Shown here piece by piece: positions 1-64,000 of a stretch of DNA of 64,000 nucleotides. The translations under genes and the position numbers were made by a program. The notes below the pieces were generated by a model, which saw nothing but the letters and a program-made list of their open reading frames with translations, did no database searches and had not been told where the DNA came from. The DNA is from Amoebophrya sp. A120 (lineage: Eukaryota > Protista > Dinoflagellata), in contig CAJINV010000003.1 of assembly GCA_905178155.1 (NCBI GenBank), positions 6,485,691-6,549,690 of the forward strand, in the 5' to 3' direction. Each line of letters begins with the position of its first letter. Position 1 is the stretch's first letter.

Positions 1-192
1 TTCCCGTTGGCCGTTTCCCGTTGGCCGTTGGCCGTTTCCCGTTGGCCGTTGGCCGTTGGCCGTTTCCCGTTGGCCGTTTCCCGTTGGCCGCCCGTTTCGC
101 GATGGACATTGGGCGATGGGCATTGCGCGATGGACATTGGACGGCGGACAGTGGGCGACTGGGCGATGGACATTGGGCGATGGGCGATGGGC
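1..192. repeat. 7-bp minisatellite (CGTTGGC/CGTTTCC grading into CGATGGG/CATTGGG/CGATGGA)
   Basis: Tandem heptamers read directly; the three overlapping ORFs here are repeat artefacts. Confidence 0.85.
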
Positions 193-363
193 GAACTCCC
201 AGAAGCTTGTGAAGGTTTGGAAATTACAAAAAAAGTTTCGACGTGGGCGGTTTTCTTTCCCGTCGCAAAATTTTAACTTGCGCAGCTCAGCAATAGGAGT
301 TATAGATACGTCTCTTCGACATTAATTGCCTGGTGTAGAAGACAAAATCACCGCTTCAATCAG

Positions 364-1417
364 ATGAGGCTTATCGGGGGAAAGCTCGTTCCGAACGAAG
401 AGGAACAAAGCGCGTCCGTGCCAGTCGAGTACCGACTATGGAGAAGGAAACACCATCCCGACTGCTATTTACTTGCACGCCGAGCTGCTTTGCCTTTTGT
501 ACACAAGAGAGCAATAAAGGCAATGAGTACTACGTATGCACTTTGTTTGATTTCTGCCAAGACTATACTGAATAGAGCGGTGTCTTCTAAACTAAAGAGT
601 CCTTGCCGCATGGGCCAGACGAAAAAATAGTGAGCGGATTGGTTTTTTTCTTGCATACGGCCGGCCAGCGGGCTTCGAGGCGAAGGAGTCCAAGCTGCGA
701 AAACACCGTGATGCCGCCACGGTCGCGGTTTTGTCGTCGCGAGAGCGAGTGTATCCACGAAAAATAAAAAATGTGCGTCAGTGTGGTAGAATGATTTTGT
801 ACTGGGTGAGCAACACACTTTCTCTCATACTGGCTTGTGTCAGGAACAAGAGTTCAGTCTGTCGTGGAGAAGAAGATGCATATCATGGTGCTTTTAGTCC
901 AAGAAGAGAGCTTGAGTACTGCACGACGTTGCACGCTTTTTCCTTGCATAAGGTGCTTCCGGATGCGGCCTTCAACTTGGAGCATGGGTTTGAGGTGCCG
1001 ATCTCGCTGCCGCGAATGCAGGACGGGGGCGCACGGAATGTTGATCCCCGGGAATACAACTACCCGGAGCCGGTGGACCCCACCCGCAGAGCGTTCCCAA
1101 TGACGTTTGGGGGCCCGGTCGCGCAACAGGTTTTTAACACGCGCGCGGGCAACGCGGGGCACTCACCCCTGCGCGCGGCAAAGAGCGCGAACTCAGCGGT
1201 CGCACGGGTCAAAGAGGAGGACAACCTCACCGCCGGAAACCACCCAAAGCCCTTTTACTCTCCCCCTCCCAAGGACCAAGTCGGTCAAGAACAGCTTCTG
1301 GGAGAGACAGCAGACTCGCAGGCCCGATACGTGTACGCAAGGATGACTCCGGCGCAGCTGAAGTGCCGCCGGATCGCGCACAAGAAGTACCACCCGCGGG
1401 CGCAAACGCACTGGTGA
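364..1417 (+). CDS. Hypothetical multi-exon protein
   Basis: GC-rich exon-like blocks (364-, ~660-751, 951-1417); removing insert 752-950 plus 5 nt joins ...LSSRERV|LPDAAFNLEHG... Confidence 0.5.
752..950. mobile_element. Old introner-type intron (TAT...ATA)
   Basis: Left TATCCACGAAAAA vs right reverse complement TATGCAAGGAAAAA; flanks GAGTG/AGGTG; 749-952 is a 204-nt GT-AG intron. Confidence 0.65.
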
Positions 1418-1523
1418 GAAGTGTGTGAGGTAAAGCACGGCGGCGACGAGTTCAGCTATCCGATAATGAAGTACTTGTACAGAAACAAAAATGATTTATT
1501 ACCCCCCTTCTCAGCTCCGAAAA

Positions 1524-2271
1524 TCAATTGCACAATTTGTTGCTGCAGCGATGATGGTAACGGCTTCCAAAGATTATTTCGATTGTGTGTCGATAAGTAA
1601 ATTGTGCGGAGCTGTTTAATAGAACTCTCTCGAAGATCAAGATTTTGCTTTCAACTTTATTGTAGGATTGATCATCTTCTTCTACCCTTTCCAAATGAAA
1701 ACGGAGTGCAAATTTCGACGATAGGAATTCAAAGTCGTCGTGATAGTGGCCTATGTAGATGCAGGGATACTGCGATGCTGTTGCTTTGACAAGATTCAAG
1801 ATCCAGGCTGTTCTTGAGTCGAAGGCTGCGCGCTTGTTCGAACTTGTCGCAGGAGCGAACTGTTCTGCGAACCCTCCATTTGCATTTTTAGTCTGCAACC
1901 ATTGATGGCTCCGCGTAATAAATGAAAGATCAGTCGTGTATCCAGTTCGATTTGATTCTGAAGCGGATCAGCAGCGCAATCTGAGTCAGTGCCGCGTTTT
2001 CACTTTTTCAACGATCCGCGATTCGTTTTCCTGAAGTTTTTCAGCTACTCTCAAGAATCAGAATGTTAATTTCCTTTCGCTGATTTTGTTGACTTCCAAC
2101 TTCAGGCCAACACATTTTCATTTTCTGTAGAGGTAGAGACTCAGCATTTATTTCTTCTTTTGTTGTTTTATATATGGATACGGAAGTAGTAGAGCCAGTT
2201 CGACATGCATAGAAGGGCGCCGCGTCGAGAGTAACTAAGGATTGTCTCACGACGGCTGCTAGCAGGCGCAT
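1524..2271 (-). pseudogene. Possible minus-strand coding relic
   Basis: Two protein-like minus ORFs (2041-2271, 1524-1898) in an intergenic gap; no motif recognised. Confidence 0.2.
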
Positions 2272-2401
2272 CCTCTCGGAAAACGATTTTTTTGCTATTG
2301 CTCCCTCCGAATCAACCGGATGCCGTTACGATTACGGTACTAGCTGTTCGTAAAAAGTCTATTTTATAAAGCAGTAAAACTAAAAGTTGAATCTAGTCAA
2401 A

Positions 2402-4274
2402 ATGATGGGTTACAATCGGGCCGGCGAAGTGGACATGGGTTCGGGATTCCTCGGCAGTGGCGGTCTGGACGACATGGAATCGGCCGAGGTGGAGGCAGTT
2501 CGGGCGGCTTGTGACGCCCTTCCCATCGAGACGGGCAGTAAATTGAAGGTAAGTTCTTGTTTGCACTCCTTGTTCTACATTTGTGTGCACACGGCTGCAA
2601 TGTCTTTTCTGGTTTTATTTTCTTCTGCGCATCAGATACAGATTCCCTCTACGCAGCCGAGAAATTGAAATTATGAAGGAAGCCAAAACAAAAACACAGG
2701 CGATGTTTTCCAGCAACGGGTTGACCATGGCTGATTTGGATGTAAAATCTGTGATGGAACTGGCACGGTTGCATATCACATTGCAAGCAAAAGTTCTACA
2801 GCACATGGAGAACGAGAGGGTAACTAACTGCATTTTTTTAACAAATAATGACGCACCACTTCATTGTGTTGTCCGCATGACTTATTTTCGAAACAATTTA
2901 CCATAGTACTGTACTTCTTCTACTACTTATATGTGCATAGCGGTCTTGCTGCGCGACCGCCTACACTACAGCCAGTGAACACGTGACGGTCGGCGCACAC
3001 GGTTTTGCGAGCGCAGGTAGAAGGTCAACATGGGACGTTACATAAAAACCGGTTTTTGACGGACAGCAACACAAACTAACAGGTATTTTTGTGCAATTCG
3101 CGGTCAAAGTCCCGATTTCTAATCTCTACCTGCGAACGGGCCAAGCAAGGCGCTCTGGACGTGCGCGGCTTTGGAGCAATAGATCCGTGGAAAAGTCACT
3201 TGAACAACATAGCAGTCTGTAACACGAAGGACGTCGATCTTGTGGAAGAGGAGGAATACCTGGTGAAACTTGACAAGGAGCTAAACTGCGGACTGAACGC
3301 AATCGTTTCGCTCGAGGTCCACGTGTCGAAAGCAGTTTGTCCCATGCTAGCAGAAATCAGTACGTCTTACTTATTTGAGCCTAGTGATCCCACCTGCTTT
3401 TTGTTCGTGTCTATGTGATGTTGTAGGAAAACAAAATGTATGACCTTGCCGTTCGGTATAGTGCCGTGGGAAGTAGCTCAGCGCATAAACGCATATAGTG
3501 CTTATTTTTCCAGCATTCGTATTTTCGTACGAACCTATATCAAAATCAATCTTACAACCAGGTCCGGTAGAGCTAACTTTCACGATGGCAAGTACTCTGG
3601 ACGAGTTGAAGGAGAAGTTCCTCGCCATGGGCTGCACGGTGAAGCTAAACCACATGAAGCTCCGGCTCGCCACCGATAACCACGTGAACGCGAATTTGCA
3701 GCCCGCGAACTGGAATTACCTCGGCTTTCTGCGGGGGGACCGGACCTTCGCGTACTACAATTTTCCTGCCGCCGGTTCCACGAAATCAGCGGGCGTGAAG
3801 CTGTCCCTTCTGACGCGCGCACGTGGCGGGGTGCGACTCCGGAAGGATCTGTCGCGTTCGAATCGGCAGCCAGACACCCGCCCCAGTTTACTGGAGCAGA
3901 CCGCCGTCATGACGGCGATGCTCCAGAACAACCCGACCGGGCACGGTGCCCCGGAAGGTGCTATTATCCGAGATCCTAACGCGGTGGTGCATAACAGCAT
4001 CGGCACCGCGGCGCCTGGACTTCCGCAGGCAGGGGCCCTCGGGCCGATGATGGTGGCGGGGATGCAGCGAATGATGACGCAGTGGCAAACCTATCTGGCA
4101 AACACAGCCGCAGCCAAGCAGGAGAAACTGGAGATAGCCGAACGGGTAGAGGCAAACAAAAAAGCAGCGGCGGATGCAGAGGCGGCAGCAGAGGCCGCGC
4201 AAGGCACCGGTGCTGCGGCACCAGACCCTCTCGCCCGGAACCAGCCTGCGCCCCCGGCCCCGCCCGCGGAATAA
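2402..4274 (+). CDS. Hypothetical multi-exon protein with Ala/Pro-rich C-terminus
   Basis: Exon-like blocks 2402-2548, ~2640-2820, ~3100-3330, ~3560-4274 separated by AT-rich introns (GTAAG at 2549). Confidence 0.55.
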
Positions 4275-5899
4275 AAATTGCGGTGAAGATACAATAACCC
4301 AAGAAGGACGTCGCCACATGGCTTGAGTAAGTATTGCACGACTTATGGTGCATGAAACGTGAATTTCGCACTACCCTCTCTCTGATGTACCCCGACGACA
4401 ACATACGAGTATTGTGCCGCAGAATGATGTTGCGTGCAACCTCGTGATCCAACAAGCGGCTGCGCGGGTCTTTCTGTGAAAAACGAAACGTCGCGATCAG
4501 CCTACCGCCAGTTTTTTCGGTGCATGTTGTTCAACAACGGAAGACAAGCCTCACACTTAATCGACAGTACGTTTGTTGATCCGCTTCGTTCTCACTCTAC
4601 TCGGGTTTTCGTATTTGAGATCAAATCATTCGCAATGGATCGCTTCTTGTAGCGAAGGATGGAAGTCGCGTTCGTCAGCTAAGAGCTTTTTCTTTGTGAT
4701 CGAAAACCTCTCGTTACACGAATCAGCGCGAAGATGATTGCTCTCGGTCGTACTACGCGAGAGGGCATATCAGCTAAGAAAGTACAGCCTTGCAACACAT
4801 CTCATCCATCGCTCGCATAGTGCATACAAGGCTTTTTTTTGGTCGTCAGTCGTCACTTCCAGAGTGTTTGCTACGGAATCCGTCGTCGAGAATTGTTACT
4901 CGTTAGGAACCACGGACCAACTGCTCCGACCCTGTCCTTGTTGACACGTCAGTCAAGGTTAGTTTGCGGTGCACAGATGTCGTCTCCGTCGACTGCGTGG
5001 TGTTTCAACTCGCAATCGGTTATTTATCTACACAACGAGAGGCTTCGCTACAGATCGCATATTTCGAAGGTACAATGCAGAGATTGGATGCAGAGAGCAC
5101 GGAAATCATTTATGCTTCCTGGCTTCTGATCAACGAACAGAAAGAGCCAGAGCGACTGCATTTTGCCTAGTGGCTCGCGCAAGTGATGGACTTTTTTTGA
5201 ATGAAGAGATGGAAGTATCCGGCTAGCAGCTGCTTATTCCCGTAGCGCAGGCGATCTAAGTGCAAGATGTCGTGGCGCGTGCGGACCGATGAGCCCAAAT
5301 ACCCGAAGGGCTTTATCACACAGAAGAAGACTCGTAGCAAATCACATTTGTAATGCGGAAATATATACGCAGAGACACTACATCGTCGGTGAGCTGGCCA
5401 AGTACAATTAGGCAAGAGAGGGTCTGGTGTATATTTGTTTTTGCAATACAAGTATGTTTGTATTCTGTGCTATTTTTTTTCTGTGGCATAGGGTTTCCGG
5501 AGTCCATGGACCGCGACGGCGGACTATACAATGCGTGGTGGCAGCGCGGGGGGAATCAGATCGCGGAATTTGTAATCAAATAAACACACTTGTTGTTAGA
5601 ACCTAGCCATACGATTTGATGATGCTTTTCATGCAAGGCGGCCTGCAGGCTCGCGCACACATTTGAGCTCGATCTATTAAGTTCTCATCCAGCTGAAGAT
5701 GGTTCGTGCGCGGCCAAAGTAAACCACAGCAGAATTTTCATTCGTCACAGAAGACACATGAAGCGTCGCTGTGGAAGAGTGAGGAAATTGTGCATTCATG
5801 TCTTTTAGTTCTTCACGGGCTTGCAATCGGGCCACAACCTTTGTGGACCCGGCGGTTTATTGTTGAATCAAAACGCTTTTACAGATCGAGAAGGAGCAC

Positions 5900-8719
5900 A
5901 TGTACCGCGCGAAGTTTTCCGCCCCTCCAGAGTGGATAGAAACGAAGCCCTTCAAGGACGTGGACAAAAAGTTTGCGAAGCTCCAGCTCTTAAAAAATAC
6001 GGACTTCCGGAAGAAGATAGGTCGTCGCAAGATGTTGTCCACGGAAAAGCGCGAAGCGGGCGGGTGCAGCGTGCTAAGCGACGGGAGCGACGATTCCCCA
6101 AGCCGGGTCCGAACCTCCGCTGCAGGACAGGCGGTGCCCAGTGCGGTGCTGGGTTCGGGCGGCAGCAGTTCCGTATCCGAGCTCATGAAACTCGAGGAAG
6201 GCGCGACCGTGTCGCCCGAAGAGTTGGCTCGCCGAAAGAGCACACGGGAAGCAGCCAACGATCGGCGGTTCTACAAGGAACGGGGCAGCAAAGGTGTCAA
6301 GTATCTTGCGTTGTATTTCGCGAGGATCTCTTCGAATAGGGATCTTCGAATGCTGCTTTTATACAAGATTTTTAGCAGCCGATATTGATCTTGACTTTCC
6401 CTTCGTAGAGAGTATACGAATCTCAGCCACAGTTGTTGGCGTTGTGGTACCTCTTCAAGAGGATGAAGTAGATCTGCAGACGTTTTATTGAGCATTCTTT
6501 ATGATTTGATGTCGCGTTGGGATGGTGATGGAGGCTAGGAAGTTGTTCATCTAAGCTGTGCATACTCAAAAGGAAATCAAGATGCCTATCGATACTACTG
6601 TCCAAGGAATCGTAACTGGATAAAATTGGAATTGCGCAGGCACCTACAAGTTCGGACAGGAGCCAACGGCAGAGGATCTGAAATACCTGAATCGAACGCA
6701 AGACGAGCGCACCGCTGCAGGAAAGTCGGGAACCTACAGGTGAATAAAGATGAGGTCTGCGTTGGTAGAAGCGCGGCAACTAATTTGCGTTACAAACCAT
6801 GCAAACGGAACTGCGCTTGTGCGACGTGGCATGGTTCGTTATTTCTGGTCTTATTAAATTTCCAAGATACCACTTTTCGTTTTCCTCGACTCGTGGTAAC
6901 ATATCACTAGTGATATTTTTCTTACTTACATATAAGGTTCGACGATAAGTGCACGGAGGACTACTCGCAGAAATGGGCGGAGAAGCCAGCAAATGCCCTT
7001 GCGGACCGAGTGCCTCCGGAATCCGCCGCCGCGTTTGCGGAACTGACAAGGAACAATCAGAATGACCCCAAGCTGCTGAACGAGGAGAGGCGCGTGCTCG
7101 GAAAGAAGACCGAACACAAAATTCGGGAACAGGACGAGGAGCGGAGGCGAAACAACACGAACAGCCGCGGAAGTAGTACCCAATCCACCCGGAAGCTACC
7201 CAGCGCCCAGGGCATTACGGTCGACGTGGCCCAGGAGCTGTGGTACCTTGACCCGCTCCCCGAGGCAGCGTTCGAAAGAAGCACGAGCTCCACGGCCCCG
7301 AACGCGCATAGGAACGCGAAAAAAAAGAAGAAGAGTGACAGCACCCAACTGCTTCCCGGGGCGTTAGATGCGGAGGCCTGGGTGAAACCGGATCTCGACC
7401 CGGAGCGTGCGAGCGCAACTACGACGAGTACCAGTTTTGTCTTTTGCTTGTTAAAGTCGTGTGAGGAGTAACGCTGCACTTCCTATTTTCTAGAACATTA
7501 CGTACAACAGCAGCGTTGCAGCAGTGTTAATGGCCATGCATGTTCCATGATGGAGAAAGCATGCGCTCATGATCAATCACTGGCAAAATCAAACAGACTT
7601 GCGGGGCTCAGCGAAATACACGCAGCATATCAAAGTACCGAAGCACTTGAGGCGAGAAATGATGGGAATGAAAAAGGGCGGCCCGCTCTTACCCTACAAG
7701 GCTCTCCAGCGGCTCACGACGTACAGCGACCTGGACTATTCGCTGCTGCGAACGGTACTTTTCGTTTTCCTTGTTCTTTCGACGGTGTGTGTAGAATCCA
7801 AGACCAGTGGGTGGTGCGGAGATGAATTTGTAGTTTGCACTGTTTTCAAGAGCGAGGAAAGAATTCCTTGAAGCAACTGAAAAGGAAAGGGCGCTGCGTC
7901 CGCAGGACTTGGCCATCAAAGTTGCTTCTGCATATTTCTCGGCTGACTCACTCTTACTTTTGTTTCTAACCAAACAGGACCTGCAAGAAGAGGTGAAGAA
8001 GACGGGGGAAATTAAGCAATATTTCGATCGACATCCATATTTTCGGAAAGGGCAGAGGTCGAGATTCTACAACAATAGTAACCGCGTCGCAGAGCTCGTG
8101 CACGCAGGTAGCCTATTCTTTCAGTGTTTTCAGTAAGAAAAGACCCGCAGATTTTCATCATCTGAATAGTTTCTCTTCTCGGAGAGAGTTGGTTTCCTCT
8201 AGGGCATCAAGAGAAACTGGCGAGGAACGAAAAACTTTCGGAGAAAAACAATAAATAACTTGCAGGGGCGGCAGAGAACTTCCCAGGGTGGGATTCAGAC
8301 GCAAAACAGTATCCGGGGTATCCGTTCTATAATGAGGAGGACGGGCGGGAGAGGGACCCGTTGCGCAAGCACGTAGGCGAGGACACGTTTGCAGCATGGG
8401 ACAAACCCCTGATCAGCGAACCGAAGGAGCGCCAGTTCTCGAAGCCCACGGAAAAGATGCGGATGCTCGAAAAGCAGTTGCTAGCGCAGTCCCAGTATCC
8501 TGTGCAAAAGCACTGTCGCAGCCGTACAACATACTGCATCAATATTGTGTGACAAATGTTGATTTACGGTCACTCTCTCGACCATTGATTGCTGTTTTCT
8601 TGAAAAATGAAGAGTTAGTATTGTGCAATCGATCCGACGACCAGGCAGAACTACTCGTGCGACGATGCTTTTGCCTTGCATACCAAGCCCATATCGGACG
8701 CGTTCCCACCGGACCATGA
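5900..8719 (+). CDS. Hypothetical multi-exon protein
   Basis: Successive + strand exon-like ORF pieces (5900-6300, 6369-, 7010-7430, 7570-7755, 8340-8505); no domain recognised. Confidence 0.5.
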
Positions 8720-9742
8720 CAGCGATCCGGATGAGCCTTAAAAACGGCACCGGGGATGAAGCAGACTGCACAGGAATGTGAATTTTCCAGCTCCAACATC
8801 GGACGGGAGACGCATCATTGTGTTGTATGATAATATCTTGCGCATGCGCCCCCCGGTTCTCGAGGAGGCAAGATCTGCGGAGCAAAAAATGCAAAATGCC
8901 TTCTGTGATTGATGTTTAGCCTCATGCGTGAGCTTTGTTCTGCTTCTGCGGGGAGCTGGGCGCGGACGCGCGAGCTCTACTACTTATTCAATCCAATTTA
9001 TACATAAGAGTCTGAAATATAGCGTTCCAACCAATGACGAACTCGTGAAGAATCCAATCAAAAGCAAAAAAGAGCGCGACGCTGTGAATGTTACCTTTGC
9101 CATTTAGGTCGAGTTTTCGCTCGATCAAGAGTTAAGCTAATGAAGAGCGACGGGATGAAGTGCCAACAAGTTGTCACTCCTCCTTTGGCAATGTGCTTAG
9201 CAGCTCGTTGTTGTACAATATGACCAAGATGACACTGTATTTTGACGGCGAACTACTGAACACTCACACTGTATTTTGACTTTGTACTATCCACCGACAG
9301 ACTTCTCGGAAAATGAATGCGGAAGGGCCTGAATAAAGGTGCTTTCGCGTGACTGACTCCGTCACAGGACGGATGCATGATTGTTTGCAAGCTGTAAGCG
9401 TGACTTGTGTACATGGGATGTTGCGTTTCTCAAGCACTGAACTAGCCCCTCTTTCCGGGGAATTCGCCCGGGTTTTATTCGCTGATGGAGATTGATTGGC
9501 GCGGGTAACTGCCGCGTGTTGCTTAATAAAATGTTTGACAAGCGGATGCGGACTTGGTCATGGGCGGAGTTTGTAAATCTTCAAGGACGCCACATTGAAC
9601 AAGCAGTCACCAAGAACTTTTTTTGGGGTTGTTTTTTCTTGATGTGATAAATGATATTTGTGACCAACCACCTGAGGAGAAAGCTATAAAAGAAGACGGG
9701 CCTCACTTTTTACTTTGCACAAATTTCCGGGAACAACAAATA

Positions 9743-10588
9743 ATGACCGAGTTAGGCGTTTTGCGTGCAAAACAAGCTCGTGATGCTTGCTTGCACTGCC
9801 TGCAGGGCGGTACTGTGACAGTATCCTGCACCTTGCCCTGCAGCTCGCGAGCGAGACTTCCAATACGACGAGCGCATCCCAGTTGTAGCTCCAGCAGTGT
9901 TGCGAGAAAGTTTTGCAGCGGCAGGCCTGCAGCCGCGGTGCAGCCGGACGGCAGTGGCGAAACCCTTTTGTCCCTTGAGGCCCGTGGCGACGAGTCTATT
10001 GTGTACCCTGTTGCGCTGAAGACATGGGAGTCAAAGCAGCACTTCGCCCGCAATCTGCTCGCGCGACTGTCCGGCATCAGCGAGAGGGACATCCGCCCGT
10101 TGTTTGCGAAGGAACAGCTGCGCGCCATCTATGAAAAGGCGGAGTTGGCGGATCGGCGGTTTTTTGAAAGGAAGCACGTATTATATTTGGCAAAATTTGC
10201 GGAGAAACTACTGGACGAGCGAAAGAGCAACAATGCCCTCAGCATAAACAACGCAACCATTCCCCTGCCCGAACTGCACAGCATTCTAGGTGAGGAGCTG
10301 CGACGCGCAAAGGAAAGCGATGGCTGCACGCTTGGTGCTTCAGCGGACGGAGAAGAGACCAAGGCTCATGGTCAAGAAGCGCCGGATGGTGCGCGGCCTG
10401 CTGGAAAGACCGACTCATCGCGTGCAGTGGCCACGCCCGTTCCGTTTCTCGTGAAGAAAGATCGCAACCTGCGCGTGGTTCGTATTGTGCGTAAAAACGT
10501 CCCCTCCTCAGAGTCAAGATGGACACTGAGCAACCTAAATCCAGAAGTTTTGGGAGTCACGCATGAAAAGTTGCTGTCTGGAGTGTAG
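9743..10588 (+). CDS. Hypothetical protein, single exon
   Basis: Long ORF (9623-10588), first ATG at 9743, Arg/Ser-rich N-terminus. Confidence 0.5.
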   Translation: MTELGVLRAKQARDACLHCLQGGTVTVSCTLPCSSRARLPIRRAHPSCSSSSVARKFCSGRPAAAVQPDGSGETLLSLEARGDESIVYPVALKTWESKQHFARNLLARLSGISERDIRPLFAKEQLRAIYEKAELADRRFFERKHVLYLAKFAEKLLDERKSNNALSINNATIPLPELHSILGEELRRAKESDGCTLGASADGEETKAHGQEAPDGARPAGKTDSSRAVATPVPFLVKKDRNLRVVRIVRKNVPSSESRWTLSNLNPEVLGVTHEKLLSGV

Positions 10589-10729
10589 GGCAGGTCAGCG
10601 AGGGCAGTCGCATCACAGACCCATCTGCTCCTCCTGTTTGCAGCATTTCAGAAATTGAAAATAAACACGACTAGAAAAAATGCGTCTCATGATGAGGATG
10701 CGCATTGCGAATGTTCCACGATCCTGTAG

Positions 10730-13700
10730 ATGCAAAAACCATGCGACTACAATTCTGGGATTGGGACGTTTCTCCGCCGGATAGTTCGCAAGCTCGCATT
10801 TGCCATGGAAGAGCAGCGGATGCGTCGGTCGGACGTGCGTAACAATGTTGACGGCTGTACTAGTAATCAAGATCATGCGAACGTGGGAGGACCCACCTCC
10901 TCGGAGGATGAATTACGGAAACGGCTACTTGCGTCCTGCCGAACGATTATTCAGGAGGGTTTGCGGAGTTTCGACGAGGCAATATATTACAAGTGGAGTC
11001 GTCCGAAATTTTCGCCGACTGAGGCTGATCTGCCCGTGGGTGAGGATCTTCACTCCACTGGATCATACAATTCTGTGGATGATGAAGAGGATGCTAGAGT
11101 GCCTAAAGCTGATGATGCGGCAAGTAGCGGTGGCGGGCCGGTGCTGGTGGAAATAGAGGCATCTTCTTCCCAGGGAGAGGTCGACCTACAGATGAAGGAA
11201 CTACGTGAGCCGCCCCCAGGCGACGTCGACGAAGCGTACTTCCAAACGAAAGAGGCGGGAGCGCGATCACTTCGAGTGCCGCCGGACCAGGTAACACGGC
11301 AGGAGGAATTTGCTATGCGAAAAATCTTCGACGCTGAGCTGAAGGAGTTTTTTCGGGCACGCAGGACGCAGGAGCAGGAGGAAGACGCAGGCCAGAGGAC
11401 GAGTACAACAGCGGAGCTTAGTCAGGAGGAGTGGCTGAGCTCAACGTGGCCACCGCGTCGGTTGCGGGAACTCGTGGCTCCGATCTCCAGCGCGGTGGCT
11501 TTTAGTTTGGAGAATTTCGCTTCTTCTGAGGAAGCAGCAGACCATATTAACCATATGAGTAATGCGGCTGCAGGAGTTGTACCAGGGAGGGGTAGTCGTG
11601 CTTCGTCGTGTAGTAGCGAAGATGCCGACGTGGTCCAGAGAAGAAATCAGTCCGGACAACAAGAACGGCCGTGGTCTACAAGGTCGGGTGGCCGGCCGCA
11701 CAGGCGGCCAGGACCAGTGATGGTGCCGGAGAACATCAACCCGGACTGGGAAGAAGAAGCCCGGCGTGTCGCGAAAGAGCAAATCAAGGAGCAAGAAGCG
11801 CGGTTGCTTGTCATGTGCCAGAAGAAGCATCTGCGGATGCGGCTGCGCGACGAAGTTCGGCGGCGCCGGGGCGGGGACGATCCGCCGAGTTCGGAAGCGA
11901 TTCACATGGCACTCATGGAGATTTTCGTGGAGACCGGGACGGGAGCAACAGTGACCGCGGTCACGGATGAGGCCTTGTACGCGAAGCTGCAATCAGCGGA
12001 GGCGGAGCTGCGCAAGCGCCGCGCACTCGAGCAGGTCCGGAAGAACCTACGGGTGTGCGTATCTCGCCGCTACGGTGCCGTTTTGGATTTTTCCCAACTT
12101 TTGCAGGTGTGGTCGCGAGACATGCAGCAACAGCTCTTGATCGAAGCAACCCTGCAACTTCACCAACCTGGGAATGCGGTATACAAGTGAAAATACAAAT
12201 ACTTAGATCCATTATTTAGGGCGGAAAAATCGGCAAATATCATCATTTTTGCAAGCGCACTTGTTTGGGGGGTAAAAAAAGGTTTTTTGTCGGGGGCGGA
12301 ACATCTTGGAAGCCGACACGCCTCGCGTGTCACTTCATCTTTTCCACAGGAAACATGATAGCTGAGCTTCGGAGATGCCGCAACACCAAGACCAGAAGCA
12401 GGCCACAGTGCCTTCGCTCTGTGCGTTGTCGCTCAGATGGCCGGACGCTGTGTCGTGGGCCCGCTCTTCGAACAGTGGCCGGGCCGCCTCCCTGACCGGG
12501 GCTCGACGAGGCCCTTCGCCCGGAGAAGGAGGCCCGGCCAGGGGAGGTGGTCAGGGGGGTGCATTTTTGCCCCTCCCGGACACCCCTTCCGGGCACCCCC
12601 TTCAGGCAGCTTTGGGGTAGCCTATGCCGACCCCCTCATCCCCATTGGAAACTGCCGATTTTGCGTGCCCAAAAAAGGTAGCCCAGAGGCAGCCCAAGCC
12701 GACCCCCCTACTCCCCCCCCTTCGGCACCCCCCCGGAAGCACTCGACTGCTGGCGCGTCCGCCTTCTCCATATCCGGTCGGAGAGGGAGGATGAGAAGAT
12801 ATGTGGGCGCGTCCGGAATTGAATGCAGGACATTGGGTGCGGCATCCCGCGCCAGAGGGCCGCAGGCGGGTGGAGCTTCAACAAAGTCCGGCGGTTTTAT
12901 TGGAAAAAGGGGAGGGCCGGATGGCGGACCGTAACACCGAAGTGCGGCGCCAACATCTAAATGGCCAACAGGAAAAAAAGCAGTACCTACACCCCCAACA
13001 GCCAGAATCTTTTTACCCCCCCAAAAAGTGCGCTTGCAAAAATGATGATATTTGCCGATTTTTCCGCCCTAAATTATTTAGAAGATTTAGATTACTGCAT
13101 GTGGGAAAATGTAGTGGCATAAATATGGCTACGTAGTTTTTCGAGAAGAAACCTGCTGCTTCATGCCGAAGAACCTTATGCTGTGCCAAGAAAAATCTCT
13201 TTTCCAGGGTAAGGATCTTGTTGCCCTGTTGCGATACCAGATCGATAATTCGCTGCGACTGCCAGAAGTTGCGGAAAAGCTGAGATTGCTCGTGCACTCG
13301 AGCCTGAAAAATCAGATGGCTGCGGAGGCGTCCAAAATCGGATTGGCCTTTGATTCGGCGGAATGGGACGAACAGGTAAAAAAGCGAATTGATTTTTAAA
13401 GAAAGGCTCGCGCTTTCTATGCAAAGTAAACACCTGTCCGCCTCGGCTTTGTACTCATCACTTTTGTGAAGTAGCTTTCCGTGCGTTCCCCTAAAAGTTT
13501 TAACATACGAGTAAATTCAACACAGAAGCTCGACCGTGTTGCAAACGTAATGGCGAGTGCGTACCGAAAAACGAAAGTCTTTGACCAGGCTCTTGCGAAG
13601 AACATGATACGGAGTCAGCTCGTTACGCGATCGGACGACAAGACTACGACTGCTCCTGCGGGGCACCGGTCAGCAAATCTAAGTCTCGGCGGAAGAGAAG

Positions 13701-13825
13701 ATAAGGAGTCGCTGATCAACGACAAACCAGGGCCCCAACGTCATGCACTGTCGTCAGAAGAAGATTTTCATGCAAGGATTCGGCAAAAAATGAAGCACAG
13801 TATCGCTTCTGATGACGTGTATTGA
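10730..13825 (+). CDS. Hypothetical acidic/coiled-coil protein, multi-exon
   Basis: 486-aa ORF ending at an intron that holds the MITE, then exon-like ORFs 13163-13376 and ~13530-13825. Confidence 0.5.
12215..13073. mobile_element. MITE with ~60-bp terminal inverted repeats (TIRs)
   Basis: TTTAGGGCGGAAAAATCGGCAAATATCATCATTTTTGCAAGCGCACTT at left is the reverse complement of the right end; flanked by TTA/TTA (or TA/TA if the TIR starts at GGG); GC-rich non-coding interior. Confidence 0.9.
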
Positions 13826-14491
13826 GCCGTGTTGTAGTTGTCTGTTTTGAGACCGTACCTTGGGTTATGAAATGACCTTTAATCATGAGGGTCTTCTCAA
13901 GGACTGGGTTTCGGCTTGATAGCGGGCCATCTGAATGTGTAAAAGCGCATTAATTTGACGCAATGAACACTCCGTCAGTAGCTGTGGTGTGCGCAAGCAA
14001 GTGAAAAAGTTCCGCCGGTCCATGGAGAAGACAGTGTAATCTCATTGAAATGAAAATCGAGGAAGTCAGCGATCACTCGTTACCGTCGAATCTCCTCGGT
14101 AAGATCAAAAATTATTCTTGAAAGGCGACGCATACTGAAAATGATCCTTGACGACCCGTTGAAGAGCTTGGTCAACAATGCGATGCCGAGAAGAAAAAAA
14201 AATCGCAGCATAGGACTCTTCACGATTATCTCTTTCGGTTCATGGGTTGCTCGTTGCGATGAATTTGGAAAACAGCGACCTTGCTATGAAGCTTGTCTAT
14301 CTCTACCTGAACCTATGAGAACAGATGAAAGTCTCGTTGTCCCATTCCACTTGAGTACTCACATTTTATTTTTCACACTGTGTGTCGTGTACTGTAGGTA
14401 CCTACTAGCAGTGCATCTAGCTCGTGTAGTATGCCCGGATAGTTGTAGAGCTAGAGCAAGCGGATCTGCTTGTGCTTTTGTTGCCACGAAA

Positions 14492-16408
14492 ATGACCACC
14501 TCGCCTTTAACGCGGAAAGCGGCTGTCCGGGCGATTCCCGGCAAGGGTATGGGTGTGGTGGCGCTAGATTGGATTAGCGCCGGCGAAATCGTTTTAGCAA
14601 GAGAAACGCCTCTTCTGCACATACGAGTTCCGGACGATGACACTAGCGACGAGGAGAGCAGCAGCACAGCCTCTTCGTCTGATGCCGAGACGGATGCAGG
14701 GGGTGAAGATGAATGCGAGCGACATCGTGGTCCTCAACGCTCGAGGCGAATTTCGTACCGCAGGACTAGGACTAGTACTACACACCATGATCACCCTGAC
14801 AACGACGTTAGCTCCTCCACGGCGCCAACGAGCGACAAGAAGCGACGAGGACCGTTTGCCAAGCCCGGCGACCTTGTTCGCACTCGCGAGGCGGTCGAGC
14901 GGGCCTACCGGGACCAGATTTTGAACGTACAGCAAATAGAACCCCATCTTCCAGATCACGCCGAGGGGGCGGTTTCGTCTTTCGAAGCGCGAGCAGGTCC
15001 ACGGGTTGTTGGAAAGCTGGACAAGTTGCTTGCGCTCTCTTCCTCTTGTTCGTCATCTGACGACTGTTCCGCAACCGGGGAGCGGCGTGTACTAGTCGCG
15101 CCTCAGACCGATGAAGAGACGAGTCTCGAGCGGTTGTCCTCCTCCGCAGCTGCTGCCGCCGCCGCAGAAGTGGTCGTGCAGAGGCTTGTCGAAATTGTCC
15201 AAAGCAACGGGTTCGCGGGGGTGGGAAGTGGCGCTTTTGGGTCTAGTGCGGGCTGTAGTGGTCCTAGCACAGGTTCACGGAAGATGCAAGAGAAACTGGT
15301 GTTTGAGTATCGGAGCCGGTTCAATCACAGCTGTGTTGCGAACGCCTTTCCTTGTCAGAGAGAGCCCTTTGGGAGACCCGAGGCATCAACATGGGAAGAT
15401 GAAACCGTTGTAGATCCAACTCTTATCCGGGCAGCTCGGGACGTGGCACCAGGGGAGGAAATTACACTGCCGTACATCTGGGCGGAGCTGTATCCTTTGC
15501 AAAAAAGGCAAGCACTGCTGAAGCAACAGTGGGGCTTCGATTGTGAGTGCGCGTTGTGCGGGCGGCAACGCCAGGAACAGAGAGATCATAGTGCCATGGC
15601 AGTGGAAGGGGTGGTAGAGGTGGACAGGGCTGCGCAAAGAGGCTTGAACATTGCCGCATCGGCTTCCATCCTGGAAGCGAGGACCCTGGCAGTACGCAAC
15701 AACTCCGATGATCGGACGCCGATACAACAGCTGCTCTGGAATCTATGCGCGGGCCCGCTGAGCAAACATGGCCAGTACGAGCTTCTTTGTGCGTTGGCCC
15801 GCGAAATCGAAAGCCTTCCGGTCTTTTCTGAGTTTGCGGACCAGGAAGGCAGTGGTGGAACAATGCGAGGGTACAAGACCCAAGACGTGGAGCCTGTGGC
15901 CTCCGGGACCGACACGTTACGTGGCGAGCTTTTCCGTTGGAGTAATTTCCGCGAGAGCTTGCGGCGCGGGTTCGCGCTGAGCAAGCTGTTTGCTGCGCAG
16001 GAGGGCCAGCTGCAGGAAAAGCAGCCAGCACGACATGTTCAAGAGCAGATGAGAGCGCCGAGACTAGACCAGAAGGCCAGCCTTGCTAGTTCCTGCAGAG
16101 CTGCACGTAAGTTCGCACTGCCACTGCCTTCGGTCACAGCGACTTCCTCCTTGCCCGCTAACGAAGCTTTGATCGGCGAAGAGGGGAGACTGAGGTTCGA
16201 GCAAGAACAGTTGTGGGCGCAGCACGTTTGCTTCTGGGCACGTCGACTGGTTTCCTATATACAGTGTTACCATCCGGATTCTGATTTTTTTCATTCGCAG
16301 GAGATGGATGGGTACAGAGATGCTCTTGCATTCTATGACGGGGTGGTCCTTGGCCCTCTTGCGACTCATGATGAAGCACATCACAGCGACAGCAAAATTA
16401 ACATATGA
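14492..16408 (+). CDS. SET-domain (SMYD-like split SET plus post-SET) lysine methyltransferase
   Basis: GKGMGVVA..I.AGEIV, RFNHSCVANA, AARDVAPGEEITLPY and GFDCECALC motifs; intronless. Confidence 0.92.
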   Translation: MTTSPLTRKAAVRAIPGKGMGVVALDWISAGEIVLARETPLLHIRVPDDDTSDEESSSTASSSDAETDAGGEDECERHRGPQRSRRISYRRTRTSTTHHDHPDNDVSSSTAPTSDKKRRGPFAKPGDLVRTREAVERAYRDQILNVQQIEPHLPDHAEGAVSSFEARAGPRVVGKLDKLLALSSSCSSSDDCSATGERRVLVAPQTDEETSLERLSSSAAAAAAAEVVVQRLVEIVQSNGFAGVGSGAFGSSAGCSGPSTGSRKMQEKLVFEYRSRFNHSCVANAFPCQREPFGRPEASTWEDETVVDPTLIRAARDVAPGEEITLPYIWAELYPLQKRQALLKQQWGFDCECALCGRQRQEQRDHSAMAVEGVVEVDRAAQRGLNIAASASILEARTLAVRNNSDDRTPIQQLLWNLCAGPLSKHGQYELLCALAREIESLPVFSEFADQEGSGGTMRGYKTQDVEPVASGTDTLRGELFRWSNFRESLRRGFALSKLFAAQEGQLQEKQPARHVQEQMRAPRLDQKASLASSCRAARKFALPLPSVTATSSLPANEALIGEEGRLRFEQEQLWAQHVCFWARRLVSYIQCYHPDSDFFHSQEMDGYRDALAFYDGVVLGPLATHDEAHHSDSKINI

Positions 16409-17410
16409 AGCAAGAAATAGAAGTGACGACATATCAGAACGATTACGATTTTAGAAAGACAGCCAAGGGGGCACAAAACTTTGTTTCCGTTGTAATCATC
16501 TTTTGCGTTCGTCGCGACAAGCAAAAGGTGCTTTTTCGTGCTTTTTTCTTGTCAGAGATCACCCGGCACCGCTGGTGTTGCAGGAGATCTCGGTGTGGTT
16601 TCGAAATGGTGCAGCACCTCTTCCTCGCACCACCGTTGCGTTCTTGTTTGCGGTTGAGCGCTCTGACGAGATGTCTTCGGAGAGGAGCAGTTTTTGGTTC
16701 TGTGCTGACACCAGCAATTCAAGTTGACACAAAATACCACGGCAAATACTAGTACAACAACAGCAGCCACCACCGTGGATGCGATTTTTCGTCTTCATCT
16801 TCTCATTGAGCATCGCAGGAAATGTCCATACACAAAGAAATACAACTATGTATACTTTGTTGAAGCAAAGTGTATCGATGATGAAAACATAATCCGAGGA
16901 CCCAGAGTCTGCATTCTCCAGGCGGCTACTTATTTATTTTCGTGGAGCAGTTGACGCAGATGTTCATCATAAATGAGTACAGTATCAATTTTGCGGCCGA
17001 TCACGAACAGGGGGTCGTTTGATCTTAAAGTTCATCAACACAGGTCCGCACGTATATATTGATTTTATCGATCCAGGATGAAGTTGGATGTTGTGGATCC
17101 CACAGCAATGTGCTAAATCAAACGCAAAAAAACGATGATCGATCGCGGCTTATTTTCGTGTCGATTTGATCTCTCAGCGACGCTGAGTGGTGTTCGTGCG
17201 CACTAGCAGAATCAGTAGTAGTTGCGAACGATTTCGTCGCTTTCATCGATTTGGTATTGAACTTATTGGTTTTAACGCGTAATCTCATAAAGCTTCGTTG
17301 TAGAAGACGAAGATACATATGAACCGAGACGTGACTAGTATTAGTTAACCTGGTCTTTTGTACTATTGTTTTTTTTCATACTAAAGTACTGTCCACATTA
17401 AAGGAAAAAA

Positions 17411-19004
17411 ATGCATCGGACGCGCAAGCCTCCTCCCGTGTCGCTTTTGGCGCAACCAAACCTAAGGCCGAGGGCCAAAGCTAATGCGCCACAGAGGGTA
17501 GCGCAGGCGGGTACGCTCCCTCCGGCACGCGAGAGGTCGCCACGACGGGAGATGAATCCCTTCGCCGATGACTATCCACTCGGCCGCGCGTCGAGCCACC
17601 CCGCATCAAATGCAGGAACGGCACCGTCCAATCCCTTCGTCTCTGGGGGCGAAGTGACCGGCGCTCCCGGAAGCAAGGCTGCAGCGATTCCGAAAACGTT
17701 GAGCAAGGCCGGTTCGATGTCCTCCGCAAAACCACCGGCGCCCACACGAGCTCCCGCGCCCTCCGCAGCTACCCTGTTTTCTTCGTCGATCAACCCGTAG
17801 CTATGTTTTTTTTCTATGTATAAACGTTCGTATTTTTTCAATCATTATGATCGAAGGAGCAGTGCCCAAATCTGTTTTACTATTTATCTTGCTTTGTAGC
17901 AGCCGCGTCTCCCTCGCGTGGGCTTTGTATGATTTTATTTTCGTCCAAGCCGTAACGTAGGCAAGATGCTGGCATGAGCAATCGTACATGATTTTTAAAA
18001 CAGCGTATTGTGCAATCCGGTCCCTGCGGAGCGAAAACCCAAACCCGCAGTGGGTATGAACACCATGGCAAATCCGGCCTATTCGATGCAGTCGGAATTT
18101 CGGGAGCCACCGAGGAGGCCGGCACCGGTTGCAGCTTCGAACGCTATGCCCGAATTTATCGACCCCAACAATTGCGGTGTCGTCCAGGGGTCCAACCGGC
18201 CACCCCTGTACCCCCAGGCAGTTTGCTACCTGCACGGGAAAACGCGGTTCGAGCACCACATGATACAAGTCAAACCCGGAGTGTTTCGCTGTACCTATGG
18301 CCACGAATGCAAGGGGCAGGAAAACTACGGCCCTCCGCTTGAGAACGGCACTGCGTACATATCTCGCTATAGCATCTCCATATTCGCGTTGTGTTCGTAT
18401 TTGCTCCTTCCTTGTAATCATCCGATCCTACTTCTAAGAAGTGTATCGACAGAACCAGTGCATCATTCAGCTACTTACTCAAGATTTACTTTGACCTACT
18501 AACTAGAATCAAAAGTTTGAGTCTTCAGGTTCAGGCGCCGAGCCTATGGACTTGAGGAGTGTGTCGCGTTGTATTTTCTTTTGTGCGCCAGGAAGGCATG
18601 CCACTCAAAATAGAAAATGAACGTAAAAGAGTCCGCCGCTCGTCTCTCTGTGAGGCGGGAGTGACAATTCGAGGCGGCACTTCTGCGAGAGATAGAGATA
18701 TATCGTAATCGTAAACAAAATGAAATTCAAATACAGGATCTGCAGTGTCCATAAGAAGGAGCGAGCGTCAAACTTATTGGAGCCAGACGGATTGGGCGGC
18801 ATGAAGTGCATGAAGGGCAAGGAGTGCAAGGGTTTCGGACCGGGGTTCGCGGAGCCTGTCCAGCCAGGCCAGATGCCTACAAACATGGCCACCTGTTTCG
18901 TGCACGGAAAGATACGAAAAAAGCAGTTTATGGAGTACCATCCTCCAGGCAAATACAAGTGCAAGCCCGATTTTCCCTGCAAGATGCCCGGACAGGGTCA
19001 TTAA
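17411..19004 (+). CDS. Pro-rich protein with three C-x2-H-x18-C-x5-C putative zinc-finger repeats
   Basis: Exons ~17411-17797, ~18020-18340, ~18738-19004; three repeats with identical spacing. Confidence 0.7.
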
Positions 19005-19953
19005 CATTGACGATGAGCAGTACCGGGACCACAGCGACACAACTTCACCGCTTTTAAATGGTACGCGACATGAGGACATTCTCTCTTTTAGCCTATGGTA
19101 CAAAACGGATTTGACCGCACGTCGCGAAGTTGATCAAAAATATTGGTCGCTGATTGCGCGGGTTCCACCAAGATGCTTGCGAGAGTGGACGCATTGCATT
19201 CTCTCCAAAGCGCGCTTGCAACTTTGCTTTAGGTTTGTAAAGTTCTTATGATCTATTACTTCGATGGATGGTCTGTCGAATTCGAAACTTGATCAGATCA
19301 GGAAAGCGATAGCGTATTACTTTTTCATTCGATCGAAAAACGCAAGTTTTTTTTCTGTGTGACACAAATACGTACTGTAAGATCACGCCAATTCGATCAT
19401 CTCTGGTATGATAATAAGCCGCGATGTGGCAATAGTAGATCATCGAAGCCTTAGTTTTGCTCGCAGTATGCGATAGCGGCGTGTGTTGTCTGTGTGCGTT
19501 GCGCGTCATGGTAGGAAAAGAAATGCTTGAGCTTTTATGCAGGAAATAAAAAAACCGAAATCATGATGACGAACTAAAAAATCACAGGGGATTTCTACAT
19601 TTGTAAGTACTTCGCCCACGTGGCACGTATAGTGCTGTTATTTCTCGATTTTATACATTATTGTACAATATACTACTTCCGTCGCATTGCATTGTGTGTT
19701 TGTTTCGCCTCTAGTCCGCCCCTAGAGCGTCATCATCTTTAGCTACAGTACCTAAAAGTAAAACTTCACTAAAATTTTTTCTGAAAAAATTTTTTTAGGG
19801 AGTCCGATGCAAACTACTTTTACTAGTTCTGAGGCCACCGTAGGAGGAGCTTCTTGCAGCTGACCATACATAATTGCATCTTCTTTTTTCGAAGAAGCCC
19901 GGACAGGTAGTTACTTGTTTACAGCTCGGGTGTTTTGAAGCAAAAAGCCTAAG

Positions 19954-20493
19954 ATGACGAGGCATACTGGTGTGGTCGTGAAGTGGTTGAACCACAAGGG
20001 TATTGGTTTTATTACCCCCGACAGTGTGAAGGAGAACGAGAAGGGCGATGGCGATGCAGACTCCAACGCCAGCGATATTCTGGTGCACTTCCAGCATATT
20101 CAGCAGACTTCCGGGGACGGATTCAAGTCGCTGCAGAACGGGTCCCAAGTGGAGTATGACTTGGAAGACGACCCGAAGCACCCGGGCGAGAAGATGATCG
20201 CAATCAACGTGACCGGACCCGGCGGTGTCGACTGCACCCCGAAGCGGAAGGGCGGCCAAGGCGGAGGCGCCAGCAGCCCGGAAGGTAACAAGCCCAAGAA
20301 CAACAACGGAAAGAAGGGAAAGGGCAAGGGCAAAAAGGGAAAGAAGGGCAAGGGCAAGGGAAAAGGTGGTTACGGCGCCAGCAGTAGCAACACCTACGAA
20401 GGCGAGGGGGAGCAGCAGGAGTACTTTCAACAAGGAGATGTTTCAATTTTATTTTTCGGCAGAGTACGTAGAAACAATAACAAAACATACTAG
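19954..20493 (+). CDS. Cold-shock domain protein with Gly/Lys-rich tail
   Basis: [19 protein letters not shown] (RNP1), DILVHFQHI (RNP2), [22 protein letters not shown]. Confidence 0.92.
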
Positions 20494-23346
20494 AAGTGAA
20501 GTTTTTACACTTAGACGAATAGAGCTACAACTAAAACGATGAAAATGCTGCGTGACTAGCTACAGCCGTTGTGGTCGAGAGTGTTGTGCCGAATCAATGA
20601 AAAACAAAAAACTACTCCTGCTCATCTACAGGTCTTGCTAGCTCTCCGCGAAGAAGATTTTTCTCTCATCAAGACGTACGTCTGGAAAAGTGAACAAGAA
20701 AACGGCATCAAGCGGATGACGTTGTTGTAAGTCACAACAAGCGGCAGTAGTTACCAGCTGCGTCTGTTGAAAATTAATATACAAATAAATTGGGCGACCG
20801 CGACGAAGTTTTTTTGCCGGCCAGCAAGTAGAGCAAGTAAGTAAGCAGTATGACTATCGGGGTATTGAGAATATTACCACGCGCACAACGAGGATTGAAG
20901 TACCGAGACGATGCGAAGAAAGGGGACCAAGTACTAGATTGTTCGTAAGAACGAAACAATATGAGGATGATACGGACCGTAACCAGCGGCGCTATCGCGG
21001 GGCCATGATTGTGTCATCCATCAAAAACATCACCAGCAGCATTCTCCGTCTTCATCATCAAGCACTTCTTTAAACATACGAGGAGGCGAGTAGAAGATCT
21101 CGATTGATACCATAAGTGAAAAATACTGACCCCCAAAAAATTAGCGGCCTCGTTCCGGTAAAGTCTGAGAATGGAGACCGGCTGAAGTGTAGCTTATCCG
21201 CTACATCATTTTGCGACCAGCTTTTCTCCGGTTTTTGAGTTTTAGCTTCGCGTCACTGGAGAATGATGGTAGTGTGCTTCGAAATTCTCAAACAACCACG
21301 ACGTGCTGGCCGCTACTGCGCTATCTACCAAGGAGAGGGGGCGCGTATGTTTTCAAAAAAAAAAACACAAAAAATAGAAATCAGCTTTACTAGAGTTGCG
21401 CTTGCAAGTGGGTTTCTCTCTGTGCAAGTGCATTCCCATTCCTGCTATCCCGGCTCTATCATATTATTGCAGCATATTCTGTTAGAGAAAATCCAAAATG
21501 TTGTATCCTCACCCATCCCTGGAGCGATCTACATACATCGCGACCTAGTAACTACTGTATGAACTTCGGCGTAGGACAGCCTACTGATTGTGGTTGGACT
21601 GGTTGTGGATGGACAGTGGATTGGGTGGAAATAATTATTCTCAAGCGGAGAATCTGAACAGGATTTTCATTTTGCACTTGCTTTTTCGAACCAAAATAAA
21701 CAGAAACATAAAACGACGACGCGAGCTTTGCTAGCACGGTCGGCGAATTTCGTTCATGCGTAATATAAGTAGCAAGCACCAAAGAAAAAGAATTTTTATT
21801 TTTCGCATTCTTGTAGTTTGTCTTTGTAGTTCTAGTTGTACTACCTGTTTGGCACAGTGCCTGTTCTATCGGAGTTCTATTTTTCCTCGCAGACGTCTCA
21901 TCAAAGAAGCAGATAAGTCGTATACTGCCACCGACAGCAGCAGATAACAGAAGCATTTTTTTCTCAATAGGTGTAGTTATTCTTATTGTGCTCAAACCGA
22001 AGCACTTCTAGACACAAGCGGTGTCTACTGGCGAAAGCTGTCATGGGTTTTTAGTAAAAACGCTGCAGTCCTTGTCTGGCTCGCAGCCGATAAGCCTTAT
22101 GATCTGTTTGCAAGGAGTGAAAATACAATGAATTCTGCTCTACATCGCCGAGTTCTGACGATGTTGTTGAGCAAATAAGTGGCACAGTAGGTGGGAGCGA
22201 TTCACCTTGATATCGCGTGAAGTATGGTTTGTATTTGCTCTTACCTCAGGAGTTGCTTCGAGCCATAGACATATTATAGGCATTGAAAGCTGTTGCAGCA
22301 CAGCAATATGAGCCAGAAAAAAAAGAAAAACGCGCAAGTCACACTTAGCTTCCGAATGGTAGCCATTTTAGTTCACAGAAAAGTTTGCAACATTATTTCA
22401 ACAAGATGACAAGCGGTCTCTAGTACTCCCACGTGCGATGTTGAGTCGACAAGCGGTCACTCCGCACGCTCAACGATGTACATGTTGCAAAAAGGACCGC
22501 CGCTCGATGAAGAAACATAGTGATAGTGCTATTTCAATCGCGCGTAGGGGTGCATTTATTCATCGAGAATACAAAGATTTGTTGTGCTGTATTTTACAGG
22601 CGTAGAACAAAATAAGAAGACGCAACAAATGTTAACCTGCAGACAAAAAACGACAAACAAAAGCGAAAGCGGTAGCAATACACTATGTGACATAAGGAGG
22701 CCTATATATAAGACTTCCCTCTCCTGGAGGGATCTTACACAGCGATATGAGATAGGACCGACATGAAGCAAGCGGCTTTGGATCTGGGTTTCATTTCATT
22801 CCCCCCAGAGTCGTCCAAATTCACCTCGATTCAGCAGAAATAGAGGAGTTTTTTCTGGACAACCTACTAACTAAATAAAACGAACATAAAGAGATTCTGA
22901 ATCTGAAGGGAAAGAAATGCGACGGTTTTATGTTCGCCCCACGGCCACGTCAAAAGAAGACTGTTTTTGAAGATTGCGCCCCTGGTTCTGTCATTTTTCT
23001 GCAGCAGCGTCTGTGGTGTGTACTTTCACCAAATGAAGATCAAGGCAAACAGCAAGCTGGACCTGCGTAGTGTGCAGTAATTCGCGATCTTCGAACAAAA
23101 GAAGCCTGTCGCAGTACTTACAGCCAAGCTAGTACTTATCTGTGAGCATGTCGGAACAAGAATGAATTAGAATTTTCTCTCAGTGTCAATATTTTTCGCC
23201 ATTTGCATTATTTTAAAGGCAGCGCAAAAATATTCGACCTTTGGGTTTGGTTTTGGCTCGCAACATTCGCCGAAAGCCACACACAGACACACCATTGTTG
23301 TAGCAGAACTGGGACCTAAGACCACTAAGCGCGAGGAGACATTATA

Positions 23347-25507
23347 ATGCGAGGGGTACTGATGCAGCCCATCGGGTTTCTTCGTCCGGTGGTGCGTTCT
23401 TTCGGAATGTTTCTGCATCCCTGTAGTGTTGCGGGACTTGCGTTGAATCTACGATCAGACCCAGTGGCCAGGCCGTCCGACTTTGTGCCAAGACCTCGGC
23501 CGAGGTCACTAGAGGACGAGTATGGCAATGGCTATGAGAAGGTCGAAAGTAATGCGCCTCGATCCCAGAACCAGTACCGGATGAAAGTCGGGCGCTTCAC
23601 GATTACTCCGGCTGAGGAAGACGAGGATAGCATGCGCGACGATCTTCCAGCGACTGTGCGAGCGCTAAGTAGAACGCGGACCGCTAGCGGCGGCAACATC
23701 GTGGAATTGCTGCACAAAAGGCCGCCCTCCGGCAGCACCACAAAGAGCTCGTGCTCGTCGTACAGTCCTGGTAGTTCGTCTAGCTCGTGGTCCCCGTCAG
23801 AAGTGCCCCGACCTTTGCTGTCAACTAGCGGCGCAGGGGTGAGTAACATGGTAAGTAGCAAGAACCAGGCACTCCGTTGCGCTGCTGGAGAGCTGCAACC
23901 ATCTGCGGTAGAAGCAAAGGTTTGGGTTTGGCAAGATGTCGGCGCAGCTGCACGGGAACACGATTTTGGCCCACGGCGCCTTGTTTTCCTAGCAAGCTTC
24001 TTGGACGATGAGAGTAAACAGCAGGAGTTTTGTTCCACCTCTGAAATCAACGACGAGGACCGTCGAGACCGATGCGTAGGGCTAGTCGTATCCCCAAATA
24101 AAAAAACGAAAAAGACCACAGGGACCACAGCCAGAGGTCTAGGGGTTTTTCGCCCCAGTGCGCTGCAGTCTCCTAAGTATTACGGTCTCCATTGCGAGGA
24201 CCCAGGGATTTTCAGTATTCCCGAAGAGCAGTCGCCGGACTGTATCACGCAGACGCCAGCAAGCAGTTCAGGCTGCTACACGGACGTGCCGTCGGCTTCC
24301 TCAGACTGGGAGACAGACGAAGCAGCAATGGTGATGAAGACAGCTCCGGCGGCCGACGGAGGCACGGCAGGTGAAACTAGCATTCTCATTGGTGTGAATA
24401 AGGAGCCCCCACCAGCACCAGAGGAGCGCATTCACGGAGGCCCGTCGAGGACTAGAATTGAAAAACCTGGCTTTTTTTTTCCCGCCATTGTCGACGAGTT
24501 CATTCCTGAGGGTATTTCCAGAGAAGTCCAGCAGGAATTCTATGCGCGACAGGAACTTGGGGGGCAACTTGGGACGGTCGTTCGAGATATGGTCCACATT
24601 CAATCTGGAGGTCAGTACGTAGTAAAATATATCGCGAATGTTTGAAACTCTGTGGTTCAAATAAAGTAGATTCATCATGAGGAAAGAATGCCAGCGCGGA
24701 GCCGTGGACGACATTTCACAGTTTTGTTTTCTCATTTCAAAAGACACTCACTCACACGACGTCAGTTCACCTGTTAACGTGTGCACACATATGAAATTAT
24801 TTCAAGGTTTGGATACTTGTACGCGGTTCGGCGCACCTACAGTGTCTTTTCGGGCCTGCGTGGCACGCTCTTGTCGTGCACGGCTAGCGGAACGAGCGAG
24901 AGAAATTCCTTCTCTCAATGCAGTTCCAGCGTCGCGTGTGTGGCTCCCGGCTTCGGAGCAATTGTTGTCCGATGTTCTCACGCTTGTGTGTGCCAGAAGA
25001 AAACAAGTTTCGCTGCGAACGCAAACTACATGCTCCCGAGGGCTAGCGGGCCAAGCAGGTGATGCGGAAAACGAAAAAGATGCAACAGCAGAGGAACGAC
25101 TTTTGCAGCTCCACCCAGACAACCGCCGTACAAGCGCCTGCAGCGCCAATCACGAGGGGCACCCGAAGAATTCCCGGAGCGCAATGCTGCGAAACAAAAG
25201 CGGAGAAAGTGACACCTCCTGGCATCGAACCTCACTCCTGACGTCGACTTTGGCAGACGCAGACTGCACGATTTTACTGAAAGATGATAAAAAGAAATCT
25301 GGCGCTCCGGCTGTTTCCCTTACAGAGCAATACGACACCGCTGTGCGCTGGGATGCCGTGGGAAATATACTGCATTTCTACCTTGTCCAATCCGATGCGT
25401 TTCCTGCAGCGTTGCGCGGTTTGTCGAACGAGGGAGCCCTGCGGTTGAACTTGATCACTGGCGCCGTTGACGTATTCCCAGAATTAATAGCGCGAGGAGC
25501 ATTCTAA
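23347..25507 (+). CDS. Hypothetical Ser-rich protein, two exons
   Basis: 432-aa ORF plus 276-aa ORF separated by a ~165-nt intron with TTGAAA/TTTCAA inverted ends (~24641-24806). Confidence 0.5.
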
Positions 25508-26759
25508 AGTTATCAAAAAAAGAGAAGAGTTATCGATTTGAATGCACATGTCGCGGTACTTACGTTTGTAAGTTGTGTTTTGTTTCGAATTTAAAACCTA
25601 TCAGAACTCACTTGAATTTTTGACACTGCTTTGAAGCTTTAGTGCCGTCTGAGGCACTGCAGTTTTTTGCGTCGCACGGTGGAAAAAAAATGTTTTTTTC
25701 TGGTGCTGCGAAAGAGGGGCAGGTGTAGAGCAACTGCCGAGCCTTAGCGTAAACAAAATTCGTTCTTGTCATGTAATATTTCGCGAAACAGATGATGATG
25801 AAAACGAAAATTTTCCACGACAGCGCCCACCTGTCATGTACCCCAATACCCGAGATGACAGGCGGCGAAAACATGATGACAGTTTTCATGTATTTTGAGA
25901 ATAAAGATGAAGATGATTGATCACATACCTGGGGACCAACAGTAAATGCGTACGTGTACAGGTTTTTTGTGCAGGTGCGCAAGTGAAATTATAAGTTGCT
26001 ATCTGTCTGCTGCCCTCCGGATCGCTCGTGTAGATTCTTTTCTGCGATACTAATGAATGCAACACATTTTTGATTTTGATATTGGAAACGAACGAGCAGA
26101 GCTACACATATGAAATGTTTTGGTAAAGGTAACTTCATGATGATTGCCGAGGGAATCTCTTGTCGAATTTGATATTTCATGTCGAGTGACAAACACCTGC
26201 GGTGCACCGGCGAGGAGCTGCGTACATTTGCGAACAAAACGATTTCATCCCTGAGGCGCAAGCCTACATGTCGCAGCGACAGAGCCTGCCATTCGTGTTC
26301 GGTTTATGCTCACGCCGACCCAGACTTCGAAGATCAATAACGATCCACCGCAAGAAGGTCATTATTAAGCAGTCTGCTTTTTGTCTTTCACGGAAACACG
26401 AGTGGTACGCAACCGCAACCGCAAAAGCGATGCGGTACTTTATTAAAGTAGCGCTTTTCTACACATGGATGCCGACAGAGAACATCATTACAGAGGCAGG
26501 TCTTCTCGGTTTAGTGCTCAGATGCAAGAGTAAGGATGTATGATAACCAACGACAGGCAGAACCTCTTCTGCCGCGTCTTTCCAAATCCAACAGCTACCT
26601 ACTCAGGCTATAATGAGACTCCAGGGGTGTCGAACAATAGGAGTCGGTAAGGGACAGTCTAACGCTGAGAGTCGAGCAGATGTAAATCATCAGAATAATC
26701 AAGCCGTGCATGTTTTTGCTGTTCGCGCTGCCCTTCGTTCAGTTTATAATTTTGTCGGG

Positions 26760-27590
26760 ATGACTTTCTTCACATCTTATGCGTCATGTTCTTCGTCTGG
26801 GTCTGCAGCCCAGCAGAGCGACAGTGATAGCGCCACACGGCCAATGAAGCAGGTAGCGCTTTTCGGCGGAAGAACGGAGATTCGAATGAGCGAGCAATCC
26901 GTGTGGCGCTGTTTGTACGGTGCGAGCTTCGGCCTTGTCGTCCTGAACGCGGTAAAGCTACCACTGCTCCTGCCGAAATTGTCCGCCCGCCACCGCGGCG
27001 CGCCTTATTTGCCTACTTCCCGGAAGGCCCTGGACACGCTATTCAATCGTCTGCTTCCACCGCCGCAGCGTGGACCGCCAGGGAGCACAGAAGGAGCAAA
27101 ATTTAATCGTGTCAGAATGCGCCTATTGGATCTGGGCTCCGGTGACGGACGTATTGTTATCGCCGCAGCGCGGCATGGATACCACGCGACTGGGTATGAG
27201 CTCAATCCCTGGCTTTACGCCTGGTCTCAGCTCCAGCGCATCCGCACATTCGCCCGCAGCGCGGAAGAGCGCCGCAATTGCAGGTTTATCCTGGGCAATA
27301 TCTGGAACGTCGTCGGTTGCAGCAGTACTGCGCGGCAGTCGCAGCGGGAGGGCACAGCAAGAGGAACTACCGGTCGGCTGCAGCCAGAGGACTCCAAAAA
27401 TCTTGACAGATTCGATGTGGTAACGGTGTATGGCCGCCCAGGGGACCAGGTGATGGAACGCGTGTCGGATCTGGTGCAAAACCACTTAAGGCCCAAATAC
27501 CTCGTGTCCAACCAATTTTCGGTCCCTGGCCTAGAGAGCAAGTTAGTAAAGGACTTGGACGGTCTTAAGCTGTACAAGCTGGACGACTGA
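26760..27590 (+). CDS. Class I SAM-dependent methyltransferase, FAM173 (ANTKMT/ATPSCKMT)-like
   Basis: Hydrophobic N-terminal segment, APYLPT, LDLGSGDGRIVIAAA, GYELNPWL, VSNQF. Confidence 0.85.
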   Translation: MTFFTSYASCSSSGSAAQQSDSDSATRPMKQVALFGGRTEIRMSEQSVWRCLYGASFGLVVLNAVKLPLLLPKLSARHRGAPYLPTSRKALDTLFNRLLPPPQRGPPGSTEGAKFNRVRMRLLDLGSGDGRIVIAAARHGYHATGYELNPWLYAWSQLQRIRTFARSAEERRNCRFILGNIWNVVGCSSTARQSQREGTARGTTGRLQPEDSKNLDRFDVVTVYGRPGDQVMERVSDLVQNHLRPKYLVSNQFSVPGLESKLVKDLDGLKLYKLDD

Positions 27591-28207
27591 CGTAGACAGA
27601 GTTTTATTATCATAGATCGTTGTCGTTTTCTATCTCTAGTTGTAATTTATTATACCAATTGTAGTAGAACTAGTGTGACGCTGGCGGAGGCTTCCCAAGA
27701 CGTGTTGAGTATTTGCAGGAAAAGCAACCGGTGTTCATTTCGATTCGACCTCGACGGTTTCCGAAATATATAATAATCCAATTCGATCACGAGTGTTGGA
27801 GTCGAGAGGCGTGCATGTGCAATTTGTGAGTAAACAGCTGGGAAACGGGGATCGTGGGAGTGTTAAAAAGCAGGCGAAATAGACAAGTAAGAAAGAAACT
27901 TGGTGACTCGCATATTTTCATCTCTCTCGCTACAGGCCGATCGCCATCGTCGTCATACCGTAAACTCGTGGTGGGGGTTTCTGTCTTAAATAAGACATTG
28001 CCCGCACTAACTCTCCTACACACACGACCAAAGAACACGTCTTGGTATCGCCAGAAGTAGGAGGCTTTCGGCGATTATGCCCGCTGGTTGACGAGTATTT
28101 TTTTAAGCATCACATCGAATCGGGTTCCTCTTCGATCGTGTCGGCGCTTTGATGGGTCCCTGGGTTTCGAAGCACACTTGATCATCCTAGATGCGGCATC
28201 GTCAAGC

Positions 28208-29170
28208 ATGAGCCGTCGCGCTTTTCTGCTCGTTGGTGCTTGGTTGTCCTCCGTGTGCTCTACGTCGGCCTCACACGATGACGTAGCGGCATCTGGAGGG
28301 ATCATCGAAGCGGTGGATGACCATTCTGGTGCTGTTGATCGACAGAGGTTCTTGCGGAACGAACACAGCGACCGGTCCCCATCGGTTTCCGTGGCACAAG
28401 AAGAAGAAATCGCTGACGTCACTCCGAATACCACTGTCCTCGGTGGAATTCCAAGAACCGATGATTATTTGCCTACCAATGCATCATCCTCATCATCCGC
28501 CACAGCTCGGCGTTTCAGGCCCCACCGAGGACCCACGGCGACCACAATACAGGCGGGCTCTTCCTCGACCAGCTCAGCAGCGGTTCCCGGTTCAGGACTT
28601 GTCCAAGGGCGACGAGCAGTCATCACGGCTTCGTCATCTATGATACGTTCGTCAGAGCTGGAGTCCGAGTGGGTGGACAACTATGAGGACCACCTGGTGG
28701 TATCTTCGAAAGGGGACCAGCAGAATGTCACAGTCGCCAGTAAGCCTAGCAGGGCTGCTACCGATGTTCTTCGCGGTTCTGCTCTTCTGCAGTTCTTGAA
28801 CGCCACCAACTGCACCGACAACGCCACAAACTGCACGAACGAAACTGCAGCCGCTCCGGCGAAGAAGACCACCGCAACGGAGGAGGAGACGCCCGGGCTC
28901 TTTCCGGAGTGGATGTCCTTCGGCAGCGCACTCGATCTCGCCAAGTTTGTCGCCACGAATGGCATGATCATTGGGCTGCTCTGTGCCGTGATTTACTTCG
29001 TGCAGACGCAGCGAGACTCTATTGTGTATGAAGACGACGTCTACGACAGTCGCGCGGGTGCGACGCAGGAGGAGATCGAAGAAAAAAGACTGGAGCGGAA
29101 GCTCCGGAAGCGAAAAGAAAAGGACGACGAAAAGATTCAGGAGGAAGTGATCGAAGAGGCGTTGCAGTGA
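28208..29170 (+). CDS. Predicted single-pass membrane glycoprotein
   Basis: Signal-like N-terminus, NATNCTDNATNCTNET sequons, hydrophobic GMIIGLLCAVIYFV, charged tail. Confidence 0.6.
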   Translation: MSRRAFLLVGAWLSSVCSTSASHDDVAASGGIIEAVDDHSGAVDRQRFLRNEHSDRSPSVSVAQEEEIADVTPNTTVLGGIPRTDDYLPTNASSSSSATARRFRPHRGPTATTIQAGSSSTSSAAVPGSGLVQGRRAVITASSSMIRSSELESEWVDNYEDHLVVSSKGDQQNVTVASKPSRAATDVLRGSALLQFLNATNCTDNATNCTNETAAAPAKKTTATEEETPGLFPEWMSFGSALDLAKFVATNGMIIGLLCAVIYFVQTQRDSIVYEDDVYDSRAGATQEEIEEKRLERKLRKRKEKDDEKIQEEVIEEALQ

Positions 29171-29550
29171 CAACCTGGCGGTGATATTATTACGTGCAGC
29201 TCAGGGTTCGTTTCGTAACGCGGTCTGATTTTTGAACTTGCTGCAGTTTCTCAGCGGCTCTTCTGGTGGAGCATAAGCGAGTCCACCGTGCGACCGTGTC
29301 TTGGTCAGTGGAGGCATAGCTTTGTGTTCGACGTAGATCATCTACTGCGTTCTGTAATCAGAGTGCGCGACGAAGACTATGATCTACTGCGCCAGCATTC
29401 TCCTGGCGAGGTGCAGAGTGATAGTGTCTTTGTCGTGTGCTCATCGTATATCGAACCGAAAGTAAGCCGAAACGGTAGCGCAAGCGAACAAAATAAGAAC
29501 TATGGGTCGTATTCATCGGGGGTAAAAAGATCGCCGGCCGCGGCAACGTC

Positions 29551-30687
29551 ATGCGGCACAAGGCGGGCCCGGGATCGTGCGGGCAGGGAGGAGTCTGGAA
29601 GTGCATCTTCGTATCACCGTTGTTGACTTCGGTACTTGTTAATTTCCGAGAGGCGCATGGGGTGCAGTTGCGAACGAAGCCGCCGCGCGAGTACGACTAC
29701 GGCACGTACGACCATGATTTAGAGGTGTCCCCGGGGGCTGCGTCTTCCCTTGCCATTGGCTTCTTTCGAGACGCTGTTTGGAGTCGTTACGAGGGCGTTG
29801 CAAGTGACAGCGGGCCGACCGCTGCCGCGCAGCTACTACACCGCGAAAATGTGATGTTGCATGAAGGTGCTGATCCCCAGTTACCCAGTAGTGAGAACAA
29901 GTTGGATCCACCCCTCGATGCGACGTCATCCTTTTTGGCGGTGTTTTATTCCCACACCTGTCCCGATTGTCGGAATTTTCGCCCAGTCTGGAATCGTCTA
30001 CGCGGGGAAGTGCCGCAAAATCTCACTCTCGTTGCAGTGGAGGACCCCGAGTACGCCGCACCGGGTCCCTTTCGGCACTTCGAGATACCCGCAGTATTTC
30101 GTGTCGAAGTCGCAAAAAGTCGAGTACTAGCAGCGGACACGCCAACAACTACTATCGGCGCAGGAAACTTCGACGGGACCACGACTCGATCGCGGGCTGA
30201 AGATCGTCACTCGCTGAAGGTCAAGGTCACAAAGTTTCCAATGGCTGCCTTGGGGGACTTTCTGGAACACAAAAAATCGGCTGACCGGATGCTTGCGGAG
30301 CTGGTGGGATTTGTTTCGCCCTCTGTGACCGCGTACGGCCTGTCTAAACGCAACGACGGCCGCCGCGGAAAGGAAACGAAGGGTACTGATGGTGATGCGG
30401 GCACACTGCTTGCGGTTTTGGCGGCGCACCCTGGGCAGGAGCTCGGCGTTTTGCACTCTCCTGACTTTCGAGATACTGCGCTGGCTATTAGAGGGAAAGA
30501 TGCCCTGCCTCCGGAGGTGTGTTTCACGCAAAAAGAAGTTTTTAACGACGAACAAAAACTTTTACGTTTATGTTGCATGAAAGGAGAAATGCCTCCCTCT
30601 TTTACACGACGAGTGTATGCCGCTCTTGCTGGGAGATTCTGCATGTACAGATATGCGCTATTGCGCATTGCAAGCGTGTGCTGCTGA
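29551..30687 (+). CDS. Thioredoxin-fold (PDI-like) protein with CPDC active site
   Basis: FLAVFYSHTCPDCRNFRPVWNRL motif; hydrophobic N-terminal segment. Confidence 0.7.
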   Translation: MRHKAGPGSCGQGGVWKCIFVSPLLTSVLVNFREAHGVQLRTKPPREYDYGTYDHDLEVSPGAASSLAIGFFRDAVWSRYEGVASDSGPTAAAQLLHRENVMLHEGADPQLPSSENKLDPPLDATSSFLAVFYSHTCPDCRNFRPVWNRLRGEVPQNLTLVAVEDPEYAAPGPFRHFEIPAVFRVEVAKSRVLAADTPTTTIGAGNFDGTTTRSRAEDRHSLKVKVTKFPMAALGDFLEHKKSADRMLAELVGFVSPSVTAYGLSKRNDGRRGKETKGTDGDAGTLLAVLAAHPGQELGVLHSPDFRDTALAIRGKDALPPEVCFTQKEVFNDEQKLLRLCCMKGEMPPSFTRRVYAALAGRFCMYRYALLRIASVCC

Positions 30688-31704
30688 TGCGCTGGGTAGA
30701 ACGCATTGAAACCGCGTACTGCTGACGCATGGATAAATCATGTTTAATTCTGTTTTTCCGGTTGGGGCTTGCTATTGCTTCGGTTGAATGGCCTGGCCGC
30801 GTTCTGTGGTGGGGGCAATTTTCACTTTGGTACTCGCACAGTATCTCCTGTCGCTAAATTTGGCGACGTACTTCCAAAACGAAACAAACACTAGTCCGAA
30901 AGCGGCTAACCAAAAAATTCTCCAACTCGCCGCTGGGTTTCTGGATCGCCACCAGCTCGCTTGGCAGGGAGGTGGAAGTACCGAAATCTCATCTGTCGAC
31001 ATTTCACAACCACCTACGGATCATCCGAATAAATAAAATGAATACATTGACATTGAGCAAATTAGTTTTTTCCATGTGGGTGTATACTTAATCGATCGAT
31101 TGTTTGATGATGTGAGGACGAATCCTTTACATTGATGAGAACCTGTGTGAACGCGTCGCCACTGTCTGTTCTGCAGGACCGTCAAGAAGGGTGGATGCAC
31201 TAGTAGGTATCGAGACACTTGTTGTCCACTGGCATGACGCATCGCAATTACTGTCGTGGCGTAGACGAGGCAAGCGCGACTGTGGTACAGATCGATACCC
31301 GCTTCTCCTTGGATTACCCAAATCGTCATCTTCGTTATCGGGTTTTTAATCGACATCAAAAAGTGAAAAGGTCGTCGTCGTCCGCCTTTAGCTACAACTG
31401 TGCCTCGTTAACTAAGGCATTTCCATTTGTATCGCTCGTTTTGTGCATTCGAAGAATCGATTGTTTGCAAGAACGAGTTGTCTTCGTCGATATCTTGATC
31501 TTTGTCCTCTTATCGAACTTAGAAGAGCATGCGGTCGTGTTTGGCTAAACACGAGCGTATGCTCGAAAAAATACGGACAAAAGTGCGACTAGTACGGGAG
31601 CACGCACGGTGCCATTTTTTTGAGTGTTCAATTCGCATCGAGGCGTGTAAGAGGTCGTTTTTCGTTGTGAGTGCTCGACAAACGAGCGTCTTTTTAGGGA
31701 ATGG

Positions 31705-31861
31705 TAGGAAAGTACGAAGGTGCAGCCACGGATGCGCTGTAGATTCAGGCAGCTAAAAGCCGCATCACATGCAGGCCTTAGGAGAGTACGAAGGTGCAGC
31801 CACGGTTGCGCTGTAGATTCAGGCAGCTAAAAGCCGCATCACATCCACATGCAGGCCTCAG
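31705..31861. repeat. 74-bp tandem duplication
   Basis: TAGGARAGTACGAAGGTGCAGCCACGG...GCAGGCCT occurs at 31705 and 31779. Confidence 0.9.
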
Positions 31862-32255
31862 GGCGCTGGAAGTAGAAAGTAGGCGTTGGCGGGAAAAAAT
31901 AGTCAGGGGGCCCGATTACGTAGAGCGAGGTGTCGTCGTGCTTCACTAGACCAGGAGTGAGTCGATGTTTGCAACATTCCATGCTGGCATCCGTCCCGCT
32001 TTATTCTTAGTAGATCGACATCGACGTCGTGCTATACAGTGGTGAGCCTTAGAAAAGTTCAATATCCGCGTTCTTGGTAATACATCTTCAATTTCGACGT
32101 GCGTTTTGACGGTCAGCAAGTGCAAGGGTCCTTTCTTTGTTTTTTGCTACTGCCGGGACCGCGACGGCACGTAGAAGATGATGCCTCAGGACTTTTTAAC
32201 GAGAGCACGCTGAGCTGGAGCAAGTTGGGGTGAGGCCTACTAACTTCCAGCAGAG

Positions 32256-35200
32256 ATGCCGCTCACGCGGAAAGACCGGACGCACCACACCGGTGCGTCG
32301 AACCGGGAGACGCACTGGAAGCCGATCAAGGGCGTGCCCACCGACTTCGATGGGACGATGCGAAGTACGCTCCCGCGGGAGTACAAGTACCATCTGAGCC
32401 GAAACGCGCCGCTCATGCAGCTGTCCGGGGAAGCGAACACGGATTTCGAACAGACGCTGGCGGGGGCGGGCTACCGCAAGGGCGAGACCCTGACCGACAC
32501 CCAAACAGAGCTGTTCAACCAGACCCGGGACCTGAAGCTGTCCGCTAATCTAGCCACGCGGCAAAGAGTACTGGAGGACAGTTTCAAGCCACAGGCGTCG
32601 GCGGGCGGCGAGAACGCCGACGCACTGGATTCGTCGCAGAAAATGCCGGACGTGCTGCCGTCTTTCCTCAGCTGCCGCGAGAAGCAAAAGCTGCCGCTTG
32701 GCAGCGAGCTACTCCCCAGCTCTCCATCCAAGATTTCAGCTCCGAAAATCGAGTCCATGAAGGCAGTTGCCCCGAAATTGCCTCACGACAAAGCACAAAA
32801 GCTGCTACCGGCACTGCAGGTAAATTCTTTGTTGGCATGAAAAATTAATATATCTTCTATTAATTCATACATTCACCTGCCAATGCCACTCTTTTTTTAG
32901 ATTTCACTGAGCTTTTTTGGCTTTTCTTTGTCTTTTTGCCGGAGTGACAGATGATTCGTCGTGTCTGGTTGTGTAGGCAAGAAAGTGAACTTGAGTGTTG
33001 TAATTTGTCAAAGAAATAGGATCGATTCAACATCAACTCGATAAACAGAAAAAAGCTACCATGCGTAAGTCTTCAATACAAAGTACACCTAAACGCTGCC
33101 TCAGGTTGGGCATCATGTCTTGCCAGGGACTGTGCAGAGTTTGCCGCGATGGAACGCGCGCAGTTGGTGGGAGCCTCTGGCTTTAGAGATGCAGCCGAAA
33201 ATCAAAGACTACGAAGCTTCCTGTGTTTGGAATGACATGGACTCCCACTACCTAAAACGCAGGAAAGGTCAGGACTACCTGTTTCGGGCCACGCGAACAC
33301 AAGCGGAGGCCGATGCAGAGAACGAAGAGGCAGCGAAGCGAGACCTCAACCGGTTGGAAGAATACTACCCGAGGCGTATCCGGAGTAAAAATGTACCCAC
33401 CTCCAGAGTTGTCATGCATAATTTGCATTAGCATTGCCAGAACATGAACATGTCTCATGCGGTTCCCCATGAGAGGTATTTTCGAGTCGTATTTTGAAAT
33501 TTGTCATGCGCCAATCAGCACAAGAGACAACCATGCGGAGCGGGTACTACTAGCTCAACACGACTACAACAATGTGGAGCAGAATTAGGCATGCGTGATT
33601 CCCAGAAGTTGTTCACTTGTGTAGCAGAAATTGCAAATCTTGACCACCACTATGGGTTGGTGCGTTTTTACACAGGAGAAGGCGCGAGTTGGTGGACTCC
33701 GTGAAGCGGCTGGAGCCCGGAAACGACACGCAGGTGCGACCGGTTTATCTGCCCGATTTCGCTTACCTGCTCCCTGGCCGTACCAACGCCGAAATGAAAG
33801 CCCGCGTCGAGCGTCTCCGCGGTGTGCTCAGACAAAAGTAATTCTTGACGACTTCTTTGCGCGTGTCGATGTCGTTCACGATATGATGCGGTTGATGATG
33901 CGATCGCGTTTCCTTTTACAAAGAAGTACGAAAGAGAAGAAAAGACACAACGAACTGTCACACTACAGTGAACACACACGACAAGAATGAATTTGATTTT
34001 TTTTTCGTCTCAGATACGGTGGTCGACCAGGACTGAACAAGGTCTTTCGAGCGTTTGCCAACGTGAAGCCGGGGTTCCTCCTGCCAAAAGACTTCCACAA
34101 CGTTCTGGACAGCATGGGCATAAAAACAGAGATGCGCGAATGCGAACTACTCATCCAAGCCGTGGATCGCACGGAGAAAGGAGCCATCACATTTTATCGT
34201 AAGGTAAAATCCCCCCTCCCCATATTGAAAAGGTATGTTTTCGAAAATTTGCGTAGCTGATTTGAGGTCACAAATCACATCTGTGTTGCAAGAAGAGAAC
34301 GGCAGAAGCTTCCGCCCCATTATGGAAGCGGTTTGTCATGCTGTTGAGCCAACATCAAGGACGCTTCTCATGCTAAGCGCCTAACTCAAAGCATCTCTGC
34401 TCAGGCTTGATATGGGTCTGCAGTCCTCTCTAGCAAGACAGATTTGATTTGTGTACTCAAATACAGCAACACACATTCCGCTTTCGATATGGGGAAGGGG
34501 GATTTTTCCTCACAATACATTTGAAGAGTTTGCAGATCTGGTAAGCTTATAATAATAACTATTCAGAAATGAGTCATGGGTGGCCTATATATATAATCTA
34601 TAGGGGGCCTCTTAGAAAATTTTTCTAAGAGAAATTGCTTAGGCGGTACCACTTAAGAGAGCTCCTTAAGAGAGCTCCTTAAGGGAGCGCCTTAAGAAGC
34701 TTCCTCAAGGAGCTTCCTGCAGGACGGAGATAGCTTGCTTCAGGAAACAGCTCGAGCCGTGCCCGTTCTCGCTGTCGCTGCGAAAATGTGACTGGCAGCA
34801 GCTAGCGGCCATCGCTTTATTTTGGCGAGCGAAAAAAGTGCGACGCTACGCTTTCACTGACTCGGGCAAAATGATGACCAGAGGTGAGGGGCGAGCGTGA
34901 GGCGACGAGTGGCGTGAGGGCATGAGATTTNNNNNNNNNNNNNNNNNNNNNNNNNNNNNNNNNNNNNNNNNNNNNNNNNNNNNNNNNNNNNNNNNNNNNN
35001 NNNNNNNNNNNNNNNNNNNNNNNNNNNNNNNNNNNNNNNNNNNNNNNNNNNNNNNNNNNNNNNNNNNNNNNNNNNNNNNNNNNNNNNNNNNNNNNNNNNN
35101 NNNNNNNNNNNNNNNNNNNNNNNNNNNNNNNNNNNNNNNNNNNNNNNNNNNNNNNNNNNNNNNNNNNNNNNNNNNNNNNNNNNNNNNNNNNNNNNNNNNN

Positions 35201-38200
35201 NNNNNNNNNNNNNNNNNNNNNNNNNNNNNNNNNNNNNNNNNNNNNNNNNNNNNNNNNNNNNNNNNNNNNNNNNNNNNNNNNNNNNNNNNNNNNNNNNNNN
35301 NNNNNNNNNNNNNNNNNNNNNNNNNNNNNNNNNNNNNNNNNNNNNNNNNNNNNNNNNNNNNNNNNNNNNNNNNNNNNNNNNNNNNNNNNNNNNNNNNNNN
35401 NNNNNNNNNNNNNNNNNNNNNNNNNNNNNNNNNNNNNNNNNNNNNNNNNNNNNNNNNNNNNNNNNNNNNNNNNNNNNNNNNNNNNTGCTCATCCAAGCCG
35501 TGGATCGCACGGAGAAAGGAGCCATCACATTTTATCGTAAGGTAAAATCCCCCCTCCCCATATTGAAAAGGTATGTTTTCGAAAATTTGCGTAGCTGATT
35601 TGAGGTCACAAATCACATCTGTGTTGCAAGAAGAGAACGGCAGAAGCTTCCGCCCCATTATGGAAGCGGTTTGTCATGCTGTTGAGCCAACATCAAGGAC
35701 GCTTCTCATGCTAAGCGCCTAACTCAAAGCATCTCTGCTCAGGCTTGATATGGGTCTGCAGTCCTCTCTAGCAAGACAGATTTGATTTGTGTACTCAAAT
35801 ACAGCAACACACATTCCGCTTTCGATATGGGGAAGGGGGATTTTTCCTCACAATACATTTGAAGAGTTTGCAGATCTGGTAAGCTTATAGCGTCTAGTAG
35901 TTCTTTTGAAGTATTGGTATTCATTTTGCTCGACAGCTGTGAACTTGTACATATCAAGTCTCTTCATGTTTGTTCTGGCACAGTTGTGGTCTAAATCGCT
36001 ACGTGTACCTACGTCTACATCGATATCCACCTGCAGTTGGTCTTGTTAATTAAAGAAGCGCTATTGTTTACTTCACGACGAGTGGCATTCTTTATTTCGC
36101 GCTGATATGCGATATACCAGATTTACTCGCCACTGATCGAAGTGGGACGGGGGGCAGAGGACGCGGTGGAAAGGCACACGCAGGCAATCACGCAGAACAT
36201 TCTGGATATCTTGGTGGAGCGGGGTCCTTACCTCGGGAAAGCATTCTGTGACGTGGACCCCGATCGAAACTACTTCATCAGCAAAGAGCAGTTTACCAAT
36301 GCTCTGGGAACCGCCTGCAACCACCTCTCGGACCAGGCCATTGACTTTTTGTGGGCCGCACAGTTCCCGATTTCGGGCAACAACGAGGACGTAAACGCCA
36401 TGTCTGCCGTTATCGAGAGCCAGCTTCCTGCCGTTGCGCCGATCGCCGTAGAAAGTGGAGACAGGCAAGCAACAGAAGCGGCGCCAAGTATACTGTTGTT
36501 TGACCGGCCCTTCCGATATGAAAAAGTGAAGACACGCGAATAAATGCACGACAACATCGGGTCTGTTCATCATCTCTTTGTAGGAAGCGTAGGAGTGCAA
36601 GCGCTTCATTTTCTCGGCTGCTACTTACTCAAGCTATTTTCATTTTGTTGGTTGCCTGAGCGTGTGCGTTGTTCTTATTCTTTTTCTTTGGTGATACGCG
36701 CACCGTAGCTAGAATTTTGGTACGTCCTCCACTTCAGGGCTTTGCAACGGATAGGATAAGACATGAATCGTAAAAATTCAGGGCCATCTACTGTGGAAGT
36801 CGGAACACAAGGGTCGTCCCCTTCCAAGGTGCCACCGGAGGAACGTCTGGAGATGCATTTCACTACGCAGACAAAGGCCTTCGACAAAAAGGAGAAAGCT
36901 GCGTACGACGCGAGGCAGGAGAAACGGAGGCAAAAGATGCGCGAACAGAAGCTGCCGGCAAATCCCTACCGCGATAAAATCGACTGGACGCTGTTTATGA
37001 AGCAGCTTACCGATTACGTGATGAGCATGAGACCCATGACCCCGGTTTACTACCAGGTTCGTATCTATATATTCCTAGTTTTCATTTTGAAGCCGTCGCT
37101 AATCGTGCATGTGCTGTTATTTCTCGCCCATTTTTCTGCAGTAGATGTGGTTGTGGATGTGTTTGGAAAGGGGAGTAGAGCGAAAATAGAATCCTAGAAT
37201 TGTATCAGGGAGGAGATGCGAACTTCGCTATAGAAAAAAGTGACAGTGAGCAAAGTAAGACGATTCTTCATCTTCTACGAAGGCCTTTTACAATCTTTTC
37301 CAACACTGACAGGGCAAAAAGCGGCACTATGATTTGGTCCAGCGGACCGCGGCGCTGACGGGTGGCAACATCCCCGAGCTCGATCTGAATCGGCCGAACA
37401 TGGACGCAAAAACGCAGATACAGATTGTCGCGGACAAACTCGTGATGAAGGAGCGCAATCTATCCAACATGCCTTCCGAGGCCGCGATGCAAACTGTCAA
37501 CTACAACGAGGTTATCCGCACCAAGGCCTACGCGGCACGGCGGGCCATCTATCACAATATATCCAAAGATCGCTTCAAGTACCTCTGCAACAATTACGAG
37601 CAAATACCGAGGCAGGTGATGATAGACATTCTGTTCAACGAGATCGAAAACCCGGGCAGTCAGCGGCCCTACGTCAGACCAGGTACACCTTTTCTTTGTT
37701 GTACTCATCACGACGTGGAGGTGCTACACGCACGCTTCATTCTTGTTGGACGAAAATTTAAGAAGGTCTTCTGCTTTGTCTTCGTGCTCCGTGGCAGGAG
37801 TAGACCACAGAAGTACGGAGGCGTCTATGCAAAAAACTTACGAAGGAAATAGCACCAGGCTAATCCCCGTGAGATTTATTTCACTTATTTGGACCACATG
37901 AATTATCCCAGGGGGCTCACTTCCCGACGGCTACCAGTCTCCGCGCGCCGAGGTTCCCGAAATCGAGCGTGTCCGCTATAACCTGCCGAGGTGTTACAAT
38001 CTCAAGCGTTACAATAGAATATGGAAATCTGTGAGGCAAGAGTGCAGGTGGATCTAGCCTACTCCCAGAGCATTGCGCATGACAAGTTCTCGAGTCCCAA
38101 ACCGCGCTACACTCTAGCGAAATTTCCATTGCAGAAAATGGAACACTCTGCGAGTCTGTCTTCATGCTCATGATGCAAAACAAAATCCAGACTCTATTGC

Positions 38201-41200
38201 AAGGCGTGCGATTGTAACACCTGAGGAAGCCATATCCGCGACCCCGAACACGTTGCAGAAATCGCGAAGGCCGTTTACGGTCCAACGGTTCTGGAGCCGA
38301 AGGGCCGCAACAAGAAAGCGGCACACATACTCTGCCAACCCGCTGACATAGAAGCTTGGGTACTATTATCTAAGAGAGTGTCTAGCAGCTTTCTTGACGT
38401 TTTCGTTAAAGAATGTTGCAATGATTTTTTGGGCGGAAGATGGTGGCTAGTGCAAGGCTGAGCCTTTGTCGTAGATGAACTCGTACTAGTACAGGAGCAG
38501 CAGCGGCCAACAAGCAGCTGTACTGATAGTTTCTTTGTGTGTGAAGTTCTCATCACGGTGCACGTTGGAATGAAGTGCCTACTCGGCGAGCATTTTCTCT
38601 TTCGTCAGACATACAGATAAATTTAACTGCTAGGTTGGGTGCGAGTTCGGAAACAATGGCGATATGGTGGCACCGGTGCGTGCGTGGAACTTGATCGAAA
38701 AGCAGAATGAGGACCTGTTGCTATCGGCTGCAAGCACGTCTGGATCTGGATGGAAGCACGCAACTTGCGTCGCAGATTTTGACATGGCAGTAGAATGTTC
38801 TGCTGTTGTTGTACAGCAATAGGTCATGACAAGGCTCTCCAGCTTTACTGCAGATTTCTTCGTAAATCGCATGTGCATCCGGATCCGCATGACGAAGTGC
38901 CCTCCGCCACGATAAAAAAACTCGCCTTTCATGTTCTTTCACCATAGGGCTCCTGATTGACTTTTAAAGTTTGAATCACAAATCCAGATCCAGCCATATT
39001 CGCAATGCATAGCTTGCGCAGTTCGACGATTCGAAGGACGGCTTAAACAGGGCACTGCGGCAGTTGCGGCCGCTTCGGCAGCGGCCAAAGGACAGTAGTC
39101 TCGACGAGGTCGAGCGCAAGCGATTGGAGACCGAGGACGCTGGCGAGGCACGGACCTCAGCGTCCTCCACACAGGACAGGCGTCGTGAGAAAGAGGAGGC
39201 GGCAATGCAGTATCAGGAAGACCTACAGCCCGAACCCGCCTACCGAAACTATTGGCAGGTAGATGGCGGCTTAGCTTTATCTTCAAGGAGACGTCGTGTT
39301 GCGATTCTAGACCCAGACCCTGTAGTCCCTGAGTGGACCGGAGGGAGGGTGCCACCGTTGGGGTGCGCGGCGTCAGAATCTATCATGCGTCGAAATGTGT
39401 AAATGTAATATGGATAAATATTCTTTGTGACGTACTTCTGTTCTGCATCAGCGAGTTGGAGGATAAGAATGCATGACAAAAATTAGGCCCGGTTTGTGAT
39501 GGAGCTGATTGCGGATGGATTGGAAAAAATGGAGAATGGTGCGAGCGGCAAGTTACGTTCGTACAAAGCGTTCAAGCGACTGGACCACGACAACGACAAT
39601 TACATCACGCTGAACGACTTAGAAAGATCTTTCCAGCAGTTCAAAATTTCGTACACGCCCGAGGACGTGCACGCCGTCTTCTCGGAGCTCGACACTGCGG
39701 ATCGCGGATCTGTCGGTATCGGGCAATTTAGCCGGAGGTAATGCCACAGAGATATTCGGTCATGGACCTGGTGTAATCCTAGAGTAGGTATATGAAAAGA
39801 GCAGTTTTTGATTGTGAATCTGTAGACGAACAACTCCACTTTGTCCACAGCAAAAAGAAAATGAACTACGCGCACTTGTTGGACCTGTGGCGCAATGTCG
39901 TTCAAACAACCTTGATGCCCGCTGGATGCATTTGTATCAGCTGCAGATTGAATTTGAATTTCGTCGATAGAAAAACTTCAGTTACTTTTGAAACATGAAT
40001 ATTACAATCAGGTTTCTTACTTTCCAAGGGAGTCTGCTTGATAACATGCAAAAACCAATCGCGATGGCGGCGTTTGATGGGACTTACCAAGAGAAAAAAA
40101 TCCGCCCCGAAATACTCAAAAGAAGACTTTGTATCATGCTGGATCTGTTGCAACAGGTCAGGATTACTGCAACAAGTTCTCACTGCAAAGAGGCAACACC
40201 GCAGGGCTTCTGTAGCACCACTCTATGTAGAAGTAGGTAATTCCTGAGCCTGACTTATAATTATTCGCGGCTGTCCGTCGCTGTTTGCTCGGCAAAAAAT
40301 AACAATAAGCCATGCCCTACTGCTAGACCGCGTCATTCTCTCGCAGGCTAAGAATGGGTCTGCGTTGCCTTTTCAATCGTCAGAGCGGTGCAGTGTATGT
40401 ATACAAAAAGAAAATACAACCAGGCTAACCGGGGGCATTCATAATTCTTGCGAGTGTGCAGGGGTGGGCCATGGATTTTTTCCCACGATAGACCAGCGCC
40501 CTACCGCGTAGGTCCGGTGGTGGAGCGGGAACGGGCCGAGGCAGCAAAGCGCGGCGACGGGCTCCAGGTGGTCGACCAGCCGATGGATGCGATGGGATCT
40601 GACCCAGGGGAAGTAGGGACGACACCCGTTGCTGCGGCAGATCCGGGACAAACCGAAGCCGGGCCGGACCAGCGAGAAGAACCGGTATCACAGCAGCACG
40701 AAGTAGAACAAGCCGCTGCGCCGTCTTCCCAGCGTTCTGCCGCGAATGCGGACAACAGTCCCGTTTCCGTGACGGAGTCTGCGCCCGCACCGGCGCCGTA
40801 CGAGCAGGGAGCCTTACCGGAAGACGACGCCGCGATCTATCCAGGCGAGCCACCCTTCACGGGGCGTTCCTCGCGAGCGGGCGACTATCGGATGAAACCC
40901 CCGCGGTACAGCATGCTGGGGCGGCGTTACGGCAGCATCACGCAGGTGATCAAGGCGCGTACGGATCGGTGGAAGGCCAAGAAGCACGAACTGTACACCA
41001 CGCTGCCCCCGTAGCCCTGGGAAAAACAGTTTCACTGTGAAGCTATAATGTAAACGACGAGTGTAGCACTCAAAAGGTTTTATTTGTTTTGCCAGACAGT
41101 ATCTCGCCCACCTAGAGGCGAGCGCACATGTTGTTTTGCCAGGACTGCAAGAAAGGGCATTAATTTTATTGCACGCGTCTCCTCCTAGGGAGCGCGCGCG

Positions 41201-41641
41201 GCAGATTTTTGTTGTGATGCGTGACGATAAACTTCTCCTGCTGCAAACTGTGCTAAATCATCACAGTGAAACACAGCTTTTCTGTACGATACCCAGGGGC
41301 GATACGAGCGCACGCAGTACCCGGAAACCACGCACGTGACGCAACCCATCCCGCACGAGAGCATCGCGAGTTACCTGCCCGAAGAGCGCCGCTTCAAGAC
41401 CATGTCTTTGGCGCACAATGTGTACGCAGCCCCGGACCCAGAGGTGCCAGCCCGCATGGACCGACTGAAGTCGATGGCGATCCGCGATTTTAACGTCCGC
41501 CGCATCCAGCACCGGCAGGCCGAAATTTCGCATCGCCAAGCGCTGGCCGAGGAGGCGGCGCGCGAGTTCGAGGAGAAGCGCATCGCCCGAAAAGCGCTCA
41601 ATCAGCTCAACTACGAGCGGAAAATCCGGGCGACCTACTAG
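32256..41641 (+). CDS. Large multi-exon EF-hand calcium-binding protein
   Basis: EF-hand loops DRTEKGAITFEEF (rejoined across insert 34195-34517), DPDRNYFISKEQF, DHDNDNYITLNDL, DTADRGSVGIGQF; mix of GT-AG and introner introns. Confidence 0.75.
34195..34517. mobile_element. Family-1 introner MITE
   Basis: TIR ...AAAATCCCCCCTCCCCATATTGAAA / TTTCGATATGGGGAAGGGGGATTTTT; perfect TSD CATTT; splits an EF-hand loop. Confidence 0.92.
34552..34930. mobile_element. Unidentified insertion truncated by the gap
   Basis: Absent from the duplicate copy after 35889; contains palindrome 34609-34631 and TTAAGAGAGCTCC tandem units. Confidence 0.45.
34931..35484. other. Assembly gap (554 N)
   Basis: Run of N. 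Confidence 1.
35533..35855. mobile_element. Family-1 introner, duplicate of 34195-34517
   Basis: Same sequence and CATTT TSD within the duplicated block 35485-35889. Confidence 0.9.
38722..39011. mobile_element. Family-2 introner (degenerate)
   Basis: TATCGGCTGCAAGCACGTCTGGATCTGGAT vs right reverse complement TATGCATTGCGAATATGGCTGGATCTGGAT; removal joins NEDLL to AQFDDSK in frame. Confidence 0.8.
40085..40490. mobile_element. Family-1-like introner (degenerate)
   Basis: TACCAAGAGAAAAAAATCCGCCCC vs reverse complement TATCGTGGGAAAAAATCC; element plus 5 nt restores frame (40081-40491 would be GA-AG). Confidence 0.65.
41012..41291. mobile_element. Introner-type intron
   Basis: GTTTCACTGTGA/TCACAGTGAAAC inverted pair; flanks CCCCG/CCCAG; joins TLPP|GRYERTQYP. 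Confidence 0.8.
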
Positions 41642-43598
41642 CGCACAGGGAGGACGACAACCATCCACGGTGCCAGTGTTTGCTGCGGTCGCGTGGAGCA
41701 GACGTAATTTCTTAGGTTTGTTTAGTGAAATAAGTATGATCTATAGATGACTTACTAGCGCGCTGCAACCTGCTGTGATGCTGATGACAACAGATACCTG
41801 CAGCTGCACATGCAAAAATCCTCTTCTTCTAATTCCATCGAAAACAAAGCGAAACCGCTCTGCGGAGCCAATCCAAAATTTATCAGACAGTAGTACGAGC
41901 AGATAGAGATTATGAAGTTAAGTAGACTAGCACAGACAGTTGTCGGGAGACTTAGACAACATTAGACGATATTTATTAGACACCCAGAAGCAATTTCTTC
42001 AGTGAATAGGAATACGATACCGTTACAGAGGCGAGCAGAGCTTTGATGACACATCGCGGACGAGTCAAAATATAGAATCAATCTAGATATACTTACTAGC
42101 TTACTTTGTAGTTATCGAGCGCAGACGGAGACGCATGATATTATCATCTAGCAAATGTTGAGGCAGCATGTCGGGTGGCAGCAGACCCACAGCATCTTTG
42201 GGCACGTATAATTATGAATGTTTCCAGACACATCGCATTAGCAGCCACTGAAAATGAGCCCGCGTAGCGTTATGCTTGGCGTCAGCAACACTACAAAGAA
42301 ACGGCTGTGGTGTCATTCATCTGACGTAACGCGACCGTTTTGTCGTCGAGTTTACACAACTCCGATCTGACGATCTGAGATGCAGCTGCGTCAGGAATGA
42401 GCTTAGGAATAGTGATGATCTTGGAGACTATTCTATGTTGTGCCAAAAGAACTCCACCGACGATTTGCGACACAGTCAACGCAGTTGTATAAAGATGTTT
42501 CCAGACTATACTACAGGATCTTCGAACTTGATGGCTGACAATGTTTCCTGTTTCTGTGAATGCCTATGGTTGCCGTGTATCATGCTGCAAAAATCTGCCT
42601 TGAAATTATGCATGTGAATGTTTTTCGATACCCTGTACCATTTAGTTCTGGAAAGAAAGAATCTTCAAAATCAATTGCATTAACTCGATTGATTCATTGC
42701 TAATATGCAACTGAAGAATCAATGCCGTGAGCGCATCAGAGATCACAGTCTGGTGGTCATTTGTTGTTCAAAGCTGGGCTTCCGTGGTAAGTAGGTCTCG
42801 AGGGAGTGTGGGGACGGAATTCGTTGCCTGGACGCGCGATGAGGGTGTGTGCTCATATCAATACGAATCTGTACGAGCACTTGTTTCATGGGTGAAAGGG
42901 GGTCGGACCTGGGAGTCTGATCTTTCATTGTTGTAAACTTACTGACGCACCATATGCTTTCATTGTTGTAACTCTCTTAAATGTCCCGCTTCCACGGTGG
43001 AGGGAGAGGACAGCGAAGAAGGCTGCGAGAAGCAGGAGACTTTTCGTTATCCGCACGGGGGCAATAGAAGGTGACTATAGGTCATAAGAGAAGAGGACAG
43101 TATACTAGACCCCCCAGTTGGGTACATCATCATCACAACATTGAAACTGCACAGAAAATAATGGAAAAACAGCTTCAAATTGGCGCCGCGCGGGGATGAT
43201 CACATACTGATACACAAAAGTAGAAGATGAAGAGAGTTGTGTGGGGTGAACCGAAGGGGAGAGAGGATCACTATAAATTTTGGAATCTGCAGCTTCATCG
43301 GGTCCTACTGTGATTGAAATGAGAGCACGTTGCACAAACTGACTGTGACGAAAAACGCGACCCTGCATCCGAGCCTGAAGTTGGAGAATATCTTGTGCAT
43401 GTTTTTACGATGTATCATATTTGAATTTATCTGGCTGCACTGGCTGCGAATAGTAGTCGGGTAGCTATAATAGATAGAAGCTCACTAGGACTAGACCACA
43501 AGCTCACTACAGAGGTACTGTTCTCCCGTTGAAAAGAGTTAACAGGGTCTTCGAGGAGAAGTCGTGTCGCTCGTACAAGAAGAGGCAAGTTTCACAAC

Positions 43599-46500
43599 AT
43601 GAACATGTCCGTCGGCGAGGAAGTAATGGTTGGATCGGGATCTGGAGATGCACTGGCCATCTCCGCCATTCCGTCGGAGACGTACAAAACGCACCCTGCC
43701 GGTGAGGGCGACAGTAAGGAGTGCGACTGGGCTTTGAACGGGTTTCTCATCCCGCACTCCGTCGCAATATCTTGTGTAAAAACTTACCGCCCACCCCAGA
43801 CTTGTCATGCGTTTTTGCATGATGCCGGTAGTGCCCAGAACACTTCTCATGCGGCTTCGCATGGGAGGGGGAGGCGTTGTCTATTCACCTTCTGGAATTC
43901 CTCACACGCTAATGTTATTGTTGATTTGTCGTGTAGCATCATGTCTCTCGTCTTGACTATGGGGTTATGTTACGTTTTTCAACAGGATACGTAAGGATGG
44001 CTACCTACGACCTGCTTGCCGCTGTCAAGGCCCTTGAGGCAAAGGGCGTTTCTGGCGAGAGTGCGACCCTGCTGAAGGACTGGTACAAGAACTATTACCT
44101 GTACGGAGAAGAAATAAAGCCAGCACAAACACTATCACTACATTAGATTTTGCATGATGATGCATGGATGTACCATTGAGTTCATCGAGGATTCTGCCCG
44201 GATTCCGGACAGATCGAAGCTAAGATCACGCATAATTTTTTACGCCTGTGAGTCACACACTTTCGTGCTCCAGAAGAAACAGTAGTGGACTTCCTTGAGT
44301 TGTCATGTTCGTATGGACTCATACAGACATACTTTCGTCTACAGACAAGCAAAGTGACGACGTGATGGTGGTGGATTTTTCTCGTCTGGATAGCTGCTGC
44401 TTCGTGCACCACCACCACCGCAACGAAGAGACGATCTACTTTCCCTGGCTTTCCGGCGTTTTGAAGGAGAAGGGGATTACCTCTCTGCCACCGCTATTCC
44501 GTGTAAAAACGCTAACGCGGTTTATGACCGCTCTGTAGTGAAGATGTTGGTCGCGCCCGTGCAAAAGAGAGTGCGTCAGTCTCTGACGCGTTCGCTTACG
44601 AAAGACAGTTTTTTATTATATGTTTTTGTTTTGAGTTCTTCGTCTTTTTGAAAATAAAAGATGAAGAACTCAAAAAGAATTTTTCTACTTCGTCATCTTC
44701 TGCTTTTTGCTGTGCCCGAAGGAACCACGATGGATAGGAATACCTAAGTAATCTTGAAAGATTCTGGGTCCGAACCTTCTGTCGCGGGAAATTTGCAGTA
44801 CTGCAAAAGCTGCAGCTGCTTCTGGATTTCTATAGCAGAGCTGACATCTTGACTACAGGGCGAGTCACTGTGTGCCATGGGGATACTTGCGCATCTCCGA
44901 GCAGCATGATGATCTGATGAAACGCATGGACACTATCGAGGCGCAGACCCAATCCCTGGAAGAATTTGCGCTGAAGGAGCCAGAGAAAGTTCCTGCACTG
45001 GTAAGACTAAGTCTAGCTCCGGAAGAACACAGTAGACAGACTGTAACATGGAGCAGCTGCGTCTCGTTAAGAATGAATACTGATAAATTATTTGCGCATA
45101 AACTACTTCTACTCATTAATTTCCTCGGAGCCACATGACTGCCAGAATAAGGGTTTTCTTCTTGAGTGATTGTTTGCCGTGTTTTATTCCGTGTGTTGAG
45201 GAGTGATGGCTGCATTCCTTCGCTCTGTTTGCGAAGAAGAGTGTACTGCTGAAAATTGGAAAGCTATTAGATGACGGGTTAGATGAATAGGGGTCGTTTG
45301 GATTCCGGGCGCGGTTTAAAAGGGTCCGGTGGGGGGTTTCGGGATGCGAACTAGAGGACAAACTAGATGGCCTCCTCCCCCATTGGACCTGGAGCAAGCA
45401 TCTGCAACCGGGGCCCATCGTTCTGGCTTTTGGGGTGTCCGCTTTTGGTTTGAAATGTCAGGGCGTGGGATAGTTTTCCGTTTCTCCAGGTCCTCACCCC
45501 GCCAAGTCGCCAGGTTTTGGCAACCGTCTTCCTTGCCGCGTCTGTTTTCATCTTTTCCCTTGGCTGTGGTCCTGGGTTTGGGTAATTTGTAAATTAGCCA
45601 CCTTCTATTCTCCAGTCAGAGTCTTTAGGTCGCCCGGGCCTGTCTCCCTGGTCTCGTGGCCCTGGCGCGGGCGGCGGGGGGCCTCTTCATTTTGGGCCCC
45701 CCGCGGAGCTTGCTGGTTAGCTGCTGTGCCACCCACGCCCCTGCCGATTGGTCGTTTCGCTGCTGTAATCGCGCGCGGCGCACGACTCGCCCGCGACGGC
45801 GCACACCCGCCCCCCCCGCGGCCGGATTTTCATCACAAAGGAAGCGCGCGGCCGCCCAGAGGGGCGCCGGCCCACCCGGCCCCCTGTGCGGGCGGGGGGG
45901 CGGGCCAACAGTGCGGGACGTTTGTTTTTTTCTGCCTGGTCGTCCTGGAGGTGGGGGGGCGCGCCACAGTTCTGGCGCTCTGTTGCGTGTTCGGCGATCA
46001 AACCTTTTTCGCCCGGCCCCGCTTCTTCGGTTGCCTCCGGGGATTTCTTGTTCCCGAATTTTGGCTTTTCTCCGCTCCAGGGGAGGGAACATAACGAGGA
46101 GGCGCAGGGAGGCGAGGCCGCCGGCCGCTCCATTGGGGCGAGGCCGGGAACATGGCGCGGGCGTCGCCGTTCGCGAAAGTAATGGCACCTAGCCAAAGGC
46201 GCAGCGGCCGCCCTCGCATGATATTGGGGCGCGCGACGGCAGGCCAAGGAAGCATACACGCACACGAGCCGACTTTCAGGCGACCTGCCCGGCGCCCTCT
46301 GGCTGGGCGAGCGCTCCGGGCGCATTGACTGGGAAGCGTGCGGCCACGCGGTTGCGCCAAGATTGCGCCACCCTGCCTGGGAAAGGCGCGCACGAGGGTC
46401 ACTTGCGTGCATTCCAGGCTTTTTTTTGCCGGTGCCAAAGGCCCGCGTCGACCTTTACTTCGCCGCGGCCAGGTGTGTCGTATCCCGTTTTCTCAAACAC

Positions 46501-48772
46501 CCGCTTTCCGGCCACTGCGGGGCCGCCCCCTGGCGGTCGTTCCCGCGAGTGGTCGCGGCACCGTGGCGAAGCTTTTCTGGGCTCCGTAAAGAAGTATCGG
46601 CCCGGGCGTATTGCCTTATTTTCCCAATGGCGCCGCCTGTGGATCCTAGTCGAGCTCGTCAATTTTTGTTCGCCATCGGTCAATTTCGTCATCGCCAGGA
46701 GCTCGTTCTCGTGAAATGAATCCGGCGTTTTTGAAAATGAATCACCCGAAGTTAGTACTTCAATACCTTATCTTAACCTTTCCCTCATCTAATACCGTAC
46801 CCCCCAACTGCATTCCTTCGCTTTGTTTGCGAAGAAGAGTCTACTGCTGAGCCCTGAAGATCGTCTACCCATCTACTTGCTTCTCTTCAGGCCAAGGACC
46901 TCGCCATCGCCGTGGAGGAGTTTGCAAAGGAAATGATTCAGCACCTGAACGAGGAGGAAATGGCGATCGTGCCGTTGCTAAGCATTGCAAAAACGTCTGG
47001 CTCCGCCGGGTCACGGCTTGTTACGAGATTCGAACCACCCGACACAGATCTGCAATCCACGAAACGGAAAGAACGAAGATGTGCCTTGTTTTGTCAAATG
47101 GCAAGCCTGTCTGCCACACGACTTACGTGTCATTTCGCAAAAAGTGTTCATTTGTCATGCTGCCCTGCCGTGCAGGGGACCGGTCGGAAGTGCAAGTGTC
47201 AGCACGACCTATTGCCTAAAGGTTTATTCCGGACCCAGACTGCTCAGACCTACTCGCAGTCGATAGTTGCTCCGCGCTCACACCACGCAAAAGGAGGAGG
47301 CCAAGACCGTGGACAAGATCGTGAAGGGCTTGGGACTGGGTGGCGCGAAGATGGCGCTTCTATCAAAATTGAAAATTATGCGATGCCCCCTCCGCATACA
47401 CAGGGTGAGATTTGCATTTGTGTGGAATTATTTGCTTACACAAATCACTCTGGACGGTAAGAAGCCATGGTTGGTGGATGCTAAGCCTGTGCAGCAGGTA
47501 GACTCCTAGCTGTTCCGTACGATAAATCCTTCACTTCCACTGTACTCTCCCGAGGAGTTCAATAGCAATAGAAATTGCTTGCAAAATACGACAGAAATCC
47601 GTCGGGCCTCCTGTATGCAGTGCGAATTTATTGCATACACACATGGCGCATCACAAGTGGCTTCTTCAGTGCTAGGAGGGGGTAATGTTCTCCACAATAG
47701 CTTCCGTGGATTATCGACGCAATGGACCAATACGATCCGATATCCCCAAAAAAAGTGTGTATTCGCTGCAGGAGCCTCGATCTCGATTTCTTCTGGTTGA
47801 TGCAGCTTCAGCCGTAGGCTCTACTGCGAGAGTCAGCCATCTTCATGCGCAAGAACTGGAAAATTCCACTTGATTTGCTTGCAAAAATAAATAGCTGTGA
47901 TGCTGCTCGTCCAGCGCGACAGGTGATTTTTGCTGTTTCGATGTATGGCATCTGTGCAACCCAACACATTTACACGCCCGTTTGTCACACGTATAATCGA
48001 CGCCGGAAAAGAAGTTCAAGAAGGAGTTCCACGCTTCCCTGCCTCCGCCGTACGAAGACGGAAGATAAAGTCCCCTCCGTCCTGTGTAGGTTGTTTGTTT
48101 GGTCATACGCTTAGCCTCTGCGATTCCAAACCCGTACGCAAATCAACGTTTTTTCATCAAGTACTAAAGCGCACGCAGAACTCGTAGTCGTACTGCCACT
48201 CTGGCTGGTTTTGCGCCAGGTGTTCTAGGTGGTCGGCAAGGCGGACGTTTCTGCTGTAGGGGTGTTGCAGGTGTGTCTCGGGGCGTCCCACGCAAGGCAC
48301 ACGTTGCATAGTTTGCAAGAATGAAGAGCTACTTGAGATTACAAATGATCCTTCCAAAAACAATTGCAATTTTTGTCTCTTCCGGAGTGTGTGGGGCTTT
48401 TGAATTTCCATACACGGCTCAGAATGTTCATGAGCTGTTGCTGGAACGGTATAAAGTACTATTTTGCCGGTTTTCGATATTGGTTTTTCAAGCACCAGGT
48501 GCAGGTAGAGGTATCAGGCAGGATTCTCAACATGATTTACCTATTTCCAGTGCGGCTTCTGCCGGCATGTGCATGAGCATGCACGAAGTGATGGCAACTT
48601 ACTTAGTCATGAAAGAACGAGGAGACACAGGGAATATCCTAGTGGACGACATAGGAAAATAAATCGGTACTTACCAATAACAGGTGCGTACAACAAACGC
48701 AATAAGGCTGTCATCACGGCGCTGAAAGCGGGCAACTCGATCCGGGTTTCCAAGGGATGCTGTTGCTGCTGA
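43599..48772 (+). CDS. Hemerythrin (HHE cation-binding) domain protein, about 10 exons
   Basis: Spliced motifs FLIPHSVAR, VHHHHRNEETIYFP, ISEQHDDL, IQHLNEEEMAIVPLL, LPWIIDAM, LPPPLRMF; ends KGCCCC*. Confidence 0.82.
43768..43989. mobile_element. Family-3 introner
   Basis: TATCTTGTGTAAAAAC vs reverse complement TATCCTGTTGAAAAAC; TSD CGCAA/CGTAA; frame restored. Confidence 0.88.
44102..44392. mobile_element. Old introner-type intron
   Basis: TACGGAGAAGAAA vs reverse complement TATCCAGACGAGAAAAA; 44101-44393 is an in-frame GT-AG intron. Confidence 0.5.
44495..44885. mobile_element. Family-3-like introner
   Basis: Starts TATTCCGTGTAAAAAC, ends GGGGATA; flanks ACCGC/CTTGC; joins SLPP|RISEQH. 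Confidence 0.7.
45253..46807. mobile_element. GC-rich 1.55-kb insertion between 43-bp direct repeats
   Basis: Direct repeats 45210-45252 and 46808-46850 (2 mismatches); subterminal inverted TATTAGATGA (45265) / TCATCTAATA (46794); no convincing ORF. Confidence 0.8.
46979..47265. mobile_element. Family-2-like introner
   Basis: Perfect TSD GTTGC; GTCTGG/CCAGAC subterminal motifs; joins IVPL|LRAHTT. Confidence 0.8.
47361..47699. mobile_element. Family-1-like introner
   Basis: TATC...CCCCCTCC / GGAGGGGG...CAATA; perfect TSD GCTTC; joins KMAL|PWIIDAM. Confidence 0.88.
48051..48412. mobile_element. Degenerate introner
   Basis: TACG...CATA ends, flanks CGCCG/CACGG; joins LPPP|LRMF. Confidence 0.55.
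48450..48679. mobile_element. Old introner now spliceable as GT-AG (48449-48683)
   Basis: TATAAAGTAC / GTACTTACCAATA; flanks AACGG/ACAGG; joins CWNG|AYNK. Confidence 0.7.
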
Positions 48773-50021
48773 AGCGGTATAGAAGGAGGTTTACGGATTC
48801 GATTTTTTGTAATATGGAGTACGATTGGGATTGAGGATGACGGTATATTACAGTTGCCCGTGAAACGGATATTTTATCTTGCGACTCGCTTCTTTTGCAA
48901 TGTCATACTCTTCTTGTAACGAAAAAACGAAAGAAGTACGTAAATAATTTTTAAACGGCACAGGAAACAACAACTGCACGAGCGGGACGGCTGTGCAGCT
49001 GGAATTATTCCAGAGGTAATCTATGCAGATTGCTGGATGCAGAAAGAGGAACAGCGCAAAGGACACGGGAGCAACCTGCTGGCATTTGTGACTGGAAATT
49101 GGTTCTCAAGCTCATTCATATCTATTTAACGCTCTTCCTAAGCCTGAATTGTTTGTGTTTCCGCCACATTTTACTGATTGTGATTCAAATCATGAGGTAT
49201 CTTCGAACTGCCTGTAAGATTCAACCGTCTCTAGAAAGAAAATTGATTGCGCGACCAAATGTATCTGTATTCACGGTTTGTGTTTGTCGTCCCAGCAGGA
49301 TTGTCAAGAAGATTCCAACGAAGTTTCGATGCATTTCATGCGTGCGCAGCGTGCACAGTCTCATATTTATTTCGGAGGTAGTCACCAATGAATTATTTCT
49401 TGTTTTGTACTAATGCTGTCCGTTGGCCATGTTGGTTTTCGTGTTGTAATGCGCCTGTTTGTTGTCATGGCGATGGAGCAGACGAAGACATGAATGAACT
49501 CCTGGCATTTCACGACCACGTGGATCGTGATGCTATTTCCCCTTTACACGAGGACTACAGTAGAAGTTACTGCACAGAACTAGCAAGTAACAGCATCGCC
49601 GTATCACCGTCGATAGCTCTTTTGGCAGCTTCGGAGCAGATGTTTGCAGAATGTACGTCCCAGGAAAGTGGGCGGCAAAACGAAAAAAGACTTGCTGTAT
49701 GTAGCAAAGCAGCACTCGGCCCGGGCCCTGCTCACAGCAGGGAAGAGGCAGGCGAAGGCAGAGCTTGTTCAGCACAACACGGCGCGGGGTTTGTGTTTCC
49801 CACAGGAGAGGTGGGTTTGTGTTGCTTGTACTTATCAGCGGGACTTCTTCTGGTTCTGGTTCATCCGTTCTTGGCTAGTCTATGGGGTTCAGAGTTTCAC
49901 TTCAGTTGCTTGGAGTAGCTCTACAATTTATTTCATCGGTTTAATACGAAAAACGTAAGCGACCCAAGCGAAAGTGTACAAACAGGAGCGAATTCCTTCT
50001 CGTGAAAAGGAATCGAAAAGG

Positions 50022-52514
50022 ATGTTGGCAACGAGGCTGTTGGCTTTTCTGATGACCCTAAAGAGGGTTCGCGGCGAATCTGCGGTCGTGAATATTGAGA
50101 GGAAAAAATCCCCCTCCCCATATCGAAAAGGTATGCTTCTGAAAATTTGTGTTGCTGATTTGAGGTCACAAATCACATTTGTCTTGCAAGAAGACAAGGG
50201 CAGAAGCTTCCGCCCCATTATGGAAGTTATTTGTCATGCTGGTGGGCCTCAAGGGGAGCCGTTTGCAATGCTGAGCACCTAGACCCATACGCCCCTACCT
50301 AGCCTGGGGATCTGGCCGCAATGCCCTCCTGCAATACAGAGCTGATTTGTGTACGCAAATCCAGCATCAGAAATTCCGCTTTGATATGGGGCGGGGGGAT
50401 TTTTCCTTTCGATAGTGAACAAAGGAAGGGCACCTGGAACAACCGTGATTGTAGCGGGTGCGACAGGCCGCACCGGTCAGCTGATTTATGAGAAGTTGCG
50501 GACGACCTCTGAGCCGCATCTGCAAGTGCGCGCGTTGGTGCGAAGTCGCACAAAAGCACGAGAAGTGCTGCATTGTGACAAGTGCGATGCCTCCGAAAAC
50601 ATTTTTGTGGCAGACATCACCGACGCCGACGGTTTGGAGGCATGCGGAGTTTTTGATTCCGCATCTGTTTCGGGATCAATGATGCTGGTGATCGCGACAA
50701 GCGCTGTATCCTGTGTAAAACCGTCCTAGCTACCTACCTACCTACCTACCTACCTACCTACCTACCTACCTACCTACCTACCTGCAGAAAGTCCTCGCGT
50801 TTCTCTTAAACTTGGACACTAAAACTGCTCTGTGTTCAAGGATCGCTCTGCATGAGAACTGCGTTGCGCTTCATCGGGTTATAGAGCGCGTCTTGCCTCG
50901 ACATGCAAGTTTCGTATGTATTCAATAGAAGCTAGTGCTAGGCCATTATTATTTTTCTGCAATTGGGACGCTTCTGCACAGCATGATTCATCCCGAAGTG
51001 CAAGGAACCGTTTACCGGGAACCCCTCGGATTGCGTGTATCCGCCCGGCGGCAGCCCGCGGGAAGTGGATTGGAATGGCGGACGCAACCTTATCAAGGCT
51101 TTTGCGCGCAGGTCAAGCGAGAGTAGCATCAAACAGAGAAGCGCAGCGAACGAAGACCGAGCAGTTGCTGTTTCTGGGGTTGCGGCAGAATCCGCAGCTG
51201 CAACCGAGTATCCCAGAAAATAAACGAGAAAAGAGCTTTGACAGCAGGCGATGCAAAAATAAAAAAATGATCTCCGTTACATATTCAAAAAGTAAATCAG
51301 AAGCGGATGTCTTTATCCTATTTCTTTTTGCATAGAATAAACTACAAATAGAAGTTCTTTTCTCTGTTCGGATAACGAGCGATCTGTCGTCTTGATTTCT
51401 GCGATGGGGACCACCGAGCCGGCGTCGTTTCTAGACAAGCTTGGCGAGGGATGGATTTCGTTTTACAAGCTCAATCTGGAAGCTTTCTTGAGTTCCGCGG
51501 GCGTACGCAATGTGATCGTGAAGCCGTGTGGACTAAAGGACGACATCGCGGACAACAAGTATGCCAGGAAAAAACTGATTTCGTCTCCTAAACTGCTAGA
51601 GACTCTGGTCACGAGTCAGCAATACTCATCAACGATAGCCACGCACGACATCTGTAGCGCGTCATGAGTAAGAAGACGCACGCAGATCTTTGATGCAATT
51701 TGTTGCCGTCCTCGACATGCAGGAGTAGCAGCAAGAACAATGGCCCATTGTTCTTGCTGCTACTCCTGCATGTCGAGGACGGCAACAAATTGCATCAAAG
51801 ATCTGCCCTAGTTTTACAAATGGAGATAGTGTAGTCGTGTCAGTTTTCTTGCGATAACAGAAACCTCAAATTTATTACCGGCCACGACGACGAGCATCCG
51901 GTTTCCGTTTCTCCAATCGCTGCCACGAAGAAAACGGGCGTACCTACCAGTAAAGAGACTCGCGTGAATATCAGAGAAATACGTGTGTAAAGTGTATAAC
52001 GTATTGTGTCAGATTCCGTGCTGCAGAGGCTGCAGCATGCAAGGAACAGTACGCCGCGTGGCAATCACACGTACCTCGTACCTTGCCGCTGGAAATGACT
52101 TTTTTATAATCAACGCATTTTGGATCGCCTTGCAGAGTACATATCAACACGGGAACCGGCCTGCCGGTGTTCTCTCAGTCTGAGAGTGGTGCTGTGGTTC
52201 TTGTTCTTTCTCTTTGAAGTATTACTCCCAGATTGCTTGTTGGTAATTCCATGCTGGGCAGCCATTTTGACTGCATACGGATGACGAGGAACCAACTAGC
52301 AGACTTGAGCATTGCAGCTGTGCAGTGGCTGAAACAGCACGACGACCCGGCGGGGTACGGCACCAGTCGGCGATTTGACGTCTGCACACAGGATGGAGCG
52401 CAGCAGGCGAGCCTCGTCGATGTTGTGAATGCCGCTGGCTGGCCCTGGCAAAATGACACTCCGGAAGACCGGTTGCGCACCAGCTCGCAGCGCAATGCTG
52501 AACTATTCAACTGA
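50022..52514 (+). CDS. NAD(P)-binding Rossmann-fold protein (atypical SDR / NAD_binding_10-like), about 7 exons
   Basis: VIVAGATGRTGQLI, VRALVR, PREVDWNGG, VVLISAMGTT, FYKLNLE, IVKPCGL, GHDDE. Confidence 0.85.
50093..50414. mobile_element. Family-1 introner MITE
   Basis: Strong similarity to 34195 copy; perfect TSD GTGAA; carries an in-frame stop; removal joins ESAVVN|KGRAPGTT. Confidence 0.93.
50707..50883. mobile_element. Family-3-like introner containing a (CTAC)n microsatellite
   Basis: Starts TATCCTGTGTAAAAC, ends GGTTATA; 50706-50884 is GT-AG. Confidence 0.6.
50730..50783. repeat. (CTAC)n microsatellite
   Basis: About 13 tandem units. Confidence 0.95.
51209..51374. mobile_element. 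Introner-type intron
   Basis: TATCC/GGATA ends; TSD CCGAG/ACGAG; joins AATE|RSVVLISAMG. Confidence 0.85.
51560..51856. mobile_element. Old introner now GT-AG (51559-51860)
   Basis: TATGCCAGGAAAAAACTGA vs reverse complement TATCGCAAGAAAACTGA; flanks ACAAG/ACAGA; joins DNK|NLKFITGHDDE. Confidence 0.85.
51682..51806. repeat. Perfect 125-bp palindrome (62-bp arms, 1-nt spacer)
   Basis: GCAGATCTTTG...AACAATGG-C-CCATTGTT...CAAAGATCTGC. Confidence 0.95.
51969..52277. mobile_element. Degenerate introner
   Basis: TATCAGAGAAAT vs reverse complement TATGCAGTCAAAAT; element plus 5 nt restores frame into TRNQLADL. Confidence 0.6.
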
Positions 52515-54174
52515 TACCGACGTGGGTCGCTTTATTTCACAGCGTGAAAACAAGAATCGACTCGAGCTGAAAAGGACTTCGAGTCTTTAGGCAAGAAGTA
52601 GTGCGAATCAGTTTTGAAAGTAGTCATCGAGCTGTCAGTTCATAAATTGTATAAATTACGCATGTACAACAGCGCAAGTAGAAAGGCAAAGGAGCAAAAA
52701 AAACAAAAAAGCATTATGGGACGAGATGACAGTTCGATCAGAATTGATGTCATTTTAGCAAGACGATGAAGATGTAGACTCGCTTTATGTGTCTTCGACT
52801 TTTTTTTTCTGCGCGGTTCTTACTTCCCGCAGATCTCAGCAGGTGAAAGCGCTCTATTTTGTCGATCTCTTTACTCACTTCTTCGCGACAACGCGTAGTT
52901 CAACTTCCTGATGGTGACATTCCCCACGCGCGCGTTTTATTTTCAGTATGGCAAACGGACGAGATCTGTGCTTTGCAGAAGGCGAGAGTGTTGATTATTT
53001 GTCGTCTCTTCTGCTAGCCTTGCCTGCCATATCTACTACTAAGCGCAAGGCGGATCCAGTAGTTTAGTCTACTGAGCGAAAGGCGAGTATAGTTTAGTAT
53101 AGGACTGAAAGGCGGGCTTGTAGTTTTTTTTTTTCGTGCTGGAACTGTCTGGTCCCTGCCCAGCGGTCAGTAGAGATCAAATGGCAGATTATATATAATC
53201 CCTCTCGCAGGTCTTGCTCTTGGCCTATTTTGATTCCAGTTTCGTGTACTTTGTGTTGCTGTAATTCTGTTGTTTCATCGCAATACAAATCGCCATGCAA
53301 TTATTAAGTGACCTTTTTTTGATTTTTTTCTAGCTGCGTATTAGCACCTGCGCGTGTTGACCGCCGAACAACACTGGAAGGCTCGCAGTCCGTCTAGTCG
53401 AGCACCTAGTGCAGAAATCTCATCTATAGATATTTTTTTATACGAGTATTTCACGGTAGCTACAGCCCGACGCGCGTGCGGAACCGCAACAGGGTGGGAG
53501 ACACAAAGTCATGGCGCTGTGTAGCAGAGGCCGGTCGTTGGCCATGGTGTCCATGATCATAGTTGGATTCTTAGGATGGCCTCTGATCGCGCATGGACGG
53601 ATGTTTGCCCGGGTACCGGCCGGTTGTATGGGAGTGAATCGAAATCGAACCACCGCGTTCGCACTGCCCTTGGGATGCTAACCCGTTGTGTCCTTGCATT
53701 TTGCATTTATTTTCGTGTGTCGCAGTAAAAGAATGGAGCAAAGGTGACAAGCAAGCAAGAAGTTTAAGAAAAATCATGTCCCGAAGGAGTTTCACTGAAT
53801 GTTGAACGTCTGACCTCGCAAACGCATCATGGAAAGCACGAATGAAAAACATTCGCCTGCAGCTGTGCCTGCGAACGTGCTTGCTGTATGGGGCCCTTTG
53901 TAGATTATGCCCAAGCCCAAGAGCGGGGAATCATTTAGCAGATACATCACAGATGAAGCTGCTCGAACGTTCCTCTGCAGCAGCCTCTCTTTCATGTTGA
54001 AAGTGGGTTCTTCGAAGAGAGGTAAATAGAAAATAACTGGAGCGGGACCTAGCAGGCATGCTCTTTTACGTACTTGATTGCGCCAACCGTTAAATCTTTT
54101 GCATGAAACTGTGCAAGACCTGCATGATTATGCTCATGTGCGAGACCTAGACCGCACCTTCTCGTATCTTCTTC

Positions 54175-55928
54175 TTGTTTACTCAAGGACTACCAGTGCA
54201 GGGCGTGGTCTTTCACTTGATACGCTCGGGCGGCGGCGCACAGAGTCGTAGTGGCTCCCCAGCATCGTCGTCGGAGGGTAGCTCCTCCACAGGTGACACG
54301 AGCTCAGGCAGCGCCCCGGGCCAGCCACGAAGCAGTCGCACGAGCACGGAGCAGACGACATTGGAAGACGGCATCGTGGAATTTCTAGAAGAATCTCTGT
54401 GTTTCAAGGACCCCCTCCAGAAAGAGTGCTGCAACCCCTGCTGCGGGGCACCGAACGGGGATACGCTCAAGCAGGCCTTCAACCCCGGGGAAGAGTGGGG
54501 TTTGCTCCCAGCCCGTCCCCCCTGCGATCGCCGGCCGAAAGTAACACGGGAACAGCAACATAGTGCGCTGGTCGGGGAGCCTACAACTGTCGTAACACCT
54601 TGAAGGCTGATCTCACGCGACCCTGCGTAAGGGAAACGACGATGGATGAGTACAAGTTTTAGGTTCGCGCCATGATCTGCACACGGACGTCAGTTGTGCG
54701 TGTCGCTACCAGAGGCTGGTGTGTCCGACTACTCAGATCAGGAGGACTTTGCAGTTCGCCTGGTTTTGTGCAAGAAGGTTACTGGCCGTCTAGTGTAAGA
54801 TTTCGCTTGCATGCATGAGAAGCGACACTTTCTCCATGCTTCTAAGTTTAGTAATTGATGATGATGGTATCTATAATTCTTGGTATAGATGAAATGCTTT
54901 TGCTGGAAAACACGTTCATCATCTTCCTCTTGCGTTTCGGTGGCGAGGACAGTTTTCATTCCGATACTAGGCCGAAGACCCGGGCCGCCACGTCCCTGGG
55001 AGCCGGCGCAACCAGGCCTTGCCGGCGGGCGACCAACCATTTTGCCCTGACTTGGACCTCTGTGGCGAGGACCGGCTACCTCTCTTATGTTGCGGTCGAC
55101 ACCACACCGTGTTTCCGTGCGAGAATATCAAAGTGAAAAAAGCCCCCACCCCATACTGAAAAGACAATTTGTGATGCTGGATTTGTGTAAACAAAAAAAG
55201 CTCTGTGTTGCAGCAAGAGCTCGTCGGCATATTCTAAGTCCATTTGGTTACGCATCCGGCTAGGAGCTGCGCATGAGAAACAAGTCTGACATAGGCGAAA
55301 ACGTATGACAGACTGGCTGCACAATGCGCCACATGGGCGCCGTTTGCCTTGTACGCAAGACAAAGCTGATTTGTGTTCACAAATCAGCATCAGAAGTTTC
55401 CTTTCCGATATGGAGAGGGGGGATTTTTCCTCACAATAGAGAACTACTGCTGCGGGTTGACGCTCAGTGACATTTCCGCGGAGCCGTATTCGCCGAAGCC
55501 GCAGTGGCGGTGCCCGGGATATGACAATGAAAAATGCCCCACTCCAGAACGTGGCAGCATTTGTATTGCAAACTTTTCCAATTGTAGAAACATTCCCCGT
55601 CTTGCATGTATCGGCATCACAAATTTTCCATGCTATATGGATCAAATTTGTGTTGCAAAGGAGCGCAACAGCAGCCGGATCTGTTATGCAAAAGATACCT
55701 TACGGGCCTAGGTTCTGCATCAGAAAGGCTCGTAGTCCTTTCATGCAAGACAAAAAGCTTTCACTTGGAAACTTTGCATGAGAAACTTTTGCAAATTCCG
55801 CGGTGGGGGCATTTTTCATTGTAATGCGGGAGCTTTCGAAACCTGTCACAGCAATATCGTGCAGAAACTTTTTCCCAATGCCAGCCCAGCCTACGCCTCT
55901 TTCTCTTTCATGAAAAAGCAATGCTAAT
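54175..55928 (+). CDS. Cys-rich hypothetical protein, multi-exon (may be the 5' part of the next gene)
   Basis: ECCNPCCG exon; removing two introners gives HTVFPCENYCCGL...WRCPGAFETCH. Confidence 0.5.
55126..55438. mobile_element. Family-1 introner MITE
   Basis: Family-1 TIRs (GATATGGAGAGGGGGGATTTTTCCTCACAATA); perfect TSD GAGAA. Confidence 0.9.
55520..55826. mobile_element. Family-4 introner MITE
   Basis: 17-bp perfect inverted ACAATGAAAAATGCCCC; perfect TSD CGGGA; frame restored. Confidence 0.9.
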
Positions 55929-57736
55929 GCCTTGAGGAGGCGGAGGCCACAAAAAAACTTTGCGAGGTTTTTCTTGATGACGCAATTTCAACACTAAGCG
56001 TAGGCAAAAATATGGACTCCTTGAGGTGTGGGTGTGCCTAACTGATCGAATAAGTAGTAGGCACATAACAGGCATATAACAAGCCAGGACTACACAAAAG
56101 ATAAATATGACCACGGGCAGCCGGCCGGTATTAATTCGTTTTCCTGTGCGATATGCGAAGAGGTGCTCAAAGAATGCTTCGCGGACGGGGGCTACCTCCG
56201 AAAGGCTGCCTGCACATGCCCCTGGGGGATCGGTGGTTCCCAGTACGAGGCCATGTCGCCAGTATCCGACGACGAGGTTGCACGGGATGCGGAAAGTGGC
56301 GCTCGACGTAGACCCCGACCAAGTATTTTTATTTTTCTGTTGTTGTAAGTAAGTGGATGCGGATACTGATACTTTTTGTTGCTGGCGGGTCGATTTGTTC
56401 TTCAGCGCTAGGAGCTCCTGTTTCTCGTCAGTGACAGTCTCGAGCATCTTCCAGAACGGGTCGGTTTTCCGAAGCGTTTTACTACGAAAATTGATATGAT
56501 TTTTCAAGCCCTTTTTTATCGTCATGGCTTCAAGATCATCTACCTCATGGGGAACTGTGAAGCGCTGAGGCTGACGTTGATGGTGCACCATTTGCAACTT
56601 CCTTGAGACCTCACTGTACGTGATGACAGAACAAGATGACTGGCCGTGCAGTATGCTCAATCTTGTGCGAGCACCTCAACCATCGCCTTCCTCTCTTAAC
56701 AACTACAGGACCGCTCCTCAGTGGAGCAGCATCGCATCGCACCGCGGCAGTGATGCCGCGCGGCTCCGTATGGAGAAAAAAAGCCGCCGCTACAAAAATC
56801 CTTAGCAAGATGACGATGAGATACTTGTCTTGCACGTCGACAACTTTCTGTTGTATTGTAGCAGCGCAAGGATACAGAAACTATAATCAGTATATGTTTT
56901 TCAACAACAACGAACATACATGCAGTCATTCAATGAATGCAATAGAATATACCTATGCTTTGGTAGTAATGCATGGTTGGTCTTGTTTTTCGTATTCGAC
57001 AAAAAAGTTGTTACAGTGACACCCTTGTAGTTGCACCAACTTCAGCAACTACACAGACTTTCTCTGCATCACAGAGGGACTTGCAATGCAAAGATCATAA
57101 GGGGAAACATGTGTGTTGCGCTGCTTGATGCAAGCATTTCCGGCAGGACAAAACTTGTCTATCTTGCTGCGTTTGCAACACAGTGTGTAACTGTAACGTT
57201 TTTCTCTGTGCATTTTTCGCGCATACGGGGGAGCAGACGATCAGCTGGCGGCCGAGCGCGACGCGGTGGTGGACGGGATTCGGGAAAGACTGGAGGCGAG
57301 GTTCCAAATATCCTGAGTAAAAAATAAGTCCCTGCTCCACAGTCAAGATGGAAAATCTGAGACACAAGCGCAGATGCTGTGGAAGTCACGCATGACTACA
57401 AGGTTAGCTAGGCGGTGCCATCGTGCCTAGGTGCTAGTGCAGATGACGCGTTGTAATGGAGTCACCCTGGTTAATATTCCGATGAACGCATGAAAAAGTT
57501 GCAAACGCGGCAGGAAAATGCCTCTCGCGGAGAGCCGCATGAGAAACACCCTCCGCATGCAGACTTTTTGTAGAACATAAAGATTTTTTCGATGAGGTGC
57601 TGTCGGGGAAGCATGGCTCTTTAATATAGGGCAGGGATGTTTTTATTTAGGATGCTGCAGGGACGACCGGCGTAGTAGAGCCGAAATCCAGGCACTTGAC
57701 CGCCATTATGCGCGGAGTCCGGGTTGTTGTGACGAC

Positions 57737-60700
57737 GTGTGGGCACTTCCAGCCGCGGTTCGTGGAGTAGCTTTGCTCGCGAGTGCCACATTGCTCGGCG
57801 CGCCAATTTGGCTGGGAGCCGTGCTGCTTGAACCCCCGGTATCTGTCCTCTTCGGTCTAGGGCTATCAAATGCAAAAGTGTCTGGGTCTGGAAGATTGCC
57901 AGGTTTGTCATGCATATTTTGCATGGCCCATGATGCCTGTAGTGCATGACTTAGCACCACAGATTTTTGGAAGGCTTCCTGATGCCTATTCCGCATGACA
58001 AATTCCTGATGCCTATCCCGTCGAAGTCGTTCGGACTAGGTTTATTACCAAAGTGGCGCCAGGGTTGTTATTTTAAAGACTGCGCTAAGGCAGCACCCCC
58101 CCTTCCCCAAGGGGCCCCCCGGGGCGGGCGCGGTGGCGGCTCTGCTAACGCGGAGCTCCAAAGTCCGACTCTACCTATGCGCATAAAAAGGGTGCGCGGA
58201 AGCAGGTCGGTAAGGTGCTTGAAAGGGGCATGCTTTGGGGTTGCCCGCCATCGTGATAGGGTCAACGTGTGTGACCAATAGGCCCCCAGTATATCATAGC
58301 GCGCAACCGACCACAAAAGCAGTAGCGTTTAACGTTTGTAAGAATAACCCCGCAAGGCAACACTGGAGCTCCACCTTGCTCGCGGGCTTGGATGGTAAAT
58401 CAGGTCAGCCACATCTAACGCCCACTGGCCGTATACACGCGTAAGAAATCGGAAACGGTTCAGCGGATGCGGTCGGGTGGTACCTGTAGGACGTGGAACG
58501 GGTGTCCACCTAGGGGTATTGGCAGAGGCTAAATCTGTTCTAACGCCACGGCATTGGCAGAGGCTAAATCTGTTCTAACGCCACCCTGACAGGAGTCAAA
58601 TGTCAAAACGATACGATACGATACTCGTAGCACAATCTGGCCTCCTCTTGCTGGTCATGCAATACAACATTTTGGAATCCAAAGACAGCATGACAAGTTT
58701 GGATCCTTCCAGACCCAGACATATTTGCATTTCATAAGGGCGAGCGACTTGCAATCGATGTTCCACGCTGGACTACAGACACTCTGCCAAGCCGCCCATT
58801 GTCGATCCCGCGTCTTGGCTAGCAGGCGAAAGCGATCTTATGGAAGGTGAAGAGACCAATGCTGAGGAGTCGGACGCCGAGGGTGAAGAAAAACTCGATG
58901 ACCATTTGCGCGTTGTCGGGAACTTGGAAATGATGCGATGGCTGGACTTTTTGCGGCAGCTCTCTTGGCTTGCAAACCACGCGGTGCCCCAGGATTTGTA
59001 CCACGAACACGCAGTCAATTCAATGCAGAACGCAGTGCACGCTGCCAGCTCTATGTTGGGCGGCGTTGTGCGCCAGTTCTCCGGAGCCGCCTCCAGCGCG
59101 GGAGGTTCACAGCCGCGGGCGATGGGCGGCGCAATGGCCCCGCGAGTGCACAACGGCCTGGTACTCCGGCGCCGTCAGAGGAACAAAAGGTTCACCATTG
59201 CGAGTTTTCCACAAGACACGCAAACTGAGCAACAGCAGGCCGGGCGCGCGAGTGCAAACGACATTCGGAATCCGACCCTTGCCGACCAATATTACGATCC
59301 TGAGTTGTATGTGCAGACGATGATGGATGGACGCAGCAGCCACCGCAGCTACTTCACAAACGACGAGGAGAAGAAGCTGCGCGACGTCGTAAACCCTGAA
59401 GGTGCGGCGTGGGGACCATGGCTCACGACCTTGACGGACGACCGTTTTTTTCGGAACGAGTTTTTCATATCATTTGGAAGAATTGCAATTTCCCGTGGCT
59501 GCACCACCCAATCAAACAGCTATAAATACGGGATTTAGATTATCTGCGTACGTCGACGCGCGCCAATGAAAATGAACACTAGGAGATGCTTGTTTTTGTT
59601 CCTTTCGAAAAAAGTTTAAGTAGATGGAGATTGTTCGCGCAGCGAACACGCTCCTTTCTCACGAAGTAAGTAGAGAGGCACGACGTGCAGGCTAAGCACA
59701 ATGAGGGGCCGCGTTTTTTCACATGGATATGTCAAAAAACGCGCGACGCTTGCGTATTGGGGGGTGCCTTTTGGTGCAGTTTGATACTTCAACAGCGAGG
59801 ACCACTGGAGTGATCTGTTGCAAAGCCTGATGCGACTACCGGAGAGTACCAATGCCGAAAAGCACTTTGCGCTCCTGAGTCCCTTGGCCTTTCTCCACTA
59901 CGAAAATCGCCGTTTGGGAAACGATATGCAAAAATGCAAACATATCTGGATCTTCATGTGAGAAAGTAAAGGCGTGTCGTAATACTGTCGTCCTGAGCGT
60001 GATACAAACATAGGTGCGACACATGGCCCACAGACACAAAGTATTTAATATTTTGCCGCTCCTTGCTTTCATCTGTCGGCGTTAGGCTTGGGCACCATCT
60101 TTACACATTGAATTTTGCCTGTGCGCAGAGGCCACATTTTTAGGACTTGGTAACTAGACTGAGGTGCCGCCCATGCTGTTTGGTCTGATGGATGTTTACG
60201 CGCGTAAGCGGTCTCGACGAATTGGTTGGACATACTGTGTGGCTCAGCCGCTGGAGGCGGCGAGTCGGTCGAGAACCTTACGCGGCCGCAGGTGACTGAG
60301 ATTGGCACGACCGTCGTCGAGCCGGGAGGGATGCCGTATAGGCCTCCTGTCCCTATTCTCTTGGTCTCTTTCTGCCCACCCTGACTCTGACCCCTTCTAG
60401 GGCCAGACACGTCTTGGCCTCCAATGAGGCGTCAGGAGTCTTTCTGTACGGTCTTAGTCTTGCCACGGCACGTGTGCACGCATCCTGACTACAACGCACC
60501 ACCGCCCTTCCAAGAGTATAGTCTAGCTCACACCAGAGCCGAAGGCTATGTGTGCTCTAGGGGTGAGGCCCACTGCCCGCCCCGCCACTTCTGAAGGACG
60601 CTCGCGGTGCGTTTCAGCGTTAGGGTGTGTGCTCGCGCACCACCAAACGGCGACCCAGCTCCCCTTCGGGGGTGGGGGCCGCTGTAGGCATCCATCGGTC

Positions 60701-63700
60701 CGTGAACGGACGAAGACCATACAGTATGGGCATTGGCACCTGCATAATAGTTAACCCTCTGCGCAGTATTCCGCGCAGGATAGATGATGATGATGATGAT
60801 GATGATCCTGTGGACGCCAGCCGTTACTCACTTCCCAACAGAGGTAGTGCGTTTGCATGGCATAGGCGAGCTGCAGCTCGAAGAGTGGGAGGGGGATATG
60901 CTCGGCAAGGGCATGAAGTTTCACGTGCCACTGCAGCTCGTTGTGGAGTACGAAAACCTGCTGCACGCAATCCCGAAGTATCCAGGAACGGATGGGTGGA
61001 TGTATTCCCTTATCACAGAGGAAAAGCTAACATACTTACTATCTATTTCCGCGAGCAATGAAATAATAACGCATTAATTCTTTGTGTTTGTCAGAGAGGA
61101 CGAGGAGGGCCAGGCCGCCATGCCGTAGGATAAATTGAATAACACGCTGTTTCTTTCAGCTTCGCAAGACAGAGTTGTTTTCATTTTTGCATATCCACCC
61201 TCGTGTAGCCTACAAGTGACGCTCTCGCTGTTCACCTGCAGGGGTTCTGGGTCCCTCAACATTACATTGACCTACTTATTTACCTGGTGGATGTTGGCGG
61301 AGGTCCATGCTCTGTCAGTTAAGTGTGTATTTTATTTCATGTTTACATTACGTGTTGCCATCAACATCTTCAAGTAATATGTACGCGCTTTTTTCTCTGG
61401 GATATCCCGCGCCGATCGCAGATTCATAGAGGGGTAGTTAAGTCTAGACTTTTCCGTTCCTAGAAAAATTGCCGCCGTCCGTCTATCGATTGTCTCTGCG
61501 TTTTTTGTTGCCGGTCGAGCACCACGATCATTTACTACTTGTTGGTTTTTTTTTTCCAAGAAAAAGGTCGCTCGTACCAGGGCCTTGAACCATTGACGCC
61601 AAGCCCAGGCACGAGAGAAAGAAAGAAAGAAAAAGGTTGCTCGGATCAATTTGATACATACAACAAGTTGTATGCTTTGGCTTTGCAGATCTGCATCTTG
61701 GAAGAGCTGCCTTGTCATCTTGCGAGCACCCTGAGCACGAAAATGATCTATGATGTATGTATGTATACATAGGAAGAATTTGAAGTGAATGTTGTCGCTT
61801 AGATGTGATCATATGAATCAATAATAATTTAATCTGATGCATGATGTCAGGAAAGGGAAAGGCAAAAGCTGCACTCAGGAACGTGTGCAATACCATTTTT
61901 GAATTCGCAATTATATTTCAGACTTGACCAATTGAATGCCAGACTGAATTTCTTTCTCCAACCATTTGCAGGCAGGAGCATCCGGATTTGCTTCCCGTTC
62001 CGTCCGGAAAGGCGGCTGCAATGGCGTTGAATTTCTATCTGAATTTGGGCAACAAGAGGTTGTATCAAATGTAAAAATGAAAATGTCTGGGTCTGGAAGA
62101 ATGCATGCATATTTCTCATGACCCATAATGCCTGTAATGCTTGAACTAGCATCGCAGACTTTTAGAGGGCTTCCTGATGCACCTTCCGCATGAGAAATGG
62201 CCCGTCTGTGTAGCAAAAACTGTACCCATTTTGCTGGTCATGCAATACAATTTTTTTTAGAGTCCAAAAACAGCATGACAAGTTCCAATCTTCCAGACCC
62301 AGACATTTGTACATTTGATAGGCTGGTAGAGAATGTGATGCTGCAGTTTATCCGCCGAGAGGAAACCGGTTCTCGGGACGATCGAAGGGTAAGCCGAGAG
62401 CTGATCACCGCCCGGCAGACCCACCTGAACAACCCCTACGCTGGCGGCCGCACGGAGAAAGTGCATACTAAGTTCATTCTACGGGGCGTGATGGGGTTTC
62501 AGGCCATCAAGCAGGCTTTAGCGACGCCGATGCTGGAAGGCATCTTCGAGCAGTTTGACCAAATGATGACACAGATAGACTCGCGCACCCGTGAGGACCA
62601 GGGACGAAGGAGAAGAGCCAAAACCGTTGAGGAACAGCTGCGCCACCGTGGTTGGTACTGTCCCATCACACAGGAGATCATGCAGGATCCAGTGGTTCTC
62701 CAAGTTGATTTAGAGTCACTGGGTGCCCAGCTAGTTCCTTCGATGGTTGGGCGCGTTGTGCAGGGCGGGAGCACCGTTGCTACGGGTATGGCGCGATGGT
62801 GGTCGGCCCGCCGGGACGCACCTGACGAACCGACAAGGGAGTTGGAGGACCAAGAAGAGCTGGAGGACCAGCAGGAGGCTGGCAACGTCGAGCAGCCATC
62901 GTCCCGGCCGGGTGACGGTTCTGAGGACGACCGCCGGAACTTACCGGAGGTTGAAGCCCTCTACGTGTCCGTGCGCCCTGGCAAGCTCCGCTATCCAGCA
63001 GTTCACGACAATAATGTTTCCTGCCCAGAGAAGGCAGCAAATTCATCTGAGAGGGTGTTGATGTAGTCGGTGCGAAGTTCTTTCTATTTGGTTTTAGAAC
63101 TATATGTTGCACTTTCACATGCGTTCTCTTACGTACGTGGTATAAGTAGATAGTACACAGGCTAGCGCGAGACACGCTTTAGACGTGTTTTGAGGTCTTC
63201 CAGGCCTACCATGCAAGCAGAAAGCGCCCTCCGTTATAGACAGGCGCACAAATAAGACGGCAGTCGGACCAAATCAATGTAACACAGTAGCCGTTGCAAT
63301 TGCTACTTCGGCGCGACGTCGACAGGGGCCGAGTCGTATAATCGAACTTTTATCTGCATATTTGCATGCTCCTGTCCCTGGCAATGGCAAGTTTGCATGC
63401 TGCGTCGCCTCGGCATCACTGCTCAGATAAAAACCGCAATAGCCAACCGAGACCTCGGGCGGGGAACGATTTTCATACGATAGCCTCCCCAACTACATCC
63501 AGGAGGGTGCGGACATGTGGATTCCGCGGCAGCCACACAAACATGTCTTCGAGAGGCACGCCATTGAAACCCACCTGAGAGCGTATAGATACGATGCTTA
63601 TATTTACTTAGTTCGCTGCTGTTCTTCTTTTTCACAACTATTGTCAACCCGCTCGTCGTGTTCTCCAGGTGTTTGTAGACTTTAAGTCAGCTGCATCAAC

Positions 63701-63925
63701 GAAGAAATCCAGTTGTTATTAAAGTACACTTCTTTGTCCGATCTGGAGCTCTACCAGCGGAAACAGAGGGTTCTGCGCCTACTTGAAGAGAGAGCATCGT
63801 CCTCGAGCTTGTATTCCTATCTAGAACGGGCGGTCGCTCCGCGCCCGCCGGCCCGGCGACGGGGGGGTGCAAGGGGGAGAGAGGGGAAAAAAGCGTGGCC
63901 GCCAGAGGCCAGCGATGCATGTTGA
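57737..63925 (+). CDS. Large multi-exon protein with hydrophobic segments and a U-box-like motif (both ends uncertain)
   Basis: Exons rejoined in frame across inserts 57864, 59468, 59925 and 62063; WYCPITQEIMQDPVVL at ~62650-62700. Confidence 0.6.
57864..58736. mobile_element. Family-2 introner with nested ~600-bp insert
   Basis: TATCAAATGC..GTCTGGGTCTGGAAG / CTTCCAGACCCAGAC..GCATTTCATA; perfect TSD AGGGC. Confidence 0.92.
58021..58624 (+). mobile_element. Nested retroelement-like fragment with (CGATA)3 tail
   Basis: Absent from sister copy 62063-62320; internal 32-bp duplication (58518/58553); short tandem tail. Confidence 0.5.
59468..59786. mobile_element. Introner-type intron
   Basis: TATCA/TGATA ends; TSD TTTCA/CTTCA; joins RNEFF|NSEDHW. 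Confidence 0.85.
59925..60864. mobile_element. Family-2-like introner with nested (GAT)n-tailed insert
   Basis: TATGCAAAAATGCAAAC vs reverse complement TATGCCATGCAAAC; flanks AACGA/GGCGA; joins RRLGN|ELQLEEW. Confidence 0.7.
60070..60806 (+). mobile_element. LINE/SINE-like 3' fragment ending in (GAT)8
   Basis: GC-richer block, small hairpin CTGCGC..GCGCAG just before the (GAT)8 tail; 5' end approximate. Confidence 0.45.
62063..62320. mobile_element. Family-2 introner MITE
   Basis: TATCAAATGTA..ATGTCTGGGTCTGGAAGA inverted at right end; TSD GGTTG/GGCTG; joins LGNKRL|VENVMLQ. Confidence 0.92.
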
Positions 63926-64000
63926 AACTGTGTTGGCGCGATAAGCGAAAAAGAGAAACGGTCTTCCTCCCTCGGCGGGAGCGAAAGAAGCGTGCGTAGG

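Follow-up and report, generated by a model that had tools for sequence, protein, structure and literature searches.

Elements in the window

The window, i.e. the whole stretch of 64,000 nucleotides analysed here, carries genes interrupted by about 37 elements of the TAT..ATA type. An exon in it was 100% identical to the A120 protein P0001, and the spliced model was identical over 364 aa. For 16 elements a splice joint was seen directly in spliced contigs, 9 were placed by contig span together with an open frame, and 12 are candidates from DNA only, all of which lie upstream of 43560, beyond the RNA cover. An earlier note on this DNA had put the inserts at about 24; their existence was borne out, but the count was too low. 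It had also described ATA ends with a single ATG. ATA is indeed the usual end, but three elements end in ATG and one (33377-33679) in AGA.

The directly spliced elements, each placed by a joint in a spliced contig unless another basis is given, were as follows.

43768..43989 (+), TAT..ATA, TSD CGCAA/CGTAA, intron 43767-43993; joint 43765/43993
44102..44392 (+), TAC..ATA, decayed TSD ACCTG/GCTGC, intron 44101-44396; joint 44100/44397, sole placement -1/+4
44495..44885 (+), TAT..ATA, TSD ACCGC/CTTGC, intron 44494-44889
46979..47265 (+), TAA..ATA, perfect TSD GTTGC, intron 46978-47269
47361..47699 (+), TAT..ATA, perfect TSD GCTTC, intron 47360-47703
47741..47995 (+), TAT..ATA, TSD TCCGA/ATCGA, intron 47740-47999
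48051..48412 (+), TAC..ATA, TSD CGCCG/CACGG, intron 48050-48416
48450..48679 (+), TAT..ATA, -1/+4 intron 48449-48683, also GT..AG
50093..50414 (+), 322-bp family, perfect TSD GTGAA, intron 50092-50418
50707..50985 (+), TAT..ATG, fully decayed TSD CGCTG/ATTCA, intron 50706-50989; joint 50705/50990, sole placement -1/+4
51209..51374 (+), TAT..ATA, TSD CCGAG/ACGAG, intron 51208-51378
51560..51856 (+), TAT..ATA, intron 51559-51860; sole placement -1/+4, also GT..AG
51969..52277 (+), TAT..ATA, TSD GTGAA/CGGAT, intron 51968-52281; offset 0 excluded
53627..54222 (+), TAT..ATA, 596 bp, TSD GGTTG/CGCTC, intron 53626-54226; adjacent contig pieces 53624/54226
55126..55438 (+), 322-bp family in the orientation opposite to 50093, perfect TSD GAGAA, intron 55125-55442; loose end 55125 in contig X6
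57864..58736 (+), 262-bp family with a 638-bp internal insert, perfect TSD AGGGC, intron 57863-58740; adjacent contig pieces 57858/58737

The following elements were placed by contig span and open frame.

54593..54966 (+), TAA..ATA, best fit; -1/+4 intron 54592-54970 is GT..AG
55520..55826 (+), TAT..ATG, perfect TSD CGGGA
55855..56153 (+), TAT..ATA, TSD AGCAA/TGCGA
56769..57225 (+), TAT..ATA, TSD CTCCG/CGGGG; one of two near-equal solutions, with profile scan, less certain
57309..57654 (+), TAT..ATG, TSD CCAAA/CTGCA
59468..59786 (+), TAT..ATA, TSD TTTCA/CTTCA
59925..60864 (+), TAT..ATA, 940 bp, TSD AACGA/GGCGA, no Pfam domain; also profile scan
61011..61404 (+), TAT..ATA, TSD TCCCT/TCCCG; also profile scan
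62063..62320 (+), 262-bp family, TSD GGTTG/GGCTG; contigs resume at 62324; 94% identical to a copy in locus L079

The spliced model of gene C was 3310 nt, the same as the contig span. When the element at 59468 was ended at 59729 instead, no solution stayed open, whether one or two middle introns were allowed. In the model matching the contig span, a 68-bp TAG..ATA stretch (61126-61193) forms part of the intron 61011-61404.

The DNA-only candidates were as follows.

437..657 (+), TAT..ATA, TSD CCGAC/CGGCC; profile scan
752..950 (+), TAT..ATA, TSD GAGTG/AGGTG; profile scan
5314..5490 (+), TSD GGCTT/GGGTT; profile scan, frame test not discriminating
8496..8682 (+), TSD CCCAG/CCAAG; profile scan
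10483..10783 (+), perfect TSD GTTCG; TIR scan
30486..30832 (+), TAT..GTA, TSD CTGGC/CTCGC; profile scan
33377..33679 (+), perfect TSD AGGCG, end AGA instead of ATA
34195..34517 (+), 322-bp family, perfect TSD CATTT; assembly duplicate 35533-35855
37977..38234 (+), perfect TSD TCCGC; TIR scan
38722..39011 (+), TSD GTTGC/GCTTG; profile scan
40085..40490 (+), TAC..ATA, TSD GGACT/GACCA; profile scan
41012..41291 (+), TAG..ATA, TSD CCCCG/CCCAG; removal takes out an in-frame stop

Removing the candidate at 10483-10783 with 5 nt joined a frame of 656 codons, while removal with +3, +4, +6 or +7 gave 431-486. For 33377-33679 the frame was kept by removal of the element plus 5 nt and broken by a nearby GT..AG. 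The region 34150-34551 was repeated at 35488-35889 across an N gap, and the CATTT element was therefore counted once. Perfect 5-bp TSDs were present in ten distinct elements: the seven already reported (CATTT, GTTGC, GCTTC, GTGAA, GAGAA, CGGGA and AGGGC), all of which were found at the coordinates listed above, and GTTCG, TCCGC and AGGCG.

When TIR pairs were scanned regardless of their termini, an exact 5-bp flank was found in 9 of 3043 pairs, and 7 of the 9 were TAT..ATA, including one duplicate. With a terminal profile made from copies outside the window, 24 window pairs scored at least 34, compared with 0-3 in five shuffles; controls with a shifted register, which used only DNA, separated less well (6 vs 0-3 and 11 vs 0-5). 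Depth sums of DNA runs, which are not copy numbers, reached about 100000 on elements against about 45 in other bins. Family matches in loci L001-L146 were obtained for 9 of 31 window sequences, and the older elements were singletons.

The introners of A120 and A25 have been described as inverted repeats that start with TAT and end in a stretch of A and whose borders carry direct repeats, one of 5 bp being given in Fig. S19 (PMC7789003). The inserts in the window are these published introner elements of Amoebophrya sp. A120: they have the TAT-starting inverted repeat with the A stretch and the border repeat, they are repeated, and they are spliced.

Target-site duplication and families of TIR

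An exact 5-bp TSD was found in 142 of 165 TIR-paired copies from another assembly, and none was found at 4 or 6-10 bp. Thirteen TIR groups agreed on the 5-bp length, with 257 of 320 pairs in total, so the TIR DNA-transposon architecture proposed in the earlier note does extend over many families. The duplicated 5-mer varied in sequence between insertions. Among the matches listed, those with other direct-repeat lengths were either internal palindromes or the same elements in a shifted form.

The termini were TAT..ATA in 294 of 309 copies of the other assembly. Strand could be assigned, by ORF length only, for 7 of the 15 copies with terminal variants, and an attempt to sort the variants by gene strand failed, as 2 fit TA..AT(A/G) and 5 broke it. 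Judged from these copies, the terminal letters appear not to be strictly invariant. The ends TAT[CG]...AAAA were common to all TIR families, which differ from each other after base 3. An internal motif, T[GC]TNATGC, chosen after inspection of the families, occurred at 8-17 per kb in 14 of 15 families compared with 0.41 per kb in the exons of the window. Elements lay in the opposite orientation in 15 copies and in the same orientation in 11. Two TIR patterns searched in viral contigs gave 0 matches. From their TIR, their constant-length TSD and their lack of coding capacity, the elements can be classed as non-autonomous copies of TIR DNA transposons (MITE).

Proposed mobilising transposase

As the earlier note had stated, no autonomous copy was detectable in the window. 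The window and the long candidates taken from loci totalling about 0.5 Mb (96 and 34 ORFs) yielded neither an autonomous copy nor a transposase domain, and the same ORFs contained no hAT domain. The long inserts of the window had no matches in Pfam or PDB, and the elements gave no sign of coding remnants. A 6.2-kb TAT..ATA pair in locus L060 was rejected as an autonomous copy because its 34 ORFs included no transposase domain, and it is probably a chance pair; a 3.9-kb pair in L040 was scanned in part.

With no transposase found, its lineage and type rest on architecture and on one published row. We consider it likely that the elements owe their mobility to a single transposase lineage that works in trans. 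Its type is tentatively placed on the integrase side (GingerRoot/IS3EU/Ginger), in preference to hAT5, which is unlikely, or to some other type, which is slightly less so. The published row is that of the A120 family fam38, an 808-bp TIR DNA element with a 5-bp TSD and TA/TA termini, whose ORFs have homology to Copia/Gypsy integrases, without the termini and TSDs of Ginger (PMC12130899). In the same table an A120 introner family is of Mutator type with an 8-9-bp TSD (PMC12130899); therefore a single transposase could not explain all introners of this genome. That one transposase mobilised all the elements, as originally proposed, is still something we infer, and it stops short of the genome as a whole.

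The candidate named in the earlier note was a hAT5-like transposase that mobilised all families. hAT5 is defined by a 5-bp TSD (PMC10045372, PMC6839031, PMC12730594), which the uniform length here fits, and some dinoflagellate introners match hAT5 terminus models (PMC12130899). We nevertheless regard it as unlikely: the scanned ORFs lacked a hAT domain, the terminus match concerned only fam135 among the 58 A120 rows of the published table, where it is classed otherwise, and fam38, with the same TSD length and ends, is integrase-like (PMC12130899). Furthermore, TA..TA ends are typical of IS3EU/GingerRoot instead (PMC10045372, PMC6839031, PMC12730594).

Convergence is more doubtful still. Unrelated mobile elements would have arrived at TA..ATA ends and 5-bp duplications because nothing else is spliced cleanly, and no single transposase would be involved. 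The divergence of the families after base 3 fits this, as does the assignment of A120 introners to diverse TE classes by Gozashti 2025 (PMC12130899), and the splice rule would filter exon insertions. It does not account well for a single TSD length across 13 TIR groups, or for the TAT[CG]...AAAA ends shared by all families and a shared internal motif for which splicing has no obvious need.

Fixed register of the splice joints

Contigs X3-X6 were taken as spliced because plain GT-AG introns were skipped in them; two such introns were skipped by the same contigs that skip elements. The element plus 5 nt was skipped exactly at 16 of the 18 joints listed, 15 of the 18 being taken from 15 of 30 joint rows and the other 3 supplied by contig pieces and a loose end. 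Chance fit gave a mean of 0.11 and a maximum of 3 in 20000 trials. No residue was added at the joints. The excision of element plus 5 nt that had been proposed thus stood up to the transcript check, the inserts not being retained there.

All 16 joints were compatible with an intron of the form N-TA...AT(A/G)-NNNN, i.e. a cut at -1/+4 relative to the element, and no joint excluded it. At three joints (introns starting at 44101, 50706 and 51559) it was the sole possible placement. The mirror register -4/+1 was excluded at 10 of the 16 joints and 0/+5 at 5 of the 16. The register persisted in the element at 50707-50985, where the TSD has decayed fully (CGCTG/ATTCA); the spliced gene B there gives the same protein as the annotated P0001, and collinearity at the 50706 junction was seen in two relatives. 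The cut position is independent of an intact duplication and is set at a fixed offset from the element ends. These data cover three genes in contigs of one sample, from runs labelled 'RNA?'.

In the raw RNA run X9, coverage was confined to a single TIR (62272-62320) and reached no junction. In an any-frame test on the loci, +5 was no better than other lengths (222-230 of 234 open). The A120 annotation has T at +2 in 6681 and A at -2 in 6598 of 9716 introns, and A at -2 occurs in 8 of the 9 top A120 motifs of Table S4 (PMC7789003). The published counts are symmetric and therefore do not favour -1/+4 over the mirror -4/+1. The offset is absent from the earlier note. A fixed register is stated nowhere in the literature found on Amoebophrya introns (genome-paper figures S19-S23 and subscription journals being outside its scope).

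Excision mechanism

Our preferred reading, held with moderate confidence, is that short non-coding transposon copies are excised with one TSD at -1/+4, likely by an altered spliceosome that reads the element ends. The TA of the element would take the place of positions +2/+3 in the normal GTA donor, and a U-rich tract would come from the TIR A-run read as its reverse complement. Branching would occur at the A at -7 from the intron end, and distance would fix the 3' cut, with pairing of the ends lending help in young copies; we give these four steps jointly an even chance. Since the element ends are symmetric, an element would act as an intron in either orientation.

Nearly all spliceosome proteins are present in Amoebophrya, while U1 was not detected (Farhat 2021, PMC7789003). 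The non-canonical introns of A25 begin with TT and their inverted repeats with TTA, which again places T at +2 and A at +3 (PMC7789003). GT..AG was found at exactly -1/+4 in 2 of 16 direct introns and 3 of 25 overall; as a set, the element introns do not have the GT..AG borders of U2-type spliceosomal introns. Where the intron-side duplication had changed at +1 or -1, it read G in 7 of 9 cases (p=0.008), in 10 of 14 when all 25 introns were taken, and in 2 of 19 at inner positions, in a test that is small and after-the-fact. This gain of G at both boundaries of old introns hints at the spliceosome. All 25 introns retained the A at -7, including those in which its pairing partner was not T.

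The strong rival is a structure-guided, non-spliceosomal route, which we judge distinctly possible although less probable, in which the TIR stem is cut by an endonuclease and ligase one base outside its 5' end and four outside its 3' end, a route also suspected in the nonconventional introns of Euglena. The register would then be tied to the stem ends. The first pair was U-A or U-G in 25 of 25, and single terminal substitutions seemed to be tolerated in intact hairpins. Old introns have retained the 5' A-run as well as the 3' T-run (46 of 70 each), a pattern easier to square with pairing than with a tract on one side. The missing U1 signal (PMC7789003), the analogous N3/N5-6 code of Euglena (PMC12501133) and the circular products formed there (PMC11282704) also speak for this route. 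On the other hand, in-register end pairing was predicted to be near zero for 7 of the 15 direct introns folded, which still splice in register, and the G drift at both boundaries and the GT..AG at the same register would need explaining, which is not so under the spliceosome.

It is very improbable that the splice sites truly vary within the repeat, as the Fig. 3 legend of Farhat 2021 says (PMC7789003), or that the inserts are removed from DNA, the register being an artefact of 16 joints from one sample and half of the joint rows, since the three unambiguous joints are all -1/+4 with none against, a DNA-like contig spans 44001-50127 without a break and still contains the elements, and the contigs lacking elements lack plain GT-AG introns as well.

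Returning to the altered spliceosome, it is conceivable, though we would put it below an even chance, that for most A120 introns a remodelled spliceosome ignores the border dinucleotides, reads N-UA...AU(A/G)-NNNN with a branch A at -7, and is tuned to the 5-bp cut of an integrase-like transposase, so that insertion would be scarless in either orientation.

The elements were already published; the fixed splice register differs from the published account of variable sites. For more than 60% of A120 introns that account gives splice sites that are variable and free of a signature (PMC7789003), and the register offers a simple rule for such introns. If it holds genome-wide, the apparent variability would be alignment slippage inside the 5-bp duplication, and gene models would be correctable from the exact positions given (donor UA, A at -7, cut at +4).

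Comparison with known systems

In the introner passages of the A120 paper, the direct repeats are 3-5 nt at variable position, the splice sites are variable with no clear signature, and general mobilisation by a transposase is ruled out (PMC7789003). Compared with that description (Farhat 2021), the duplication here had a single length, 5 bp, and one offset accommodates the cut. The elements resemble fam38 in the 5-bp TSD, the TA/TA ends and the TIR, but fam38 is one 808-bp family with Copia/Gypsy-like ORFs (PMC12130899). In architecture they share the 5-bp TSD with hAT5 and TA..TA ends with IS3EU/GingerRoot (PMC10045372, PMC6839031, PMC12730594); the latter have a 6-bp TSD, whereas 0 of 165 copies were exact at 6 bp.

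The MITE introns of Fritillaria borealis are likewise transposon-derived and escape GT-AG, by means of a modified U2 spliceosome (PMC13326754, PMC11282704). Their borders are AG-AC/AG-AT, with U1 retained and U2AF duplicated (PMC13326754), whereas the border letters here are free and U1 was not detected (PMC7789003). In the nonconventional introns of Euglena the borders are not GT-AG, and complementary triplets sit at set distances from them, 5'-N3CDG..CHG N5-6|R (PMC12501133). The triplets are CAG/CTG with spacers of 3 and 5-6 in Euglena, and TAT/ATA with spacers of 1 and 4 here; a purine follows the 3' border in Euglena (PMC12501133) while no such rule was seen in the elements, and the Euglenid code itself is not the one found here. 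If the register holds genome-wide, the elements would join Euglena as a second example of splicing whose geometry matches transposon ends plus one target duplication.

Element excision in transcripts

Four contig sets from one sample, tentatively marked as RNA ("RNA?"), were aligned over 43560-63559; two of them were also aligned over 44001-64000, along with one DNA-like and one raw RNA run. Eighteen joints were collected (15 listed out of 30, two from adjacent contig pieces and one from a loose end). At 16 of the 18, a TA..AT(A/G) element, an introner copy with terminal inverted repeats (TIRs), was skipped together with exactly 5 nt, and the other two were plain GT-AG introns. Random joints of equal ambiguity fitted this rule at a mean of 0.11 and a maximum of 3 in 20000 trials. 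The inserts are present in DNA, because a DNA-like contig, whose run may be the assembly's own source, was continuous across 44001-50127.

Splicing by this rule left stop-free frames of 307 aa and 385 aa; removal of the element only gave 149 and 301. The 307-aa product appears hemerythrin-like as read from its His motifs, and the 385-aa product had an NAD-binding match. Exon 50421-50705 was 100% identical to an Amoebophrya sp. A120 protein, and the spliced model of its gene was identical to that protein across 364 aa.

For a third gene, exon lengths were set by contig coordinates. The best rule-following chains came to 3310 nt, the same length as the contig span, and held a frame of 1023 codons; they contributed 9 more elements, which are not independent because they were chosen using the splice rule. 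One gap had two near-equal solutions; another had 234 loose solutions, one including the high-scoring element 61011-61404.

Fixed position of the cut

The cut position can be resolved at joints where the two copies of the 5-bp target site duplication (TSD) differ. The cut was exactly one base before and four bases after the element (-1/+4) at 44101-44396, 50706-50989 and 51559-51860. This register was excluded by 0/16 joints, its mirror (-4/+1) by 10/16 and 0/+5 by 5/16. The element at 50707 kept the offset with its TSD mismatched at all five positions, so the cut is set by the element ends and not by the repeat. Two relatives aligned across the 50707 junction, and one across the 51969 junction, without added residues.

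The A120/A25 genome paper (Farhat 2021, PMC7789003) describes the splice sites as variable, without clear signature. Its Table S4 gives T at +2 in 18/18 top motifs and A at -2 in 8/9 A120 motifs. Annotation counts for one large A120 family were symmetric (T at +2 in 6681/9716, A at -2 in 6598/9716), which we infer to reflect aligner placement within the TSD and which in themselves do not support -1/+4. The A25 rows (same source) have TT starts and free ends, with inverted repeats starting TTA, and agree with T+2/A+3.

Elements and target duplications

The gene models of the window are on the + strand and contain both GT-AG introns and TA..ATA inserts. A scan blind to terminal letters found 3043 TIR-like pairs, nine with exact 5-bp flanks; TAT..ATA ends were present in 7/9, one of these seven being an assembly duplicate. 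The shifted-flank control showed a modest contrast (6 exact against 0-3). With a terminal profile from outside copies, 24 pairs scored at least 34, against 0-3 in five shuffles. All seven perfect 5-bp TSDs named in the earlier note were located, and GTTCG, TCCGC and AGGCG were found in addition. The total was about 37 elements: 16 with joints, 9 modelled in the third gene and 12 candidates upstream of 43560 identified from DNA only.

When metagenome contigs were scanned for a TIR pattern, at least 146 stretches were obtained; all 80 listed share one assembly prefix, and that assembly may not be the window's strain. When TIRs were paired regardless of flanks, exact TSDs among 165 copies numbered 142 at 5 bp and 0 at 4 or 6-10 bp. 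A terminus-agnostic scan gave 327 matches at 5 bp, of which 251 begin TA (248 TAT). The copies sort into 15 families. Re-pairing of 13 TIR groups by TIR alone gave 257/320 exact 5-bp flanks and almost none of other lengths, the small groups being partly circular because their probes derived from 5-bp matches. Targets were diverse (214 distinct 5-mers among 249). The ends TAT[CG]...AAAA are common to families, and the motif T[GC]TNATGC, picked after inspection, occurred internally at 8-17 per kb in 14/15 families, compared with 0.41 per kb for exons of the window and 2.61 for the remaining loci sequence. Copies lie in genes both ways (15 against 11 by inferred strand); window copies 50093 and 55126 are in opposite orientation.

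Route of removal

Removal by the spliceosome has, in our judgement, an even chance or slightly better. U+2, A+3, A-7 and U-6 were invariant in 25/25 modelled introns, A-7 even facing non-T; A-7 is the predicted branch nucleotide. Altered border letters were G in 7/9 direct cases (joint-supported introns), against 2/19 inner positions, and 3/25 introns had GT..AG borders at -1/+4. End pairing predicted to be about zero for 7/15 introns also favours the spliceosome; like the G letters and the GT..AG borders, it counts against hairpin-guided excision. That route is nevertheless a strong rival, if judged the less likely. Against the spliceosome, the motif was broken in 5/7 strand-assigned terminal variants in the other assembly, element 33377-33679 terminates in AGA, and the A-run and T-run were preserved equally. 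In its favour, spliceosome proteins are nearly complete according to Farhat 2021 (PMC7789003), where U1 was not found. U1 is present in a relative with GT-AG introns.

Other features in the window

1-194: low-complexity tandem repeats at the window start, with unit lengths near 14 and 21 nt
12216-13072: element of 857 bp with TT..AA ends, TIRs of 86 nt (87% complementary) and exact 5-bp flank ATTAT
14054-16408, 19939-20493, 26547-27590, 29497-30687: single long ORFs; matches are SET, cold-shock, methyltransferase and thioredoxin-like
34150-34551 and 35488-35889: identical 402-bp duplicate on either side of a 555-N gap
45210-46850: GC-rich insert of about 1.55 kb within GT-AG intron 45001-46890
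50720-50790: (ACCT)n run within element 50707-50985, splicing register kept
51682-51806: perfect 62-bp inverted repeat with 1-nt loop, within intron 51559-51860
58004-58641: 638-bp insert inside the 57864 element, where other copies have a short stretch

The ends of the 857-bp element are unlike the TAT class, and no transposase domain was found in it. Confident elements were few in 14000-30000. The 402-bp duplicate is probably an assembly artefact; its first copy is followed by unrelated sequence (34552-34930). The GC-rich insert lies between the copies of a roughly 45-nt direct repeat, has short inverted ends and shows DNA depth equal to background. The 638-bp insert had no Pfam match and is itself repeated, judged by depth. 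In the raw RNA run, 130 reads matched the TIR 62272-62320 alone with a different flank; this element end is also borne by an abundant transcript of another locus.

Mobilisation and comparison with known systems

The uniform TSD and the shared ends and motif support, though do not prove, the earlier proposal that one transposase lineage mobilised all elements. Its assignment to hAT5 agrees in TSD length; scans of 96 ORFs from the window and from long locus elements, and of 34 ORFs from one metagenome stretch (L060), yielded no transposase domain, nor was a transposase found by three PDB searches. For A120 family 38, Gozashti 2025 (PMC12130899) gives "5-bp TSD, TA/TA Termini" together with integrase-like ORFs; family 65 is described there as Mutator-like, its TSDs being 8-9 bp. 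IS3EU/GingerRoot likewise have TA..TA ends but 6-bp TSDs (PMC10045372, PMC6839031, PMC12730594), and hAT5 has 5-bp TSDs as here. The elements cannot be placed in either group; we favour an integrase-like transposase over hAT5.

The elements belong to the A120 introner class already published, to which one 5-bp TSD length across families and the fixed -1/+4 offset are added; the offset was not found stated in searches on Amoebophrya introns, figures and two supplement files aside. The motif of the Euglena code differs from what A120 elements carry, but its working is similar to the A120 rule.
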